From a virus (taxonomy: Duplodnaviria > Caudoviricetes), in the IMG/VR virus record IMGVR_UViG_3300031555_001437: 64,000 nucleotides of DNA. One strand, given 5' to 3'. Positions 1 through 64,000 of this stretch are shown here, in pieces. The notes below the pieces were generated by a model. That model was not told the DNA's origin and made no database searches. It was given only the letters and a program-made list of their open reading frames with translations. How positions within the stretch are numbered: the first letter of the stretch is position 1; every line of letters begins with the position of its first letter. The position numbers and the translations under genes were made by a program.

Positions 1-87
1 GGCGGCGGTCTTAGGCGTTGCGGCTGCCTTGGGCGCGGCAATGATGGTGTCAAGGTCTACAGTGTTGATAATGGTGGTGGTTTTCAT
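1..87 (-). CDS. 5' end of a divergent gene, truncated by the window edge (MKTTTIINTVDLDTIIAAPKAAATPKTAA...)
   Basis: ATG at 87-85 on the minus strand with AGAGGT Shine-Dalgarno at 100-95; frame open to position 1; not in the ORF track. Confidence 0.65.
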   Translation of the reverse strand, partial: MKTTTIINTVDLDTIIAAPKAAATPKTAA

Positions 88-212
88 GGTTTTTACCTCT
101 CTTTAACGCGCATTGCGCGGTATTTTGTGTGGTCGGTCAGCCCAACCGCTACGGGCTGCATAACTGCAACGCATAGCGGCAAGGCTGACGGTCTGCCGTG
201 AAAACCAAGTGA

Positions 213-233
213 TATTGAGTTGTCAAAGAACAG
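213..233 (-). promoter_or_regulatory. boxA-like antitermination element in the leader of the divergent transcript
   Basis: Minus strand reads CTGTTCTTTGACAACTCAATA, resembling the Bacillota rRNA-leader boxA (GTTCTTTGAAAACT...). Confidence 0.5.
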
Positions 234-562
234 TGGACAGTATCGGGCGCGGTGCGCATTGCGCAGTGTCCGCGATTGATGGTCTGTCGCGCTGCCCGTA
301 TTACGGGCGGCAAGTGTTACAACATGGGGGAAGTGCCGCCACTGGTGGCAGCATGGATATTTTACCACAAAACCAACGGACAGCGGAAAAATGTTGATTT
401 TTCGGGGGTGGGGGTACTAAAAACCGTTGAAAAACCAAGGAAAATCAGAATATGCTATGGGTAGTCTTTTCAGACACCGACTGGAAAATAAACGGCCCAG
501 CAAGCAGGGAAGGGAACCACTCTAAATTGCCAGCCTAAGCGATCATTCGCCCACCCCAAAAC

Positions 563-629
563 TTGTCCACAGTCAAAACACCCAGCAAAACCCAGCCCAT
601 CGACGAGTTGTCCACAGAAGTTTTCCACA
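563..629 (+). promoter_or_regulatory. Cluster of three DnaA-box-like 9-mers
   Basis: TTGTCCACA 563-571, TTGTCCACA 608-616, TTTTCCACA 621-629, all in the same orientation. Confidence 0.45.
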
Positions 630-1230
630 AATCGAAAAACGCCCCGTAAAACCCACTTACGTAAGCGTTTCCACGGTGTAAATATAATTTACCTCCAAAT
701 CCCAACCCAACGGCCAAATCTGCCCAGCCTTTCGCTCACCAAACCACCGAGCGAAGCAGGGAACTGATCTATCCCCACTTTGCTCCACCCCTCCCCAAAA
801 TCCACCAACAAAAGGCTCCGAAATCCGAGAGTGAAGTGCTCCTGGGCTTGCGCCAGCAAGACCAAAAGAGGACAGCCCTCGGAGAAGGGCGTGTTTTGAC
901 GCAGGCAAAACGTCCGATAGGGTTTGAGCGCTCACAGAGAAGAGCAGGGAGGGGGGTATATTTAAACTATGCCAGAAGCGGCTCCCGCAGGGGGGTATCC
1001 AAAAACCACATGGTAGGGAACCGCTCAGAACACCGTTTTACGTCCAAAAACAGCGTATTACTTAGCGATAAGTCGCCAACAATGCCCAGGGTGCTTCCGA
1101 GAATACCACCCCAGACCAGCGTAAGCTAAAATAAGCGAGTACTTAGGCGTAAGTGAGGAGTCGTTGTTCTCGTCTCAGGCGGCGACTGCCTAGAGAGGGC
1201 AGGAGGCCACGAAGTGGAGGTGTGAGGGCG

Positions 1231-1473
1231 CGACATAACCCAAAAGAGGATTACGTAGTAATCCGATATATCTATATCTATATCTATATCAGTATCTATA
1301 TCTTTATCTATATCAAGGTTATGTCTTGGTTTTGTCGTGGTTTTGTCCGCTAGGTTTTTCCCAGGGGTCATGACATAACTCGCGACATAACTGCGACATA
1401 ACTGTCCATTTTGGTTTTGTCGCGACCATTTGTAAACAAATTGTAAACGATTACTTTTCGGTATTGACAAAAC
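1231..1473. repeat. Putative replication origin: GACA(T/A)AAC iteron-like repeats in both orientations plus an (ATATCT)n tract
   Basis: GACATAAC at 1232, 1372, 1384, 1395; GACAAAAC at 1466; reverse copies GGTT(A/T)TGTC at 1317, 1328, 1339, 1413; hexamer tract 1266-1314; inverted repeat GGATTAC-GTA-GTAATCC 1248-1264. Confidence 0.6.
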
Positions 1474-1492
1474 ACCATTTTTGTATTATAAT
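1464..1492 (+). promoter_or_regulatory. Consensus SigA/sigma70 promoter
   Basis: TTGACA 1464-1469, 17-bp spacer, TATAAT 1487-1492. Confidence 0.9.
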
Positions 1493-1527
1493 ATGTCCGA
1501 CACAACAAAATGAAAGAGGGAATGGTT

Positions 1528-1908
1528 ATGTCCACAAAAGAAAACTTCGTGTTCTATGCCAGCTGGCTAGATGCTATCAACGCCATGGAGAAGGCCCAGG
1601 GCGAAGCCGTCGCAGATAAATTTGCACGACAAATAATTCAATATGGAGTAACTGGTGAGCTAACAACAGACAACGAGATTATACGCGGTTTTATTGACGC
1701 ACTCTGTAAAGACCTAATCCACAAATCCAAGAACCGTTACAAAGCCTGCAAGGCTAACGGCCAGCAGGGAGGCAGACCAGTGCAGCACGACCCAGATAAC
1801 ATTAAGGCAATGTACACCGCTGGAATGACTTATCAAGAAATTGCGAAAGAACTTAATTGCTCCGTTCGCACTGTACAGAGAGCGCTTACCGAGGAGGATG
1901 AAATTTGA
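1528..1908 (+). CDS. DUF6291-like replication-initiator N-terminal domain fused to a C-terminal HTH
   Basis: FVFYASW...RYKACKANGQQGGRP signature, then GMTYQEIAKELNCSVRTVQRAL helix-turn-helix; RBS favours ATG 1528. Confidence 0.7.
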   Translation: MSTKENFVFYASWLDAINAMEKAQGEAVADKFARQIIQYGVTGELTTDNEIIRGFIDALCKDLIHKSKNRYKACKANGQQGGRPVQHDPDNIKAMYTAGMTYQEIAKELNCSVRTVQRALTEEDEI

Positions 1909-2141
1909 TGGCTGAGAGAGTGTACGAGATTAGATGCGGAGACAAGTTCACGCTTAACAATGCTGCCGCGAAGAAGATGTGTGGTTGGTCCATCAAACGC
2001 TTGCCGCTTGGTGAGCGTATTTACCCAGGAGTGATTTGCGCCGAAAAGATCAAGCGACGTTGGTGGCAGTTATGGAAACCCAAATATGTTTACGCAAAAT
2101 TCATATATGTAAGAGAGGATGCTAAGTTATGGGCAGTGTAA
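1905..2141 (+). CDS. Hypothetical phage protein
   Basis: Coupled to the previous gene, GAGGAGG RBS. Confidence 0.65.
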   Translation: MMAERVYEIRCGDKFTLNNAAAKKMCGWSIKRLPLGERIYPGVICAEKIKRRWWQLWKPKYVYAKFIYVREDAKLWAV

Positions 2142-2154
2142 AGGAGTATAACAA

Positions 2155-2505
2155 ATGAACGGTGTAGAAATTTTAAGCTCAGAAATTATATATGAAACTA
2201 CCATGTCGTGGTTGCCGTTTTTTATTACCATTGGGATTTGTGCGGTGATCGGATTTGTAGCTGGCGGACAGGGTACGTTCGGATTTGATGTGGTTGACGG
2301 TGTGTTTGGAGCCCTTACGGGAGTGATGGCGGGAGCAATTTTAGGTCTCTTGATATCTGGTATGACAATTCGCCAAACAGATGAAATCGCATACATAAAA
2401 CACAAAGTCACCATCGACGACTCCGTCTCAATGAACGAGTTCTTAGACAAATACGAAATCCTTGATCAAGAAGGCAAGATCTATACAGTAAAGGAGAGAG
2501 AGTGA
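2155..2505 (+). CDS. Hypothetical membrane protein (2 TM segments)
   Basis: AAGGAG RBS; two hydrophobic stretches. Confidence 0.75.
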   Translation: MNGVEILSSEIIYETTMSWLPFFITIGICAVIGFVAGGQGTFGFDVVDGVFGALTGVMAGAILGLLISGMTIRQTDEIAYIKHKVTIDDSVSMNEFLDKYEILDQEGKIYTVKERE

Positions 2506-2765
2506 TGGAAAGATACACAGACGCATGGGATAGAATATCTCATAAAGTTGTAATGTGGAACTTACCCTGCGAACCAGGCACGACATTTGAATGCACACAA
2601 AATGTTGTTGAAGACATCATAGTGTCGCTTCCGCATATGTTTAGAAAATATAAGGAAATGCGTGGCATAGAAATGACCTTGGATATTGATGAGGCGTATT
2701 ATGACTCTGAAACGCATGAGAAGTGGTATCGTGTGAACTATAAGGCAAAGGAGAACTCACAATGA
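2502..2765 (+). CDS. Hypothetical phage protein
   Basis: Overlapping stop/start, AAGGAG RBS. Confidence 0.7.
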   Translation: MMERYTDAWDRISHKVVMWNLPCEPGTTFECTQNVVEDIIVSLPHMFRKYKEMRGIEMTLDIDEAYYDSETHEKWYRVNYKAKENSQ

Positions 2766-3082
2766 ATTGTGTAGATAATGAATGTCGCCACTTACGCACT
2801 GGTTTTGTCAACGGTTACTATGATAACGTATGTGGTCTCACTGGAAGTGCAATTCCAGATGATATTGACGTAACACAATGTAAAAACTTTTTGCAGGCTC
2901 ACACTTGTATAGATTGTATTCATTCTTCAATAACCATTTACGAGACTGGCACAATTGATGATATTGAATATCGTTGTCCGTTTCAAAATAACAAAATGAT
3001 TTATGATGACTCAAATCCTTACGCAAGACATTATGAAGACGTTCCAGAGTGCAATATTGGAAAGTTTCAAAAGGAGAACTGA
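2762..3082 (+). CDS. Cys-rich hypothetical protein
   Basis: ATGA overlap, AAGGAG RBS, multiple Cys/His clusters. Confidence 0.7.
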   Translation: MNCVDNECRHLRTGFVNGYYDNVCGLTGSAIPDDIDVTQCKNFLQAHTCIDCIHSSITIYETGTIDDIEYRCPFQNNKMIYDDSNPYARHYEDVPECNIGKFQKEN

Positions 3083-3435
3083 TGATAAATACCCGTAAAC
3101 ATCTAAGACAACTACAAATTGTTCAAGCTCGCATCAAAAAATGCAGAGCGTCAATTGCGGCTCTGAACCCACCTAGACCAGACTCATTTGAAATCAGTCG
3201 CAATGTATATCATTGGTTAACTGCTTTGTATTATGGTGTTCAACCAGATATGTCTCTTATGTATGATAAAAAGTTGACTAAGTTAGATGCACCAGCAAGC
3301 GAATACTTGCGTAAACTTGGAGAGTATTTTGTGAATGCGGCAAATTATTATGATGCAAAACGAATATACGACGCAGAGCTAAACAAGCTAAAAACAGAAG
3401 AGCGTCGCTTAAAAGAAAGGATTGGTATTGATTAA
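3082..3435 (+). CDS. Hypothetical phage protein
   Basis: AAGGAG RBS before the ATG at 3082 (MINTRK...). Confidence 0.7.
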   Translation: MINTRKHLRQLQIVQARIKKCRASIAALNPPRPDSFEISRNVYHWLTALYYGVQPDMSLMYDKKLTKLDAPASEYLRKLGEYFVNAANYYDAKRIYDAELNKLKTEERRLKERIGID

Positions 3436-3437
3436 TA

Positions 3438-3656
3438 ATGAAATGCAGAATTGTTCAAGTTGAAAATTATTACCAGGCTCAAATTTTAGTGCCATGTACG
3501 GCATATGGACGCAGTGCAGAACCAATCGAAAGTACTACGTGGGAGGATATTTATTGTGGAGCAAAGTACAGAAGTGTACATGCTGCAAAAATTGCACTTG
3601 AGGAATATGTTTACGAACTTAGAAAGCCTCGCGTTGTAGAAGAATTTGAACTGTAA
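3438..3656 (+). CDS. Hypothetical phage protein
   Basis: Tightly packed ORF in the operon. Confidence 0.65.
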   Translation: MKCRIVQVENYYQAQILVPCTAYGRSAEPIESTTWEDIYCGAKYRSVHAAKIALEEYVYELRKPRVVEEFEL

Positions 3657-3669
3657 AGGAGACAACAAA

Positions 3670-3879
3670 ATGAATATATCTGGAATTTGCCCATACGAAA
3701 CTCCTTGTGGCTGGTGTTCCAAGTGGGACAAGAAGTGTGATGAGAAGATTGGTACAGACAAAACCGTTACTGCTCCTTGTGCTAATTGTGAGAACCTCGG
3801 CTCAAATACAAACTACTGCGCAATTTGTTGGGCACATAATTTTGAATCATTTAAAGCAAAGGAGAATAGACATGGCTAA
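3670..3879 (+). CDS. Cys-rich hypothetical protein
   Basis: AAGGAG RBS; CPYETPCGWC and CxxC motifs. Confidence 0.65.
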   Translation: MNISGICPYETPCGWCSKWDKKCDEKIGTDKTVTAPCANCENLGSNTNYCAICWAHNFESFKAKENRHG

Positions 3880-4171
3880 TAACGCATATAAGCGTGGTCT
3901 TCGAAGTGAATTACCGTTATATAACGAAACTGATTCCAACGTGGCCTATCTCAAAAGTGGATATGTCATTCCTTTATCTAAAGAAAATAACAAAACTCCA
4001 GACCCGTTTGGCCACTGCGCCAACTGCGTATGTCTTGAGGATTGCGTCTTTACTAATAACAATGTCAACAATTGCGAATACCACCAAGAGTTGCTTAATG
4101 ACATTCAAGAATATATTAACAAGAAGATATACGAATATTTAACAGGAAAGGACGCTAAAAGCAATGACTAA
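3872..4171 (+). CDS. Hypothetical protein with Cys cluster
   Basis: AAGGAG RBS supports ATG 3872 rather than 3707. Confidence 0.65.
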   Translation: MANNAYKRGLRSELPLYNETDSNVAYLKSGYVIPLSKENNKTPDPFGHCANCVCLEDCVFTNNNVNNCEYHQELLNDIQEYINKKIYEYLTGKDAKSND

Positions 4172-4406
4172 CCTTGATATCATCAAATACCTCGCCGCCA
4201 ACAATCCAACTCGTCTTGCTGAATTTCTCGACGACATCTACTGTGTCGCCTGGAACAACGGTGCTTACGCGCAGTTCCACATCGACGACGTTGACGTTCT
4301 GTCTGATGAACTTGAATTCACAGAGAGCAACTGGCTCAATCAAACAGCGTCAGCAAACGACTTCTTTTTGGAAGCCGAACTTGAAGAATGGAGAAACAAA
4401 GTATGA
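4164..4406 (+). CDS. Hypothetical phage protein
   Basis: Overlapping ORF with RBS. Confidence 0.65.
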   Translation: MTNLDIIKYLAANNPTRLAEFLDDIYCVAWNNGAYAQFHIDDVDVLSDELEFTESNWLNQTASANDFFLEAELEEWRNKV

Positions 4407-4615
4407 ACCTTAAAGAAATTCACGCATATCTAAACGAGGATGGCACATATATCCTTGAGGCTCTTACCGATGTAATCGATGTATACGGCAACGCCATTCC
4501 AGCCAAAGTCACATCGCAACGCGCCGTCATTAAGGTTTCAGTTCTTCACGACGGTTATTCAATTACAACGGAGGACAAACAAAATGACGTTCAAATGGAA
4601 GAAATCCACTTCTGA
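4388..4615 (+). CDS. Hypothetical phage protein
   Basis: Packed ORF; likely start at ATG 4403. Confidence 0.6.
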   Translation: MEKQSMNLKEIHAYLNEDGTYILEALTDVIDVYGNAIPAKVTSQRAVIKVSVLHDGYSITTEDKQNDVQMEEIHF

Positions 4616-4835
4616 TAATAATTTCGAATTTGACTGGGCAAGAATATTCGTAATGCCAACGGAGTCTGGCGAAGTTCAGATTTATTACGGCGATGAGTCT
4701 TGTGTAGTCAAAAATCTTAGTGTGCAAGATATTGCCGCAAAGTTCAAAGCGCACAGTAACGAGTTTAGTGAACGGATGATATTTAAGACTGAAGTTAAAA
4801 CGTTAATAGAAAATATATTAAAGGAGAACGCATGA
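4584..4835 (+). CDS. Hypothetical phage protein
   Basis: GGAGG RBS before ATG 4584. Confidence 0.65.
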   Translation: MTFKWKKSTSDNNFEFDWARIFVMPTESGEVQIYYGDESCVVKNLSVQDIAAKFKAHSNEFSERMIFKTEVKTLIENILKENA

Positions 4836-4996
4836 TGAGAGTTCATTGTATTAAAGAAGAGTATCTACACGTACTAGAGAATAAGGTCAACGCATGGCTG
4901 CAAAGTCATCCTGGAATAGAAATCATTGATATCAAATATGCTACGGTTCCTTATCATTCTAGCCCAGACTACTCGGTTATGATTATTTACAAGTGA
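4832..4996 (+). CDS. Small protein resembling the Cse60 (DUF2758) sporulation-protein family, 54 aa
   Basis: Translated by hand (below the track cutoff): MMRVHCIKEEYLHVLENKVNAWLQSHPGIEIIDIKYATVPYHSSPDYSVMIIYK; AAGGAG RBS, ATGA overlap. Confidence 0.6.
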   Translation: MMRVHCIKEEYLHVLENKVNAWLQSHPGIEIIDIKYATVPYHSSPDYSVMIIYK

Positions 4997-5009
4997 GGAG
5001 AATTGATTT

Positions 5010-5183
5010 ATGGTTTTTGCAAAATATACATACCCGCTACCAAACGACGGCCGCAAATACTCGCTTTCGGAGAAAGAACTTGTAGAACTGCTCGATGCTG
5101 CGTACGACAAAGGTTTCGAACACGGTGTTCAAAGTGCGACGCCAGTAAAAACGACCAAAGCAAAGGATAGCAATCATGGGTAA
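5010..5183 (+). CDS. Hypothetical protein, 57 aa
   Basis: GAGGAG RBS; MVFAKYTYPLPNDGRKYSLSEKELVELLDAAYDKGFEHG...; fills a gap in the operon. Confidence 0.6.
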   Translation: MVFAKYTYPLPNDGRKYSLSEKELVELLDAAYDKGFEHGVQSATPVKTTKAKDSNHG

Positions 5184-5385
5184 AAGAATTACTAGGTCTT
5201 TAATTGGAACAGAAGAGACTTTTCATCACTTCATGTCACGGTATCCAGATGCTGTAAAAATTGAAAATGCTGAAGTTTATTGGAGCGACAAAGATGGCGC
5301 GTTAGGAATTATAGCTTCCAACGAATGGAGAAATCGCCTTATTGGCAAGAGCATTTGCATAGAAGAGGAGAATGACAATGATTGA
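5176..5385 (+). CDS. Hypothetical phage protein
   Basis: Overlapping ORF with RBS. Confidence 0.6.
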   Translation: MGKRITRSLIGTEETFHHFMSRYPDAVKIENAEVYWSDKDGALGIIASNEWRNRLIGKSICIEEENDND

Positions 5386-5758
5386 GAGATTGAACACATA
5401 CGCCGACACAGGCAAAATAATTAATAAGATTAACGAGATTATTGATTTTGTAAACGATACCTATCTTATGAAGGTTAAAGATGGGCAAACGGTTTTTGCT
5501 GGCGGCGATCTGGTTGTTGACACAGATGTGTGTATAGACAATAGCGTTTCAGTTTTGAATGCCGTTGATGGTGTTTCGCTAGTAGGCAACGCTAAGTGTC
5601 CACACTGCGGCGAGAGTTATTATACTGAGTTATATAGTGATTCGACTTCTGTGTATTATCCTCCAATTTATAAGAACGGCGTTAACATTAATCCAGATAG
5701 AAATCAGATTACAACACATTGTAGATGTTTGAATTGTGATAAGGAGTTCAGTATTTGA
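5372..5758 (+). CDS. Zinc-ribbon-containing hypothetical protein
   Basis: CPHC...CLNC motif; GAGGAG RBS. Confidence 0.7.
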   Translation: MTMIERLNTYADTGKIINKINEIIDFVNDTYLMKVKDGQTVFAGGDLVVDTDVCIDNSVSVLNAVDGVSLVGNAKCPHCGESYYTELYSDSTSVYYPPIYKNGVNINPDRNQITTHCRCLNCDKEFSI

Positions 5759-6095
5759 TATGATTTTTGACTGTCCATGTTGCGACAACGGAAAGTTGGA
5801 GCTGTTTTTCGAACCAGACCTGATAGAATTTAATAAGACAAGAAAGATACGTATTTGCGATAAGTGCCATTTTGCATATGACGAAGAGACCGACGAACTT
5901 TTAAACTCAAATGGCATGATATTAAAGAAGGAATCTACTGGTGAAGAGGTAGCAAGATTTCCAGCTCAGTACTTAACAAAGTTTTTTAATGGAGAAATTG
6001 ATTATGACGAGGCCGTTAGCTGCACCATCAAAGAAATGAATAAACAAATAGGAGAACTTATAAAAAAGCGTTTAAAACAGGAGGGTAAATTATGA
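5736..6095 (+). CDS. Zinc-ribbon-containing hypothetical protein
   Basis: CPCC...CDKC motif. Confidence 0.65.
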   Translation: MIRSSVFDMIFDCPCCDNGKLELFFEPDLIEFNKTRKIRICDKCHFAYDEETDELLNSNGMILKKESTGEEVARFPAQYLTKFFNGEIDYDEAVSCTIKEMNKQIGELIKKRLKQEGKL

Positions 6096-6286
6096 ACTGT
6101 CCTAAATGTAATAAGCAAATGGAAATTCAGTGGGGCGAGAAACCAGTTGTACGAGATGACAATACCATGACTATTGAAGTTGTCGGTAGATGCTGGGATT
6201 GTGATTATGACGGCACTTGGAAAATAGAAGTGTCTTCATCGAGAGATGTAAAAGAATATGATTTGCGACAATTTTATTTCGGGTAA
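6092..6286 (+). CDS. Small zinc-ribbon protein
   Basis: CPKC...CWDC; GGAGG RBS. Confidence 0.7.
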   Translation: MNCPKCNKQMEIQWGEKPVVRDDNTMTIEVVGRCWDCDYDGTWKIEVSSSRDVKEYDLRQFYFG

Positions 6287-6299
6287 AGGAGATTGATAT

Positions 6300-6593
6300 A
6301 TGTGCATTATGACAGAAGCATGTAACTGCACAGATTATCCGCAGCATGAGGCAACTAATATTACAACGGCGTCACAGCGAACTAACGGTGACCGAATTCG
6401 TACTATGACAGACGACGAGCTTGCTGATTTCTTCTTTGAGTCTCCAGAGATTGAGTTCGGGGTATGTTATTATTGCAAGAATTTTGGTGGTTATGCGAGT
6501 TCAGAGCCGTGCAAGACGAGCCACGGCATGTGTGAGGTTGATGCTAAAAACGAGGCTTTTAAGAATTGGCTGAAGCAGCCAGCAAAAATTTGA
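6300..6593 (+). CDS. Hypothetical phage protein (TNGDRIRxMTDxELA family)
   Basis: Motif common in small phage proteins; AAGGAG RBS. Confidence 0.7.
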   Translation: MCIMTEACNCTDYPQHEATNITTASQRTNGDRIRTMTDDELADFFFESPEIEFGVCYYCKNFGGYASSEPCKTSHGMCEVDAKNEAFKNWLKQPAKI

Positions 6594-6603
6594 GAGGTAT
6601 GAT

Positions 6604-6810
6604 ATGAAGTGGGGACGAGAAAAATATATTGAGTACTTCACCAAGATGCAAGAGGCGAATAAAATCGCTCCTCTTAGCCCAGTAGAGTGGAACTGGGTTA
6701 TTGCCAGAAGTTATGAGGCAACGGTAATATACAAGTTGGTTACGCAAAGCGAATTGGAAGATATGTTCCCAGATTTGTTTAAAGAAGATTATAGTGTATT
6801 TAAGGGGTGA
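6604..6810 (+). CDS. Hypothetical phage protein
   Basis: GAGGT RBS. Confidence 0.65.
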   Translation: MKWGREKYIEYFTKMQEANKIAPLSPVEWNWVIARSYEATVIYKLVTQSELEDMFPDLFKEDYSVFKG

Positions 6811-6813
6811 ATT

Positions 6814-7011
6814 ATGAATTACTGTTGTATATGTTGTAGAGAAACTAATCATCCAAAATCATTTCATTGCATCATTGATGATAGCGTCTATCACTATTGT
6901 CACCGACATGCTTTCATTGGCAAAAGAGTATCAGACAAATATGTGGCAAATAAAGTTCTTACAAAAGAGAGAGAAGAGTTTTGGAAAGAAGTGCGAAAGC
7001 GATATTTATGA
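6814..7011 (+). CDS. Cys/His-rich hypothetical protein
   Basis: GGGGTG RBS; CCIC...CHRH. Confidence 0.6.
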   Translation: MNYCCICCRETNHPKSFHCIIDDSVYHYCHRHAFIGKRVSDKYVANKVLTKEREEFWKEVRKRYL

Positions 7012-7019
7012 GGTGAGCC

Positions 7020-7214
7020 ATGAAGGTAAATGAAGAAAAATTAAAGAAAGCATCCACAGAAGAAATAATTAGAGGGATTTACTTAGTTGATGACGAGCTA
7101 AATAACGAAATGTATCCAGTGTCTGCTTATAGATGTAAATTGCTTTACGATTATAAGAAGAAACTCGAAGAAGAATTGCAGAAGCGATACAATACGAATT
7201 TTAAGACGAGGTAA
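7020..7214 (+). CDS. Hypothetical phage protein
   Basis: GAGGTG RBS. Confidence 0.65.
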   Translation: MKVNEEKLKKASTEEIIRGIYLVDDELNNEMYPVSAYRCKLLYDYKKKLEEELQKRYNTNFKTR

Positions 7215-7218
7215 GAAT

Positions 7219-7518
7219 ATGATTGAAATGACATATCATAATGACCATAAAGAAAAGTGGCAATCGCATGAAATTGAAATAAGAGAAAATGGTATTTTTA
7301 GCGCCGAAGTCGATGATAATGTGTGGGTATGGTCACACGACCCATTTAATATTACGGGGTACGGAGCAACCAAAGAAGAAGCAATAGAAGATTTCAAGAT
7401 AAAATTTAAATATATTATGAATGAACTAAGAGCTTTTGAAACAATGCTGCTTGATACCGATGTGATTACAGATGGCATTATTGAGGTGGACTGTGTTGGA
7501 AAGCCCATAAAAGATTAG
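7219..7518 (+). CDS. Hypothetical protein (cassette 1)
   Basis: GAGGT RBS; GYGATKEEAIEDF motif suggests a HicB-like fold. Confidence 0.7.
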   Translation: MIEMTYHNDHKEKWQSHEIEIRENGIFSAEVDDNVWVWSHDPFNITGYGATKEEAIEDFKIKFKYIMNELRAFETMLLDTDVITDGIIEVDCVGKPIKD

Positions 7519-7527
7519 TTTTAATAG

Positions 7528-7779
7528 GTGAAAATTATGAAGTGTAAAGAATGCGTGCATTATGGTATATGTGAATATAGTACATTTTCAGACAAAGGAA
7601 TTGATTGTAAAGATTTTATTTGCAAGGCAGACTATGTGAAGGTGATTAGATGTAGGGATTGCAAACACGCAACTTTTTATAGTTGTTCAAACGATGCTTG
7701 TTATCGAGGAATAATCTGCGAATATAGGATAGGAATAGGCGACGAGAATTTCTTCTGTAGTTGCGGAGAGCGCAGATAA
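7528..7779 (+). CDS. Cys-rich hypothetical protein (cassette 2)
   Basis: CKEC, CRDCKH and FFCSCGERR motifs; likely start ATG 7537. Confidence 0.7.
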   Translation: MKIMKCKECVHYGICEYSTFSDKGIDCKDFICKADYVKVIRCRDCKHATFYSCSNDACYRGIICEYRIGIGDENFFCSCGERR

Positions 7780-7804
7780 AATACGAATTTTAAGAGGTGA
7801 AGAT

Positions 7805-8089
7805 ATGAGTCTGTTATTAATTTCAGAAAAACTTTTACAGGAAGAGTTAAAAAAGAAACCTGAGAATCCGAGCGACCAACAAGATTTTTACTATTCTATG
7901 ATTGAAAAAGAATTGTACTTAATGAAGCGACTTAATATTGAAATGTGTAATATGCGTGGTGATGAAAAGGAAGTTGCCGACAGATTAGAACATAGCGAGA
8001 TTCTAATTTGTACTCATGAAGAAGCTGAGAATATACGTAAGTCTGTACAATTTAAAGATGAGATTATGGATGTCATAAATAGGCAATAA
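7805..8089 (+). CDS. Hypothetical protein (cassette 3)
   Basis: GAGGTG RBS supplied by the repeat. Confidence 0.7.
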   Translation: MSLLLISEKLLQEELKKKPENPSDQQDFYYSMIEKELYLMKRLNIEMCNMRGDEKEVADRLEHSEILICTHEEAENIRKSVQFKDEIMDVINRQ

Positions 8090-8114
8090 AAACAAACTTT
8101 TAAGAGGTATAAAT

Positions 8115-8288
8115 ATGACTATGTATTATGAATCTGGGTTTAAAAACGGAGTTATAAAGTTTGCAGAGTATCTAAAGAAGCATTCGTGTAAATATGACTT
8201 AGACAACTATCATTATTTTGAGGCAGTTGATATTGAAGATTTAGATGATTTGGTTGAGGAGTTCTTAGATAAGAAAGAGTACATATAA
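8115..8288 (+). CDS. Hypothetical protein, 57 aa (cassette 4)
   Basis: Translated by hand: MTMYYESGFKNGVIKFAEYLKKHSCKYDLDNYHYFEAVDIEDLDDLVEEFLDKKEYI; the stop is the TAA of the next repeat. Confidence 0.7.
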   Translation: MTMYYESGFKNGVIKFAEYLKKHSCKYDLDNYHYFEAVDIEDLDDLVEEFLDKKEYI

Positions 8289-8315
8289 AAATAAAATTTT
8301 AAGAGGTAAAAATAT

Positions 8316-8504
8316 ATGAAAGAAATAAAATACACTTGCCGTTATTGTGGCAAAACAAATACAATTACAACATTTTGGAAGTGGTTTTGGACCCCTCACT
8401 TTGGTGCTAAGAAGTGGATTAAGTGTAAGCATTGTGAAGTCAAAAGACATTTTATGAAGAGACAGGACTGGAACAAGCCTTGGTGGTTTGATTGGTATAA
8501 GTAA
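8316..8504 (+). CDS. Trp-rich zinc-ribbon protein (cassette 5)
   Basis: CRYC...CKHC; GAGGT RBS. Confidence 0.7.
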   Translation: MKEIKYTCRYCGKTNTITTFWKWFWTPHFGAKKWIKCKHCEVKRHFMKRQDWNKPWWFDWYK

Positions 8505-8531
8505 TAAAAATAGAGTTTTAAGAGGTAAATT

Positions 8532-8747
8532 ATGAAATTAAAAGATATACTTCCAGACCATTACATAAAGATTCAAGCTAGAACTACCGATCCGTTTGGT
8601 GACGATCTGTTATTTGGGTATTGTCACTGGACAGGCACAGAACTTGTATCCGATGATGGGGACAGTTATTCAATCGAGGAAGAGATTGTAAAGTATGAGT
8701 TTGACGAATATGGTTTGGCTTATTGGTTTGAGAGCGAGTGGACTTAA
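8532..8747 (+). CDS. Hypothetical acidic protein
   Basis: GAGGT RBS from the last repeat. Confidence 0.7.
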   Translation: MKLKDILPDHYIKIQARTTDPFGDDLLFGYCHWTGTELVSDDGDSYSIEEEIVKYEFDEYGLAYWFESEWT

Positions 8748-8760
8748 AGGAGGCATGAAT

Positions 8761-8937
8761 ATGAAAAAAGTAAAAGTAATTTGCCCTAAGTGCGGTAATG
8801 TTATGATTTATAAAAATTATTTTGATTGGACTTTTCGAACTCTTATTCATTGGTTTAATTTTTTAGAATGGAGAGACTATTGTAGAACCAAGTGCTCCAA
8901 TTGTGGCGAGATTTCTTACATCAGAAGGGAGAAATGA
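8761..8937 (+). CDS. Zinc-ribbon protein
   Basis: AAGGAGG RBS; CPKC...CSNC. Confidence 0.7.
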   Translation: MKKVKVICPKCGNVMIYKNYFDWTFRTLIHWFNFLEWRDYCRTKCSNCGEISYIRREK

Positions 8938-8942
8938 CAAAT

Positions 8943-9212
8943 ATGGGACCAAGAGTAATTAGAATGAAACTTGATCAACTTGATGATTTTATCCGCAACA
9001 CCGCGCAGCCTGGAGATGTCGCGTTGGCAACAGACCCACGAACTGAGTGGGAGTATATGTGCGTTTGTAAAAAAGACCATATTAGCGGAAAAGCAAAGCC
9101 GTATTGGACCAGGGTTGATACGAGAGCGTTGTGGAAGGCTTACTTTGCTAACATGACGTTAGAGCAAAAGGTTGATTTTTTGATTGATGAGTATATTGAT
9201 AAGCACTCGTGA
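8943..9212 (+). CDS. Hypothetical phage protein
   Basis: GGGAG RBS; packed ORF. Confidence 0.6.
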   Translation: MGPRVIRMKLDQLDDFIRNTAQPGDVALATDPRTEWEYMCVCKKDHISGKAKPYWTRVDTRALWKAYFANMTLEQKVDFLIDEYIDKHS

Positions 9213-9514
9213 GGTTGATGTGTATGGGATTTAATATTGAAGGGTTCGAAAAGTGGCTTAAAAGAGAGATGAAACGCATGTGGCGTGAAGATGTGAAGAT
9301 GCTTGAAGACCTTGGACCAATTACCCTTTCGATGAATGATGGTGCAACAATATCAAACAATGAAATTTACGTCGGCGGACAAAAAATCCAAACGCTTCCA
9401 GGTGGTATGAACAACGTCTCTATCATTAACAATCGAGTTTATGTTGATGGTTACGAATATAAAAATGGCACATGGAAGAAGACCTTCGCGGCGTGGTGGC
9501 ACAAATATTTTTAA
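9209..9514 (+). CDS. Hypothetical phage protein
   Basis: GAGGT RBS; last gene before the non-coding gap. Confidence 0.65.
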   Translation: MRLMCMGFNIEGFEKWLKREMKRMWREDVKMLEDLGPITLSMNDGATISNNEIYVGGQKIQTLPGGMNNVSIINNRVYVDGYEYKNGTWKKTFAAWWHKYF

Positions 9515-9646
9515 AAACCAGAGACTACTTAAGTAAAACTTCAATTCTTACGCAGTGTCCCTACCAACTACATACCCTTATACTCAAGCTACTAAAACTG
9601 ACAACTACTTAGTTGTAAACAAACTGTAAATAATTTACAGCGTATC

Positions 9647-9675
9647 TTGACAAATTGCTCATCTTATGTTATAAT
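9647..9675 (+). promoter_or_regulatory. Consensus SigA promoter with extended -10
   Basis: TTGACA 9647-9652, 17-bp spacer, TG-n-TATAAT 9667-9675. Confidence 0.9.
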
Positions 9676-9710
9676 ATCTCCAGTAACACGACAGAATGAA
9701 AGGAAATGGT

Positions 9711-10262
9711 ATGGACTTAGTTAATATAAGTAAGTTTGTTAGTCTGATACTTCGTCACAAGCCAGAGGTTATCGGTATATCTCTTGATAAATACGGATGG
9801 GCAAATGTTGATGAATTGGTGCGTGGTATTCAAAGCAAATATCCTGGTTTCACAAAATTCCACCTAGAAGATATAGTTGCGAATGATGATAAGCAAAGAT
9901 ATTCATTTAGTGATGACAAACTGTGTATAAGAGCAAATCAAGGTCACTCAATTAATGTAGATGTTGAACTCAAAGAGGCGCAGCCGCCAGAGTTTTTGTG
10001 GCACGGCACTGGTCAAAAATACGTGCAAAGTATCTGCAACAGTGGATTATTGTCTAAGTCAAGACTATATGTTCATTTGTCTGCAGATATGCGTACTGCC
10101 ATCAATGTCGGCAAGAGACATGGCGATGTTGCACTGTTTAGGGTTGACGCTGAGCAAATGTACAAAGACGGATTCAAGTTTTATTTATCTAATAATGGAG
10201 TATGGTTAACCAAAGAGGTCCCAGTTAGATATCTTGGTGGGACAATTGTGGTAAAGGAATAA
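9711..10262 (+). CDS. kptA: RNA 2'-phosphotransferase (Tpt1/KptA family)
   Basis: SLILRH, DDKQRY, IRANQGHS, LWHGT, RLYVHLS and NGVWLT motifs all present. Confidence 0.93.
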   Translation: MDLVNISKFVSLILRHKPEVIGISLDKYGWANVDELVRGIQSKYPGFTKFHLEDIVANDDKQRYSFSDDKLCIRANQGHSINVDVELKEAQPPEFLWHGTGQKYVQSICNSGLLSKSRLYVHLSADMRTAINVGKRHGDVALFRVDAEQMYKDGFKFYLSNNGVWLTKEVPVRYLGGTIVVKE

Positions 10263-10287
10263 AATATGGATGAAGAGGTATAGTGTT

Positions 10288-10683
10288 ATGGGTTTAGATA
10301 ATAGTATTGAGGTAAAAAGGACGCCAACTTCTGAGATAATCGCAGAGCTACAGCAATTTCAGTATTCGTGGGATAAAAATAACACGCTGCCATATGAGTT
10401 GGCGTATTTTAGGAAGTGTTGGAATGTCAGAGGTGCGATTATTGAGAGTATCGAAGGCGGATTCAATGATAACGGAGAAACGAAGTTAACCAAGGAAGAT
10501 GTTCGTCGTATTATTGTAGCACTTAAGGCGTTTAACGCGGACAATTGGGATAACGGCCTTGGTTCTATTTGGGACTGGGAAGATCAAGAGCCGCACATAC
10601 AACGATATATTGGCAATCTTGAGTTGTTGGTTGAGCTCATGGAACATAATGATTTGGACGTTGTCTTTTATGACAGTTACTAA
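10288..10683 (+). CDS. Hypothetical phage protein (MGLD...YFRK...FYDSY type)
   Basis: GAGGT RBS before MGLD. Confidence 0.75.
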   Translation: MGLDNSIEVKRTPTSEIIAELQQFQYSWDKNNTLPYELAYFRKCWNVRGAIIESIEGGFNDNGETKLTKEDVRRIIVALKAFNADNWDNGLGSIWDWEDQEPHIQRYIGNLELLVELMEHNDLDVVFYDSY

Positions 10684-10692
10684 GGAGGCACC

Positions 10693-10935
10693 ATGAATAG
10701 TTTAACTATTTGCAGAGAGAACTATGAGTCTCAGGATGAGTTTGAGAATGCAATCAAGAAGGCGGTAATGTTGCTGCTTGAGGCGAGATATATTATGACG
10801 GTTAGATATGACGAGCCTGGTCTCGGCATTGTGTGCATTAATTTTGAGACAGATAGGCAAGAATGGGGATGCCCATACCCGTATTGGTTGACGCCTATAG
10901 AGTTTGAAAGTGTGACGTATGACAAAGACAGATAA
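10693..10935 (+). CDS. Hypothetical phage protein
   Basis: AAGGAGG RBS. Confidence 0.7.
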   Translation: MNSLTICRENYESQDEFENAIKKAVMLLLEARYIMTVRYDEPGLGIVCINFETDRQEWGCPYPYWLTPIEFESVTYDKDR

Positions 10936-11368
10936 TAAAGAGCTTATAGAGAGATATCCGTATCTGCTTCCGCGCAACGTTTGGACGGACAAAGTTGACG
11001 ATGATTATGATTATTCTTGGACGTTAGCAGATCAAGCGCCAGATGGTTGGCGAGAATTGTTTTTGCAGATGTGCGAGGAAATTAGAGAGCCGTTAATCGA
11101 GGCAAATTATCTCAACGAGTTTAGATTTTCGCAAATCAAAGAGAAATTTGGCACGTTGAGGGCATACTCGTTTGGCGCACCACGAGAGGTTCACAATATT
11201 ATTTCAAAATATGAGCGCATGTCTGCTCGTATGTGCATCAAGTGTGGAGCCACAGCGACAAAAATATCTCGCGGATGGATATCTCCTTGGTGTGAAGAGC
11301 ATGCGTCGCTAATTAATGACGACATGATTGATATTGATGAGTGGTTTAAAGAGGAGGAAGAATTATGA
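10919..11368 (+). CDS. Hypothetical phage protein (QIKEKFGxLR family)
   Basis: GW...QIKEKFGTLRAY...CIKCG...C motif. Confidence 0.75.
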   Translation: MTKTDNKELIERYPYLLPRNVWTDKVDDDYDYSWTLADQAPDGWRELFLQMCEEIREPLIEANYLNEFRFSQIKEKFGTLRAYSFGAPREVHNIISKYERMSARMCIKCGATATKISRGWISPWCEEHASLINDDMIDIDEWFKEEEEL

Positions 11369-12183
11369 ATGAAGAGCATGGATATGGTGCCGTATTATCA
11401 GCGCCCGATGTGAGAGATTATGTTGCGATGGCGGTTAAAGGAGATTTTCCTGCCGAATTTGAGTTGGATATGCCAAAGGTCAAAGATCAGGGTGTTACTA
11501 GCTCATGCGTCGCCCACGCGTTGTCTACAATTGTAGAGTATTTTGTTCACAAAGAAACTGGCAAAGACGCAGTAATGAGCACTGGTTACATTTATGGAAA
11601 CCGCAGATTGACAACTCATTCAAAAAAGGGATTGATTACACGAGATGCAATTAAAACCGTTGTTGAGTATGGTGATGTTCTTGACGTTGAGTTTCCGCTC
11701 AATGTAGAGGTTCCTTATGCTATTGATAAATTTGAAGAGAAGGCAGATGAACTTTTCAAGACTGGACGTCCTTTTCGATTCAAAAAGTACTTTCAATTAA
11801 TGAATCAAAACGCAATCAAGGCGTCTATTATGGTAAATGGTCCAGCATTGATGGCTATGAAGTGGTATGACGGTATTCGGATTAGAGATGGCGTTATGAA
11901 TTTAGACAAAGCTAAAACATCCTACAAATATTCACACTGTATGGTTATTTATGGTTGGAATGAAATTGGGTGGAAGGTACAGAACTCCTGGGGCCCATTA
12001 TGGTCGGATAATGGTCGTGTAATTATTCCGTATGACGCTCCTATTCGAGAAGTTTGGGGCATTACAGATGAAGATACGTGTGGTGATTTGACTATTAAAA
12101 AGCCATTTAGTAGCAAAGTTGGGGCTACTGTTGCAAAAGTTTTAAATTTCGTTGCGTCGATTTTTTATAATCTGAAAGGGTGA
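11365..12183 (+). CDS. Papain-like cysteine peptidase (C1 family)
   Basis: VKDQG..SSCVAHA (catalytic Cys), HCMVIYGW (His), QNSWG (Asn). Confidence 0.9.
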   Translation: MNEEHGYGAVLSAPDVRDYVAMAVKGDFPAEFELDMPKVKDQGVTSSCVAHALSTIVEYFVHKETGKDAVMSTGYIYGNRRLTTHSKKGLITRDAIKTVVEYGDVLDVEFPLNVEVPYAIDKFEEKADELFKTGRPFRFKKYFQLMNQNAIKASIMVNGPALMAMKWYDGIRIRDGVMNLDKAKTSYKYSHCMVIYGWNEIGWKVQNSWGPLWSDNGRVIIPYDAPIREVWGITDEDTCGDLTIKKPFSSKVGATVAKVLNFVASIFYNLKG

Positions 12184-12189
12184 TAAAAG

Positions 12190-12432
12190 TTGACCTGGTT
12201 AATATTTGTATCAATCATTATATCCTTTGTTCTGGTTATGGCAGGCGACAAGTTATCCAACAAGTTTACCGTGTTTTTGGCGGTTTGCCTTACGGTCTGT
12301 GTTGGTATGGTGTTGTTGTTATTAATTTTTAGTAAGTTGGACTATATATTGCTGCATTGTGTGTGCATGGTTGCGGCAAACAATGTTGCTAGCGTAGATG
12401 AAATGATGCACAACGTTGCTCAGTTCGTATAA
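12190..12432 (+). CDS. Small membrane protein
   Basis: Two hydrophobic segments; TTG start. Confidence 0.5.
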   Translation: MTWLIFVSIIISFVLVMAGDKLSNKFTVFLAVCLTVCVGMVLLLLIFSKLDYILLHCVCMVAANNVASVDEMMHNVAQFV

Positions 12433-12446
12433 ATCAGAAAGGAAGA

Positions 12447-12728
12447 TTGAGCGTGATGCGGAAAATTTGTATTGGAGTTAGATTAACTCTTGAAGAAAAA
12501 GAAACGATGTTGCAGTATGATGCTTCGGATAAAAAATGGACAATTGACACAACTGTATTGAGGCATTATAACAAGGCAAAGCGCCAAGGCTGGACGCAGT
12601 TGGTAGAATATGTGTATGACGATGGTTCTGTGTGCGGCGGAGTTTTTGAAGCTCCAGATTATGCAGTGACTATTCGTAGTACTATTAAAAAACAGATGTC
12701 AGACAAACAGATGTTGAATTTGGGTTAA
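12447..12728 (+). CDS. Hypothetical phage protein
   Basis: RBS; EKET...W...TT..RH pattern. Confidence 0.65.
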   Translation: MSVMRKICIGVRLTLEEKETMLQYDASDKKWTIDTTVLRHYNKAKRQGWTQLVEYVYDDGSVCGGVFEAPDYAVTIRSTIKKQMSDKQMLNLG

Positions 12729-12751
12729 ATTTACGAAGGTGGTGGTAAATC

Positions 12752-15526
12752 TTGAAATTACAAAAAACGCATATATATGCGCTGAAGCTGCACAGCAGTT
12801 TACTGGACGACTATAAATGGAATTATTCCACCACGATAGAGGAGCTGAGAAGAGGATCTTGCGCTGTCGTCAGTCTAAACGACAGCCAGGTTCTCAGGTG
12901 GTTGGCGAAGATTAACGGCACGGAGAACTCAGATGCGATAGCTAAGGTTATCAAGTCTGAGATTCGAAGACTAAAAAGAGAGCCGTCTACAAAAGAGAAT
13001 AAGCGTTTAATCAGTGAAAAATATAAGCAGCTCTATAAAACACGCTTCACAACCGACTATATGATGGTTGTTTTTGATAAAAAATCTCACTACGACAAGG
13101 CGCGCAAAGGGTTTACAATCACGGTTGACGGCGTGACGACAACTTATCGTAGATTTATAGGCACAGCGAATTCTATCAAGAAGAATACTATTATTTTTGT
13201 GAATGTTGAGGTATACGACCGTCTCATGTGGCACATGAACAACGGTCGTAACATGAGTAAGCCCGCTGTGCCTGCAAAATTGGAGGCGTATCTTTCTTTG
13301 GCGTGCTCTGGAAGTATTCCGCTTAAGGAGTTTCCGAGAATTATGGTCGTAGATGATTGCATTACGACTGCTGTTGTTCCAGAATTGATACACTTGGATT
13401 ACACTGATATGAGTGTGGATGAGCCAGTTATGGAGCTAATGCGTGACCAAGAGATAGAAATTAATGGGTCTGATGGCTTTGGTCTTATGACGCCAGAGTT
13501 TTCGCGCAGGGTAAATGCAGAACTGGGTGGAGACCCTGCTGAGTGCGTGACTTTTAACTCTCGGTGTGCGTTTGTTAAGGGCATGTTAGTGCCGTTTGAC
13601 TTCGTAGCTTTTGCTGAGCAAAAGGCAAATGGCGACTATTGCGTCAAAGACGCATGGGGAGCCATGAGAGATATTAGAGAATATGATGTAATTTTGACTG
13701 TTTCCATGTTGAAGTTATGGGACAGTTACGCCTCTTGTGAAGAATATGTTCGCAATTGCCACGAACATGATTTTGATTTTTGTGTTGCAAAAACTGCGCC
13801 ACATGTTTTGGACTCGCAGCAAACATCTAACTATCAGTTCTTGCAAGATTTCACAAATTTAACCGATGATGACATTGATGAACTTGTAGCTCCGACCGTC
13901 AAACACATTAAAGATGCTCTTGGCTTAGATTGGCGCAGATTATTGATGTATATGTGCGGCAAGGGCTTGGACGAGACTACTTATCAATATGCAGAACCCA
14001 TAGCTCGTGCTATCATGGCGTGCCCAGATATCATTAATGACAAATATATTAGAATGCGCATCGAAAAGATGATTGCAAAGAGTATCAAGGACGCTAAAAT
14101 TGGTGTGCTTCAGTTTCATGGCAACTTTCAGATCATCACTGGAGACCCATATTGTTTGGCTGAGTCTATTTTTGGACTTCCAAAGGTTGGTTTGCTCAAA
14201 GGCGGAGAGGCGTATAGTAAATATTGGGTTGACCGCGGGGTTGATTTGGTAACTGCGTTCCGTGCCCCAATGATTGTCCAGAATAACGTTGCGCAATTGA
14301 AAATTGTACACAATTCTGATATAGATTATTGGTTTCAGCATATTAAAAGTACAATTGTGCTGAATAATTTTAGTGACATTTGTATGAGAGAGTGCGGATG
14401 TGACTACGACGGCGATACATTTATGACTACAGACAACAGAGTGTTGCTGAATAGATATCGTCATTTGCCTGCTATCGATTGCGTTTCGAAGAAGCCAGAT
14501 AAGATTGTACCTACTGAAAGCGACTTTATTGCAAGTGAGAAACGCGGATTTAACGACCAAATTGGCGCCATAACCAACAAAGGAACTGGTCAGAAGAATA
14601 TGCAAGCCGCGTATGCAGATGGAACTGAAGAGAGTGACATTCTTGCGTATCGTGCAATTTGTTGTGTGCAGTTGCAGCAGTCGGAGATTGATGCTGTCAA
14701 AGGAGCATGGAGCAGACCAGCTCCTAAACACTGGTTTGATTATAAGTCGAACATAATTTCTGATGAAGACGACGATGAAATCGTCAAAACAAAAGAGCTA
14801 AACCAGAAATTAGTAGCTAAAAAGCCGTATTTCTTCATTTTTAACTACGATTATTTGCATAAAGAGTACACAAAATACATTAAAAACGTCAGTGCAAACT
14901 CACAGTTGCGGTTTGGTATTACGCTCGACGAGCTGCTGTCAAAAGCAGAACATTCGGACTTAGAGCGCGAATTTATTGATAATTATTATAAATATTTGCC
15001 AGTTGATAGCTCTCCTGGTGTAATAAATAGAATTTGTTGGAAGATAGAGGATGAATTTAAGGATACAGACGTACTGCCAGATGCTAATTTTGACTACCAT
15101 GTATTGACTTCTAATGCAACATATACAAAAGCAGAATTTGCGGCGGTTGAGGCTTTGTATTCAGAGTATATCCACACGGTTCGAAGCATAAAAAAGCAGT
15201 ATGCGCAAAAGCAAAACGACGTTGCAGACAATGATATGACCGCTGATTTGTATGTTGTTAAAGAGGCATGGAGAGAAAAATGCCTGTCCGTATGTAATAA
15301 CGAGAAGGTTTTGACGAACATTTTATTGGAAATTTGTTATAATTCAAACAATTCGAAGGCGATTGTGTGGGATATTTGCGGCGAGCAGATTGTAATGAAC
15401 TTGCTTGAGAAGAATGGCGGAGTGTTTAAGTTTCCCAGTCGTAACGCGGATGGAGACATTGAGTTTGACGGAGAAAAGTTTGCTATAAGTGAGGTGAAGT
15501 TTGATGAAGAATGTGACGTTCAGTGA
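12752..15526 (+). CDS. yonO: Single-subunit two-barrel RNA polymerase, YonO-like (related to eukaryotic RdRPs)
   Basis: 924 aa; SDGFG, KGML, FRAP and catalytic CDYDGD (DxDGD) motifs; position upstream of HU/terminase as in SPbeta. Confidence 0.85.
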   Translation: MKLQKTHIYALKLHSSLLDDYKWNYSTTIEELRRGSCAVVSLNDSQVLRWLAKINGTENSDAIAKVIKSEIRRLKREPSTKENKRLISEKYKQLYKTRFTTDYMMVVFDKKSHYDKARKGFTITVDGVTTTYRRFIGTANSIKKNTIIFVNVEVYDRLMWHMNNGRNMSKPAVPAKLEAYLSLACSGSIPLKEFPRIMVVDDCITTAVVPELIHLDYTDMSVDEPVMELMRDQEIEINGSDGFGLMTPEFSRRVNAELGGDPAECVTFNSRCAFVKGMLVPFDFVAFAEQKANGDYCVKDAWGAMRDIREYDVILTVSMLKLWDSYASCEEYVRNCHEHDFDFCVAKTAPHVLDSQQTSNYQFLQDFTNLTDDDIDELVAPTVKHIKDALGLDWRRLLMYMCGKGLDETTYQYAEPIARAIMACPDIINDKYIRMRIEKMIAKSIKDAKIGVLQFHGNFQIITGDPYCLAESIFGLPKVGLLKGGEAYSKYWVDRGVDLVTAFRAPMIVQNNVAQLKIVHNSDIDYWFQHIKSTIVLNNFSDICMRECGCDYDGDTFMTTDNRVLLNRYRHLPAIDCVSKKPDKIVPTESDFIASEKRGFNDQIGAITNKGTGQKNMQAAYADGTEESDILAYRAICCVQLQQSEIDAVKGAWSRPAPKHWFDYKSNIISDEDDDEIVKTKELNQKLVAKKPYFFIFNYDYLHKEYTKYIKNVSANSQLRFGITLDELLSKAEHSDLEREFIDNYYKYLPVDSSPGVINRICWKIEDEFKDTDVLPDANFDYHVLTSNATYTKAEFAAVEALYSEYIHTVRSIKKQYAQKQNDVADNDMTADLYVVKEAWREKCLSVCNNEKVLTNILLEICYNSNNSKAIVWDICGEQIVMNLLEKNGGVFKFPSRNADGDIEFDGEKFAISEVKFDEECDVQ

Positions 15527-16301
15527 AAAAAGAGATGTTGAAGCTATTATTGAGTCTGGAGTTGTAACGCAAGACAGCGTGGTAAGTGTTATTAGCAGTA
15601 TTGCGAAGTATAATTGTAGCGTGAAACATATGAATGACCAGGATAATTGTAACTTCATTAAGAACTGGCTCACTATCCATTACGCACATTATGTTGAAAC
15701 CGAACTTCATAGTGTAATTAGACAGAAAGTTGAAGCGGCTCATACTTATAGATTGCTAGAGAGTGATGATTTACTGATTTATCAGAGCGAGCTTGATGTA
15801 ATTGTGGCATCTGGAGATATACAAACTCAAAAAGTTCTGTTTGCTCTGTTGTGTATTGCCAAGTTACAAAAGAACTTGTTTGGATATAAAAATGGCAAGT
15901 ATAAATTCGCTTTGACAAATATTTTCAAGTTGGCACGAGTACATATTCCTTCCACAGAAAGAAATAAATTTATGCATGGTTTGTTGTCAAGTGGGTATAT
16001 TGGCGCTCCGTTTAAAGTAGACGACGAGCAAAGATATATTACTTTTATGTCTGATAACGAAGATGAACAACCAGTTATTAAGATTAATGAGATTGATTTT
16101 TATGAGTTGGCGTATGTATATGAGAACTGGAAGAACGGGAACAAAGGTTTTACTCGTTGTGAGTCTTGCGGCAGGTTGATTAAGCAAAGTAAGACAAAAC
16201 CAAGAAAATATTGTGAAGAATGCGCAAAAGATGCCGTTAGAGAAAGTTGGAAAGAGGCATCAAAGAAATATAGGGATTCAAAAAACAATAAAACGTCATA
16301 A
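15504..16301 (+). CDS. Hypothetical protein with C-terminal zinc finger, coupled to the RNAP gene
   Basis: CESC...YCEEC; GAGGTG RBS. Confidence 0.75.
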   Translation: MKNVTFSEKRDVEAIIESGVVTQDSVVSVISSIAKYNCSVKHMNDQDNCNFIKNWLTIHYAHYVETELHSVIRQKVEAAHTYRLLESDDLLIYQSELDVIVASGDIQTQKVLFALLCIAKLQKNLFGYKNGKYKFALTNIFKLARVHIPSTERNKFMHGLLSSGYIGAPFKVDDEQRYITFMSDNEDEQPVIKINEIDFYELAYVYENWKNGNKGFTRCESCGRLIKQSKTKPRKYCEECAKDAVRESWKEASKKYRDSKNNKTS

Positions 16302-16436
16302 AATTCTCACACGACAAAATGAATAGGAAAAACCTACGGAAATACGTGTTGGCCCTTTTTCTGTAGTTAATGGTAAGGAATAACACGGGTTTTACCTGTT
16401 GTATTTAAATATAAGCGAATCAAAAGGAGAACAATT

Positions 16437-17060
16437 ATGGAAGAACTAAACAAAGTATTGCAAGGAGCACAGGACGCAGCGCTCAGTTATCAGTTACCTA
16501 ATCCAGGATTGAGAGATTATTATCGCGACGAAGCAGAGAGAATTTATTGGGTGGACGATGAGATTACTGGCAACCTGCTGGACCTTGTTAAGATGATTAT
16601 TCGTTGTAACAAAGAGGACAAGGATATTCCTGTAGCTGAACGCAGACCGATCAGAGTATTTATTGACTCTCCTGGCGGCGATATTACTTCTCTGTGGACG
16701 ACAATTAAGACCATTGAGTTGAGCAAAACTCCAATTCACACGATCAATTATTGTGGATGTCATAGCGCAGCTGCTGACTTACTCGCTGCTGGCCACAAGA
16801 GATTTGCGCTGCCTGGCACTACAGCAATGATTCACAATGGTAGCTGTGGATTTCAGGGTCAGGTTGATGTGGTTGAGTCTACGAAGAAATATTATGACAA
16901 GCTCAGCAAGAGAATTACAGAATATTTCTTGGCGCATACGAAGGTCGACCCGAAGGTGTTTAAGAAGAAGGCGGCTTTCGATTGGTACTTCGACGAGCAG
17001 GAGATGCTTGAAAATGGGCTAATCGACGAGATTGTTACTGATTTAGATACTTTACTATAA
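16437..17060 (+). CDS. clpP: ClpP-like serine protease
   Basis: FIDSPGG, CHSAA (Ser), MIH (His), DWYF (Asp), GLIDEI. Confidence 0.88.
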   Translation: MEELNKVLQGAQDAALSYQLPNPGLRDYYRDEAERIYWVDDEITGNLLDLVKMIIRCNKEDKDIPVAERRPIRVFIDSPGGDITSLWTTIKTIELSKTPIHTINYCGCHSAAADLLAAGHKRFALPGTTAMIHNGSCGFQGQVDVVESTKKYYDKLSKRITEYFLAHTKVDPKVFKKKAAFDWYFDEQEMLENGLIDEIVTDLDTLL

Positions 17061-17069
17061 ATATGCTTT

Positions 17070-17096
17070 GCGGTGTGCGTTTAAACACCGCTTTAT
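17070..17096 (+). terminator. Hairpin after clpP (terminator or processing signal)
   Basis: GCGGTGT-loop-ACACCGC followed by TTTAT. Confidence 0.5.
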
Positions 17097-17172
17097 GGGC
17101 CCATAGCTCAGCTGGGAGAGCACTACCCTTGCAAGGTAGGGGTCGTGGATTCGACTTCCACTGGGTCCACCA
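17097..17172 (+). tRNA. tRNA-Ala(TGC)
   Basis: Cloverleaf GGGCCCA/TGGGTCC, anticodon arm CTACC-CTTGCAA-GGTAG, encoded CCA. Confidence 0.93.
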
Positions 17173-17253
17173 GGTAGCCAGTGTGAACGCGGGTTTGGCT
17201 CCGTAGTGCGGTAATGGGGAGAGGCGCACTTAAATATCCACTTTCCACCATAT

Positions 17254-17332
17254 GACGCCATCGTCTAGCCTGGTCTAGGACATCGCCCTTTCACGGCGGT
17301 AACTGCGGGTTCAAATCCCCATGGCGTTACCA
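17254..17332 (+). tRNA. tRNA-Glu(TTC)
   Basis: GACGCCA/TGGCGTT acceptor, TCGCC-CTTTCAC-GGCGG anticodon arm, CCA; irregular T stem. Confidence 0.88.
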
Positions 17333-17334
17333 AT

Positions 17335-17410
17335 GACAACATAGCTCAGTCGGTAGAGCAGCAGACTGTTAATCTGCGGGTCGTAGGTTCAAGCCCTACT
17401 GTTGTCGCCA
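17335..17410 (+). tRNA. tRNA-Asn(GTT)
   Basis: GACAACA/TGTTGTC, GCAGA-CTGTTAA-TCTGC, CCA. Confidence 0.95.
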
Positions 17411-17413
17411 TAT

Positions 17414-17490
17414 GGCTCTATAGTGTAACTGGTTAACATATCTGCCTGTCACGCAGAAGAGTTCGGGTTCAAGTCCCGATAGAGTCGCCA
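17414..17490 (+). tRNA. tRNA-Asp(GTC)
   Basis: GGCTCTA/TAGAGTC, TCTGC-CTGTCAC-GCAGA, CCA. Confidence 0.93.
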
Positions 17491-17551
17491 ACCCTTTTGG
17501 GTTTTATATAGTAGGTTTTGTGAGTGAGCCAACCAAAAAACTCTCATATAT

Positions 17552-17627
17552 GCTGGCGTGGCGCAACTGGCAGCGCACCTCACTTGTAATGAGGATGTTG
17601 GGGATTCGATTTCCTCCGCCAGCTCCA
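17552..17627 (+). tRNA. tRNA-Thr(TGT)
   Basis: GCTGGCG/CGCCAGC, CCTCA-CTTGTAA-TGAGG, CCA. Confidence 0.93.
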
Positions 17628-17658
17628 AACAACAAAAAAGAAGAAAGGAAGAGATAAA

Positions 17659-17976
17659 ATGAATATTACAAGAGAAGAATTAATGAAGAGACTTTCCAAG
17701 AAAAGCGGCTTTTTTAAGAAGGATTTAACCACTGTCTTTAAGGCGCTTGACGATGTTATCTTTGATTGCTTCGCAGAAGCTACGGACGACGAGGAAGTTA
17801 TGGTTCAGATTGTAAAAGGCATCAAAGTAGGATGCTCTATTCAGCCTGAAAGACAGAGAAAAGATCCTCGTACGCAGGAAGATATTATTTGTAAGCCTTG
17901 TTGCAAGCCAAAGACTCGATATTCAGAAGATTTTCGTAAAGCAATACAAGAAAATTATGAAGCAAAGCATGGATGA
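17659..17976 (+). CDS. hup: HU/IHF-like DNA-binding protein
   Basis: TREELMKRLS...ERQRKDPRTQEDI arm motif. Confidence 0.8.
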   Translation: MNITREELMKRLSKKSGFFKKDLTTVFKALDDVIFDCFAEATDDEEVMVQIVKGIKVGCSIQPERQRKDPRTQEDIICKPCCKPKTRYSEDFRKAIQENYEAKHG

Positions 17977-17995
17977 CGATATGTCATCCTTTTTT
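17971..17995 (+). terminator. Intrinsic terminator
   Basis: GGATGAC-GATAT-GTCATCC followed by a T tract. Confidence 0.75.
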
Positions 17996-18020
17996 GTTGA
18001 AAAAGAAAGGGAAAAGATTT

Positions 18021-19232
18021 ATGGATGAGATTTTAAGAAGATTTCCAGATGAAACGGAAGAGGAAACATTGTTTCGTATTGGGTCAGCAAAGCGAGACGG
18101 TCTGTTAGATGCAACATGGGAAACAATTGCTGAGTTTATGAACGAAACGTTTAGAACTGACGAGACCGAGTATCGTTCAGAAAGTGCGTACAGAAAACGC
18201 TATAAGTGTTTTATAGACGCAAAAGAGATGTTTATGAAGCAAGAAGCGGTGAACGAGCAAACTGCTGACGAGTTATCGGAGAAGCTGCGCAAAATTGAAA
18301 AGGCGACAGTAAAGCTACGAGATGAAAGAAGTGACTATCAGCGTACGGTCAGAGCCGAGGCTAGACGAGAGTCGTTTTTGGAGTTGGTGGAGCGTTCTAT
18401 GGCTAAGTCCGTAGAGCCGTTTGAATATAAAACTTCGCCAGTGATTGATAGTAATGAAGATATGATTGTATGCTTGTCTGACTTACATGCTGGTATTGAA
18501 GTTCAGAACTGGTGGAACACATATAATACTGGTGTTTTGAAAAATAGATTGCACAAGTATCTAGATGAAATTCACAGCATCCAGGAGTTGCACAAATGCA
18601 AGGTGTGTAATGTTGTTTTGGGTGGCGACCATGTTAGCGGACTAATACACCAGAACCTCAGACTGCAGAATAATGAAAATGTAATTGAGCAGTTGAAGAT
18701 TGCCGTTACATATATTGGCGAATTTATATATGCTTTGCAGGATTGGTTTGAGGAGATTAAGGTATTTAGTGTGCCTGGTAACCATTCAAGAATTAATCCT
18801 AACAAGGACGAGCATCTTAAAGGTGAAGAGTTAGACGAACTAATTCCTTTTTGTCTAACAATACAATTTGCTCACAATGATAAGGTGGAGATTGCTGACA
18901 CTACGTCCAGAATAGATAGTACCATTTGCGCCTTCAGAACGAGGGGCGATAAATTATTTTACGCGGTTCATGGGGATAAGGACGCCCCGTCCAACGTGGT
19001 GAAAAATTTGACTTTAATGTCTGGTTTAAAGCCAGATGGTATTATTATGGGTCATCGTCACCACACAGCACTTGACACACAGCATAATGTAAAAGTCGTT
19101 CAGTGCGGGTGCACGGTAGGTATGGATGATTATTGTGTAGATAAGAGAATTTCTGGAGAACCAGAACAAAGTGTAATTATTACCAGCGAGAAGAGAGCCG
19201 TGAAGTGCTTATATGACGTTGGTCTAATTTAA
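18021..19232 (+). CDS. Calcineurin-like metallophosphoesterase with N-terminal coiled coil
   Basis: SDLH, GGD, GNH, HGD and GHRH motifs; RBS supports ATG 18021. Confidence 0.85.
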   Translation: MDEILRRFPDETEEETLFRIGSAKRDGLLDATWETIAEFMNETFRTDETEYRSESAYRKRYKCFIDAKEMFMKQEAVNEQTADELSEKLRKIEKATVKLRDERSDYQRTVRAEARRESFLELVERSMAKSVEPFEYKTSPVIDSNEDMIVCLSDLHAGIEVQNWWNTYNTGVLKNRLHKYLDEIHSIQELHKCKVCNVVLGGDHVSGLIHQNLRLQNNENVIEQLKIAVTYIGEFIYALQDWFEEIKVFSVPGNHSRINPNKDEHLKGEELDELIPFCLTIQFAHNDKVEIADTTSRIDSTICAFRTRGDKLFYAVHGDKDAPSNVVKNLTLMSGLKPDGIIMGHRHHTALDTQHNVKVVQCGCTVGMDDYCVDKRISGEPEQSVIITSEKRAVKCLYDVGLI

Positions 19233-19257
19233 TAAACAATGAAAGAGAGAAATAATT

Positions 19258-19536
19258 ATGAGAGAGACTAATAAGAAAAGCAAGCTAGTGTTCGATATGA
19301 AGCTAGTCAGAAAACTGCTGAAGATGAATGCAGAAATGAAGTATTGCCCATATTGCGGCGTAGCGCTCGAGGATCAGTGCGAGTGTCACAAAAATATCAT
19401 TATCGACGTAAAACCTCTAAGAGATGGCAACGGCGAAACTGTCGCTGTTTTTGCAAATAACGATGCGTTTCAGAGCGATTTTGACGCAATCATGGAAGAG
19501 TATAGATTAAAGAAAGAGTCCGAAGCTGAGCAGTAA
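19258..19536 (+). CDS. Hypothetical protein with zinc knuckle
   Basis: CPYC...CECH. Confidence 0.7.
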   Translation: MRETNKKSKLVFDMKLVRKLLKMNAEMKYCPYCGVALEDQCECHKNIIIDVKPLRDGNGETVAVFANNDAFQSDFDAIMEEYRLKKESEAEQ

Positions 19537-19559
19537 GCTTTTTCGTAAGGAGTGATATT

Positions 19560-21864
19560 ATGCCTCGTGCTATGGGACAAACAAAAAAGAAGTCTATAAC
19601 AACAAATTCTCAAGCAGTTGCTGAGTCTAAAGAGGATTATCTGTGCTATTGCTGTGGAGAAACAAAAAGTAGGTCATCTTTTTATACAACTACTGACCCA
19701 TTTAACAGCGTTGGTATCAATCCTTTTTGCAAACTCTGCATAGAGAGAATTGCCAGAAACTACAATGAAAAAACAAGAATATATGGAGAAGTAACGAAGG
19801 TTTCTCTGTGTAATGCCCTTGAGAGAATGGACCTTCCATATATAGAGCGCCTGTGGGAAGCGTCGTATAAAGAGGTGCATGACCCTACTCTTGATAGACC
19901 GAAGACAAATATATGGTCTGCATATATTACAAATGTAAAGCTGCCGCAATACAACGGTATGCGTTGGAAAGACGGCGATACATTTAAGGAGATTTCTAGT
20001 ACAAAACCTTTCGATGTGCAAGAAAATGCGTTAGATCCAGAATCTGAACAATATTTAACATATAAAAAAAACAAGAAGGCAGTTATCGACTTTGTTGGAT
20101 GGGACCCATTTAGAACCTATCCAAAAGAGGATGAGCTGCCTCTTTTATATGCGCAACTTTTGACGTTTTTAGACGATGAGACTAAAAATGATGGCCAAAA
20201 GCTCAACGCGGTTATACAGATTGTAAAATTATTTAATCAAGCAGAAAAAATTAATGCCGCAATTGATGAGTTGCAGATAGATACAAAAAATATATTGGCA
20301 AACACTGCAGCCGTTAAAACATTGCGCGATGCAGCGAGTAAGGCAATTAGCGATGCAAATGCGCTCGCTAAAGATAATGGGATTAAAAAATAGTTCCTGC
20401 GTAAAGTGATTTACGTGAAAAAATCCATCGAATTGCTGGAAGTCCTTAAAGCTAAAGTAACTACAACATAGTTTGAAAAGACAAGTGTGAATGTTTGAAA
20501 ATATTTTAGATATATAGGTAATCAGCAGCCAAGTCCCTAAATTTAATTAAACATGGGAAAGGTTCAACGACTATCCGTAAGGAGTAGAATAGTAAGCGTT
20601 TGACTATTCGAAGTGGTGGACTCACACAACAAAATGAATGTGATGAAGATATAGTCTACACTCGTAACGAAAGTTCGAGGAGGTGTATACCTCAACAGGG
20701 AGTAGCGTCCTTTAATTATTTTCCAAAAATATATTTTAAAGAAGGTAGAGTCGTGACATATAGTGAGTATATTCAAAACATTTTGAATACAAGGGGAAGA
20801 TTTGGGTGCGGCGAAGCGTATCACGAAAGACATCACATAATTCCGAGATGTATGGACGGTAACGACGACGAGTCGAATTTAATCGATCTTTATGCCAGAG
20901 AGCATTATGAGGTTCATAAATTGCTGGCAGAAGAAAACCCAGAAAACGAAAAATTGTTATTTGCTTGGTGGGTTATGTCAACTAAAAGTTCAAAAACAAA
21001 CGAAAGATATGAATTAACAGCCGAAGAATATGAATTGTCAAAGACGGCTTTAAGTATAGCACAAAGCAAAGCAAAAAAGAAACAGTTTATAAACAAAGAA
21101 AACCATCCTATGTTTGGCAAAATTCATTCTGAAGAAAGTAAGGATAAAATGAGTAGAGCCAAACGTGGCAAGCCTTCGTCTAAAAAAGGAAGACCATTAT
21201 CAGAAAAGCAAAGAGCGTCACTTGCTCAAATGAGGATTGGCTCAAAATGGTCCGAAGAACAGCACGAAAAAATGGACGGCAGATACGCGAACGGCAATAG
21301 TACATGTTGTGTTCCTGTATATTGCCCAGAGCTTGGCGAATCTTTTTGGGGACTGCAAGAAGTTTGTGATAAATATGGTTTTTCAAAACCCAATCTAAGC
21401 AAATGTTTATATGGAGAAAGAAAACATTGCGGTAGGCACCCAGTCACAGGTGAACAATTAACGTGGCAACGTTTGGAAAATAATTAAGTTAAATATATGG
21501 TAGTGTAAACTTTAACAACAACAAATCTAAGGGCGCGAATACTTTGTCTGGAAAGATGAAAGAGTTAGTTCAGATTGGTTTACGTGACGCAAAAATAAAT
21601 ACTTATGACATTGGTACATGTGAGGGAATGAAACAAGTGGCTCTTATTAATGAAGAGTGTAGACACAAACAGATTGGGTATGATGAAAATATAGCTCAAG
21701 AAATAAAAGACATTAAGGTTGAACTTGTTGAAACACTCACCAAAGAGCGAGACGAGGCTATTGAAACAGCTCGAAAGCTTCTTCTCGAGAACAAAGACTT
21801 AAAAGATTTCTTATTATCAAAGCAATTGGTTAATGAAGATTTCGAGGTGATTGCAGATGAGTAG
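19560..21864 (+). CDS. Intron-split gene upstream of terL, join(19560..20383,21501..21864), 395 aa; candidate terminase small subunit
   Basis: Joining gives an in-frame ...LAKDNG-I-SVNFNNNKSKGANTLSGKMK...; N-terminal CxCC...CKxC zinc finger; overlaps the terL start. Confidence 0.8.
20384..21500 (+). mobile_element. Group I intron (IA-like) with homing endonuclease
   Basis: P AATTGCTGGAA, Q AATCAGCAG, R GTTCAACGACTA, S AAGATATAGTC; P1 GGGATT/AGTTCC with a U-G pair at the 5' splice site; terminal G at 21500. Confidence 0.9.
20753..21487 (+). CDS. Intron-encoded HNH homing endonuclease with NUMOD-type DNA-binding repeats
   Basis: ERHHIIPRC...NLIDL..REHYEVH; NHPMFGKIHSEESKDKMS; GTG 20753 with GAAGGT RBS. 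Confidence 0.88.
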   Translation: MTYSEYIQNILNTRGRFGCGEAYHERHHIIPRCMDGNDDESNLIDLYAREHYEVHKLLAEENPENEKLLFAWWVMSTKSSKTNERYELTAEEYELSKTALSIAQSKAKKKQFINKENHPMFGKIHSEESKDKMSRAKRGKPSSKKGRPLSEKQRASLAQMRIGSKWSEEQHEKMDGRYANGNSTCCVPVYCPELGESFWGLQEVCDKYGFSKPNLSKCLYGERKHCGRHPVTGEQLTWQRLENN

Positions 21865-23815
21865 TCTAATATTACCTAGTGATTATAAATATTTTGAAAA
21901 GCCAATGGATTACGGTATGACATATCGTCAGCTTGATGATAAAAAATTAACCGCAGAATTTATCCAGTGGGGGAGGCGCAACCCCGACAAATTTGCTGAA
22001 GAAATATTTGGTATTTCCTTTATGGACTATCAGAGATACGTGTTTTTAAATACATGGAACGCTCAGTTTATCGTGTGGGCTATGTCAAGAAACGCTGGAA
22101 AATCAATTTTAGGTGCTGTATATTTGATGACGCGCTCATTGTTAGTGCCGAACTTTCAAGCATATATTCTTTGTGGCGTAGGTTCTCAAAGTATTGAAAT
22201 GTTTCAGAAAATCGAGAAATTGGCATTTAATGCAATACCATCATTTAAAACGCTAACAAATGTATTTCAGAGTGAGGTTGTTAAAAATCAGGCAAATAGT
22301 AACGGGTTTATACACAACCCAAGCTCGTATCAGTTTGCGTTGTATAACAACAGCAAAGTGAATAGTTTGAACGGTAGTTACGACAATAATAGATCGAAGC
22401 GTAGCTCCTGTAATTTTTATGACGAGTGTGCCTTTTCTCCAGATGAATTATTTACTACCAGCGAGCCGTTTATTACACAGTCAAGTGATTTCGTTGACGG
22501 TGTAGATTTCGACGTTACAGACACTCTTGTAGAACCTCCGCAGTTTCCAAACCAGTGCATCTATGCGTCGTCCGCTGGCTCTGTTGACCAATATTTCTTC
22601 CGTAAATATAGGGAGTGTAGTCTGAGAATGGACGCTGGTGATAAGCGATATTTTTGTGCAGACATTAATTGTGACGTCGTAATTAACGCAACAAAGCGTG
22701 GAATTAAGATGCCGAAACCCCTGTTAACGCAAGAAGTTGTTGACGCTCGTATGAGGGAAGATAAAGAGGCTGGGTTAAGAGAGTACAAAAATATTTTCAC
22801 TCACGATTCTTCAGAACATAATATTTGTAAGCGAGCTGATATTATTCGAAACTCAGTGCCTCGTTTACCAGACTTGAAAAGTAAAGACAATAAAACATTA
22901 TATGGTATCGCATTTGACCCCGCTCGTCGTATCGACAACTCTGCAATAGGAGTTGCCGAATACTATGAGGATGAAAATGTTGGATGGAAAATGAAAATAG
23001 TTAATGTGGTGTCGTTGGCTGATACCATGAAAAAGAATAAAACACCGATGAACACCCCAAATCAAATAGAGGAATTGAAAAAATTGATATTAGCATACAA
23101 CGGAGAAAAGGTTGCTGATTACGAAAATATTGTTTCGATTCTGGTTGATGCTGGTTCTGGTGGTGCTGGTGTCCCAATCACGGACTTTTTGTGCGAAGAT
23201 TGGAACGATGAATGCGGTGTTCGGCATCGTGGACTTATAGATCCAGAGTTTAACGAAGGAGATAGGGCAAAGTTTCCAAATGCAGTTCAAGACAAATTGA
23301 AGCTAATATCTCCGACTAAATACAAATCAGAATTATTTGAAGCCTTTATTAAAATGATGGATTTAAATTTAATCGAATTTACCGAAGAGTATTTAAACAA
23401 AGGATATATTAATTTAATTTACGAGACAGATTCTCATGGTAAGAAAACTCAGAGATATACATACCCAACCGAAGAAGAGGAAGAGTTGCTTACCAAAAAA
23501 GGCATTACTATTGAATGTCATCCAGTTAGTGTCAATAAAGATGAGGAAATTGCATTAAAGCAGATAGACGCAATGAAAAATGAAATGCTTAATATTTATA
23601 GATTTAAGCAAAGTACTGGCAAAGATAGATTTGATTTGGCGCCCGAAAAAGCCAATAAGCTACACGATGACCGCGCCTATGTTTTAGCTCTGCTTGCTTG
23701 GCAACTTATGTTGTTACGCAGAGACAAAATTATTAATAAAAGAAAAGACATTGATGAAATGGACCAATTTTTCGAAATTAAGAGTCCAAAAACAACACAT
23801 AGTTATTTTAGCTAA
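21857..23815 (+). CDS. terL: Terminase large subunit
   Basis: Walker A SRNAGKS, Walker B FYDE, nuclease FDPA...D and HDDRAY motifs. Confidence 0.9.
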   Translation: MSSLILPSDYKYFEKPMDYGMTYRQLDDKKLTAEFIQWGRRNPDKFAEEIFGISFMDYQRYVFLNTWNAQFIVWAMSRNAGKSILGAVYLMTRSLLVPNFQAYILCGVGSQSIEMFQKIEKLAFNAIPSFKTLTNVFQSEVVKNQANSNGFIHNPSSYQFALYNNSKVNSLNGSYDNNRSKRSSCNFYDECAFSPDELFTTSEPFITQSSDFVDGVDFDVTDTLVEPPQFPNQCIYASSAGSVDQYFFRKYRECSLRMDAGDKRYFCADINCDVVINATKRGIKMPKPLLTQEVVDARMREDKEAGLREYKNIFTHDSSEHNICKRADIIRNSVPRLPDLKSKDNKTLYGIAFDPARRIDNSAIGVAEYYEDENVGWKMKIVNVVSLADTMKKNKTPMNTPNQIEELKKLILAYNGEKVADYENIVSILVDAGSGGAGVPITDFLCEDWNDECGVRHRGLIDPEFNEGDRAKFPNAVQDKLKLISPTKYKSELFEAFIKMMDLNLIEFTEEYLNKGYINLIYETDSHGKKTQRYTYPTEEEEELLTKKGITIECHPVSVNKDEEIALKQIDAMKNEMLNIYRFKQSTGKDRFDLAPEKANKLHDDRAYVLALLAWQLMLLRRDKIINKRKDIDEMDQFFEIKSPKTTHSYFS

Positions 23816-23830
23816 GAAAGGAGGATAAGT

Positions 23831-25351
23831 ATGGCAGAGAGTAAAAATATGACAAAACAAAATTCAGAAAACTTAAAGTTTACTGAAAATCTAGAGAACG
23901 TCAAACAATATGCGGCAGCGATTGATGACGTTTTGCAGCTTGTTGATTTAACCAATACAACAACCAAAACATGGACTGTATTTAATAAGGACACTCTTAG
24001 AACTTATTTGCAGACACCATATTCGTCTAACTCTCAAACCCAGCTTAGAAATTTGTCTAGGTTTTTGCAGACATTGAGTTTTCCGTTCTTTAGAATTATT
24101 AGATATTTTGCCAGCCTTCCTGATTTTAGCGCATATAAAATAAATTTAGATTTTAGTCTTACAGAAGAAAATGACGAAGAATCTATGTTGCAAGACTACG
24201 AAGATGCGTGTAGATTTGTTAGAAAGATGAATCTCGACATCAATATGTTTAAGCTTTTGATGATAGCGTGGAGAGAAGGAATTGTATATTTTCAACCATA
24301 TCAAGATGATGACGGCACATTACTGATGATGCCGCTCGATTCTCAATATTGCAGAATTAGTTCTATTGGATATAATAATCTTCTTCATGTTGCATTCGAT
24401 TTTTCATTTTTTAATGGATCAAACGCATTTTATCTTGATGTTTGGGATAAAGAGTTTAAGACTAAATATAATAAATATCAGAGAGATAATACGTTGCGCT
24501 GGCAAGAACTTGATACTGCTCGTGCATTGAAAATCGATATAAGCGATATGGATTTAATTATCAGTCCGTTTGCTTCATTGTTTGAAGGCCTGATTGATCT
24601 GATTGATCTGCAGTCCCTAATGGCGGTTAAGGAGTCTTTGGATATTTACAAACTTTTGGTTATGAAGATTCCGCTGTTGGATTCTAAGACGCCAGATGAT
24701 TTAGCTTTAAGTTTAACTCTTGCACAAAAGTTTTATGCTAAAGCTCTAGGCATTTTGCCTGCGGAGATTGGGCTTGTTCTTTCTCCTGGTATGGATATTG
24801 ACAGCGTTTCTTTTGATAAGAACGCTACTTCTGACACAAACTCTATTGCTGATAGTTATCAGAATTTAATGGAGATGACTGGTATTTCTCAGATATTTGA
24901 TAGCAGTCGTTTAACTGGAAGTACATCTGTTACAATGAGTATGATGACAGACGCACTACTTGCCACTCGAGGTATCATGAAGCAGATAGAGGCTTTTGTT
25001 AATGAAAGAATTCTAATGGAATACTCCAGTTCTAAAGCCTACATTAAATTTATTGATACTACTACTTATACCAAGGCTGAAAGAATCAAAGAAATTAAAG
25101 AGGCTGCTTCGTCTGGTCTTCCAGTAAAGCTTGAATGGATGATACTCGAAGGATATGACCCAATTGAGGCTATGGCTAGCGACTGGCTAGAAACAAAGCT
25201 TGGACTTGCCGTAAATAAATGGGTAAATCCAGTTAAAACAAGCTACACTCAGGGCCCTGGGCAGGGAGAGACTGGTGCTCCAACAAAAGATGATGGCGAA
25301 CTCACGGATGACGGCGAAGCCAGCCGCGACAAGAGAGACGCTGTTGGTTAA
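23831..25351 (+). CDS. Portal protein
   Basis: 506 aa directly after terL; ends P..TSYTQ...G.P as in SPbeta-like portals. Confidence 0.8.
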   Translation: MAESKNMTKQNSENLKFTENLENVKQYAAAIDDVLQLVDLTNTTTKTWTVFNKDTLRTYLQTPYSSNSQTQLRNLSRFLQTLSFPFFRIIRYFASLPDFSAYKINLDFSLTEENDEESMLQDYEDACRFVRKMNLDINMFKLLMIAWREGIVYFQPYQDDDGTLLMMPLDSQYCRISSIGYNNLLHVAFDFSFFNGSNAFYLDVWDKEFKTKYNKYQRDNTLRWQELDTARALKIDISDMDLIISPFASLFEGLIDLIDLQSLMAVKESLDIYKLLVMKIPLLDSKTPDDLALSLTLAQKFYAKALGILPAEIGLVLSPGMDIDSVSFDKNATSDTNSIADSYQNLMEMTGISQIFDSSRLTGSTSVTMSMMTDALLATRGIMKQIEAFVNERILMEYSSSKAYIKFIDTTTYTKAERIKEIKEAASSGLPVKLEWMILEGYDPIEAMASDWLETKLGLAVNKWVNPVKTSYTQGPGQGETGAPTKDDGELTDDGEASRDKRDAVG

Positions 25352-25380
25352 ACACGACAGAATGATTTGGAGGTGCACCA

Positions 25381-25563
25381 ATGCAACAGAAATTTATTAT
25401 TACAAAAGATGAAAAAGCAGCAAACGCACTCTTGGCGTCTGGGTTTAAGCTTATAAAAAGAGATGGCTCTGTTTATACGTTTTTGAATGATGCGCCTAAG
25501 AGTTTTAGTTTTGCAAATTTTGATAAAAGCAAAATTGCTTATACCAATATTTTAAGTGTGTAA
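25381..25563 (+). CDS. Small head-region protein
   Basis: GGAGG RBS; FI.T.D...A..L...GF.L......Y.FLN pattern. Confidence 0.7.
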   Translation: MQQKFIITKDEKAANALLASGFKLIKRDGSVYTFLNDAPKSFSFANFDKSKIAYTNILSV

Positions 25564-25613
25564 TGTCCTCTTGGACTTGCAAATGTATTACGGTAGAAAG
25601 GAGGACAAAACAT

Positions 25614-27263
25614 ATGGCGAGAAAAATTTTGACACTTGATGATTTATATGGGTTCTATGTACAGCAAAATCAGTCCGTAACATTTAGTTCCAAATCTGCT
25701 GGTACGCCAATTGTTGTTTCTGTTAAAGGATTATTTGCTACAGAAGAAGAAGAGCTGCCAGGAATGTTGAAGTTGAAACTAAAGGTTTGCCATACCGAAA
25801 CTAATCGTAATGGCAGTCATATTTCTAAAGAAAACATGGAAAAAGCTATTCCTACGTTAAAGTATAGACCAATCTTGGCGTACATTCATGAATTAAAAGA
25901 TGGAACCAAGGACTTCTATGCGCACAACGTAGAGATTGTGGAAAATGAAGATGGCGAGACTGAGATTAATTATATAGAGAAACAGGTTGGCTGTTTTACC
26001 GCTGATGATCCATGGCTCGAGTATGACAAGGAAATGGATAAAACATATGTTATGGCGTATGCTGTTATTCCCGAAGATTATACAGAAGCTGCTGATATTA
26101 TTCGTAGAAAAAATGGTACAAAAGTTAGTTGTGAGCTTGTCATTAATGAGCTCACGTATAATGCAAAAGAAAAGTATCTTGACATTACCGACTTCTACTT
26201 TGGAGGCTGTGCTCTGCTTGGGGTTGATGAAGACGGCAACGAAATAGGCGAAGGAATGCTCGGATCAAGAGCAGACATTGCAGATTTTTGCCACGAAGAG
26301 CCTGTATTTACATATCAAGACAAACTGATTGAAACACTTGAAAAGCTTAATGTGACGCTTGAAAATTTCAATAATAGAACACATTCAGAGAAAGGAGGAG
26401 AAAAAGTTATGGGAAGATTTGAAGAGTTGCTTGCTAAATACGGCAAGACTGCTGACGAAGTAACTTTTGAGTACGAAAATCTCTCTGATGAAGAACTTGA
26501 AGTTGCTTTTAAGGAAGCTTTTGAGGAAGCTGAAGAGGAGCCCGAGACTAACGCTGACGAAACGGTGGTCGTTGAGGAATCCGCTGAGGAACCCGAGGAA
26601 GAGGCCACAGACGCTGTTGTCGTTGAGGAAGTTGTTGAGGAAGTCGCTGAGGATTTCTCTTTGAGATATGAGCTCAGTCATGATGACATTCGTTATGCTC
26701 TATATAGTTTGTTGGACGTATATTCTGACAATGGATATTGTACTGCATGGATTATTGAAGTCTATGACAATAAGTTTATTTATCAGGATTACGCGGAGAA
26801 CAAATTCTATAGACAGGGATATTCCAAGGATGGTGACACAGTATCTTTGAATGATGACAAAGTTGAAGTGTTCAACGAGTGGTTATCTAAGGATGAAAAA
26901 GACGCGATTGACGCTTTGAAGGAGAATTATTCTATTCTCGAGGCCCAATACAACGAGCTAAAGGCATTTAAGGATAATTATGACGCAGCAGAACTTAAAG
27001 CAAAGAAAGACGCTATTTTTGCAAGAGCAGAGTATTCCGTTCTTGATGGCAACGAGGCATTTGAAGCTCTCAAGAACAATGCGGCAAACTATTCTATTGA
27101 AGAGTTGGATGTTAAGGCGGATGTAATTTTTGCCAAGTTCATCAAAGAGAATGGCGAGTTTGCTGCAGTTAAGAACGAAGTTAACAAGACAAATACTGTT
27201 AAGTTTAACTTTAACAAAAAAGAAGATAAAAAGAAGAAACATTATGGAAATCTTTTTGATTAA
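25614..27263 (+). CDS. Prohead protease/scaffold protein
   Basis: CH...NRNGS, VSCEL, GEGM motifs followed by an acidic coiled coil; located between portal and capsid. Confidence 0.78.
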   Translation: MARKILTLDDLYGFYVQQNQSVTFSSKSAGTPIVVSVKGLFATEEEELPGMLKLKLKVCHTETNRNGSHISKENMEKAIPTLKYRPILAYIHELKDGTKDFYAHNVEIVENEDGETEINYIEKQVGCFTADDPWLEYDKEMDKTYVMAYAVIPEDYTEAADIIRRKNGTKVSCELVINELTYNAKEKYLDITDFYFGGCALLGVDEDGNEIGEGMLGSRADIADFCHEEPVFTYQDKLIETLEKLNVTLENFNNRTHSEKGGEKVMGRFEELLAKYGKTADEVTFEYENLSDEELEVAFKEAFEEAEEEPETNADETVVVEESAEEPEEEATDAVVVEEVVEEVAEDFSLRYELSHDDIRYALYSLLDVYSDNGYCTAWIIEVYDNKFIYQDYAENKFYRQGYSKDGDTVSLNDDKVEVFNEWLSKDEKDAIDALKENYSILEAQYNELKAFKDNYDAAELKAKKDAIFARAEYSVLDGNEAFEALKNNAANYSIEELDVKADVIFAKFIKENGEFAAVKNEVNKTNTVKFNFNKKEDKKKKHYGNLFD

Positions 27264-27291
27264 AATTTAAAAAATTTAGGAGGAAACTATT

Positions 27292-27768
27292 ATGGCACAG
27301 GATCTTATTAATAAGCACTGGGTCGCAGAAATTTCTAGAGTTTCTGCTGTTTATGGCGATGGTCATATCCTGTCTGGTGAGATGGATAAGGCACGCGACA
27401 ACGGCGAAATCGTTGCTGTTGTAGATTATAAGGAGGGCGAGTATTACACTGTTGGCGCATTTGCTGGCGATTTTTCTGCTAAGGTAATTGAAATCGTTTA
27501 CAATATGAACCGCACAATGGTTAGATTCGAACTCCAGGCAGATTGTGATGGTTACTTTGTACACAATCCCGAGACTATGGAGAATGACTTCCTGAAGTCT
27601 TACCAGGATGTTGCAAACTATTACAACGCAAAGGGCGCTCGTGCTCGTATGTATCCCATGAAGAAGCACGATGTATTTACTGTATCTGTAGACGCATTTG
27701 GCGGCGAGACCCCTGCTATTGGCGCAACCGTTGCTTGGTCTGATGATGCTGGTTATACCGCTGCGTAA
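27292..27768 (+). CDS. Capsid decoration/head protein
   Basis: Immediately upstream of the MCP; strong RBS; high-expression codon bias. Confidence 0.65.
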   Translation: MAQDLINKHWVAEISRVSAVYGDGHILSGEMDKARDNGEIVAVVDYKEGEYYTVGAFAGDFSAKVIEIVYNMNRTMVRFELQADCDGYFVHNPETMENDFLKSYQDVANYYNAKGARARMYPMKKHDVFTVSVDAFGGETPAIGATVAWSDDAGYTAA

Positions 27769-27792
27769 TGATGTGAAAGGAGGAAATGAATT

Positions 27793-28899
27793 ATGAAGAA
27801 TCTAATGATGTTTAATACAACTGTTCAGAATGCATTTAATAATGATAATGCAGATCTTGTTTGCTTCAGCGAGCTCCTTCTTGACGCTGCACGCGGCGAG
27901 GTAAAGGATTATTCTGCTAAGGAAGCTAATCAGAAGATTGTTGAGAAGTTTAGAGCTGCTCTCGGTATCGAGGCTAACGACAGACCTCAGCATGTTAGAC
28001 GCGCTATTCGCGCAAATAAAGACCTCGTATTCACTCTGATTGAGGAGACTCTCGAGGAGATGATTATTACTGGCTGGATGGAGAACCCTTTCTTCATGCA
28101 GTTTGTTGAGACCAAGAATCTGGCTCTGGGCGACGAGAACGACTTCTATGTTGAGGACGACTCTATCCTGAGCGTTTCTAAGGTTTCTGGTAACCACCAC
28201 AATATGATTCGTCAGAGACTTGGCGCTGGTCGTCACTTCTCCGTTGCTGGTGAGTGGTTCGGTTTGAAGATCTACGCAGATTTTGAGAGAGTTCTGACTG
28301 GCGCAGAGGATTGGGCTGCATTTGTTTCTAAGGTTGCAGACGCTATCAATCGTTATCTATATGATGCTCTGTATGCTGCTCTGAGAGGTGCCAAGGACAA
28401 TCTGGGTGCAAACTGGGTTAAGTCTGGTGCTATCGATGTTGCTAACAAGGCAACCCTAGTTAAGCTTTGCCAGGATATCTCCATGGCAACTGGTTCCGAG
28501 GTCACTATCTTCGGTGCTCGTACTGCTCTGTCTTCTCTGACTGCTATGGCTGATGTAAACTGGGCTCCTGAGACCGTTAAGCAGGAATACTATGCAAATG
28601 GTGGCGTTCTTGGCAACTGGGAGGGCTTTGCTGTTGCAGAGATTGGTCAGGGTCTGAAGAGAGGCGCTGGCATCAACAGTGCAACTGTCGACTACATGCT
28701 CGATACAGATAGACTGTACATCATTCCTACCAGCCTGGCTAATCGTTTCATCAAGGTCGTCAACTATGGTGAAACTCAGGTTTCTCAGACTACCGACAGA
28801 GATACTAACAGAGATATGAGCTATGAATACGAAGTTATGTATCGCATGGGTATTAGCGTTATTCTTAACAGCGTATTTGGTGTTTGGGAAATTGTATAA
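27793..28899 (+). CDS. Major capsid protein
   Basis: 368 aa; synteny; strong codon bias; SG.H...RQRL motif. Confidence 0.85.
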   Translation: MKNLMMFNTTVQNAFNNDNADLVCFSELLLDAARGEVKDYSAKEANQKIVEKFRAALGIEANDRPQHVRRAIRANKDLVFTLIEETLEEMIITGWMENPFFMQFVETKNLALGDENDFYVEDDSILSVSKVSGNHHNMIRQRLGAGRHFSVAGEWFGLKIYADFERVLTGAEDWAAFVSKVADAINRYLYDALYAALRGAKDNLGANWVKSGAIDVANKATLVKLCQDISMATGSEVTIFGARTALSSLTAMADVNWAPETVKQEYYANGGVLGNWEGFAVAEIGQGLKRGAGINSATVDYMLDTDRLYIIPTSLANRFIKVVNYGETQVSQTTDRDTNRDMSYEYEVMYRMGISVILNSVFGVWEIV

Positions 28900-28927
28900 T
28901 TAATTTTATTAAAATTATAACAGAAAG

Positions 28928-29671
28928 GTGGTGTTAACAGTGGAAAAAATATGTGGCATATATTGTATTGAAAATACTAATAATAATAAAAAATATATTG
29001 GACAATCTGTTGATATATATAAAAGGTGGAAAGCACATAAAAGCGAGCTAAATCAACATAAACACGTGAATGATTATTTGCAACGTGCATGGGATAAATA
29101 TGGAGAATCTTACTTTAGATTTTATATTTTAGAGGCGTGCAACATATTTCAACTCGACGAGTTAGAAATAAAATACATTGAACAATTTAATACAACAAAC
29201 GTTCAGTATGGGTATAATCTAAATGCTGGCGGAAATGGTAATCAGTCTCCAAGTGAATATGTTCGACATAAAATGCGAGAAAACCACGCAGATGTTTCTG
29301 GAGAAAACAATCCTAATTATGGGAAACACATGTCTGACGATGTAAAGCAAAAAATGATTGCCAATCGTCATACTCCAAAAGGAAGTGAACATATTAACTA
29401 CGGCAAGACTTTTTCTGATGATACTAAGTTAAAAATGAGCATAAATCATGCAGATTTTTCTGGTGAAAATCATCCGAGGTGTCGTTCTGTATATTGTCCA
29501 GAGCTTGATAGAGAGTTTTGGGGAGCTAAAGAGGTTGAGTTAGAATTAGGTATTGACGCTACATATGTATCCGCTTGTCTAAGAGGCAGGCAGAAATCCG
29601 CTGGTAAACACCCCATAACTGGTGAAAAGTTACACTGGGTAGATGCTAAACAAAAAATAGCAGCATCTTAA
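28928..29671 (+). CDS. Free-standing GIY-YIG homing endonuclease
   Basis: GIYCIEN...KYIGQS...RW..H, E...I, GYN, NUMOD-like GENNPNYGK repeats; AT-rich relative to neighbours. Confidence 0.9.
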   Translation: MVLTVEKICGIYCIENTNNNKKYIGQSVDIYKRWKAHKSELNQHKHVNDYLQRAWDKYGESYFRFYILEACNIFQLDELEIKYIEQFNTTNVQYGYNLNAGGNGNQSPSEYVRHKMRENHADVSGENNPNYGKHMSDDVKQKMIANRHTPKGSEHINYGKTFSDDTKLKMSINHADFSGENHPRCRSVYCPELDREFWGAKEVELELGIDATYVSACLRGRQKSAGKHPITGEKLHWVDAKQKIAAS

Positions 29672-29714
29672 CACGACAAAATGATTTATATGCGGAGAAA
29701 AAGGAGAAATTATT

Positions 29715-30266
29715 ATGGCAAATACAAAAAAGTCAGCAGTCGAAACCGATGAAATTATGGAACAGGAGCCAGTAACTGAGGTTGTTACTCCTGCTCCTAA
29801 AAAAGTTAACAAGCCTAAGCATGACCCAAGCGAACTTATTCCCTGCAGAAGTGTTCGCTTTGGAGAGCTAAGACTTATTGGTCCAAAGACTCGTATGCCT
29901 TATAGTTGGGCGAACGAGGGTGACTTTAGAGATGTTGAGTATCAAGACTTGGTGTCCTGGAAAGCTCTTGGCTCTCGTTATCTGTTCGAACCTATGATTA
30001 TTATCGAGGACGAGGATTTGAGAGAGGAGTGGAAGTCTGATTTTGGAGAGCTTTATGACTCGTTGCAGCAGGTTGACATTAAGGAGATGTTTAAGTTACC
30101 TCACAGAAATTTTGTGGCGCAACTTAAGAAGCTTCCTGACGGTATGAAAGCCACTGTACAGAATATGGCATATTCTATGATTCAGAACGGCACTCTTTAC
30201 GACCTGAGAACCATTAAGGCTATTGACGAAACTCTCGGTACAGAACTGATTATGATGATTGGCTAA
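29715..30266 (+). CDS. Virion morphogenesis protein (post-capsid)
   Basis: Synteny; AAGGAG RBS. Confidence 0.6.
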   Translation: MANTKKSAVETDEIMEQEPVTEVVTPAPKKVNKPKHDPSELIPCRSVRFGELRLIGPKTRMPYSWANEGDFRDVEYQDLVSWKALGSRYLFEPMIIIEDEDLREEWKSDFGELYDSLQQVDIKEMFKLPHRNFVAQLKKLPDGMKATVQNMAYSMIQNGTLYDLRTIKAIDETLGTELIMMIG

Positions 30267-30285
30267 TATAGGGGAGGTGTTGCAT

Positions 30286-30705
30286 ATGACACTTTACTCT
30301 ACTTTGTACGAAAAAGCTTTGAGTAAAATCACAGACCCAACCTTGCTGATGCTTCCCGAGGAAGACTTGGAGAATATGTTGCATGGTTGGTTGTCTAGTG
30401 CAATCGCAAAACACAGAAAGTGCGAACATGACTTATCCAATAGAGATGAAGAATTAAAGCAATTTAATTTTGATTTGTCCGATGTGGAGACTGAAATTCT
30501 CGCTTTGCTGATGGCTCGCGAATGGATTGGCCAGCAACTTTTGAGCGTAACGAATACTTTGCAGGTGTTTAGTGGTAAGGAAACAAATTATTACTCACAG
30601 GCTGCGCACTTAAAGGAGCTGCAAGCGCTAGACGACAAACTGCGCTTAGAGGCCCAACAGCTTTCTCGTGATTATACTTACACTAATAACGAATATTTTG
30701 ATTGA
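30286..30705 (+). CDS. Head-tail connector/adaptor
   Basis: Synteny; F..DL...E.EILA..M..EW...YSQA.HL pattern. Confidence 0.65.
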   Translation: MTLYSTLYEKALSKITDPTLLMLPEEDLENMLHGWLSSAIAKHRKCEHDLSNRDEELKQFNFDLSDVETEILALLMAREWIGQQLLSVTNTLQVFSGKETNYYSQAAHLKELQALDDKLRLEAQQLSRDYTYTNNEYFD

Positions 30706-30716
30706 GGTACACTAAG

Positions 30717-31019
30717 ATGAGAAATATATATGAAGATGTACCGTCTAGTCAAATTGAAAAACAAAAGCGCTACTTTTATGGCGCAATAATTAATGTGCTC
30801 TACTTGTGGGAGGATAATAGCCCTTTTGTAGACGCAACAATTCAAACTTTGATAAATCAAATTGGCGGCTCAAACCGCCTTTTTGGTTATCAGCCAGAAG
30901 TTCTATCTATAGTTAGTTTTTTGGAAACAGCTCGCAAAGAGCCTACGCAGTTTAGGAAATGTATCCTTGATGCTGCTAATTTGGTAGATTCGCTTAAAGG
31001 CGGTGATTCCGATGTTTGA
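30717..31019 (+). CDS. Hypothetical neck-region protein
   Basis: GAGGT RBS; synteny. Confidence 0.6.
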   Translation: MRNIYEDVPSSQIEKQKRYFYGAIINVLYLWEDNSPFVDATIQTLINQIGGSNRLFGYQPEVLSIVSFLETARKEPTQFRKCILDAANLVDSLKGGDSDV

Positions 31020-32079
31020 GACTTACAGAAATCGCATGGCTGCGCGTGGCGAAACTGTGGGCGAAATCCTTCGCAAACAATCAAATATGGTTGTTGAGCA
31101 GACGTGGGATAGAGACCCAAATTCGCGCAAGGTGTATGTGGTTAAAGTTAACAACGGACTGCCAGAGGTTACTGCGGATAATGATTTAATTGATGTAAAA
31201 TTCAATGTTAAGACATATGCTAACATTACTTCTGATGAGCCGTCTTACTGGATGCAATTTCGTCATGGTGAAGAAAAACGGCATCCAGAGATTGACATAG
31301 GAAGTTATGTGTATATGAAAAACGAAGATGGCGAGTGGACATGGTGGATGTTAGTGCATCTTGATGACAGACCATCTTTTAGACAGTGGCAGATATTGGA
31401 GACGAATTATACATTTAAGTGGATATCCAATGGTAAAATTTATAGTTGTTTAGGTATACAGAGGGTGCAGCAATCGTATAATAGTGGGTCGTGGGATGGC
31501 GACCGCTTTACGTTCGTTGATAATATTACATCCGCTATTTTACCTGCAAATAATGATACTTTTACTATAAATTATAATCACAGATTTATGATTACTGACC
31601 AAAGACGCCCAGTTCCGCTGGTTTGGTCTGTTTCAAAAGTTGAGGATTCAACTCCAATTGGCTTACTTACGCTGAAGTTTACTCAAGAAACATATTCACC
31701 AGAGTTGGATAACAAGGAGCTTATGGTTTGTAACTATTATGGTTCTCCAGTGACTCCAGAGGTTCCAGATGCAGAAACCGAGCTTAAAACTCTAGCGTCT
31801 ATAACTTATAACGGCACTGCTCCAACTGTCAAGGTTGGCGGAAGTTATAAGATTTTCACACCAGTTTTCCACGATAAGACTGCTACGGTTGATAAGTGGA
31901 CTATAAGTGATGAAAACGGAGATGTTACTAGTGATACGGAAAATTACGCTGTCGACTATGATGGTGATAAGCTTAAGCTTAAGGTTGCGAAAAATTACTA
32001 TTTGATAGGCAAAGAGTTAATAGTTCAAGTAAAAGGTACGGATGGTAGTACCGCAGAACTTCGTGTGGGGGTGGTTTAA
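31012..32079 (+). CDS. Head closure/neck protein
   Basis: Synteny; beta-rich sequence. Confidence 0.55.
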   Translation: MFETYRNRMAARGETVGEILRKQSNMVVEQTWDRDPNSRKVYVVKVNNGLPEVTADNDLIDVKFNVKTYANITSDEPSYWMQFRHGEEKRHPEIDIGSYVYMKNEDGEWTWWMLVHLDDRPSFRQWQILETNYTFKWISNGKIYSCLGIQRVQQSYNSGSWDGDRFTFVDNITSAILPANNDTFTINYNHRFMITDQRRPVPLVWSVSKVEDSTPIGLLTLKFTQETYSPELDNKELMVCNYYGSPVTPEVPDAETELKTLASITYNGTAPTVKVGGSYKIFTPVFHDKTATVDKWTISDENGDVTSDTENYAVDYDGDKLKLKVAKNYYLIGKELIVQVKGTDGSTAELRVGVV

Positions 32080-32080
32080 G

Positions 32081-32614
32081 ATGATACGCGATATTCAAAA
32101 CATCGATGACGATATTGTGCGTAAAAAGCGCAAAATTGAAGAAATTCTTTATTCTGACCCAGACATCGTAGAAGTTCTTGGTGATTATGACATTGACCCG
32201 TCTTGCCCAGAAGAACTTGTATATTCAAGCATCTATCCGTTTTTACGGATTCCTGGAACGCAAGACGTATCAAAGAATTATATTACATTTACTGTGGATG
32301 ACTCTGATAGAACTGCTGGTAATTCAGTCATGAAAACACAATACATTCAGTTTGTTGTTTTTGTGCATAAAGATTTAGTTCAAACTCAGTATGGTGTGGC
32401 TCGGCATGATTTGCTGGGTTATTTAATTAGAGATGTGTTTAACCTTTCGAACAAACTTGGACCGCAAATGGAACTTGTGAGTAATAGAGAAGGCGTAACG
32501 GACTCTGATTACCACACCAGAACTCTGAGATTTGAGCTTATTGATGATAATTCTACGAAACCATTCAGAACTAATCCTTATGAGCATGACCGCATTATTG
32601 GTCATCGGAGGTGA
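32081..32614 (+). CDS. Tail terminator/completion protein
   Basis: IYPF.RIP...RHDLL pattern; synteny. Confidence 0.6.
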   Translation: MIRDIQNIDDDIVRKKRKIEEILYSDPDIVEVLGDYDIDPSCPEELVYSSIYPFLRIPGTQDVSKNYITFTVDDSDRTAGNSVMKTQYIQFVVFVHKDLVQTQYGVARHDLLGYLIRDVFNLSNKLGPQMELVSNREGVTDSDYHTRTLRFELIDDNSTKPFRTNPYEHDRIIGHRR

Positions 32615-32617
32615 GTT

Positions 32618-33394
32618 ATGGATGTTTTTAAAGTAGACGAACTCAAACTTTATATGGGGTCTGAGATAAAAATTGCTGATGGTATTGTATTGCGATGTCC
32701 TACCATCGGAGAAATTGTTGATTACGGAGAAGAGTCATATTTTTCTATGGCTCAGACAATATGTTCCACTCCGAGCAGTTTAAAGGTTGCGTTAGATGAT
32801 AAAGGCTATGATTATATGCAAGTAAAAGATTTTGATCTTTTTATAATGCTAACCAGGTCTTTGCCGCAAGATGTAACTGCACCAATTCTCGGAGATTTGG
32901 ACTTATCATCGTTGATCCCGTATGAAACAGAATATGGCGAAGTTATTTTATCAAGTGCAGACCGTTCGATTGTGATTAATAGTGTTATTTATGAAATATT
33001 AGTGACATATATTCGCAAAATGCACGGATTTAAAAAGCAGGTTGATAAAGCTGGTAACGAAGTTACTCGCCAGATGTTAATTAAAGTTGCAAGACAAGAC
33101 GCAAAGGCGTCTCAAAATAAACCTTACAAGTCTTTTTTATTACCTTTGATTTCTTCGTTGCAGGGGAGACAAAGGTATACGAAAGCATATATTCGTGATA
33201 TGGGCATTTATGAATTTACAAATCAAATAAATCGTGCCCAAATTATTGTGCAGGCTGATGCAGCACTACACGGATCATGGAGTGGGATGGTAGACACAAA
33301 GAAGATCGACAAGCAAGTATTCGATTGGATGAGAGACCCACAAGAAGATACTAATACGAAAAACAAAACAATACTTAAAGAAGGCGCTAATTAA
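32618..33394 (+). CDS. Tail-region protein
   Basis: PT.GEI...GE..Y motif; GGAGG RBS; upstream of the major tail gene. Confidence 0.6.
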   Translation: MDVFKVDELKLYMGSEIKIADGIVLRCPTIGEIVDYGEESYFSMAQTICSTPSSLKVALDDKGYDYMQVKDFDLFIMLTRSLPQDVTAPILGDLDLSSLIPYETEYGEVILSSADRSIVINSVIYEILVTYIRKMHGFKKQVDKAGNEVTRQMLIKVARQDAKASQNKPYKSFLLPLISSLQGRQRYTKAYIRDMGIYEFTNQINRAQIIVQADAALHGSWSGMVDTKKIDKQVFDWMRDPQEDTNTKNKTILKEGAN

Positions 33395-33405
33395 TAGCGT
33401 TTTTT
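33381..33405 (+). terminator. Putative intrinsic terminator
   Basis: GGCGCTA-ATTAA-TAGCGTT followed by a T tract. Confidence 0.55.
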
Positions 33406-33434
33406 ATTATGTTAATTTTTAGGAGGAAAATATT

Positions 33435-34208
33435 ATGGCACAGTATGCACTCGATAGAGTTATTTCTGTCGTTGGTACTTATGCAGCTACCAACACTAAG
33501 AAGGGCATCGAGGAGGGCGGCCTGGCATTCCTTTGCGACCAGGTTGTAGATCCTTCTCTGTCTTTTACTTCTGAGACCGAGGATATTGTTGATGCAAGAA
33601 ACAATGTCGTTATGCAGCTTCAGGGCGCTCGTGGCGCAACTTTCGGCGCTTCCAACGCTTTCTTCAACACTCAGATTCTTGCAAACCAGACTGGTGGTGT
33701 CGTTGAGACAATCACTAGCGAAACTTTTGAGAAGTACGACATCTGCACTCTGGACGCAGAGGGTAAGGCAACTATCTCTGCTACCCCTGCTGCAGACAGT
33801 AAGTACAAGGTATTCGCACTTCGTACAGATAACAGCCTGACCACCGCTACTCCCACTGAGGGCGAGTATGCAGATGGTAAGGTTACTGTTGCTGATGGCG
33901 CAGAGGGTGATAGAGTTCTAGTCGCTTATACCGCAGAGGTTAAGAACGGCGAGAAGATCACTGCTCTGGCAGACGCTCAGAACGAGCTGATGAACGTTAC
34001 TGCAGAGGTTCTGCTCCGTGAGCTGTGCAAGGAGGAGCTGTACTACGCATATATTATCATCAGAGGTAAGCTCTCTGGTGAGGCAGAGTGGTCCATGTCC
34101 AGAGACGGTAATCACGCGTTTGAGATTACCGCATTCCCCTCTTACTGCGACGCTGAGCGTAAGCTGGTTGAGGTTATTGTCGTTCGCGGCGAAGACCTGA
34201 TTGCCTAA
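33435..34208 (+). CDS. Major tail (tube) protein
   Basis: Strong codon bias, AGGAGG RBS, beta-rich 257 aa, followed by a terminator. Confidence 0.75.
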   Translation: MAQYALDRVISVVGTYAATNTKKGIEEGGLAFLCDQVVDPSLSFTSETEDIVDARNNVVMQLQGARGATFGASNAFFNTQILANQTGGVVETITSETFEKYDICTLDAEGKATISATPAADSKYKVFALRTDNSLTTATPTEGEYADGKVTVADGAEGDRVLVAYTAEVKNGEKITALADAQNELMNVTAEVLLRELCKEELYYAYIIIRGKLSGEAEWSMSRDGNHAFEITAFPSYCDAERKLVEVIVVRGEDLIA

Positions 34209-34222
34209 TTGAATATTTTTAT

Positions 34223-34256
34223 GCTGGGGCGGCAATAGCTGCCCTGGCTCATTTTT
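34223..34256 (+). terminator. Intrinsic terminator
   Basis: GCTGGGGCGGC-AATA-GCTGCCCTGGC then TCATTTTT. Confidence 0.7.
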
Positions 34257-34275
34257 ATAAGGAGGTGCAATAGAC

Positions 34276-34563
34276 ATGGATAGACACGAGTGTCGTCATT
34301 GTGGACGAAAGTTCAACTATTGCAGATCTTGCATGCTTAAACCAATACCTTGGAGAGATGCTGGTTTTTGCAGCAAAGAATGTTCCGCTGCTTTTAAAGC
34401 AGTACAAGAAGTTGTCCCAACAGAGGACGTAGAAATAGTTGTAATTGAAGAGGATACCCCTGCGCAAGAAGAAGTCGTAGAAGAGTATCCTTATCTTTTT
34501 ACGACTACAGAAGAGGAGAATAATATAGATGATAACGAGCAAAGTGACCCACAAGACCTATGA
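34276..34563 (+). CDS. Small zinc-finger protein with acidic tail
   Basis: CRHCG..F.YCRSC...W....CS.EC. Confidence 0.7.
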   Translation: MDRHECRHCGRKFNYCRSCMLKPIPWRDAGFCSKECSAAFKAVQEVVPTEDVEIVVIEEDTPAQEEVVEEYPYLFTTTEEENNIDDNEQSDPQDL

Positions 34564-34750
34564 TCCAGCTGAGTGCGTGTTTTTGTCTAATCCAGTACAA
34601 TGTCATAAGTACTTTGAGCTTCTTGGCAGTGACCTATTTGTAGATATACTTTGGGCTAGCGAAAAGAGACCTGATGCGCTTGTGTATGTATGGCGTAAAT
34701 GTGCTGAAACCGCAAAGGCAAAAGAGTTGTGGGACAAGAGATTACTATAA
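34529..34750 (+). CDS. Hypothetical phage protein
   Basis: Own GAGGAG RBS. Confidence 0.65.
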   Translation: MITSKVTHKTYDPAECVFLSNPVQCHKYFELLGSDLFVDILWASEKRPDALVYVWRKCAETAKAKELWDKRLL

Positions 34751-34764
34751 AGGAGTTGATATAA

Positions 34765-35517
34765 TTGTTGATTTTAAAACTGAATATTCGTAACCAAAGA
34801 CTAAATAAATTCAACTCCGCAGTTATTGCTTCAAACTCCGCTGGCTATCTTTATTGCCAGTTTAATTTTCTGACTAATGATTGGGAAAAGGTTTCCGTAA
34901 AGATGGCTAATTTTAGCTACAGAGGGCGTAATTTCCCAGTTTTGATTGATGAAAATAATATGTGCGAAGTTCCAGTAGATGTCATTAAGCCAAACGCTTC
35001 CTTTAAGGTTAGTGTATTCGGTGGCGGCATCACTACAAATACTGTTAAATATGAAGTTGAAGATAGTGGAATTACTCCGTTTGAAGACGAGGGTATTTCT
35101 CTAAAATATTACAATGAAATAATCAATAAACTGTCAGCTACTATTGATGACCTCAATGAAACCAAGGCGGACAACATTGTTCTCGACACTGAAACCAATA
35201 CTATTCAGCTTACAGCAAATGGCATGCCAATCGGTGATGCTGTTGACTATGCAAGTTGTGGTATTAAGAGTTTTGATGTTGACGAGAACGATAACATTAC
35301 CATCACTTTGGTTGACGGTCGTGTTATCGACCTTGGCCATGTAGCTGGCGCAAACGGTGCTACTTTTATCCCACACATTGACGAAGACCATATTCTGACG
35401 TGGACAAACGATGGCGGTTTGCCTAACCCCGATCCTGTTGACCTTAATCCTCATGACGAATGGTCTACAGTCCCTGAAGAGGGTGTTGAAACAGAATATG
35501 AGTGGGAATTTCTATGA
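34765..35517 (+). CDS. Fibre anchor-like structural protein (BppU-like N-terminus)
   Basis: YL.CQF.F...DW N-terminus; GATFIP....LTWTNDGGL.NP collar-like motif. Confidence 0.6.
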   Translation: MLILKLNIRNQRLNKFNSAVIASNSAGYLYCQFNFLTNDWEKVSVKMANFSYRGRNFPVLIDENNMCEVPVDVIKPNASFKVSVFGGGITTNTVKYEVEDSGITPFEDEGISLKYYNEIINKLSATIDDLNETKADNIVLDTETNTIQLTANGMPIGDAVDYASCGIKSFDVDENDNITITLVDGRVIDLGHVAGANGATFIPHIDEDHILTWTNDGGLPNPDPVDLNPHDEWSTVPEEGVETEYEWEFL

Positions 35518-35578
35518 TGAAATAACACGGGTTTAATCCTTGTTATATTAAAAATTTTTAGAAAGGAAAGTAACAAAT

Positions 35579-36952
35579 ATGGCACAAAATGTAAAATTTA
35601 TAGCCGTCAAGCTACAAGCGACATTTGACGCTCTTGAGACAAAAGACGCTCTTGCTCTGTATTGGATACATGACACGCAGCGTCTCTACAAAGGCGACAA
35701 GCTCTATGGCACTGGTCTTGAGGCGACTTCTGAATTTGCTGGCTTGATGTCTGCAGAGGACAAGGCGGCTCTAGAAGCGCTTAAGGTTGGCGGTGGTCTA
35801 TCTAACCTCGTACCTGTTGATGGCACAATCTCCATCACAGATGCAGTTGGTGGAGGCAAAGCACTTGGTGTTGCAATTTCTACGCAGAACGGCAACACAC
35901 TGGTTGTAAATGAAGATGGCCTGTTCGTTCAGGAGACAATCGTTCCTGAGTTCACTATTGAGAAGCAGGTAACAGCAGAGGATGGTTTTGCGGCGACCTA
36001 CAGACTAAAGAAAGTTGTTGGGGAAGAGTCTGCTTATGTTGGTGATGCAATCAACATTGCTAAAGACTTAGTCCTTCAGTCTGCTACGCTTGAAGTTGTC
36101 ACAGAGGATGGCGTTCCTTATGGTGGCGCGGTTGTTGGCGACCCATATATCAAAATGGTCTTCAACAACGCAGACGCATCTAATCTCTACATCCCAGTTA
36201 AGGGTCTTGTAGATACCTATTCCGCTGGTGACGGTATCGAAATCGTGGACAACAAGATTTCTGTTAAACTCGCAGATGTCACTCACGGTCTGGTTGCTGT
36301 AAATGGCGCTTTGGCTCTCAATCTTGCTACTCGTCATTATGACGGTGCGATGTCTAAAGAGGACAAGAAGATTGTAGATTCTATTCCTTATGCTTATGTA
36401 GCACGTAAGTATGAGATTTCTGGCACTCCAACAGGTACTCTTGTAAACTACGGCGAGAAGGAAATTCGTGTTATGGTTCCTGCAGGCGCTGAGTTTACAA
36501 AACAGAATGTAGGCGTTGGTGGTGATGCTAACACTTACTATATGACATTTAAGACCTATGCACCGCAGGGTGCTGTTGGTTATAAGGAACACCTTGGTGG
36601 CCAGTCTGACAGTGAAATTTTAGCCGACCTGAAGACCGACGAATATGGTCGCAGATATCAACCTACTTGGTTGGGACTTGCGAAGCTCGACGAGGCCACT
36701 GGTGCGTGGACGTATTACGGCAAAAATTCTGCCGAGTCCAAGTATATCGGATGGGATTATCGAATTGATTGGTTTGACGCAGATGACGTAATGATTGCTA
36801 CCGATTCTGTTCGTATCAATCTGTCAAATGAGGATTGTCACAACAATGTAAAACCTTATTATATTGCAAATTATGCGACTACCGAAAAAGTTGCAGCAAT
36901 TGAAGAATCTATTAAAAAAGCTGAAAACAGCTATACTTGGACAGAAATGTAA
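35579..36952 (+). CDS. Putative virion fibre protein
   Basis: GLMSAEDK repeats, Y.AGDGI motif. Confidence 0.65.
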   Translation: MAQNVKFIAVKLQATFDALETKDALALYWIHDTQRLYKGDKLYGTGLEATSEFAGLMSAEDKAALEALKVGGGLSNLVPVDGTISITDAVGGGKALGVAISTQNGNTLVVNEDGLFVQETIVPEFTIEKQVTAEDGFAATYRLKKVVGEESAYVGDAINIAKDLVLQSATLEVVTEDGVPYGGAVVGDPYIKMVFNNADASNLYIPVKGLVDTYSAGDGIEIVDNKISVKLADVTHGLVAVNGALALNLATRHYDGAMSKEDKKIVDSIPYAYVARKYEISGTPTGTLVNYGEKEIRVMVPAGAEFTKQNVGVGGDANTYYMTFKTYAPQGAVGYKEHLGGQSDSEILADLKTDEYGRRYQPTWLGLAKLDEATGAWTYYGKNSAESKYIGWDYRIDWFDADDVMIATDSVRINLSNEDCHNNVKPYYIANYATTEKVAAIEESIKKAENSYTWTEM

Positions 36953-36979
36953 TTAAAATTTTTTTGGAGGAATATAATT

Positions 36980-39376
36980 ATGGCACAGAATGTTTTTTTT
37001 AAAAAGGGCTTACTGGCTAATCTACCTAAGACTTACACTGCAGGTACTTTCTATGTAACTACCGATGAAAGAGCTATGTATCTTGACATTGACGATTCTA
37101 CAAGAATTCGTCTTGGTGATTTCATTCAGGTAGACAATGTTGCTGCACTGCCCGCAGATGCACACGAGAATTGCCTGTACTACTGTGTTGCAGAGAATAT
37201 TCTCGCTAAGTGGAACGGCACAGAGTGGACTCAGATTAACAAGCAGCCTACTGCTGAGGAGATGAAGGCTCTGCTTGGTCTTGGCACTATGGCTTACAAG
37301 TCTGAGGTTGCAGAATCCGACCTGACTGCAGAGCTTGCCGAGAAGGTTAATGCTGCAGCAGAGGGCAATCACGCTCACGCTAATAAGGGTGTTCTGGACG
37401 GCATTACCGCTGAGAAGGTTGCAGCTTGGGACGCTTCTGAGCAGAACGCTAAGGACCATGCAGATGGCCTGAACACCGCTATGAATACTCGTGTTGAGGC
37501 TCTAGAGGCAATCGACCACGAGCACGCTAATAAGGCTCTGCTTGATACTTACACTCAGACCGAGGCTGACCTGGCTGACGCTGTCGCAAAGAAGCACGCT
37601 CACACTTTCGTTGAGTCTGAACTGAACAAGATCGTCGATGGCGACGTTGCTAAGTGGAACGCAGTTGTAGCAGACCACTTGACTGCTGACGATAAGACCA
37701 CTCTTGAGAACGCTATCAAGGAGGCTAAGAAGGCTGGCACTGATGCTAATACCAACATCGAGGCTTATAAGGTAACCAATGATGCTCGTGTTCTCGCAGT
37801 TGAGGAGGATATCGCCGAGATTACTGGCGATAACGGTATTCTTGCACAGGCAAAGTCCTACTCTGATGGCAAGCTTGCTACTGCAAGGACTGAGATCACC
37901 GCAGAGATTGACGCAGACGTAAAGGTTGTTGCTGATGATCTAGCTGGCTATAAGACTACCAATGATGCTGCTCTTGCTGGTGTAAAGGCAACCGCTGAGG
38001 CCGCTGCTACCAAGGCATATACCGATGAAGAGCTGGCTAAGAAGGTTGACAAGGTTGATGGCAAGTCTCTAATTGCAGATACTGAGATTACTAGACTTGC
38101 TGGTATGTCTGATGGTGCAAACAAGGTCGAGGCTTCCGAGACTAACGGCAACATCAAGATTGACGGCGTTGAGACTGTTGTTTATACTCACCCTGACAAG
38201 CACGCTATTGCAGACGTAGATGGCCTGCAGGATGCTATCGATGCTGTTGACGCTAAGTTCGCAGATTATAACACCACTGCTGCTCAGAAGGTACTTGACG
38301 ATGCACAGGATGCTAGAATTAAGGCAATCGAGGATGATTACCTGGTAGAGGCTGATATCGCTAATTTCGAGACTAAGGACAACGTTAAGAAGGTAGCAGA
38401 CGACCTGGCTGCATACGTAGAGTCCAACGACGCTGCTCTGGCTGCTGAGACTAAGGCTCGCACCGATGCAGACGCTGACTTCGAGACTAGAATCGCTGCT
38501 CTGGAGGGTAACTTCGGTGACGGCGAGGGTACTGTTGAGGCTCAGATTGAAGCTGCTGTTGCTGCAGAGACCGAAGCTCGTGAGGCTGCTGTTCAGGGCG
38601 TCCAGGACGATGTTGACGCGCTGGCTGGCAAGGTTGGCGAGGTTCCCGAGGATAAGACTGTTGTACAGATGATCGCAGACGCTCAGACTGCTGCTACCTA
38701 CGACGATACTCAGGTTAAGGCAGACATCAAGGCTAACGCAGATGCTATCGATGCTATCGAGGCTGATTATCTGAAGGCTGCTGATAAGACCGAGCTTCAG
38801 GAGCAGATTACTGCAAATGCAAACGCTATTACTCTGCTGACTGATGGCGCTGATCCCGACAAGGTTGACGGCGTAAAAGACCTGATTGACTATGTTGATA
38901 AGCATGGCCCCGAAGTCACTGGCATGAAGGCAGACATTGCCGCAAATGCTAAGGCTATCGAGGACCACGAGACTCTGGCCGCTGAGACCTATGAGACCAA
39001 GACCGATGCTACCGCTAAGTTGACTGAGGCTAAGGGCTATGCTGATGATAAGGCTGCCGAGGCTCAGGCTGCTGCTGAGGCAACTGCTGCTGGTGCTCTG
39101 GCTGGTGCTAAGACCGAGCTCGAGGGCAAGATTACCGACGGCGACGCTGCTACCCTAGCTTCTGCTAAGGAGTATGCTGACGGTAAGGTTAATGAGCTTG
39201 CTGGCGGCCAGGTTAAGGCCAACGCCGAGGCTATTGTTGCTAATGCAAAAGCTATCACTGATGGCGACGCTGCTGTTGAGGCAAAGATCACTGCTCTAGC
39301 AGAGGGTGCTGTTGCTACTAATGCAGCAAACATTGCAGCTCTAACCAACCAGCTCACTTGGGGCGACTTCGTTTAA
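36980..39376 (+). CDS. Ala-rich coiled-coil fibre protein
   Basis: HxHxNKxxLD repeats, heptad-like Ala/Asp/Glu composition, capsid-like codon bias. Confidence 0.7.
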   Translation: MAQNVFFKKGLLANLPKTYTAGTFYVTTDERAMYLDIDDSTRIRLGDFIQVDNVAALPADAHENCLYYCVAENILAKWNGTEWTQINKQPTAEEMKALLGLGTMAYKSEVAESDLTAELAEKVNAAAEGNHAHANKGVLDGITAEKVAAWDASEQNAKDHADGLNTAMNTRVEALEAIDHEHANKALLDTYTQTEADLADAVAKKHAHTFVESELNKIVDGDVAKWNAVVADHLTADDKTTLENAIKEAKKAGTDANTNIEAYKVTNDARVLAVEEDIAEITGDNGILAQAKSYSDGKLATARTEITAEIDADVKVVADDLAGYKTTNDAALAGVKATAEAAATKAYTDEELAKKVDKVDGKSLIADTEITRLAGMSDGANKVEASETNGNIKIDGVETVVYTHPDKHAIADVDGLQDAIDAVDAKFADYNTTAAQKVLDDAQDARIKAIEDDYLVEADIANFETKDNVKKVADDLAAYVESNDAALAAETKARTDADADFETRIAALEGNFGDGEGTVEAQIEAAVAAETEAREAAVQGVQDDVDALAGKVGEVPEDKTVVQMIADAQTAATYDDTQVKADIKANADAIDAIEADYLKAADKTELQEQITANANAITLLTDGADPDKVDGVKDLIDYVDKHGPEVTGMKADIAANAKAIEDHETLAAETYETKTDATAKLTEAKGYADDKAAEAQAAAEATAAGALAGAKTELEGKITDGDAATLASAKEYADGKVNELAGGQVKANAEAIVANAKAITDGDAAVEAKITALAEGAVATNAANIAALTNQLTWGDFV

Positions 39377-39392
39377 TTAACTAATCTACTCT

Positions 39393-39426
39393 CCCTGGCC
39401 TGGCGAAAGCTGGGTCAGGGTATTTT
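39393..39426 (+). terminator. Intrinsic terminator
   Basis: CCCTGGCCTGGC-GAAA-GCTGGGTCAGGG then TATTTT. Confidence 0.75.
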
Positions 39427-39449
39427 AAATAACTGTGGAGGATAAACGT

Positions 39450-41540
39450 ATGGCTTTATTTAAACTGCTTAGAGGTCTGGAAACCAACCTCTCTACCGCT
39501 GTTGTTGACGGTCAGGTATATTTCTGTAAAGATACACAGAATTTTTATATCGATTGTGGCGATACGCGTTATAAGATTGCTGCTAAGTATGCGGACAAGC
39601 TTCGCTATGTAGCAGATGGTAGTACTGTTGAGATTGACCCCAGTACTATTTTGACTGATTCTAATTATGCAACCAAGATTGGTGTTGCTTCTTCTTCTAA
39701 GGCTGGTCTAATGACCGCCGCAGACAAGGATAAGTTGGATGGTATTGCGACTGGTGCAAACAAGACAATCGTCGATGACGCGCTGAGCGCAACTAGCACC
39801 AACCCTGTACAAAATAAGGTTATTAAGGATGCTTTGGATAAGAAGGCTGGTTTGGATGTTGCTACTGCTGCTTCTGCTGGTCTTATGTCTGCAGAAGATA
39901 AGGCAACGCTGGATAATCTTGTTGCTGTTGGTGGTGAGGTTAACCAAAATGCATTTAGCAACGTTACTGTTGCTGGCACGAAGATTGCCGCTACCGCAAA
40001 GACAGATAATATTTCTGTTGTTGCTGGCGACAATATCACTCTAACACCCGATGCTGCGAACAAGCAGTACACTATTTCTGCAAAGGATACCACCTACAAC
40101 GCAGCATCTGCTGACGCTGATGGTCTGATGTCCAAAGCAGACAAAGCAAAGCTCGACGGTATTTCCGCCGAGGCTAACAAGTATGTACACGCTACGCATG
40201 ATTCTCATGCTGCTGGCATGTATAAGATTACCGTTGATTCTGAGGGTCACGTATCTAATGCAACGGCTATTTCTAAGGGCGATATCACCGCTCTTGGTAT
40301 TCCTGCTCAGGACACCACATATGACAACGCAACTACTGGTGAGGCTGGTTTGATGAGCGCTGCCGATAAGGCTAAGCTGGATAGCGTCGCTGAGGGTGCT
40401 ACTAATGTTGTTGTGGATTCTGCGCTGAATGATTCTTCTGCAAATGCAATCCAGAATAAGGTTGTTAAGGCAGCTCTGGATGGCAAGTCTGATGTGGACC
40501 ACACTCACGACTATATTCCTAATGCCGAGAAGGGCGCTGCAAACGGTGTCGCAACTCTGGGTGCAGATGGCAAGGTTCCCTCTACTCAGCTTCCTAGCTA
40601 TGTAGACGACGTTCTTGAGTTCGCTAACAAGGACGCATTCCCTGCAACGGGCGAGTCTGGTAAGATTTACGTTGCTCTTGACAAGAACCTTACCTACAGA
40701 TGGGGTGGCACTGCATACGTAGAGATTTCTCAGTCTCTGGCTATTGGCACGACCGCAAATACTGCAGCGGCTGGTAACCACATTCACGATGCTGCTACTC
40801 AGACTGCTAACGGCTTTATGTCTGCCGCAGATAAGGAGAAGCTGGATGGTATCTCTGCTGGTGCTAATAAGTACGTCCACGCTTCTCATACTGCTCACAA
40901 CTCTGGCCTGTACAAGGTAACTGTTGATGCAGAGGGTCACGTTTCCAATGCAGTTGCTGTTACCAAGGGCGATATCACTGGTCTTGGCATCCCTGCACAG
41001 GATACCACTTATGGCGACGCAACGACTGGCGCATCTGGCCTGATGAGCGCAGCAGACAAGAAGAAGCTAGACAGCGTTGCCGAGGGTGCAAATAAGATTA
41101 CCGTCGACTCTGCTTTGAGCGATTCTAGCACAAACCCTGTTCAGAACAAGATTGTCAAGGCTGCTATTGATGCTAAAGCTAACAAGACTCATGAGCATAC
41201 TGAGTACGAGAACCAGAACGCATTTAGTTCTATCAAGGTTGGCGCAACTACAATTGCTGCTGATAACGCGACCGACACTGTTGAGATTGCGGCTGGCGAT
41301 AATGTAACCATTACGCCTGATGCTGCTGCTGGCAAGATTGTCATTGCTGCAACCGATACAACTTATGATGCGGCAACGACTACTGCTGACGGCTTGATGT
41401 CTGCTAGCGATAAGGCTAAGCTGAACGGTATCGCCGAGGGCGCGACAAAGACTATTGTTGATGCGGCGCTGAGCAATACTAGCACAAATCCAGTTCAGAA
41501 CAAAGTCATTTATGACGCGATCAGCTGGATTGAATTTTGA
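39450..41540 (+). CDS. Repeat-rich fibre protein
   Basis: Repeated GLMSxxDKxKLDGIxxGA, VDxALSxxSTNPVQNK and YKxTVDxEGHV modules. Confidence 0.75.
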   Translation: MALFKLLRGLETNLSTAVVDGQVYFCKDTQNFYIDCGDTRYKIAAKYADKLRYVADGSTVEIDPSTILTDSNYATKIGVASSSKAGLMTAADKDKLDGIATGANKTIVDDALSATSTNPVQNKVIKDALDKKAGLDVATAASAGLMSAEDKATLDNLVAVGGEVNQNAFSNVTVAGTKIAATAKTDNISVVAGDNITLTPDAANKQYTISAKDTTYNAASADADGLMSKADKAKLDGISAEANKYVHATHDSHAAGMYKITVDSEGHVSNATAISKGDITALGIPAQDTTYDNATTGEAGLMSAADKAKLDSVAEGATNVVVDSALNDSSANAIQNKVVKAALDGKSDVDHTHDYIPNAEKGAANGVATLGADGKVPSTQLPSYVDDVLEFANKDAFPATGESGKIYVALDKNLTYRWGGTAYVEISQSLAIGTTANTAAAGNHIHDAATQTANGFMSAADKEKLDGISAGANKYVHASHTAHNSGLYKVTVDAEGHVSNAVAVTKGDITGLGIPAQDTTYGDATTGASGLMSAADKKKLDSVAEGANKITVDSALSDSSTNPVQNKIVKAAIDAKANKTHEHTEYENQNAFSSIKVGATTIAADNATDTVEIAAGDNVTITPDAAAGKIVIAATDTTYDAATTTADGLMSASDKAKLNGIAEGATKTIVDAALSNTSTNPVQNKVIYDAISWIEF

Positions 41541-41559
41541 TATATAGTAGTTTAATAAA

Positions 41560-41594
41560 GGGGAGTAGACTATTATAGCCTATTCCCTGATTTT
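41560..41594 (+). terminator. Putative intrinsic terminator
   Basis: GGGAGTAG...CTATTCCC stem followed by TGATTTTT. Confidence 0.5.
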
Positions 41595-41617
41595 TACACT
41601 TCAGAGAGGTGGAAACG

Positions 41618-42310
41618 ATGAGTCTTTTCAAGGTATGTAGAGGAGCAGAGGGCAATCTACCATCCACACTTACAGATGGATATGCGTATTTTTGTACTGA
41701 TACTGGCTCCTTTTATATTGACCATAAAAACACGAGCAACACGCTCGTCAGATCTAAAATTTCCGCTAGATATGCGGAGAAACTGCGCTATATAAAAAAT
41801 GGCCAAACAATTGAGATTGATGCTGCTGATATCTTGACCGCAAGCAACGCTGTAACTACTATCGGTACAGCTACTACAAGCAAGGCTGGCTTTATGTCTA
41901 CGGCGGACAAAACGAAGCTCGACGGTGTGGCCGCTGGCGCAGAAAAAAATATTGTTTATGTTGGTCCTACTGCACCAACAGACCCGAACATTAAAGTTTG
42001 GATCAATACGTCCGAAGAGGGCACTGGTGTTATTCCAGTATTGCCAAGAATTACTACAGTTACACTGACATCAAGCAAATGGACTGGTTCGGCTAGCCCA
42101 TATAGTCAGGTCGTGACTGTTAATAGTGTTACTGCAAACAGCAAGGTTGACCTGCAGCCTACAGCTGCGCAGATAGTCAGTCTACAGAACGCAGACATTG
42201 CGCTGATGGCAGAAAACAATGGTGGCACAGTTACTTTTTATGCTTTTGGCGGCAAGCCCAGTTCTAATATGTCTATGCAGGTACTCTTAACGGAGGTGGC
42301 ATACGTATGA
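41618..42310 (+). CDS. Short fibre protein; N-terminus paralogous to 39450
   Basis: LFK..RG.E.NL....DG..YFC.DT..FYID...KI.A.YA.KLRY shared with 39450. Confidence 0.7.
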   Translation: MSLFKVCRGAEGNLPSTLTDGYAYFCTDTGSFYIDHKNTSNTLVRSKISARYAEKLRYIKNGQTIEIDAADILTASNAVTTIGTATTSKAGFMSTADKTKLDGVAAGAEKNIVYVGPTAPTDPNIKVWINTSEEGTGVIPVLPRITTVTLTSSKWTGSASPYSQVVTVNSVTANSKVDLQPTAAQIVSLQNADIALMAENNGGTVTFYAFGGKPSSNMSMQVLLTEVAYV

Positions 42311-42810
42311 TTAGTGGAAATATGATTGGGTCATATAGCCAAATCGGCAAGACGTTTATAATTGTCGATGAAAACGGAAATGAGATTGCTGGAGTTGTTA
42401 CTGATACCCCAGTTATCTTTACTGCGACAGACAACGACGTCCGCGAAGGTTCTGTTTACGCAAGTGATGATGGTATATCTACTGGTTCTAAAGTCATACC
42501 GAGTTATCACACAAATCACGGAGCAAAATTGGTTCCAGCAGGTAGTAAATTTACTATAAGATTATCTAAACTAGATTGTTATGATTATACAAACTTACAC
42601 GCTATGATTTGTGCCTGGAACACAAATTTATCGGATAGCGTTGCCACAGACAGAATTGTCGTGTTAAACGCCGTATATCCAGTTCAATCTACCGAGGCCA
42701 TTTCAAGTGTAACAAAAGACGATAGTACGAAAAGCATAATCCTTGGAATTACAAACGATACGGATTCTCCGTTTGTTATAAGATATATGACTTATAAAGA
42801 AATTGAGTAA
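42307..42810 (+). CDS. Hypothetical structural protein
   Basis: ATGA overlap, GGAGG RBS. Confidence 0.6.
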   Translation: MISGNMIGSYSQIGKTFIIVDENGNEIAGVVTDTPVIFTATDNDVREGSVYASDDGISTGSKVIPSYHTNHGAKLVPAGSKFTIRLSKLDCYDYTNLHAMICAWNTNLSDSVATDRIVVLNAVYPVQSTEAISSVTKDDSTKSIILGITNDTDSPFVIRYMTYKEIE

Positions 42811-42832
42811 AATTTTTAGGAGGATAATTCCC

Positions 42833-43060
42833 ATGGCAGTTAATTATTATTACAATTACGCAATCGTTGACAGAGAGAGCATGATGTGTGTGGAGGTTCG
42901 TACCAGCACATTAGATCAGAGCGATGCATCTGACGAGTATGAAATTTATGTAACTATTCCAGAATATAACGAGGAATATATTTGCAAATTTTATAATGAG
43001 GCAGACGGTCAGTTTTATTATGATATAGAATACACTCAGATTTTTGATCCCAACGCCTAA
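42833..43060 (+). CDS. Small acidic protein, possible fibre chaperone
   Basis: AGGAGG RBS. Confidence 0.6.
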   Translation: MAVNYYYNYAIVDRESMMCVEVRTSTLDQSDASDEYEIYVTIPEYNEEYICKFYNEADGQFYYDIEYTQIFDPNA

Positions 43061-43113
43061 AAACAAAACACAATAAAATGATTAATTTTAACAAAAGATA
43101 AGGAGGTTACGCT

Positions 43114-44223
43114 ATGTCAGTAACCTATGTGAGAAATGCTAGTGGTCAATTTGAAATGGTTGGCCCAGGTGGAGCCACAACGGACACCACCTTAACTCAG
43201 GCTGGAAAGCCCGCAGATGCAGCAGCTGTTGGAAATGCACTATCTAATTACGCAACAACAGTTGCTTTAAATAGCCAGTTTAACTCGTGCAGAGAAGATT
43301 TGGACGAACTTATGTCTAAATCGCACAATATTTTTAGTAGCCTGACTGAAATTGGCATTACCACCTTCCCGACAACTATGAGTGCGGTCGCTTCTGCAAT
43401 GCCAGAGAATAGCATGATTGTTATTGATACTCGTAGAGTAAATGGTTCTGGAACTACTTATGGCACAGAGACTATTTCTGACTGGAACAGTGACACCAAT
43501 GGTATGGCTATCATTATGAAGGGCGCTACGACTGCTCGCGTTACAATGATGATTTTGTACGGGTCTAGCGAGTCAGATCATGGTGACTGGACTGTTGGTA
43601 ATTATGCCGTAACCAATAATACTGTTAGTTGGTCTACGTCCAAGAGTTTTCTTGACAAGAAGATTGATAAGATTACTAATAAATCAGCGGTTGACTTGAA
43701 TACTTTGACTGAACCTGGATTCTATTTTGTCTCCTCTGGAACGACAGCTTTAAATTTCCCTATTGGCGTAAATGGCCACGTGCTAGTTATGTCTGACGGA
43801 AATGGTAGAATTAGACAGTTGTTTATGAGACTTGGCACTGCAGATAGCAATAACTTCCAGTGGTATACAAGAACGTGCCATACTGATGCTTGGAGTAAAT
43901 GGTGGTTGGTGTGCGGTCAGGAAAAAGTCTGGAACGGAGGCACGGTGCTCAACTCTGAAATCAATATTGGTAGCCGTTATGGCTGTCAGTCCTGGGTTGT
44001 TGTGGCACGACTGCAAAACACTGGTGCTCTTGCGTCTGTAGTCATTCCACGTGCGTTTTTGACGGACGATCCTACCGAATATGGACGGTGGCAAATCGCT
44101 GACGAGGAATGTTATATTAGTTTTTATTTTTATTACAAAGCAGACAACAATGTTTATTTGAAGGTTATTGACCAGACAAACAGCGAATATACGACGTTGA
44201 AATACGTCTATAGAACTACATAA
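43114..44223 (+). CDS. Fibre/receptor-binding protein with knob-like domain
   Basis: DTTLTQAGKPADAAAVG collar; DLNTLTEPGFY...P...G...V...QLF...YTR...WSKW knob pattern. Confidence 0.65.
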   Translation: MSVTYVRNASGQFEMVGPGGATTDTTLTQAGKPADAAAVGNALSNYATTVALNSQFNSCREDLDELMSKSHNIFSSLTEIGITTFPTTMSAVASAMPENSMIVIDTRRVNGSGTTYGTETISDWNSDTNGMAIIMKGATTARVTMMILYGSSESDHGDWTVGNYAVTNNTVSWSTSKSFLDKKIDKITNKSAVDLNTLTEPGFYFVSSGTTALNFPIGVNGHVLVMSDGNGRIRQLFMRLGTADSNNFQWYTRTCHTDAWSKWWLVCGQEKVWNGGTVLNSEINIGSRYGCQSWVVVARLQNTGALASVVIPRAFLTDDPTEYGRWQIADEECYISFYFYYKADNNVYLKVIDQTNSEYTTLKYVYRTT

Positions 44224-44236
44224 GGAGGGATGATAT

Positions 44237-44608
44237 ATGCAGGTTATTTTAAATGAGCAAAGATATGTACAGGCATATGCATTAGTCGGCGAATTCGGCT
44301 CCGATGCTGTCGTTGTTAATGAGCCTGAAAACATTGATGATTTTGAGAACAACTATCGCAGTTATTATCTTTCTGAGGCGAATGTGCTGGTAAAAAGCCA
44401 GGATAAACAGAAGGAAATAGAAAATGAACGGGAGCTTATTGCTTTGCGCTCTAAGCGTGAAAAGATTTGTTTCCCATACGTGAATCGTGGTTATTTGTGG
44501 TATAGCAAGTTAACCGCAGAACAAAAGAATGAGTTGGATGTCTGGTATCAGGCTTGGCTTGACGTTACTGAGACGAAGACTATTCCAGATACACCAACTT
44601 GGCTATAA
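44237..44608 (+). CDS. Tail fibre assembly chaperone-like protein
   Basis: LR..RE...W...LT.EQ..EL..WYQAWLDVT...P.P.WL. Confidence 0.65.
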   Translation: MQVILNEQRYVQAYALVGEFGSDAVVVNEPENIDDFENNYRSYYLSEANVLVKSQDKQKEIENERELIALRSKREKICFPYVNRGYLWYSKLTAEQKNELDVWYQAWLDVTETKTIPDTPTWL

Positions 44609-44620
44609 ATATTAAACACG

Positions 44621-44653
44621 GGGCGTGAATGAAAGCATTTGCGCCCTTTATTT
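44621..44653 (+). terminator. Intrinsic terminator
   Basis: GGGCGTGAATG-AAAG-CATTTGCGCCC then TTTATTT. Confidence 0.65.
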
Positions 44654-44673
44654 CGAAAGGAGGCATTTGATAA

Positions 44674-47600
44674 ATGTCAACTAAGAAAATACAAATTGTC
44701 GGCAGTTTAGTTCCTGACGTTGCTACTAGTGGCCAAAACGGATTAATGTCCTCTGCCGATAAAGTTAAATTAGACAGTATTGCAACTGGAGCGACCAATA
44801 CTGTTGTTGATGATGCTCTAAATGATGCATCAACAAATCCTGTTCAAAATAAAGTTATTAGTTCTAAGTTTAATGAAGTCGACGCTAAATTTGCAGAAGC
44901 AAAAGTGTTTGTTGCTATTTATGGCGTAACGACTTATCAAGAGGTTATCAATGCTGTTAACGCAGGTCGTGTCGTACAAGCTAAAAACGAGGCTGGAATC
45001 ATTCACAATCTAGCCGTGGCGGCAGCAGGCGAAGGCTGTGTATTCACACAAACCGAAGGTATGGCGGTGTATGCCTTAATTTTAACTCTTGATGATCAAT
45101 GGGAAGAGGGTTATATTGAGTTACCAACTGCAGATGGGTATTATACTAAAGACGTTATCGACCAGCTTCTTGTAAACAAAGCTGACACTACTCTTGCCAC
45201 AACTACATCACAAGGTTTAATGTCCGCTGAAGACAAAAAGAAGTTGAATACTATTGCAGAAGGCGCTACAAAAGTTATTGTTGATAGTTATCTCAGCACT
45301 GGTTCTAACAACGCTATAAGTAATGCCGCTGTTACTGAACGTTTTATGTCTCTAACACCTGTAATGGGTTATACTGATCCAAGTCAATCTGACTATATGA
45401 GTCCTGCAGCCGTATTGAGTGCAGCGACTTCTGGCAAAACTGTTTACATGATTCATCAAGGGAACATAGATGGACTCGGGACTGTTATCATTACATTTAA
45501 TAATGCATCTTTGTTTTATTCATTAGACGGAGACGGCATGTACGTAGTTGCAAACCAGATTGTTCCTCAAGCAGATGGAAGCTATGTTAACGCGCAGTTA
45601 AAGGGCATATTGGATGAAACTAATAGTACATCACATTGGGAGTTATCTTCAGAGCCTATCGCTAAGCAAAGCGACGTAGAGCAAGCACTCAGTGATTATC
45701 CTCTAATTGGCAACACTACAGAGTTAACTCCTACTCAAGTGGCTGAGGCAATTAATGCAGGTAGACCTATTTGTATTAATCATAATGACGCAACATATGG
45801 ACTGCTCACGATTAATTATGCTGGCCTCGCAGTTGATCAGCAATGTGTCCTTGCTTCCACAATAGTATACTATGCAGGAAACTTTATGATTTGCGAGCTA
45901 CTTGGTTCTCTCGTCGATAATCAGTGGCAAGTAATGTCTACAGTTGTTGCAGAAAAAACTACAGCAACATCCTCGCAAGATGGCTTAATGTCTGCAGCTG
46001 ATAAGTCTAAGCTTGACGGAATCGCAACTAACGCTAACAACTACACTTTACCATCAGCTGGCTCTTCTCTTGGTGGCGTTAAGTCAGGTGGCGATGTTAC
46101 AATTAGTGATGGTGTTATTACAGTTAAAGATGATAGCCACAATCATGTTATCTCTAATATTGATGGTTTACAAGACGCACTGAACGCAAAGGCTACGAAA
46201 GATGCTGCAAGTCAGTCTGCCGCAGGACTTATGTCTGCAGATGACAAGAAAAAACTCGATGGCATCGCTACTGGTGCAACGAAGATCACTGTAGACTCTG
46301 CATTGAGTTCCTCTTCTGCGAATCCTGTTCAAAACAAAGCGGTTCACGCTGCTTTAGCAGATAAGGCTGATAAAAACCACCCTCACGATTACATCCCAAC
46401 TTCTCAAAAGGGAGCGGCTAGTGGTGTTGCAAGTCTTGACAGTAATGGCAAGGTTCCTACTTCCCAACTTCCTTCTTACGTAGATGATGTTATTGAGGCA
46501 ACTAGCAAATCTTCCTTCCCTGCAACAGGCGAAACTGGCAAGATTTATGTTGACACTTCTACTAATAAGACATATAGATGGGGTGGTTCAGCATATGTTG
46601 AGATTTCCGCTTCTCTTGCAATAGGTACGACTAGTTCTACTGCTGCTGCTGGTAATCATATTCACAGCGCTGCGACTACTTCTGTTGCAGGTTTGATGAG
46701 TGCTGCTGATAAGTCTAAATTAGACGGTATCGCAAGTGGAGCGAATAAATATACACACCCGACATATACATCTAAGACCTCTGGCTTATATAAGATTACT
46801 GTTGACGGTGAAGGTCATGTCTCTGGAGCAACTGCGGTAGCTAAGTCTGATATTACCGCACTAGGCATCCCGTCTTCCGATACGACATATAGTGCTGCGA
46901 CTACGAGTGCGGCAGGTTTGATGTCTGCATCAGATAAGTCCAAACTGGATGGTATTGCAAGCGGAGCTAATGCATATACGCACCCTACATACACTGCAAA
47001 GGGTTCTGGCCTGTATAAAGTTACTATCGACGCAAGCGGACACGTATCCGCTGCAACTTCGGTAACTAAGACAGATATCACTGCTCTTGGTATTCCTAGT
47101 AGCGACACGACTTATTCTGCAGCAACAACCAGTACAGCGGGTCTAATGAGTGCTTCCGATAAATCTAAACTCGATGGTATTGCGTCTGGAGCAACCAAAT
47201 ATAGTCACCCAACTTATACATCAAAGACGAGTGGATTGTATAAGATCACAGTTGATGGAACTGGTCACGTTTCTTCAGCGACCGCTGTTGCAAAATCCGA
47301 TATCACTGCTCTCGGTATTCCGTCCTCTGATACAACATACTCAGCAGCGACAACATCCTCTGCTGGATTAATGTCTGCAGCGGACAAAACAAAACTAGAC
47401 GGTGTTGCTACGGGAGCTAATAACTATACGCTTCCTGCAGCAGGTTCTTCTCTTGGCGGTGTTAAAACTGGTGGAGACGTTACTATTAGTGACGGAGTTA
47501 TTACAGTTAAGGACGACAGCCACAATCACGTTATTGCTAATGTAGATGGTTTGCAAGATGCACTTAATGCAAAGGCTACAAAAGATGTTGCAAGTCAGTC

Positions 47601-50600
47601 TGCCCCTGGTCTTATGAGTGCTGATGATAAGAAGAAGTTAGACAGTGTTGCAAGTGGGGCTAACGCATATAGTCTGCCTACTGCGTCTGCAAGCACTCTT
47701 GGTGGTGTTAAGGTTGGTACAAACCTGAGCATCTCGAATGGTGTTTTGTCTGCTAAAGATACAACATATAGTGCAGCGACTACGAGTGCGGCAGGTCTCC
47801 TGTCCGCAACTGATAAGTCAAAGCTTGACGGTATAGCTACTGGTGCGACGAAAATCACAGTAGATTCTGCGTTGAGCTCTTCTTCTACAAACCCTGTTCA
47901 GAATAAAGCAGTTAACGCTGCTTTGGAAGGAAAAGCTGATAAGTCACAAGCTATTTTCTATATTCAAGGCGGTGGCACTACTGATACTACTAATAAAGTA
48001 GCAACTTGGACTGGTTCTCATAGCGACATTACTGAGTATTATGATGGCCTCATGATTGCTTATAAAGTTGGAACTGCTGCTTCTACAACTACTACATTAA
48101 ATATTAACAACCTCGGCGCTGTTAAAGTTGTAAGAAACGTTACTACAGCAGTTTCTACTGCTTATGGTGTTCATGCTATTGTGCTGTTAACATACACCAC
48201 AGACAGTAGTGGAACTTCTTATTGGAAGGTTGCCGATTATGACAGCGACACCAAGACTCGTTCTTCAAATAAAGCAGATACAAAGATGTATATCATCGGC
48301 GCATCTTCTCAAAGTACAAGTGGTCAAACTACTTATAGTAACAGCAAGTGTTATATTGGAGCAGACAACTGCTTGTATAGTGACGGTAAAAAGGTTGCGA
48401 CAGCTGATGCAGCAACTGCTGACTCTGCAGGTTTAATGTCTGCTGAAGATAAAACTAAGCTTGACGGTATTGCGTCTGGAGCTAATAAGACAGTTGTAGA
48501 TAGTGCTCTGAGTAGCTCTTCTACAAACCCTGTGCAGAATAAAGTTGTTAATACTGCACTTGAGGAAAAGATGAATGCTACCAATCCAGTCGGAACTGGT
48601 TCATTCAGTATGAACAGAAAGAGTGGCACCGCCATTGGAACGAGGTCTTTTGCAGAAGGTCATGATACAACTGCTAGCGGAAATTATTCTCATGCAGAAG
48701 GTAGTGGTACGATAGCCCTAGGACTCAGATCTCACGCAGAAGGTAACAGTAGAACGGAGTCAGTTACGTTAACTGGTGCTGCCAATGTAAAAACCTATAC
48801 TTTTAGTAGTGCTTCTTCGATAAGAATTGGCAATATTATAAACTACGGAGATATATATGCCAAAGCTACGAGCATTGACACAACAAATAAGACGGTAACT
48901 TTAAATAAGACGTTGTCTGCCGATACTGCTTTATCGTCTGCTGGTGCAAAAATAATATATGGTATTGCTGTTGGACTAAACTCTCACTCAGAGGGTAATA
49001 GTACAACTGCTGGAGGGACTGATTCTCATGCAGAATGTTATAATACAATTGCTAGTGGAGATAATTCTCATGCAGAGGGTAGTACTACAATAGCTAGTGG
49101 AAGCAGCTCTCACGCAGAAGGTAGTACTACAATAGCTAGTGGATACTATTCTCATGCAGAGGGTTATGGCACAACTGCACAGAGCAAATCTCAGCATGTT
49201 CAAGGCGAGTATAATATCGTCGATACATCCGATAGTGTTGGCCTTCGTGGCAAATATGCTCACATTGTAGGTAATGGCTCTGCAGAAGACGCTCGTTCCA
49301 ACGCTCATACTCTAGATTGGAATGGTAACGGTTGGTTTGCGGGTCAATTAAAAGTTGGTGGCACTGGTCAAGATGACACTGCAGCTAAGACCGTAGCAAC
49401 GCTAAATGACATACCTGAGAATGTCCAATCCGACTGGAACCAGATGGATGAAACTGCGCCTGATTATGTAAAGAATAGAACACACTACTACAAGGTCATA
49501 GAAAATCCTATATTAGAGGAGACTGCATTAGAGTTTACTCCTGATAACAGCTACTATGTCGCAATAACGCCTAGTACTACATTGGTCGTAGGAAATACCT
49601 ACAAAGTTGTTTATGATGATGTAGAATATAAATTAACTGCTACTCTTGATGAAGTCAACAATACGGTGTGGTTAGGTAACGCTAGTATAGCATATGGTGA
49701 TCCTATCAGTGAAGAACCTTTCTTTATTGAAGGATTTTCCAATCAAAATCTGGCAGGTGTTTACCCTAAAGAAATAAGTGACGTTAACCTTGACTGGGTA
49801 ACAACATATACTCATACCATATCTATTTCCGAATACCATGAAGACCTCAAAAAACTCCCCGAACCAGTAATTCCTGACGAAATACCTCGTATGAAGGATG
49901 TACCTCATGTTGAAGGTAGCGGTAAGATTTTACTAGCAAGAGCTATAGAGCAAAAAAGAGCTAGTCAACAGGTTTTACTTGGTTTAAACGATACTCTGAA
50001 ACTTGAGTCAGATAAGACGTATGCTGTAATATATGATGGTGTCACATATAATACTATACCAGTAAGTACACAGGAAGGTTATATTGAGTTAGGTGCTATG
50101 TGGGACGAAAATACTTATGAGTATGACTACTCTGAATATCCCTTTAATATATACTACGACAGTGAAAGTCTCAAAACATATATAATATCTAGTGCTGTTG
50201 GTGAACATACAGTTACCATTAAAGAGGGTAGTATTCATAAACTAGATGCAGTGTTCCTACCAGACAATGTATTAATTGGTGAAAGTGAAACTGTAATATA
50301 CCATGAGACGTATAAATTTACTACTACAGCTAGAAAAGTCAATTCATCATATCCTATACAAGTAGACAAGGAATACACTGTTGTATTTGATGGTAATATA
50401 TATAAACTCACAGTTGATTATGATGAAGATAATGACGAATATCATATAGGAACGCTCCAGACTAATGGTTTTTATATTTATGGATATCCTGGTGAGTCCT
50501 GGCAAACTAGCGTTAAAACATATGGTTTCCATACAATTTCAATTAGTACAACAATTGCATCTAAAATGCCATCTAGTTTACCTGCAGTAACAGCAAGCGA

Positions 50601-50679
50601 TAACGGAGCTTTTCTTCGTGTCGTTGACGGCACATGGGCGGCAGTTCAATTACCTAATGTAGAGGAGGGTGAGTTTTGA
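44674..50679 (+). CDS. Giant mosaic fibre/adhesin, 2001 aa, with YadA-like head repeats
   Basis: Many GLMSAxDKxKLDG modules; SHAEGxxTxASG repeats at about 48640-49200; variable C-terminal domains. Confidence 0.8.
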   Translation: MSTKKIQIVGSLVPDVATSGQNGLMSSADKVKLDSIATGATNTVVDDALNDASTNPVQNKVISSKFNEVDAKFAEAKVFVAIYGVTTYQEVINAVNAGRVVQAKNEAGIIHNLAVAAAGEGCVFTQTEGMAVYALILTLDDQWEEGYIELPTADGYYTKDVIDQLLVNKADTTLATTTSQGLMSAEDKKKLNTIAEGATKVIVDSYLSTGSNNAISNAAVTERFMSLTPVMGYTDPSQSDYMSPAAVLSAATSGKTVYMIHQGNIDGLGTVIITFNNASLFYSLDGDGMYVVANQIVPQADGSYVNAQLKGILDETNSTSHWELSSEPIAKQSDVEQALSDYPLIGNTTELTPTQVAEAINAGRPICINHNDATYGLLTINYAGLAVDQQCVLASTIVYYAGNFMICELLGSLVDNQWQVMSTVVAEKTTATSSQDGLMSAADKSKLDGIATNANNYTLPSAGSSLGGVKSGGDVTISDGVITVKDDSHNHVISNIDGLQDALNAKATKDAASQSAAGLMSADDKKKLDGIATGATKITVDSALSSSSANPVQNKAVHAALADKADKNHPHDYIPTSQKGAASGVASLDSNGKVPTSQLPSYVDDVIEATSKSSFPATGETGKIYVDTSTNKTYRWGGSAYVEISASLAIGTTSSTAAAGNHIHSAATTSVAGLMSAADKSKLDGIASGANKYTHPTYTSKTSGLYKITVDGEGHVSGATAVAKSDITALGIPSSDTTYSAATTSAAGLMSASDKSKLDGIASGANAYTHPTYTAKGSGLYKVTIDASGHVSAATSVTKTDITALGIPSSDTTYSAATTSTAGLMSASDKSKLDGIASGATKYSHPTYTSKTSGLYKITVDGTGHVSSATAVAKSDITALGIPSSDTTYSAATTSSAGLMSAADKTKLDGVATGANNYTLPAAGSSLGGVKTGGDVTISDGVITVKDDSHNHVIANVDGLQDALNAKATKDVASQSAPGLMSADDKKKLDSVASGANAYSLPTASASTLGGVKVGTNLSISNGVLSAKDTTYSAATTSAAGLLSATDKSKLDGIATGATKITVDSALSSSSTNPVQNKAVNAALEGKADKSQAIFYIQGGGTTDTTNKVATWTGSHSDITEYYDGLMIAYKVGTAASTTTTLNINNLGAVKVVRNVTTAVSTAYGVHAIVLLTYTTDSSGTSYWKVADYDSDTKTRSSNKADTKMYIIGASSQSTSGQTTYSNSKCYIGADNCLYSDGKKVATADAATADSAGLMSAEDKTKLDGIASGANKTVVDSALSSSSTNPVQNKVVNTALEEKMNATNPVGTGSFSMNRKSGTAIGTRSFAEGHDTTASGNYSHAEGSGTIALGLRSHAEGNSRTESVTLTGAANVKTYTFSSASSIRIGNIINYGDIYAKATSIDTTNKTVTLNKTLSADTALSSAGAKIIYGIAVGLNSHSEGNSTTAGGTDSHAECYNTIASGDNSHAEGSTTIASGSSSHAEGSTTIASGYYSHAEGYGTTAQSKSQHVQGEYNIVDTSDSVGLRGKYAHIVGNGSAEDARSNAHTLDWNGNGWFAGQLKVGGTGQDDTAAKTVATLNDIPENVQSDWNQMDETAPDYVKNRTHYYKVIENPILEETALEFTPDNSYYVAITPSTTLVVGNTYKVVYDDVEYKLTATLDEVNNTVWLGNASIAYGDPISEEPFFIEGFSNQNLAGVYPKEISDVNLDWVTTYTHTISISEYHEDLKKLPEPVIPDEIPRMKDVPHVEGSGKILLARAIEQKRASQQVLLGLNDTLKLESDKTYAVIYDGVTYNTIPVSTQEGYIELGAMWDENTYEYDYSEYPFNIYYDSESLKTYIISSAVGEHTVTIKEGSIHKLDAVFLPDNVLIGESETVIYHETYKFTTTARKVNSSYPIQVDKEYTVVFDGNIYKLTVDYDEDNDEYHIGTLQTNGFYIYGYPGESWQTSVKTYGFHTISISTTIASKMPSSLPAVTASDNGAFLRVVDGTWAAVQLPNVEEGEF

Positions 50680-51707
50680 TGGCGGAATATCTTATTAGAG
50701 AAGAACAAGTAAAACAGTTAGCCGATATTGTAAGAGAGAAAAATGCTGATATTATGTTAGTTTCTGATAGAGATAATTTTAATATTAGCGAGTTACCTGA
50801 AGGTATTACTAGTATTGGTGATTATACATTCTATAACTGTACTAAATTAGCTTTAACATCTTTACCTGCAGGTGTTACTAGTATTGGTCATCAGACTTTC
50901 TATAACTGTACTAATTTAGCATTGACGTCATTACCTGAAGGTATTACTAGTATTGGTATTTATGCATTTGATGCTTGCCAGAACTTAGCATTAACATCTC
51001 TACCTGAAGGTATTACTAGTATTAACTTGAGGACATTCTACGGTTGTACTAATTTAGCATTGATGTCATTACCTGAAGGTATTACTGTTATTGGACAAGC
51101 CGCCTTCTATAACTGTACTAATTTAGCATTGACGTCATTACCTGAAGGTATTACTAGTATTGGTGATTATACATTCTATAACTGTACTAAATTAGCTTTA
51201 ACATCTTTACCTGCAGGTGTTACTAGTATTGGTAATAGTGCGTTCTCTAAGTGTTCTCATTTAGTACTAACATCTTTACCTGCAGGAATTACTAGTATTG
51301 GTGATTATGCATTTAATGGTTGTACTAATCTAGCATTAACGTCATTACCTGAAGGAATTACTAGTATTGGTGAAGGTGTTTTTTGGTCGTGTTCTAATCT
51401 AGCATTAACATCTCTACCTGAAGGAATTACTAGCATTGGTAATAGTGCGTTCTCTCAGTGTTCTAATCTAGAATTAACATCTCTACCTGAAGGAATTACT
51501 AGTATTGGTCGTCAGGCTTTCTATAACTGTGTCGGCCTAACAACTTTAACTTTCAAAGGTACACCTACATCAATTAATTCACAAGCATTTCAGAATTGTA
51601 CCAATCTAACAACAATCAACGTTCCATGGGCTGAGGGTGCAGTTGCTAATGCACCATGGGGAGCTACTAATGCTACTATAAATTATAACTATACGGAGGT
51701 AGGATAA
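50679..51707 (+). CDS. BspA-type leucine-rich repeat protein
   Basis: About 11 tandem 23-aa repeats LPEGITSIGxxAFxxCTNLALTS. Confidence 0.9.
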   Translation: MAEYLIREEQVKQLADIVREKNADIMLVSDRDNFNISELPEGITSIGDYTFYNCTKLALTSLPAGVTSIGHQTFYNCTNLALTSLPEGITSIGIYAFDACQNLALTSLPEGITSINLRTFYGCTNLALMSLPEGITVIGQAAFYNCTNLALTSLPEGITSIGDYTFYNCTKLALTSLPAGVTSIGNSAFSKCSHLVLTSLPAGITSIGDYAFNGCTNLALTSLPEGITSIGEGVFWSCSNLALTSLPEGITSIGNSAFSQCSNLELTSLPEGITSIGRQAFYNCVGLTTLTFKGTPTSINSQAFQNCTNLTTINVPWAEGAVANAPWGATNATINYNYTEVG

Positions 51708-51708
51708 T

Positions 51709-52392
51709 ATGGGTCTTACTTGGAGTCAGATTATATCACATGTAAGTAACATGGAATGTAAAGATAAATCTATTCTTAAAGAATTAATAGATGATACTAT
51801 TAGCATAAATACTCTTCCAGATAGATTTAATGATATTACTTATATTGCAGACAGTGCTTTCAGTGATTGTAAAAACTTAGCATTAACATCTCTACCTGAA
51901 GGAATTACTAGTATTGGTCGTCGGGCTTTCTATTATTGTACTAAGCTAGCCTTAACATCTTTGCCTGAAGGTATTACTAGTATTGGTGATGGTGCATTCA
52001 CTGGTTGTTCCAATTTAGCCTTAACATCTTTGCCTGAAGGAATTACTAGGATTGGTGATGGTTTTACATTCGCTGGTTGCACTAATCTAGCTTTAACGTC
52101 ATTACCTGAAGGAATGACTAGAATTGGTTCCTATGCTTTCCAGGGATGTCCCAATTTAGCATTAACGTCTCTACCTGAAGGAATTACTAGGATTGATTAT
52201 GGTGCTTTCTTTAACTGTAACGGTCTAACAACTTTAACTTTCAAAGGAACACCAAATTCAATTGCAGTTGACGCATTTTATAGTTGTACAAACCTAACAA
52301 CAATCAACGTTCCATGGGCTGAGGGTGCAGTTGCATACGCACCATGGGGAGCTACTAATGCTACTATAAATTATAACTATACAGGAGAATAA
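51709..52392 (+). CDS. BspA-type leucine-rich repeat protein (paralog)
   Basis: About 6 repeats of the same scaffold and a near-identical C-cap. Confidence 0.9.
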   Translation: MGLTWSQIISHVSNMECKDKSILKELIDDTISINTLPDRFNDITYIADSAFSDCKNLALTSLPEGITSIGRRAFYYCTKLALTSLPEGITSIGDGAFTGCSNLALTSLPEGITRIGDGFTFAGCTNLALTSLPEGMTRIGSYAFQGCPNLALTSLPEGITRIDYGAFFNCNGLTTLTFKGTPNSIAVDAFYSCTNLTTINVPWAEGAVAYAPWGATNATINYNYTGE

Positions 52393-52396
52393 GGAT

Positions 52397-52672
52397 ATGG
52401 AAATCAAAAAACTATATAAATACACTCGTCCAGATGGGGGCACTTCAACATCTCCTGTCCAGCCTGACGGCGAATACGTAGAAATGGTTCGTCTAGTTGC
52501 AGACGAAGGCAAAGTATTAACAAAAAACAACATCGAGTTTTATGCGTGTGTTGATACTGACTCTTCTGAAGGTTGGTATGAAGTAGATGACACTCAGAGC
52601 GATTTAAATAGTGACCCTGATGGTCAAATTTCAGATGATGAACTAATCGCTATGCTTGAGGAGGTACTATAA
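52397..52672 (+). CDS. Small hypothetical structural protein
   Basis: RLVADEGKVLT...W.EV motif. Confidence 0.7.
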   Translation: MEIKKLYKYTRPDGGTSTSPVQPDGEYVEMVRLVADEGKVLTKNNIEFYACVDTDSSEGWYEVDDTQSDLNSDPDGQISDDELIAMLEEVL

Positions 52673-52674
52673 TC

Positions 52675-53073
52675 ATGACTAGACAAGAAGCAAAAGCATT
52701 TATTATTGCCGCTGTAAAGCTTCGTGGTCTTGCAACTGATGAGATGTCTCTGCAAGTACCAAACCTCTATCCCACATGGAAAGAGGGCAAAAATTATATC
52801 GCAGGAGAAAGAGTTCTCTACAATGAGGTGCTTTATAAGGTTCTACAGGCACACACTTCTCAGGCTGACTGGACCCCTGCTGTTGCGACAAGTTTGTTCG
52901 CAAAGGTTCTTATTCCTGATGAGAACGTTATCCCTGAGTGGGAACAGCCTGATAGCACTAACCCTTACATGAAGGGTGATAAGGTAAAGTACAACGGTCA
53001 GACATATGTCTCCACTGTTGATAACAATGTTTGGGCTCCCGATGCGTATGGTTGGGAGTTATATACGGAGTAA
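52675..53073 (+). CDS. Carbohydrate-binding (CBM5/12-like) protein
   Basis: W....Y..GERV.YN..LYKVLQAHTSQADWTP and Y.KGDKV.YNG..Y.S..DNNVW.P modules. Confidence 0.8.
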   Translation: MTRQEAKAFIIAAVKLRGLATDEMSLQVPNLYPTWKEGKNYIAGERVLYNEVLYKVLQAHTSQADWTPAVATSLFAKVLIPDENVIPEWEQPDSTNPYMKGDKVKYNGQTYVSTVDNNVWAPDAYGWELYTE

Positions 53074-53083
53074 TTTTATTTAA

Positions 53084-53121
53084 GACCTGGGCTCCGAAAT
53101 ATGGGGCTCAGGTTATTTTTT
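53084..53121 (+). terminator. Intrinsic terminator
   Basis: GACCTGGGCTCC-loop-GGGGCTCAGGTT then a T tract. Confidence 0.7.
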
Positions 53122-53140
53122 AAGAAAAGGAGGGACTGCA

Positions 53141-56100
53141 ATGTTTGTTGTAACACACAGAAGAGCAACAAAGAAACAATGGGAAGAGTCAAATGTGATT
53201 CCAAAAGAGAGCGAACTGGTAGTTGAAGACTGTGAAGATGGAACTTTTAAAACAAAAATTGGCGACGGTATACATGTGTTTACAGATTTGCCATATCAAA
53301 ACTTAGACGAAGAACTTTCCGAACTCAAAACATACGTGGATGGTAAAGTTGTTGACGGTCTTTACTATGAAGACAACATGCTCTATCTAACTTTAAACGG
53401 AGAGATTGTCTCTGATCCAGTTGAAATAGTAGGTGGCGGTGGCGGCGGTGGTTCGTCTTATAGTATGCGTGTAATTAATGGTATGTCGTCAAGCACACTA
53501 ACCGTTGCAATTGCAGAGAAAATTCTGCTCAATGCGTCGTTTTATGAAGAGTATGGCGGTGTATCAACTGGAGTGAATGGTTCGCTTGAAGTGTACTATA
53601 AACTTGCATCCGAAGAAGAATGGAGTTTTCATAGCAAACAAACCGTTGCTCAAAACACACAATTCTCAGTTGATGTAGCAAATATTCTTGATAAAAGTTC
53701 TGTGACAAATATTCGGTTTGTAGTCACGGGTGGAGAATCTGGAATTGTGCGTACTCTAACATATAACATTACGCAGGTAGAGGCGAGTATTTCTGCAGTA
53801 AACTTTAGTAGTTCTGCCATCTACACTGGTAATATACCCTTCCAATACAAATGTGTTGGACGTAATTTACAAAAAACTGTTTATTTTGAAATAGACGGAG
53901 AGGTGTGTGATACGATTGATGTTGGCACAAGCCACAACGCAGTTTTGTCGCACACCATCAAGATGCTTGGTAATTATAGTTATGGAGCGCATGACTTAAG
54001 AGTATATTTCAAGACAAGTGAGGGCGCTATGTCTAATGTTCTTAGGTATGCTATTTTGTATGATAACAAAGAGTCTGCAGCTCCGATGATTGGTGTAGTT
54101 TGCCATAGTGACGAAATTACCTATGGAGATATTCTGAGTATTGATTATATTGTCTACACTCCTGGACAGGAAACCACTGACGAGCTTCAGATTCGAGTTT
54201 ATGACGATGATGCAATTTACGAGACTACGAGTCTTGTGAATGTGGCAAATAATACGCCATACACGTGGAACGGTACTTCGTATCCTGTTTCTGGCAAGGT
54301 GTATGTTGAATTTAAGAGTGGAGAAACTGTTAAAACTGTTTCGGTGTTGATTAATGAAATTCAGAGTGAATATGAGCTGGCTCAAGTCGCGACTAATCTT
54401 GTGTATAGCTATAGCGCAAACGGTAGAAGCAATAACGATGTCGGTAAAGAATTGTACGAGTGCAATTATACAACGTCTAATGGAGTACAAACCGTGATCG
54501 AGGGACGATTTAGCGGATTTAATTGGGTGTCAAACGGTTATATTGACCGTGAATCACTCACGCTTAGCGGAGATGCTCGACACACAATTGCGTTGCCTAT
54601 GTTCTCTACGAGTTATACAGACAGAGACGGGCAAACGGTCAATCTTGAAAGTGCAACTGGTGCTACTGTAACCACAAATGGCCGTACGTTTGAGATTGAG
54701 TTTAAGGTTAGCAACGTTACCGACAGTAACGCGCAAATTATTAAGTGTATGTCCGCAGAGCATGCTGGTTTTGTTGTGACACCACAGAATTGCTACTTGC
54801 TTTCTTCTAATGGCGCTAACGTGCAAACCGACGAGACTGGATTTATTGAGAATGAAGAAGGTATCGCTGCGGCATATATTCGAGACAACAAGCGCATCAG
54901 ACTCAGTTTTGTTATAGAACCAAAGGGCTCTATTAAATACACTCTTGAGGATGGGACCGAAATGTCTGGCCAGTGCGTAAACATTTACATTAACGGCCAG
55001 TATGCAAACTCATATGTATATCCAGATGGTGCAAGATTTACGAGCTCAGAATATATTACAATGGGTAGTAATACATGTATTCTTAATGTATATGATGTGC
55101 GCGTGTATAATCGTGGCTTGAGCGAGGCGGAAATTCTTCAAAACTATAAAGCATCGCCTCTTTCTGTTCAAGATAAAATCTTGAGATTTGAAGACAACGA
55201 CATCTTAACTGATGATGGAGATGTCGATTATTATAAAGCAATTAACAAATATCCGTGCCTGCTTATCACTGGTCCACTTTCTCCTTATAAGGGCGCCAAC
55301 GGTGTCAAGATGGAGGGCAAAGTTGAGTCTGGGGTAACACTGACAAGGCCAAACGGCAGTGGAGGTCACACTGTTGAATTTGACTTGCTTGACAAGGACG
55401 TAGCAGGAAACTGGGTAAGTTGTAACAACGTACAAGGTACATCTTCTGTTAAATTTCCTATAAAGAACTATAAAGTTTATCTTGTTCAGGTTTTATATAA
55501 TGAGGATGGTACGCCACAGACGGAAACAAACGATGAAGGTAAGATAAAGGTAAAAACTAAAAAAGTTAAATATTCCTTAAAAGGTAAAGATGATGAAGGC
55601 AATGATTTATCTATTGGAGAAAGCACTCTTTGTTGGAAGGGCGACTACATGTCGTCTGACCACGCAAACACCTTTAATGCAAATCTTGCCGATTCTCTGT
55701 TTGATGATATCCTTGAAGCTCAGCGAGAAGATCCGCGTGTACAGAATACGGTGTATGGATTTAGATGTCTGCTATTCCGTAGGGACGACATTGGCAAGCC
55801 GATTGAGTTTGCTGGCGATGGAGCACTCAATAACGACAAGGGCAACACTAAAACATTCGGTCTTGAATGTGAGGGTGACAAAGGCAATGCAACCAAACGT
55901 CAGAAGTGGGAGTTCTTGAATAATACAGAGCCCCTGACCTCATTCCAGACGGATAGATTTTTTGAAGAGATTATTTCTGAGGGCAAAACTGTTCTTCGTG
56001 TAACACAGGGTCTTGAGTCAACGTATCCAGACCAGGGCGACCTCAAAGACAAAGGGCTTACCCCGAAATACGATTACATTCAAACCTTGTATGCGTGGGT

Positions 56101-58972
56101 ATGTCAGAGAGCTAACTTCTGGGATGCTTCGACGGATACAGTAGAAGAACCATATGTTTATCAAGGCGCTGAATATTATACTGAGCGCGAATACCGCAAG
56201 GCTATTTTTATTAACGAATTTGATAAGCACTTTAATAAGAACCACGCACTCATCTATTATCTGTTCATGGAGTTTACAGCTCTTTGTGATAATAGAGCAA
56301 AGAACATGTTTTTGAGATGCGAAAATGTATATAATGAGCACCTACTTGATACTGATGGAAATGAAATTTCTATTATGGACTGTATCGAGGCAGGTACTGG
56401 AATTGTCGACATAAGCCGCATTGACTGGGAGAATTCTACGTTTGCGGTGTGGATTACAGATCTGTACGACCTTGACTCATGTTATGGCGTAGAGAACTCT
56501 GGTTATTTGCAAATACCGTATTACGCAGATTGGAATTACCAGTTGAATGGAACGCAAAAATTTAACGGACGGGAGTCTCGTTTGTGGTTGATGATTGAGG
56601 AAGCTTTAAGTGATGATATTAAGGCTAAGGCGCAGATATTGACAGAGCGCGGCATTGGCGAAGGTGGACTTAATTACGACACTTTATACGACGTACATAT
56701 CAAGAACAACGCGTTACTTGTATGCCCTGCTGTTGTTAATAGAGACATGACTCACAAGTATTCCGATCCGTGGATAGAAGGCTTCGTTGATTATTCACTC
56801 GAAGGTAATCCTGTTCGTCATATTTCTGATTATAAGTATTTGCAGCGTGGTAGCCGCACCCAGCAAAAAGATGCGTATATCTACAAGCGCTCCAACATGC
56901 TTTATAGCAAATATGAATGTAACAAGTTCTTGAACAACAGCATTAACTTCCGTGTTGGAACCAATGGCGGAGTTGTAGCTTCTGAGAGTGGCATATCGAT
57001 TACAGCTAACCAAGTACTGTATCCTGCTGTTAAGTATGGAGACGGCCCTACAGCTATTGTCATTTCTGACGAAAAGACTGCGGCTGGCGTTTCAACAACA
57101 ATCACAAAGCCTGGAACAACGGACGCAGATAAAGTAGGTTTCTCTGATACTATTTTCATTGCTGGCGGCACACTGCTGACCGATATTGGCGACATTTCTA
57201 AATTTAGACCATATGAGATGCAACTACAGAACGCTACTGGCTTGCGCAGCCTGATACTTGGTTCAGATGAGGAAGGCTACGAGAATGTGCAGCTTAAAAA
57301 TATTGACACTTCTGGATGCAAACTTCTAGAGAAACTCAATATTATGGGATGCACCGCACTTGGCCCACTTGACTTGTCCAGCAACGGCCTGTTGAAGGAG
57401 CTTTATGCGTCGAACTCAAGCGTGCGTTCTGTGACGCTTCCGAACGGCGGTGTGCTGGAGAAACTTTATTTGGGTGATATTGTTGACCTTGAAATTCTCA
57501 ATCAATCAAACCTGAAGGTGTTTGAGTGCACAAGCTATAACACACTAGAAAGATTGCGCGTTGAAAATACGCCAAACGTTAATACTTTAGAGATGGTTAG
57601 TGCGCGTTTGCCAAAGCTTACTGGTGGTATACGTCTTGTTGGTATTAATGAGACAATTGATGACATGAGTGTACTTGAACGTCTGATGGGCGATGAGGCT
57701 CGTGGTAAGTATATTGATATGAATGGTAATCTCTCTGAGGACAAGACGTTGTATCCATATATCTCTGGTACTGTACACGTTGACACCATTACTGGCTCTC
57801 AACTACAGCAGCTCAAATCATTCTATCCATATCTGAATATCACATACGACAACCTGATCGCAAACATTATCTACATGAGCGAAGATGGTTTGATTGAACT
57901 GCATAGAGCTATTGTTGTTAATGGAGCTACCGCAGATGATATTGTTGGAACTATCATCGAGACTCCGACCAAGGAAAGCACTGCGCAGTACAACTTTACT
58001 TATGGTGGATGGAGTACTGTTCCTGGCGGCGAGCCCGAGGACGACGCTTTGGAGAATATCGTTATCGACAGAATTGTTTATGTGGCGTTTAACAAAACAA
58101 TTAGAAACTATACTGTTAGATTCTACAATGACACGACCCTGCTCTATACTGTTTCTGTTCCGTATGGCTCCAATGCTGTTTATGCTGGAGCAGACTTTGA
58201 AAAGCTTGGAGTGAAGAACCCAGAGCTCTATGCGTTTATTGGCTGGGCACCAAATCCAGAGAATATCACTGGAAACTTGGATTGTTATGCACAGTATGAA
58301 TTCCTTGGATATATTAAGGATAGCTGGACGACGATTGCTGAAAACGTCGCAAACGGTACATATATTACCATGTATGCGACTGGTAAGTTGAAAGAGTTGG
58401 TTTTGACGTATGCTGATGGCTTTACAGAAACGTTAGACGTTGAGATTGTTGGGTTTGACCACGATAATTTGGCAGATAATTCTGGCAAGGCTGGAATTAC
58501 ATTTATTGCAAAAGAGATTTCCGCGAGAACGTCTCCAATGAATTCTGGTAGCACGTCAAACAGTGGAGGTTGGGAGTCTTCGTATATGCGCAGAGCGACG
58601 ATGGCCACTATATACAATGCTCTGCCAGAAGAACTGCGCAGCGTTATTAAACCAGTAATTAAGAAGGCATCTGCTGGTAGTAGAACCACCGATATTATTG
58701 ATTCTGTTGATAGCATCTGGCTTCCTTCTTATGTTGAGCTTGATAGTGATGCAAGCGGCATATATTTACAAGAAGGTTCTACCTATGCAATACACACCGA
58801 CGATGAAAGCCGTCAAAGATATAAAGAGGGTACTACGACTCAAACGATATATTGGACGCGCTCTCCTGTTGCAAACTCTCAATATGGATTCTGGTATGTT
58901 ACGACAAACGGCGAGATGACAACATTTGGTTCTGACTCACAAATGGGTGTTGCATTTGGCTTCTGCATTTAA
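53141..58972 (+). CDS. 1943-aa multidomain virion protein: Mtd_N-like start, LamG-like, CotH-kinase-like, LRR, InlB-B-repeat-like and DUF6273-like C-terminus
   Basis: RR.T..QW...KIGDG...F.DLPY; QGTSS...KNYK, DNRAKNMF, YDLDS; LRRs; PTKESTAQY.FT..GW; GGW..S.MR...YWTRSP. Confidence 0.75.
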   Translation: MFVVTHRRATKKQWEESNVIPKESELVVEDCEDGTFKTKIGDGIHVFTDLPYQNLDEELSELKTYVDGKVVDGLYYEDNMLYLTLNGEIVSDPVEIVGGGGGGGSSYSMRVINGMSSSTLTVAIAEKILLNASFYEEYGGVSTGVNGSLEVYYKLASEEEWSFHSKQTVAQNTQFSVDVANILDKSSVTNIRFVVTGGESGIVRTLTYNITQVEASISAVNFSSSAIYTGNIPFQYKCVGRNLQKTVYFEIDGEVCDTIDVGTSHNAVLSHTIKMLGNYSYGAHDLRVYFKTSEGAMSNVLRYAILYDNKESAAPMIGVVCHSDEITYGDILSIDYIVYTPGQETTDELQIRVYDDDAIYETTSLVNVANNTPYTWNGTSYPVSGKVYVEFKSGETVKTVSVLINEIQSEYELAQVATNLVYSYSANGRSNNDVGKELYECNYTTSNGVQTVIEGRFSGFNWVSNGYIDRESLTLSGDARHTIALPMFSTSYTDRDGQTVNLESATGATVTTNGRTFEIEFKVSNVTDSNAQIIKCMSAEHAGFVVTPQNCYLLSSNGANVQTDETGFIENEEGIAAAYIRDNKRIRLSFVIEPKGSIKYTLEDGTEMSGQCVNIYINGQYANSYVYPDGARFTSSEYITMGSNTCILNVYDVRVYNRGLSEAEILQNYKASPLSVQDKILRFEDNDILTDDGDVDYYKAINKYPCLLITGPLSPYKGANGVKMEGKVESGVTLTRPNGSGGHTVEFDLLDKDVAGNWVSCNNVQGTSSVKFPIKNYKVYLVQVLYNEDGTPQTETNDEGKIKVKTKKVKYSLKGKDDEGNDLSIGESTLCWKGDYMSSDHANTFNANLADSLFDDILEAQREDPRVQNTVYGFRCLLFRRDDIGKPIEFAGDGALNNDKGNTKTFGLECEGDKGNATKRQKWEFLNNTEPLTSFQTDRFFEEIISEGKTVLRVTQGLESTYPDQGDLKDKGLTPKYDYIQTLYAWVCQRANFWDASTDTVEEPYVYQGAEYYTEREYRKAIFINEFDKHFNKNHALIYYLFMEFTALCDNRAKNMFLRCENVYNEHLLDTDGNEISIMDCIEAGTGIVDISRIDWENSTFAVWITDLYDLDSCYGVENSGYLQIPYYADWNYQLNGTQKFNGRESRLWLMIEEALSDDIKAKAQILTERGIGEGGLNYDTLYDVHIKNNALLVCPAVVNRDMTHKYSDPWIEGFVDYSLEGNPVRHISDYKYLQRGSRTQQKDAYIYKRSNMLYSKYECNKFLNNSINFRVGTNGGVVASESGISITANQVLYPAVKYGDGPTAIVISDEKTAAGVSTTITKPGTTDADKVGFSDTIFIAGGTLLTDIGDISKFRPYEMQLQNATGLRSLILGSDEEGYENVQLKNIDTSGCKLLEKLNIMGCTALGPLDLSSNGLLKELYASNSSVRSVTLPNGGVLEKLYLGDIVDLEILNQSNLKVFECTSYNTLERLRVENTPNVNTLEMVSARLPKLTGGIRLVGINETIDDMSVLERLMGDEARGKYIDMNGNLSEDKTLYPYISGTVHVDTITGSQLQQLKSFYPYLNITYDNLIANIIYMSEDGLIELHRAIVVNGATADDIVGTIIETPTKESTAQYNFTYGGWSTVPGGEPEDDALENIVIDRIVYVAFNKTIRNYTVRFYNDTTLLYTVSVPYGSNAVYAGADFEKLGVKNPELYAFIGWAPNPENITGNLDCYAQYEFLGYIKDSWTTIAENVANGTYITMYATGKLKELVLTYADGFTETLDVEIVGFDHDNLADNSGKAGITFIAKEISARTSPMNSGSTSNSGGWESSYMRRATMATIYNALPEELRSVIKPVIKKASAGSRTTDIIDSVDSIWLPSYVELDSDASGIYLQEGSTYAIHTDDESRQRYKEGTTTQTIYWTRSPVANSQYGFWYVTTNGEMTTFGSDSQMGVAFGFCI

Positions 58973-58980
58973 GAAAGAGG

Positions 58981-59313
58981 GTGATTAATTTGATTAGAGG
59001 ATCTTGTGAACAATTTAAATTTAAAACACCATATTCGTTTGACCAGATTGACAAGATAAGAATAACCTTTAAGCAAACAGATACGAAAGGAAATATTGTT
59101 GAAATTGTTAAGACAGAGGCGGATTGTATGGCGGTTGGCGATAAAACAAAAGCCGTATACACAAAACTGACGCAAGAAGAAACCCTAAGATTTTCCACCG
59201 ATAGCAAAGCGTATGTGCAATGGAGAGCTCTTACAACCGACGGAATTCCTTTTTCGAGTAAAATTAAACAAATAACAGTATATCCCACTTTGGACGAAAC
59301 AATTTTAGCGTGA
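58981..59313 (+). CDS. Small BppU-like baseplate/adaptor protein
   Basis: IRG....F.F...ITFKQ...LTQEETL.F....A.VQ.R pattern. Confidence 0.6.
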   Translation: MINLIRGSCEQFKFKTPYSFDQIDKIRITFKQTDTKGNIVEIVKTEADCMAVGDKTKAVYTKLTQEETLRFSTDSKAYVQWRALTTDGIPFSSKIKQITVYPTLDETILA

Positions 59314-59323
59314 GGTGCTTTGT

Positions 59324-62300
59324 ATGGATAAAGATAATATTATAATTGTATCCGAAAATACCACGCAGACTCACGTAGATACAGAAGTCAGCAATGTAGA
59401 TGTCGCAAATGAGGGGCTGGATGTAGTTGTTGAAGACGTTGCTCCGTTGGATATTGATATTTCTGATGATAATATTGTTGATATTGAGATATCCGAGGCA
59501 TTTCCGTTTGCGACGGATGGTGTTTTAGAGGAAGATTTATATGGGAAGGATATTCTGATTGACGGCGGCGTGGCTCTCAAAGAAGACCAGGAGGTCGTTC
59601 GTTTAGAGGATATTCTTGAAAAGTGTGCTGCTATGGGCGGTAGTGATAATATCGCCCACGGCACATTATATGGCGTGGAATTCCCAAATCAGCATCCGAT
59701 TACTGCTATTACAAATTTAAGAGAAGAATTGGATTCAATAGAGGCCCTGCAAACTGTATATTCAGATAAGCAGGGCTGTGCTGATTATTACCCGTGGGAA
59801 GACGAAAATCCAGCACAGGAAGATCGCGTGGGCTATTTCGTAGCTATTTGTGGCGATGCGCGGACTATTAAGATATGTAATTCAGAAGATATCTTTGGTG
59901 TTGTTGTTGACAGAGCCGCGTTTGTAGGTGGTAGAGACCATATTCTTGAGAACCACACAATTGGTGGAGTAGGTGATGTGGCCCAAAGTAGTGCATATGG
60001 ATTGGTTGCTACGGCTGGGACTGCTGTCGTTTATTGCGAAACAGATGTTGAAGTTGGAGATTATGTTATCTCTAACGATGATGGTTTCGCTAAAAAAAGT
60101 GGCGGCAATTTTGGATATTTGGTTATTGCAATTAATGAACTTGAGGATATTAGGTCAGCAACGATTTCTTTGACTATCCCATCTACTGCACTTGCGGCTA
60201 TGTCTGACGATATTAACATCGTTAATCAACGCATTGATGTTGCAGAGACGAATATTACGTCTGCTATCAATATTGCAAATGCTGCTTATAAAATGGCCAG
60301 CGAAAACGACAACTCTGTTATAACTAATGAAGAGTTGTTGGAAATGATAGAAAATGCTGTAGCAGATGTGAACTCTGATATGAGTAGAGTTGAAGGAAAT
60401 TTGGCTGATGCCATGATTATTGTTGAACAGGCAAAGAAAATCTCAGAAAACGCAGCCGCTACAGCAGAGAGCATTCGTAAAGACGCTGTAGAAACAGCAA
60501 ATAAGGCGCTTGCCGAAGTATCTCAGACGATTGATGAGTTCGATGCAACGGTTGAAGAAATTAAGAATACCGCAGATAGTGCTGAGGCAAAAGCTGAAGC
60601 TGCATTAGAAGAAATCACACAAAATGTTGATGAGATTAGAGGCGTTGTGGATGAAGCGGAAGCAAAGACTGACGCTGCCATAGCAGAGATTAACAAGAAG
60701 GCTTCAGAAACCAATGCGAGACTTAATGAAGTTAAAGATACTGCCGAAGGGGCAGCCGAAAATGCTGAAAATGCACGGAAGAACATCGAAGATCTTGAAG
60801 ACGAGTTAAGCGTTCTTTCTAATTGGTCTGACGACAACGGTAATTCTGGTGTGTCTGGTTTTGTTGCCAAGACTAACGCTGATTCGTCTACGCTCGCTGA
60901 CATTGTTAAGTGGCAAGGAACAACTGATACCGCAATCGCTGGCGTTACAAAAACGGCTAATGACAATGCTGCGAGTATCACTGATTTGGTAGCATGGCAG
61001 GGACAAACGAATACAGCTATTTCTAATGTAGAGAAAAAAGCAGATAACAATGAAGCCAGTATTACAACAATTAATACATGGCAAGACGCAACTGACAAGG
61101 CTATTGTCTCCGTGCAAGAACTTGCAAACAAGAATGAGGCGTCGATTACAAGTATAACAAAGTGGCAAAGTACTACAGATACTGCTATTTCTCAGGTTAC
61201 GCAAAAAGCCGACACAAATGAAGGCAATATTTCCCTCCTAACTAAATGGCAATTTGACGTAGAATCGGATGTTAAAAGTATTGCGTCCATTAAGGTGCAG
61301 TCCGACAATAATAAAAGTTTAATTGAAGGTATTACTGCTTGGCAAGATAGCACTGACAAGACATTAACGAGCGTTCAGAATCAGTCTACTGCAAATGCGG
61401 CGAGCATTGCGTCTATAACTACATGGCAAAATACGACCGACAAATCTATCGCTGCTGTTGAGCAAAAAGCGGATAAGAATGAAGGTAATATTATATTGTT
61501 GACAGAGTGGCAGTCAGACGTTAAGGATGAAGTAAGCAGCATCGCATCAATACAAACGCAAGCAAATGAAAACAAAGCTCAAATACAAGCGGTTGCAAAG
61601 CGTGTAGATGGGAATAGTAGCGGTATCGCTGGGCTGACAACTACGGTTAATGATCACTCAACATCTATTAACAATTTTGCGAAATGGCAAGAGACTGTGG
61701 AGGATGGTTCTATCGAGAGTATCGCCAGCGTAAAGAACATTGCTGATGCAAACAAAAGTTCAATTGAAGGAATTACTAGTTGGCAAGACACGAATGGGAA
61801 AACGTTGGCGAGTGTCCAACAGCAAGCTACCGCAAACGAAAGCAATATTACTATATTGACAGAGTGGAAGTCGTCAGTTGAAGAAGATGTGAGTTCCATT
61901 GCTTCGATTCAGACGAAGGCGAATGAAAATGAAATTAACTTGCTAGCGTTGGCAAAACGCATAGACACAAATAGCAATGGGATTGCTGGACTTAATACCA
62001 CAGTCGATGAGCATTCTGCATCTATCGAGAATTTCGCTGAATGGCAAGAAACCGTCGAAGACGGCTCTATAAATAGTATTGCCAGTGTGAGGAGCATTGC
62101 TAATTCGAATAAGTCTGCGATTGATTTGTTGTCCAAGCGTGAAGATGACTCTGAAAAAGCTATTGCCGCCTTGAAAGTGCAAACAAGTAAAGATAGCGCA
62201 AGTATTTTTAGTCTTGTATCTCTGATTGATACATATAGTCTCGGCGAACGCTCTCAGGCGAATGGACTAACATTAGAACAGGCTGCAAATATATTAGAGG

Positions 62301-64000
62301 CTGGTTCAGTTTATGTGCCAACCGAAGACCACTCTGAAACATATGGAGAAGATGTTTATGAGTTTTCAAAGGGTTACCATTACACATGGGACGGCACAAA
62401 ATGGCAAGAATCAAAATCTCCGTTTGTTGCATTTTCTGAACAATACGTAATTGGTAATGACGCTTTGAACTTTTGGGTCCCAGCAGTAAATATTATAGAA
62501 GATGATATTGTATATGAAAAAGACACATTATACATGTGGAAAGATGAACGCTGGCTCGCTGTTGCAACGCTCAAAGATAATGCAAATAGCAGAGCGACAA
62601 GCATGATATTGCAGAAGCAGAATGAAATATCTCTTAGCGTCAACAATGCACATAAGGATATTGCTGCTCTTGATTTGCGCGTTGATGAAAACGAAAATAG
62701 CATTGGGCTTGTTGTATCGAAAGAGGGCGAGAACTCTGTTATAAATGCAGCAAGCATTGTGGCAGCAGTAAATGACTCTGCGTCGTCCGTTGTAATTAAA
62801 GCAGATCATGTTCAACTTGATGGTGTTGTGTCGCTGGTGAATACTAAGGCTGACGAAATTACGACCTTGGTAAATACTAAGACGGACGAAGTTAAAAACA
62901 ACGCTGTTTATGATACCAAGGTTGAATATGCATTATCTAGTTCTGAGACTGATTTTGTTGCCATTACTGAATGGTCTACGACTGCACCAACATGGCAAGA
63001 TGGCGCATATATGTGGCAGAAAACTACAATTACAAAGGGTGATACCAGTGTGGCGTCAACTCAAACTTGTATTCAGGGTGCAAAAGGCGAAGATGGATAT
63101 ACTCCTGTGTTAGGCAAAGATTATTTTAATGGAACCAACGGCGAAAACGGTACATCGATTGTATGGAAGGGGTCTTTCAGCGTAGCTCCTAATAGCCCAG
63201 AAAATGGATGGGCATATTATAATACAAGCGCAAAAGCATCCTATACTTACCAGAATGGTTCATGGTATCAAATGTCTATTGATGGTGTTGATGGTAAAGA
63301 TGGTAAAGATGGTAACAATGGGCGTTCAATTGTATGGAAGGGAGAGTCTTCTAGTGCACCGACAAATCCACAAGAAAACTGGGTATATAAAGACTCCGAT
63401 GACGGCAAGGTTTATATTTATACTGGCTCTGGCTGGGAACTGATGGTGCTCGACGGCAGCGACGGCCAAGATGGTACAAACGGATCAAATGGCCTATCTG
63501 TCTTCATAACATATAACGATAGTAGTACAACTCCGAACACACCCACAGGTAACGGAACTGCAAACGGGTGGCATACAAATGCCACATCTACGTCTATCTG
63601 GATGAGCCAAAAAGTGGCCGAGAATGCAAGTTCTGGCGCGTGGGGCTCACCAATTAAAATCAAAGGAGAAAAGGGTCAAGATGGAAAGACTCCAGTTAAA
63701 GGCGTTGACTATTTTGATGGCTCTAATGGTAAGGACGGAACATCAATTGTGTGGAAAGGCACCTATGATTCCGCACCTAGCAATCCAGAAAACGGCTGGG
63801 CGTATTATGATACAAATGCAAAAGCGTCTTATGTATATCAAAATGGTTGGTATCAGATGTCTGTGGATGGAGTTGGTGTTAATGGTACGACGGTAACATA
63901 TGGCAAGTCTACTTCTGCCACGACAAAACCTACGTCGTGGACGACAACTATACCGACAGTTACTGAGGGTGAATATCTGTGGACTCAGACTGTAATTGAT
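59324..64000 (+). CDS. Very large tail/fibre protein, >1559 aa, truncated by the window end
   Basis: GAGGTG RBS, ATG 59324 (MDKDNII...); frame reads in phase to ...WTQTVID at 64000; peptidase G2-like segment, long coiled coil with WQ repeats, G-x-D-G and IVWKG repeats; absent from the ORF track because it has no stop. Confidence 0.85.
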   Translation, partial: MDKDNIIIVSENTTQTHVDTEVSNVDVANEGLDVVVEDVAPLDIDISDDNIVDIEISEAFPFATDGVLEEDLYGKDILIDGGVALKEDQEVVRLEDILEKCAAMGGSDNIAHGTLYGVEFPNQHPITAITNLREELDSIEALQTVYSDKQGCADYYPWEDENPAQEDRVGYFVAICGDARTIKICNSEDIFGVVVDRAAFVGGRDHILENHTIGGVGDVAQSSAYGLVATAGTAVVYCETDVEVGDYVISNDDGFAKKSGGNFGYLVIAINELEDIRSATISLTIPSTALAAMSDDINIVNQRIDVAETNITSAINIANAAYKMASENDNSVITNEELLEMIENAVADVNSDMSRVEGNLADAMIIVEQAKKISENAAATAESIRKDAVETANKALAEVSQTIDEFDATVEEIKNTADSAEAKAEAALEEITQNVDEIRGVVDEAEAKTDAAIAEINKKASETNARLNEVKDTAEGAAENAENARKNIEDLEDELSVLSNWSDDNGNSGVSGFVAKTNADSSTLADIVKWQGTTDTAIAGVTKTANDNAASITDLVAWQGQTNTAISNVEKKADNNEASITTINTWQDATDKAIVSVQELANKNEASITSITKWQSTTDTAISQVTQKADTNEGNISLLTKWQFDVESDVKSIASIKVQSDNNKSLIEGITAWQDSTDKTLTSVQNQSTANAASIASITTWQNTTDKSIAAVEQKADKNEGNIILLTEWQSDVKDEVSSIASIQTQANENKAQIQAVAKRVDGNSSGIAGLTTTVNDHSTSINNFAKWQETVEDGSIESIASVKNIADANKSSIEGITSWQDTNGKTLASVQQQATANESNITILTEWKSSVEEDVSSIASIQTKANENEINLLALAKRIDTNSNGIAGLNTTVDEHSASIENFAEWQETVEDGSINSIASVRSIANSNKSAIDLLSKREDDSEKAIAALKVQTSKDSASIFSLVSLIDTYSLGERSQANGLTLEQAANILEAGSVYVPTEDHSETYGEDVYEFSKGYHYTWDGTKWQESKSPFVAFSEQYVIGNDALNFWVPAVNIIEDDIVYEKDTLYMWKDERWLAVATLKDNANSRATSMILQKQNEISLSVNNAHKDIAALDLRVDENENSIGLVVSKEGENSVINAASIVAAVNDSASSVVIKADHVQLDGVVSLVNTKADEITTLVNTKTDEVKNNAVYDTKVEYALSSSETDFVAITEWSTTAPTWQDGAYMWQKTTITKGDTSVASTQTCIQGAKGEDGYTPVLGKDYFNGTNGENGTSIVWKGSFSVAPNSPENGWAYYNTSAKASYTYQNGSWYQMSIDGVDGKDGKDGNNGRSIVWKGESSSAPTNPQENWVYKDSDDGKVYIYTGSGWELMVLDGSDGQDGTNGSNGLSVFITYNDSSTTPNTPTGNGTANGWHTNATSTSIWMSQKVAENASSGAWGSPIKIKGEKGQDGKTPVKGVDYFDGSNGKDGTSIVWKGTYDSAPSNPENGWAYYDTNAKASYVYQNGWYQMSVDGVGVNGTTVTYGKSTSATTKPTSWTTTIPTVTEGEYLWTQTVID

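Follow-up and report, generated by a model that had tools for sequence, protein, structure and literature searches.

A Repeated 14-Nucleotide Sense-Strand Motif as a Candidate Promoter Element for the YonO-Type RNA Polymerase of a Gut Metagenome Phage and Its Relatives

Gene Content and Motif Copies in the Analysed Region

The sequence of the window, i.e., the whole 64-kb stretch of phage DNA that was analysed, was present only in faecal and gut metagenome DNA runs, and no relatives at the DNA level were found among deposited phages except for a kptA fragment. The window encodes a YonO-type RNA polymerase (Table 1) with tblastn matches to SPbeta yonO, c-st, and PMBT24; no close relative of this protein was found in representative bacterial genomes. 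YonO-type enzymes consist of a single chain, are related to the multisubunit RNA polymerases of cells, and attract interest as models of an ancestral polymerase. The polymerase gene is overlapped by a partner gene, as is also the case in PMBT24. The partner protein is predicted to consist of a helical bundle, a winged helix, and a CxxC..CxxC zinc ribbon. Its fold matches are middling (Z 6–8), and Foldseek returned nothing at E ≤ 0.001 for the predicted fold.

Table 1. Coordinates of the motif copies and associated features in the window.
Feature	Position	Strand	Context
Sigma-A-type promoter TTGACA-17-TATAAT	1464..1492	+	12/12 match; fused to copy 1500
Motif copy ACACAACAAAATGA	1500..1513	+	Begins 7 nt past the -10 box of promoter 1464-1492; followed by ribosome-binding site and ATG (1528)
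Sigma-A-type promoter TTGACA-17-TATAAT	9647..9675	+	12/12 match, TG-extended; fused to copy 9686
Motif copy ACACGACAGAATGA	9686..9699	+	Begins 10 nt past the -10 box of promoter 9647-9675
YonO-type single-chain two-barrel RNA polymerase, 924 aa	12752..15526	+	Pfam RdRP PF05183 (E 2e-9), phrog_8308
Partner gene, 266 aa	15501..16301	+	Overlaps the polymerase stop codon
Motif copy	16309..16322	+	7 nt past the partner-gene stop (ORF end 16301)
Leader after copy 16309	16323..16436	+	Blocks common to G001 and G002
Motif copy	20624..20637	+	P8 hairpin loop of a group I intron
Stand-alone motif copy	25352..25365	+	Directly after the portal stop (portal end 25351)
Stand-alone motif copy	29671..29684	+	Base 1 is the last base of the GIY-YIG ORF (end 29671)
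Stand-alone motif copy ACACAATAAAATGA	43068..43081	+	7 nt past ORF 42803-43060

A preliminary description of this DNA had listed six sense-strand copies of a 14-nt motif, ACACRAYARAATGA. The repeated motif proved to be real: the window contains seven exact copies, all on the plus strand, with an expected count of zero (no matches in 100 dinucleotide shuffles of the window). The strand and the six positions were given correctly, and only the copy at 20624 had been overlooked. The ORF table and the promoter positions likewise bear out the statements that two copies lie close to the -10 boxes of two perfect SigA promoters and that four adjoin stop codons, and the assignments of the portal, GIY-YIG, and YonO-like polymerase genes were confirmed. 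ORF 42803-43060, which had been labelled a fibre chaperone, has no PHROG match; the genes beside it have tail-fibre repeats.

A one-mismatch copy had also been reported at 3660-3673 (+). It was rejected as a member of the motif because its ATG starts ORF 3670-3879 and AAAGGAG lies 8 nt upstream, i.e., it is an ordinary combination of a Shine-Dalgarno sequence, an A-rich spacer, and a start codon. Matches to the core only, at 4574 and 17649, show the same layout. The ATG within the motif itself was considered as a start codon or uORF and rejected, because it is in the frame of the gene only at 1500 and 9686 and elsewhere opens short unrelated ORFs, and because the motif versions of the related genomes G002 and G004 lack it.

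The copy at 9686 stands at the head of the operon that runs from kptA to the YonO-like polymerase gene, and the copy at 16309 heads a 114-nt leader and the late module (ClpP-like protein, tRNAs, HU, exonuclease, terminase, and portal). The copy at 25352 has no sigma-A promoter nearby, and GGAGG begins 4 nt after it (3 nt intervening). The copies at 29671 and 43068 precede ORFs 29715-30266 and 43114-44223 by 30 and 32 nt, respectively; the G004 ortholog of the former ORF has a copy 40 nt ahead. In several stand-alone copies, the ribosome site begins 1–4 nt after the motif.

Motif Family in Related Phages

The loci of the relatives were collected via the polymerase, and the motif family recurs in G001–G007. 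The pattern shared by the window and its relatives is ACA-NN-ACAAAAT-N-A. The strict 14-mer is present in 19–31 copies per genome in three complete relatives. Family counts were 19 in G001 and 33 in G002 (0 and 3 for the reversed-pattern controls), and the five relatives of a third lineage, G003–G007, contain 43–54 copies each with two mismatches allowed (controls 3–7). Among the sense-strand intergenic words, the motif was the sole enriched one besides ribosome-binding sites, sigma-A hexamers, and tRNA and intron cores. In the window, G001, G002, and G004 taken together, 79 of the 84 copies are co-oriented with the local genes, and 76 lie outside ORFs of at least 100 aa (8 inside), while such ORFs cover ~80% of the DNA.

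The motif versions were near-exclusive to each lineage. Position 13 is G in the window and G001, A in G002, and T in G003–G007; the 3' end reads TGA in all copies of the window (7) and of G001 (19), TAA in 31, TGA in 2, and TTA in 1 copy of G002, and TTA in 27 and TGA in 1 copy of G004. The motif sequence therefore covaries with the polymerase lineage at position 13, with only a few independent changes. Positions 4–5 vary freely, which does not support wobble-only variation of the kind that would hint at RNA pairing. A clade with a 38%-identity polymerase has a different word, AAATTAATAGAA, in 22 exact copies arranged in strand blocks. Among cultured phages, the motif is absent from PMBT24 (polymerase ~36% identical), where no equivalent dominant word was found, and from SPbeta (~25%). 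The polymerase gene is present in every motif-bearing genome by construction, since the loci were found through it; given that PMBT24 and SPbeta lack the motif, the link between motif and polymerase is one of co-occurrence and covariation in one clade.

Because the copies are genome-wide, co-oriented with genes, and intergenic, and because a one-base version tracks the polymerase lineage, it is rather probable that the motif is a promoter, or the core of one, for the YonO-type polymerase, possibly acting with the winged-helix/zinc-ribbon partner. Of the two readings in the preliminary description, the comparative evidence thus favours the promoter and disfavours a nut-like antitermination or processing site.

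Fusion of the Motif to Sigma-A Promoters

With a threshold of at least 10/12 matches within -60 to +54 of a copy, 31 of the 84 copies are fused to sigma-A-like promoters in the fixed registers +4, -26, and -43, the first being the commonest, and 53 are without such a promoter. From one third to one half of the strong sigma-A promoters bear a copy (fewer than one expected). In the fusions, the motif shares letters with TTGACA, namely ACA or TT. The motif itself contains no -35/-10 hexamer pair with a 16–18 nt spacer. Eight of the fused copies lie inside the -35/-10 spacer and three upstream of the -35 box, and these are therefore not transcribable from the promoters concerned.

The fixed registers suggest a simple handover of genes from the host polymerase to the phage polymerase. 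Alternatively, they may reflect a phage factor that acts on the host enzyme, in which case host RNA polymerase, redirected as by T4 gp55 or MotA, would use the motif as a promoter element. The tight, phased association with sigma-A hexamers and the share of strong promoters that carry a copy are consistent with this, as is the product of the first early gene (1528-1908), a small HTH/DUF6291 protein whose helix-turn-helix resembles region 4. However, no sigma70 region-2 gene was found in G002 or G004, the three registers would not be predicted by one appropriation geometry, and the motif versions follow the polymerase clade. In addition, the ribosome sites 1–6 nt behind stand-alone copies leave no room for the ~7 nt spacing of a -10-type element to its start. 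A redirected host polymerase is therefore quite unlikely.

The overlap with core promoters in 31 of the 84 copies would also be expected of an operator through which a phage DNA-binding regulator switches sigma-A promoters off or on. Such a role is very unlikely: the other 53 copies have no sigma-A promoter to regulate, the motif is asymmetric and strictly co-oriented with transcription, and some copies precede endonuclease ORFs within introns or immediately follow stop codons. A better, separate operator candidate is provided by the tandem TTGTAAAC words upstream of both early promoters.

Late-Module Leader, Introns, and tRNA Clusters

The copy that follows the polymerase and partner genes and opens the late module is kept in the window, G001, G002, and G004, and each counterpart carries the version of its own lineage. 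In six G003-type genomes, base 1 of the motif marks the onset of homology, the upstream sequence being unrelated, and a covarying hairpin starts from motif position 13; the conserved leader hairpins begin at positions 13–16. The leader of the window contains, in order, the blocks TAGGAAAAACC ... CTTTTT.TGTAG.TAATGG ... TTTTCCTA and, with weak support, a long-range stem from 1–2 nt past the motif.

The copy at 20624 belongs to a group I intron (Rfam RF00028, 20374-20679) and lies upstream of an intron-borne HNH endonuclease ORF (about 20745-21487). Altogether, group I introns contain three copies in their P8 loops, within the ribozyme core. Three of the five endonuclease-bearing introns contain the motif, compared with none of the 13 other introns, and the intron copies accompany HNH, LAGLIDADG, and GIY-YIG ORFs. 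Copies also head tRNA clusters, the tRNAs being 150–440 nt downstream; ARAGORN and Rfam did not confirm tRNAs directly abutting copies. With 10/84, the copies are no richer in upstream intrinsic terminators than the controls. At 24089 and 146822 in G001, the copy follows a strong terminator by 12 nt and is itself followed by a ribosome-binding site and ATG.

These placements bear on the possibility that the motif is an RNA-level cis element before the ribosome site, serving processing, stability, or recognition by a phage RNA-binding protein or nuclease, the nut-like idea included. The copies are strictly on the sense strand, between stop codons and ribosome sites in long operons, and a sigma-A transcript in register +4 would begin within the motif, so that the RNA bears most of it at the 5' end. 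Without an enrichment of terminators ahead of them, most copies would be reached by read-through transcription, and an early gene for RNA 2'-phosphotransferase (KptA/Tpt1) follows copy 9686. We nevertheless regard an RNA element as unlikely. The 11 fused copies that lie within the spacer or ahead of the -35 box cannot be transcribed from those promoters, cleavage in the P8 loops would destroy the ribozyme, the two G001 copies stand directly behind strong terminators, the first motif base is exactly where homology blocks begin, and anti-motif RNA was not found in the window beyond chance. As to nut-like sites in particular, lambda-type nut and HK022 put elements are structured RNAs (boxB hairpin or put stem-loops) present once or twice per operon downstream of the promoter. 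By contrast, the 14-mer has no dyad and no boxB-like hairpin, its copy number (19–54 per genome) is far too high, many copies, namely the 11 fused ones just mentioned, lie upstream of the sigma-A start, and three are within ribozyme cores, which disfavours this reading.

The strand specificity and the position right after stop codons would also suit a signal at which the phage polymerase pauses or terminates in a sequence-specific manner, comparable to the class II signal of T7. This is extremely improbable: the polymerase would be left without any promoter candidate, copies occur at operon heads past the sigma-A -10 box and before tRNA clusters and endonuclease ORFs, and such a signal would be redundant where a copy directly follows a classical terminator.

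Comparison with Known Systems

The promoter reading can be compared with SPbeta, for which one YonO start, P_YonO, has been reported with its promoter sequence undefined; the promoter and any need for a helper protein were left open (Forrest et al. 2017, PMC5467207). The papers examined still give no consensus for a YonO promoter. The polymerases belong to a homologous family, and the order of polymerase, HU-like gene, non-coding leader, exonuclease, terminase, and portal is syntenic. P_YonO lies between yonO/yonN and yonK, and the copy at 16309 and its counterparts in G001, G002, and G004 occupy the corresponding location, with the polymerase/HU genes on one side and the late genes on the other; in both cases, the signal follows the polymerase gene at the late-module head. 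Unlike in SPbeta, with its one start, there are seven copies in 64 kb here and 19–54 per genome in the relatives, a partner gene overlaps the polymerase gene, and early operons carry the signal. The SPbeta start (168 position 2225998) is bracketed by published primers only to L025 9906-10099. A ACACAAAAC stretch in this bracket was rejected as support: among the SPbeta-like phages, Goe11 and SPbetaL1 do not conserve it, and SPbetaL4 and L7 have lost it by deletion, so it offers no sequence link to the one YonO start that has been mapped.

The late promoters of the AR9/phiKZ non-virion multisubunit polymerases (nvRNAP), 5'-AACA-N6-T-A/G(+1) with AACA at -11 to -8 (PMC5449584), are likewise short AT-rich elements with an ACA core and no -35 box that adjoin and include the start, and the separate small specificity subunit gp226 parallels the partner idea. 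However, the distance from ACA to T-N-A is 8 nt here and 6 nt there, so the motif does not match the late-promoter consensus. The AR9/phiKZ enzymes have five subunits rather than a single chain, the YonO-type polymerase is no homolog of the split beta/beta' set, and AR9 requires uracil DNA and template-strand recognition. The resemblance is one of design only. A precedent for the promoter reading is provided by gp96 and gp64, the single-chain two-barrel polymerases of P23-45: for each enzyme, a separate short motif lies no more than about 30 nt ahead of the mapped starts and is found only in relatives encoding the enzyme (bioRxiv 10.1101/2022.12.01.518664). Those promoters rest on start-site mapping and ChIP-seq, and the present candidate on sequence comparison.

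T7, T3, and SP6 promoters occur in many co-oriented copies per genome and differ at single specificity positions that co-evolve with the polymerase, as is proposed for the motif here; their polymerase fold is unrelated, each promoter spans 23 bp, and fusions to host promoters do not occur. Promoters internal to T4 introns were reportedly described for I-TevI and I-TevII by Gott et al. in 1988. There too, a phage-specific expression signal in a group I intron precedes a homing-endonuclease ORF, but T4 uses the host polymerase with phage factors, whereas the signal here occupies the P8 loop, and the ORF lies beyond the ribozyme core.

Proposed Mode of Expression

If the motif is a promoter, the host sigma-A polymerase would first act at the two consensus promoters and transcribe the early operons, among them the one encoding the phage polymerase. 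The latter, as the presumed reader of the motif in its DNA form, would then initiate at every ACA-NN-ACAAAAT-N-A site, i.e., at the operon that encodes it (self-amplification), at the late structural module, at tRNA clusters, and at the homing-endonuclease genes carried by introns. Because ribosome sites are close behind the motif and leader hairpins begin at positions 13–16, the RNA start is placed at the 3' end of the motif or a few bases from it, around the invariant A14. Position 13 (G/A/T) may be a specificity base co-evolving with the polymerase. To judge by its predicted fold, the partner is a candidate specificity factor. A two-component machine, in which the YonO-type polymerase works with a sigma- or TFB-like partner and position 13 sets lineage specificity, is possible but doubtful.

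If this two-component arrangement is true, the motif would be the first defined promoter of the YonO family, and the lineages would provide three natural, potentially orthogonal polymerase–promoter pairs. In this clade, each genome naturally holds dozens of copies of a compact 14-base candidate, the lineages differ by what would be a natural one-base switch of specificity, and a candidate helper gene is conserved, and therefore promoter recognition in the YonO family becomes directly testable in vitro.

Occurrence of the Motif and Its Gene Setting

The 14-nt word ACACRAYARAATGA was found in seven exact copies in the window, all on the plus strand, and did not occur in 100 dinucleotide-preserving shuffles. 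This bears out and extends the preliminary description of a repeated strand-specific motif, which listed six of these copies and missed the one at 20624. It also counted a one-mismatch copy at 3660, which we excluded from the set: AAAGGAG is followed there, after 8 nt, by the ATG of ORF 3670-3879, i.e., a Shine-Dalgarno sequence, an A-rich spacer and a start codon. Two look-alikes of the core only (4574 and 17649) were rejected for the same layout. Two copies had been assigned to sigma-A promoters and four to the vicinity of stop codons; both promoters are perfect (12/12, 17-nt spacer), with the motif 7 and 10 nt past the -10 boxes, and the other four begin 0-7 nt past a stop codon.

Coordinates of the motif copies and neighbouring features in the window
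Feature	Coordinates	Strand	Description
Motif copies (start)	1500, 9686, 16309, 20624, 25352, 29671, 43068	+	exact match to ACACRAYARAATGA
Possibly a different module	1-1400		G+C 0.49 vs about 0.40; ORFs mostly on the - strand; before first early promoter
Tandem TTGTAAAC words, 11 bp apart	1430-1450		TTGTAAACAA + TTGTAAACGA
Tandem TTGTAAAC words, 11 bp apart	9613-9633		TTGTAAACAA + CTGTAAATAA
DUF6291 protein gene	1528-1908		first early gene, 126 aa; C-terminal sigma-region-4-like helix-turn-helix
Sigma-A promoter with motif	9647-9699		polymerase operon
RNA 2'-phosphotransferase KptA/Tpt1 gene	9711-10262		first gene of polymerase operon; Pfam E 4e-47
Papain-family cysteine peptidase gene	11365-12183		inside polymerase operon
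YonO-type polymerase gene	12752-15526		924 aa; Pfam RdRP/two-barrel, phrog_8308
Partner ORF	15501-16301		266 aa; overlaps polymerase stop
ClpP-like protease gene	16437-17060		first late gene
Five clustered tRNA genes	17097-17627		Ala, Glu, Asn, Asp, Thr; between ClpP-like and HU-like genes
Group I intron	20374-21540		HNH ORF behind ribozyme core; between ORFs 19560-20393 and 21544-21864
69-nt periodic repeat	50795-52181		e.g., TTACTAGTATTGG, 10-11 copies; within ORFs 50676-51707 and 51709-52392

The source phage is uncultured and is known from the DNA of faecal and gut metagenomes of animals. Its polymerase shows 25% identity with SPbeta YonO across half of the protein and about 36% identity with the polymerases of Enterocloster phages and phage c-st. 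Past copy 16309 and a leader of 114 nt lie genes for the ClpP-like protease, the five tRNAs, an HU-like protein and a yonJ-like exonuclease, then an intron-containing gene, terminase and portal. A like order is found in SPbeta: yonO, yonN (HU), a non-coding gap with the YonO start, yonK, yonJ and then terminase (PMC5467207).

The KptA DNA is the sole part of the region with similarity to deposited phages (large Clostridioides phages). The DUF6291 protein is a possible early regulator, and the 69-nt repeat probably encodes 23-residue repeats in tail or fibre proteins.

Lineage Versions of the Motif in Related Phages

A search of IMG/VR yielded 24 loci encoding the polymerase (37-80% identity). 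A relaxed family pattern occurs 19 times in G001 and 33 times in G002, two complete genomes with terminal repeats (reversed-pattern controls 0 and 3). In each of five further relatives, G003-G007, ACAATACAAAATTA was found in 43-54 copies at up to 2 mismatches (controls 3-7). The expected conservation in relatives was thus confirmed, with copy numbers well above controls.

G001, G002 and G004 were analysed in full alongside the window. Their consensus reads ACA-NN-ACAAAAT-N-A, in most cases with TT behind it. The 14-mer ending in TGA is present 7 times in the window and 19 times in G001, where neither TAA nor TTA versions occur; G002 contains 31 TAA, 2 TGA and 1 TTA versions, and G004 contains 27 TTA, 1 TGA and no TAA versions. 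One motif position has been switched in concert over dozens of copies. In these four genomes, 79 of the 84 copies are co-oriented with the local genes, the direction flipping blockwise along each genome, and all but 8 of the 84 fall outside ORFs of at least 100 aa, although such ORFs make up about 80% of the DNA. G008, from a more distant clade (38% identity), contains 22 exact, strand-blocked copies of a different word, AAATTAATAGAA, and no equivalent dominant word was found in the cultured phage PMBT24 (36% polymerase identity). Judging from these comparisons, the signal is specific to the clade, and its sequence drifts along with the lineage of the polymerase.

In PMBT24 (L054-L058), AACTGGGGGG occurs 5 times, on the sense strand and in intergenic DNA only. 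At G001 25118-25160 (L027), in a minus-strand gene block, a perfect plus-strand copy and a near minus-strand copy of the motif form the arms of a 12-bp hairpin with a T-run behind it; this may be a bidirectional element or a motif-built terminator.

Motif Copies in Group I Introns

The motif is present in three of five introns with a homing-endonuclease ORF behind the core and in none of 13 other intron cores, a distribution that favours a promoter role. All three copies lie in the P8 loop, and the endonucleases belong to different families (HNH, LAGLIDADG and GIY-YIG). In T4, intron ORFs are known to be preceded by expression signals of their own. One G002 intron has the foreign TGA version, as would be expected if a mobile intron had arrived from a phage of the TGA lineage. 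The phage and its relatives are unusually rich in introns, with endonucleases of all three families; GATATAGTC intron-core words number 9 in G002 (L035-L042), 6 in G004 and 2 in G001.

The Motif as a Candidate Promoter

The best explanation is that the motif serves the YonO-type polymerase as a promoter specific to each lineage, a candidate role that we regard as probable. Motif discovery in intergenic DNA, proposed earlier as a check, left only motif pieces as strongly enriched sense-strand words once intron cores, tRNA arms, sigma-A hexamers and ribosome sites were set aside. The promoter role is favoured because no other enriched word remains, while the phage polymerase needs a place to start. 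In G002 and G004, no recognisable sigma70 region 2 is encoded. Just past the polymerase and partner genes, the late module is headed by a motif copy in 4/4 genomes, each in its own lineage's version.

A translational role was rejected, since ATG is missing from the G002 and G004 versions and tRNA clusters are headed by the motif with no intervening ORF (G001 6740 and 9060; G002 54289). The preliminary description offered two readings, a promoter of the polymerase or a nut-like antitermination or processing site. Comparative sequence evidence favours the former. A nut-like site was rejected, as the motif has no hairpin and its copies are far too many. The motif is probably not a processing site either, because 11 copies fused to sigma-A-like promoters cannot be transcribed from the adjacent promoter, and cleavage in the P8 loop of the three introns would destroy the ribozyme; an RNA-level element is unlikely. 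That the motif is the operator of a regulator seems very improbable, and a pause or terminator signal is extremely so.

The promoter role is further favoured by the post-partner site in six distinct G003-type genomes, where the upstream sequences are unrelated and identity runs from motif base 1 into the leader. A strong hairpin begins at motif position 13 in four of the G003-type genomes (L005, L007, L008, L012 and L013 types); the L006 leader has a different fold. Also in favour are two G001 copies that follow strong intrinsic terminators by 12 nt, just ahead of a ribosome-binding site and ATG, without a sigma-A promoter. As for the start point of the proposed promoter, the ribosome site begins 1-6 nt past the motif in stand-alone copies (window 25352; G001 24089 and 146822; several in G002), so the start must fall in the motif or no more than a couple of bases away. 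A14 is invariant across all lineages, and the stems of the leaders start at positions 13-16. We infer, rather than observe, an RNA start at about motif position 13-15.

Partner Protein and Known Systems

About 170 homologs of the partner were found, none with a Pfam domain and many on contigs of 120-170 kb; a CxxC...CxxC motif is invariant. The AlphaFold model is confident (pLDDT 86.7, pTM 0.78), and Foldseek gave no significant match to it. According to VIA-align, the helical bundle at the N-terminus has middling similarity to bundles of the PriX/RepB' type (Z 7.9 and 5.8), as have residues 90-213 to the winged helices found in MCM8, ORC2, CRP and Fur (Z 6-7). The modelled winged helix and zinc ribbon are compatible with a DNA-binding specificity factor and prove nothing about such a role. 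The overlapping partner is kept in PMBT24, whereas SPbeta lacks it.

No promoter consensus for the YonO family was found in the literature searched. Published primers bracket the SPbeta YonO start to 9906-10099 of the SPbeta stretch (L025), which contains ACACAAAAC. This word was rejected as support for the motif, since the segment is not conserved among SPbeta-like phages: its sequence is different in Goe11 and SPbetaL1, and SPbetaL4 and L7 have lost it by deletion. The link between the window and SPbeta is positional only. At about L025 9815-9892 (alignment A3 columns 125-212), 8/8 SPbeta-like phages, including those with the downstream segment deleted, share an invariant block that contains an inverted repeat (ACTGATAT.TGGGATATCAGT, followed by TTCTC..CTAAT.TTCATTT). 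Compared with ACACAAAAC, this block is the better candidate for the late promoter region of SPbeta.

The nearest functional analogues of the motif are phage-polymerase promoters. T7-type promoters are alike in copy number and single-base specificity, and AR9/phiKZ late promoters in a short ACA-containing element at the start and a specificity subunit, although their spacing and enzyme differ. For the two single-chain two-barrel polymerases of phage P23-45, short motifs have likewise been described, and start mapping has validated them.

Fusion to Host-Type Promoters

Between a third and half of the strong sigma-A-like promoters have a same-strand motif within 60 nt, with fewer than one expected by random placement. 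The fused copies number 31. Three registers are preferred: the motif starts 4 nt past the -10 box (8 cases), lies in the spacer with its ACA as the last three bases of TTGACA (8 cases), or directly precedes the -35 box with TT in common (3 cases); the latter two comprise the 11 copies that the adjacent promoter cannot transcribe. The motif was rejected as a part of sigma-A promoters, since 53 of 84 copies have none nearby. The phasing of the fused copies is the main support for host polymerase acting with a phage factor, which we nevertheless consider quite unlikely.

At both early sigma-A promoters, the -35 box is preceded at a distance of exactly 34 nt by the first tandem TTGTAAAC word, and the intergenic DNA of G001 is enriched in similar words (AATTGTAAA); the tandem words are a candidate operator of an early or lysogeny regulator.

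If the motif is a promoter of the phage polymerase, the fused sites would be compact dual promoters, at which transcription of the same genes would shift from the host enzyme to that of the phage. A loose analogy is offered by plastid genes that have a PEP and an NEP promoter side by side. The polymerase operon itself has both a sigma-A promoter and the motif, in the window and in G003-type genomes, which suggests that the phage polymerase may amplify its own expression.

Follow-up and report, generated by a model that had tools for sequence, protein, structure and literature searches.

The window, a stretch of 64,000 nucleotides of viral DNA (IMG/VR record IMGVR_UViG_3300031555_001437), comes from an SPbeta-like phage that has an RNA polymerase of the YonO type and contains an array of small genes separated by copies of a short A/T-rich palindrome (Table 1). 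When the whole 64 kb were scanned for ATAAAA-N6-TTTTAA with at most one mismatch, six matches were found, all of them in the array and on the + strand, with distances of 320, 269, 310, 199, and 219 bp from site to site and one ORF in each interval, while the shuffled window gave 1.44 matches on average and 4 at maximum. The array ORFs showed no significant match to any Pfam or PHROG family and no similarity to each other. These results agree with the earlier note, which described six copies at successive gene junctions 199–320 bp apart with one unrelated small ORF each, the repeated use of the spacer TACGAA at two junctions, and the absence of the full motif from other accessory-gene junctions. 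The site at 10259, regarded there as a degenerate copy at most, was rejected, since its right arm is missing.

Table 1. Junctions, cassette ORFs, and promoter matches in the window.
Feature	Position	Strand	Remarks
Perfect sigma-70-type promoter match	1464..1492	+	heads the long small-gene operon that holds the array
Junction 1, degenerate	7187..7212	+	ATACAA-TACGAA-TTTTAAGAC-GAGGT
Cassette ORF, 99 aa	7219..7518	+	without family match
Junction 2	7507..7529	+	ATAAAA-GATTAG-TTTTAATAGGT; upstream stop is the TAG in the core
Cassette ORF, 80 aa	7537..7779	+	Cys-rich
Junction 3	7776..7798	+	ATAAAA-TACGAA-TTTTAAGAGGT; left-arm TAA is the stop
Cassette ORF, 94 aa	7805..8089	+	without family match
Junction 4	8086..8108	+	ATAAAA-ACAAAC-TTTTAAGAGGT; left-arm TAA is the stop
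Cassette ORF, 57 aa	8115..8288	+	
Junction 5	8285..8307	+	ATAAAA-ATAAAA-TTTTAAGAGGT; left-arm TAA is the stop
Cassette ORF, 62 aa	8316..8504	+	zinc-ribbon-like
Junction 6	8504..8526	+	ATAAAA-ATAGAG-TTTTAAGAGGT
ORF past the last junction, 71 aa	8532..8747	+	
Next perfect promoter match	9647..9675	+	upstream of the Tpt1 gene

The consensus of the array junctions is TAAAA-N6-TTTTAAGAGGT followed by ATG 5–8 nt further on, and the extended right half TTTTAAGAGGT occurs in four copies in the window, all within the array. The right arm generally runs into the Shine-Dalgarno (SD) sequence, as had been noticed before, with the exception of junction 1, where three extra bases stand ahead of the SD and the left arm is altered to ATACAA. 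The parallel claim that the left arm often supplies the stop codon of the preceding gene is valid for junctions 3, 4, and 5 only: at junction 2 the stop lies in the core, at junction 6 it adjoins the motif, and at junction 1 the left-arm stop is lost, because of which the ORF 7020–7214 reads through the site. Folding of the six junctions revealed no stable RNA hairpin (0 to −2.6 kcal/mol, z about 0), and a role as hairpin, terminator, or processing site was therefore rejected. A promoter inside the junctions was rejected as well, since strong promoter matches are located only at 1464 and 9647; no strong match to a promoter or terminator was found inside the array.

The six repeats are true copies of a short palindrome set between the small early genes of SPbeta-like phages. 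In an unbiased scan TAAAA-N6-TTTTA ranked first among all 5-mer-N6 dyads, and it is enriched in relatives, with 34 copies against 1.9 expected in SPbeta, 40 against 0.7 in G011, 41 against 1.5 in G013, 10 against 1.8 in G001, and 9 against 1.2 in G005, compared with 5 against 0.3 in the window; uncultured relatives have up to 40 copies in 43 kb. The spacing of 6 bp is strict: any other spacing of the dyad has at most five copies (at most three in array-rich genomes), and among 129 copies anchored on the right half about 116 show a TAAAA at a distance of exactly 6 nt on the upstream side (110 by direct scoring and 6 after discounting a TAAAA that ends the core). All copies share the orientation of the genes. 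The arms extend in SPbeta to about 11 bp (T-Y-T-R-A-A-TAAAA), resulting in a 28-bp site of the form 11-6-11, while in the window's lineage the arm symmetry covers only 5–6 bp. Three relatives (G006–G008) are devoid of the palindrome. The phage collection contained no DNA closely related to the window's array, the loci L001–L016 found by means of Tpt1 have only the Tpt1 gene in common with the window and were of no use for synteny, and a literature search retrieved no paper with the motif in a phage context.

The spacer, described previously as variable, is indeed always 6 bp long, but its sequence is position-specific and conserved rather than free to vary. Among 214 unique junction contexts 340 pairs have the same core, against 27.9 expected (maximum 49), and 96% of these pairs have no similarity in either flank. 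The order of the cores is kept across the window, G002, G011, G012, G013, and G015. Next to homologous genes with 35–86% identity the adjacent core was unchanged in 5 of 8 upstream and 4 of 6 downstream cases; for comparison, identity in the ordinary upstream DNA of syntenic homologues is about 41%. Neighbouring cores are also more alike than shuffled ones (2.95 against 1.94 matches; at least 4 of 6 positions matching in 44% against 13%).

The genes between the junctions vary. One pair of neighbouring junctions (ATAAAA followed by ATAGAG) encloses 6-7 gene families in different phages and another (TACGAA followed by ACAAAC) encloses 4; the junction 3 allele occurs in 11 unrelated contexts and the junction 6 allele in at least 13 distinct contexts in IMG/VR, and the junction 5 allele is present in the closest relative, L017, with other genes on either side. 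It is unlikely that the occupants of one slot are strongly diverged homologues, as they differ in composition and motifs; other small genes of the same genomes are still recognisable at 55–89% identity. These facts support the claim that the sites delimit exchangeable one-gene units. As a given pair of palindromes encloses unrelated genes in related phages, among them known anti-defence genes in Bacillus phages, the palindromes have the appearance of fixed joints at which genes are swapped slot by slot. Some ORFs of the window have counterparts in other loci: the 62-aa cassette is found in another slot of L097 with 87% nucleotide identity from junction to junction, the 3′ half of the 80-aa ORF together with its junction is 82% identical to L101 with homology stopping at the next start codon, and the L107 homologue of the 71-aa ORF has a degenerate junction. 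No near-identical pairs of genomes, in which recent insertions would show up, were found among the IMG/VR loci; the pairs were either 100% identical or diverged.

Breakpoints were analysed in six cultured SPbeta-like phages with 249 internal homology ends. A palindrome centre is no more than 10 nt away from 23–32% of these ends, whereas the share is 1–2% when positions are random, and palindromic junctions carry 1.91 ends each against 0.46 for other junctions. The ends accumulate at the outer edges of the palindrome: counted from its centre, the starts of homology cluster between −10 and −8 and the stops between +8 and +9. An example with known function is the published anti-Gabija locus (bioRxiv 10.1101/2023.05.01.538930), where Gad1 and Gad2, experimentally validated and mutually unrelated genes, both sit between palindromes with the cores CAGAGA and ACGATA. 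The outcomes named beforehand as contrary to gene shuffling, that is, fixed gene content, breakpoints away from the motif, and lack of enrichment, did not arise, and the position-specific cores together with the homology ends at palindrome edges support the first reading as far as cassette exchange is concerned.

The best reading of these observations, with a probability somewhat short of even, is that the palindromes are dedicated exchange joints, directed by a protein and held in register by their cores. The gene-junction element of SPbeta-like phages is a 16-bp dyad, TAAAA-N6-TTTTA, with constant arms and a 6-bp core that differs among the junctions of one genome and is kept junction by junction, in order, between phages; in the gut-phage lineage of the window the right arm is fused to the ribosome-binding site (TTTTAAGAGGT), with the left arm often giving the stop. 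A slot is the space between two adjacent junctions, which unrelated small genes fill in related phages, and in this reading genes would be swapped slot by slot when SPbeta-like phages share one cell. We infer a crossover inside the element, directed by a protein that would recognise the arms and require matching cores in the partner sites; core matching would preserve the register and block deletions within one genome. New slots may appear through insertions that duplicate a junction, followed by mutation of the core in one of the two copies. It is possible, though rather doubtful, that this amounts to natural recombinase-mediated cassette exchange, in which a phage tyrosine recombinase would cut at the borders of the 6-bp core and join only sites with the same core; candidates for such an enzyme are YopP, a core gene product, and a small enzyme encoded at the head of arrays. 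If so, co-resident phages would swap anti-defence genes by slot with the gene order unscrambled and without self-deletion.

Candidate enzymes are in favour of dedicated joints: in G011, G013, and L183 the arrays are headed by the gene of the small, intact-looking Xer-like recombinase, and YopP-like recombinases are present in relatives of the window's phage. Several observations stand against such joints. The co-occurrence suggested in the earlier note is non-specific, and no recombinase is tied specifically to the arrays. A YopP/Xer-like gene occurs in relatives both with the motif and without it (G006–G008), tblastn with the array-head recombinase gave no match in the window or in the complete genomes G001 and G005, and G015 (92% complete, with an array of six copies) has no tyrosine recombinase (PF00589) match. 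Junctions with identical cores persist as direct repeats around single genes in several genomes, which argues against an active recombinase, since it should delete the enclosed genes, and the symmetric arms of 5–6 bp in the window's lineage are short for a recombinase core site. Cassettes are also found in differing slots without their cores travelling along, and in the Bacillus phages about half of all homology ends fall away from palindromes. In the phi3Ts × SPbeta laboratory hybrids of Dragos et al. 15 of 16 joints lie within ordinary long homology, the lone non-homologous joint (N1) being reported near yosA; palindromes of SPBc2 are located at 115044 and 116415.

Plain short-homology recombination is an unlikely explanation taken by itself, but it is almost as likely as dedicated joints. 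The junction would be kept for some other reason, e.g. translation or protein binding, and its 17–23 bp of identity would be the best microhomology available to the host or phage machinery, so that exchanges would end there without any special enzyme. The persistence of identical direct-repeat junctions, the non-specific co-occurrence of recombinases, and the origin of the laboratory hybrids by ordinary homologous recombination are in favour of it, as are an AAA_24 (Sak4-type) protein and a PD-(D/E)XK nuclease encoded between the arrays of the array-rich clade. At the same time it leaves unexplained the dyad symmetry, the strict 6-bp spacing, and the identity of cores amid diverging genes and other intergenic DNA. 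Also, 17–23 bp of identity between unrelated flanks does not exceed the minimum that efficient homologous recombination usually needs. A precedent is provided by the promoter-early stem-loops (PeSLs) of T4-type phages, conserved regulatory cassettes that shuffle ORFans and form mini-circles with no known recombinase (PMC2839356).

An improbable explanation is that the palindromes have no role in recombination and are operator-like sites, comparable with stoperators or SPBRE, to which a dimeric regulator of the phage binds, and that mosaic borders coincide with them only because recombinants destroying a site are selected against. A dyad with one helical turn between the half-sites is a typical operator form, a true dyad of the operator type, its centre constant, is present in the relative G007, and SPbeta-like phages possess repressors of the tyrosine-recombinase fold acting on repeated intergenic sites, namely MrpR/YopR of SPbeta, which binds SPBRE (Kohm et al. 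2023, PMC10516654). The identity of the palindrome with SPBRE was rejected: the 11-mers common to ten MrpR ChAP-seq promoter regions, which share the 15-bp SPBRE motif, are AATATGTATAT-like and not TAAAA-N6-TTTTA. SPBRE has about 10 copies of constant sequence in promoter regions, where the MrpR ChAP-seq peaks are reported to lie, and not at the palindromes (PMC10516654), while the palindrome has 34 copies with variable cores at stop/start or stop/RBS junctions. An operator also does not explain the many distinct cores, each conserved by position and order, or the homology ends exactly at both outer palindrome edges. The very improbable reading as a translation signal only, that is, a stop, an unstructured A/U-rich leader, and a strong SD for re-initiation in a long operon, fits the SD in the right arm with its ATG 5–8 nt later, the unstructured junction RNA, the co-orientation of every copy, and an array with neither promoter nor terminator match, but it fails on SPbeta, where the palindrome is 10–20 nt away from the SD and yet equally conserved, on the motif TAA being the real stop at only 63 of 120 junctions, and on core conservation, core order, and breakpoint clustering.

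Phages have dedicated counter-defence loci in which different genes replace each other, and the palindromes delimit such loci to the nucleotide. The motif could be a convenient marker in the search for anti-defence genes of Firmicutes phages that have not been cultured. A site-specific exchange, if this is what takes place, would represent a natural cassette-exchange system with multiple addresses. Because the motif is present in SPbeta, a genetically tractable phage of B. subtilis, the question is directly testable.

Among known systems the PeSLs of T4-type phages (Arbiol et al. 2010, PMC2839356; Comeau et al. 2014, PMC4122927) are similar in several respects. Each is a short, conserved intergenic element that stands beside ORFans in a hyperplastic early region and forms the limit of gene gains, losses, and replacements, for neither is a dedicated recombinase known, and both have been compared with integrons. 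However, PeSLs consist of sigma-70 promoters and stable G/C stem-loop terminators, whereas the palindrome junctions have no promoter match, terminator match, or stable fold; the 16-bp A/T dyad, the position-specific core, and the fixed genomic order have not been described for PeSLs, for which mini-circles arising by recombination between neighbouring elements were demonstrated (PMC2839356). The SAS/ESAS elements of cluster K mycobacteriophages are, like the junctions, conserved sequences with an SD just ahead of the start codons of some genes, and in ESAS there are in addition inverted repeats on both sides of a variable spacer (Pope et al. 2011, PMC3203893); the spacer is 4–13 bp long there against strictly 6 bp here, and ESAS moves with its gene family while the palindromes are independent of the flanking families.

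Integrons, for which attC clusters have been reported in phages (Qi et al. 2023, PMC9892861), resemble the arrays by one-directional, promoterless single-gene cassettes with imperfect palindromes between them. The sites differ, since attC of 55–141 bp acts as a folded single strand with extrahelical bases, while the sites here are 16–23 bp and unstructured. Integrons have IntI beside attI, whereas the palindrome arrays contain no integron-type integrase, the array-head recombinase scoring 20 bits (E 2.8e-4) against the integron-integrase subfamily with a cut-off of 265. Cassettes of integrons are added at attI and vary in order, while in the palindrome arrays the order of the sites stays the same and the genes within the slots are replaced.

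With Xer/dif and pdif sites the palindromes share inverted arms about a 6-bp centre, and the site of SPbeta has the length of a pdif/Xer site, which is 28 bp with 11-bp XerC and XerD arms, while the symmetric arms of the window's lineage are shorter. The palindrome arms show no evident resemblance to the arms of dif or pdif. The integron/pdif mechanism with a tyrosine recombinase proposed at first is not supported, as recombinase co-occurrence is non-specific, the sites are not attC-like and do not appear dif-like, and their order is fixed. Differing cores at different sites would follow the logic of engineered recombinase-mediated cassette exchange with heterospecific lox or FRT sites, where exchange takes place between like sites only.

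The earlier note reported six copies of the palindrome ATAAAA-N6-TTTTAA with one small ORF between consecutive sites, and this was confirmed in the window by pattern scan (at most one mismatch) and ORF reading. All six copies share the + strand and are the only ones in the 64-kb window, whereas shuffled versions of it contain 1.44 on average and 4 at most. The ORFs between the sites comprise 99, 80, 94, 57, and 62 aa, one of 71 aa comes after the last site, and the array ORFs had no significant match in Pfam or PHROG. In its context the junction is TAAAA-N6-TTTTAAGAGGT with ATG 5–8 nt downstream, and all four occurrences of the 11-mer TTTTAAGAGGT in the 64 kb belong to the array. The first copy is degenerate and the upstream ORF reads through it, and position 10259, at most a degenerate copy according to the note, is not a copy. 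Some 30 small genes form the long operon in which the array sits, with perfect sigma-70-type promoter matches on either side of the array, at 1464 and 9647; the promoter/terminator scan found no strong match within the array, and the RNAs of the six junctions are unfolded (minimum free energy 0 to −2.6 kcal/mol, z about 0).

Upstream of the array the genes starting at 6604, 6814, and 7020 have right-arm-like RBS contexts (TTTGAGAGGT, TTTAAGGGGT, and TTATGAGGT) without a left arm, which look like eroded junctions. Many genes in the slots between junctions at 7537–8937 and in related arrays encode small (50–100 aa) Cys-rich, zinc-ribbon-like proteins of many unrelated families. A second repeated motif of the window, ACACGACARAATGA (9 matches versus 1.6 expected), may be a leader or phage-polymerase promoter element.

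The YonO-type polymerase of the window and a yopP/yopR-like gene pair in its relatives assign it to an SPbeta-like phage of gut Firmicutes; Tpt1 and ClpP are also encoded. The closest IMG/VR relatives are 158–175 kb genomes with direct terminal repeats, and in two complete relatives (G001 and G005) a Xer-like tyrosine recombinase adjoins a 313-aa protein that matches the MrpR domain weakly, like yopP and yopR (mrpR) in the SPbeta yopMNOPQR operon. The genes mrpR, yopQ, and yopP are called core genes of SPbeta-like phages (PMC10516654).

Coordinates of the features in the window and in related phages
Feature	Location	Strand	Remarks
Junction palindromes	window 7187, 7507, 7776, 8086, 8285, 8504	+	ATAAAA-N6-TTTTAA
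YonO/RdRP-like single-subunit RNA polymerase family protein	window 12752-15526		924 aa; family match
ACACGACARAATGA copies	window 1500, 3660, 9686, 16309, 20624, 25352, 29671, 43068	+	8/9 matches, at operon starts or just 3' of promoter-like sites
SPbeta palindromes	AF020713 (L192-L194), e.g. 86074, 95129, 113664, 115044, 126703		34, at early-gene junctions
CAATAATTTTGTATTG dyad	G007 (L208-L215), e.g. 121228, 126913		nine copies, 16 bp
Small Xer-like tyrosine recombinase (P0001)	L177:1447-2226	-	257-260 aa, candidate; homologue in L178; signature R..HxxR..H..Y intact by eye

The motif recurs in other phages. Scanning IMG/VR with a 23-mer pattern returned at least 103 stretches, and many contigs among the matches listed hold co-oriented arrays. 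The same pattern occurs 30 times in a 43-kb fragment (G011), 25 times in G012, and 22 times in a complete 153-kb genome (G013), on about one quarter to one third of the early/replication-region genes, versus 0-1 copies of the reversed pattern. The mismatch histogram there is bimodal, so that motif junctions stand apart as a class of their own, distinct from the general RBS. When every 5-mer-N6 dyad was scanned without bias, TAAAA-N6-TTTTA ranked top in SPbeta (34 versus 1.9 expected), G011 (40 versus 0.7), and G013 (41 versus 1.5), as well as in G001, G005, and the window. Spacings other than 6 between the arms gave at most 5 copies (at most 3 in array-rich genomes), and anchoring by the right half alone placed TAAAA exactly 6 nt upstream in about 116 of 129 copies. 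The TAA of the motif is a real stop codon in 63 of 120 junctions, and in 42 others the stop lies 2–14 nt upstream. The two SPbeta arms are longer, about 11 bp each (T-Y-T-R-A-A-TAAAA), giving a 28-bp site; all SPbeta cores, the 6-bp centres, differ from one another, and some of the SPbeta palindromes are annotated as stem-loops only. Since the SPbeta Shine-Dalgarno sequence (SD) sits 10–20 nt further downstream, a right arm fused to the SD characterises the gut lineage. In the relative G007 the CAATAATTTTGTATTG dyad, with its constant centre and with several copies overlapping TTGACA/TATAAT-like hexamers, resembles a classical operator of its phage.

That the sites bound exchangeable one-gene units was borne out by unrelated genes between the same junction pairs and by many cassette-sized homology islands ending at junctions. 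For instance, positions 8272–8536 of the window, from junction to junction, are 87% identical to a locus (L097) where the same gene stands between two ATAGAG junctions, positions 7640–7808 match L101 with homology reaching the next start codon, and one gene family of G011 fills two slots with different cores. In the yopS-yorF region of SPbeta, SPbetaL4, L6, L8, phi3T, and Goe13, the distance to a palindrome centre is 10 nt or less for 23–32% of the 249 internal homology ends versus 1-2% of random positions, and palindromic junctions bear 1.91 ends each versus 0.46 for the others, being the preferred, not exclusive, homology borders. The earlier note asked whether breakpoints fall inside the 6-bp spacer; the homology ends cluster at the outer edges of the motif (starts at −10 to −8, stops at +8 to +9 from the centre), so that the entire palindrome with its core is shared and unrelated DNA lies between palindromes. 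The core order is identical in six of six cultured phages. According to Yirmiya et al. (bioRxiv 10.1101/2023.05.01.538930), the anti-Gabija genes of SPbeta-like phages differ but occupy the same dedicated locus; the unrelated Gad1 of L4 and Gad2 of L6 both stand after yoqX between CAGAGA-core and ACGATA-core palindromes, and SPbeta and L8 have the ACGATA palindrome only. Laboratory phi3Ts x SPbeta recombinants contained a single reported non-homologous joint, N1, near yosA; in SPbeta (about 115044–116640) it falls close to two palindromes, its placement being approximate.

The spacer was earlier described as variable; the cores proved to be position-specific, kept, and recurrent in order across phages. 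Among 214 unique junction contexts 340 same-core pairs were counted versus 27.9 expected (maximum 49), 96% of them with no similarity in either flank. The window cores TACGAA, ACAAAC, ATAAAA, and ATAGAG (the last in at least 13 contexts) are the commonest alleles among the matches listed, each flanked on both sides by many unrelated gene families. The series AACATA-AGCGTA-TACGAA-ACAAAC-ATAAAA-ATAGAG-ATGAAG-ATATAC-ATTATA-ACTTAA recurs whole or in part in G011, G012, G013, G002, G015, G003, and the window, and G011, G012, and G013, whose core genes are only 45–85% identical, have two more series in common. The pair ATAAAA>ATAGAG encloses 6-7 gene families, TACGAA>ACAAAC and TACGAA>ATAAAA four each. 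The relative nearest to the window, with an 80% identical RNA polymerase, has no array ORF in common with it and keeps ATAAAA and then ATAGAG around an unrelated ORF. Where homologous genes of 35–86% identity were compared, the upstream core was identical in 5 of 8 cases and the downstream core in 4 of 6; between syntenic homologues, ordinary upstream DNA has an identity of about 41%. Judged from these comparisons, core conservation would have no simple explanation besides a need for matching cores between exchanging genomes. Neighbouring cores resemble each other more than shuffled ones do (2.95 versus 1.94 matches; 44% versus 13% of pairs match at 4 or more of 6 positions), and several genes have identical cores on both sides, which suggests that arrays grow via junction-duplicating insertions, one copy then diverging.

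Our tentative reading, held with somewhat less than even confidence, is that a protein would recognise the arms and direct exchange at junctions, the partner sites needing matching cores. The strict 6-bp geometry, the symmetric 11-bp SPbeta arms, the short shared tract of 17–23 bp, and the matching cores favour it. Candidate enzymes are the YopP-like recombinase and the small Xer-like one. In G011, G013, and L183 the gene of the latter and, after it, a GmrSD_N/DUF262 gene directly precede the arrays in the same orientation. The anticipated co-occurrence with a particular tyrosine recombinase turned out not to be specific: the YopP-like gene is present also in palindrome-free relatives, the window, G001, and G005 lack the small enzyme, and the array-bearing G015 has no tyrosine recombinase match. 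Direct-repeat junctions with identical cores persist, and the laboratory hybrids were joined mostly in long homology, which also speaks against a dedicated enzyme. Plain short-homology recombination at the joints, of the type mediated by promoter-early stem-loops (PeSLs) of T4-type phages, ranks only a little lower in our estimation and is a strong rival, as the array-rich clade also has genes for an AAA_24 (Sak4-type) protein and a PD-(D/E)XK nuclease. It is improbable that the palindromes are regulatory sites only: the MrpR operator SPBRE differs in sequence and is located in promoters, the true operator-like dyad of G007 has, in contrast, a constant centre over promoter-like hexamers, and a regulator leaves position-specific cores and edge-precise borders unexplained. 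A translation signal only is very hard to credit.

Such junction palindromes were not described in the literature searched (the 1999 SPbeta genome paper being outside that search), nor are they mentioned in an SPbeta review and the MrpR paper (PMC10516654). The nearest concept is PeSL-mediated modular shuffling; unlike PeSLs, the junctions described here carry no promoter or terminator and combine a recombinase-like dyad with address-like cores in fixed order.
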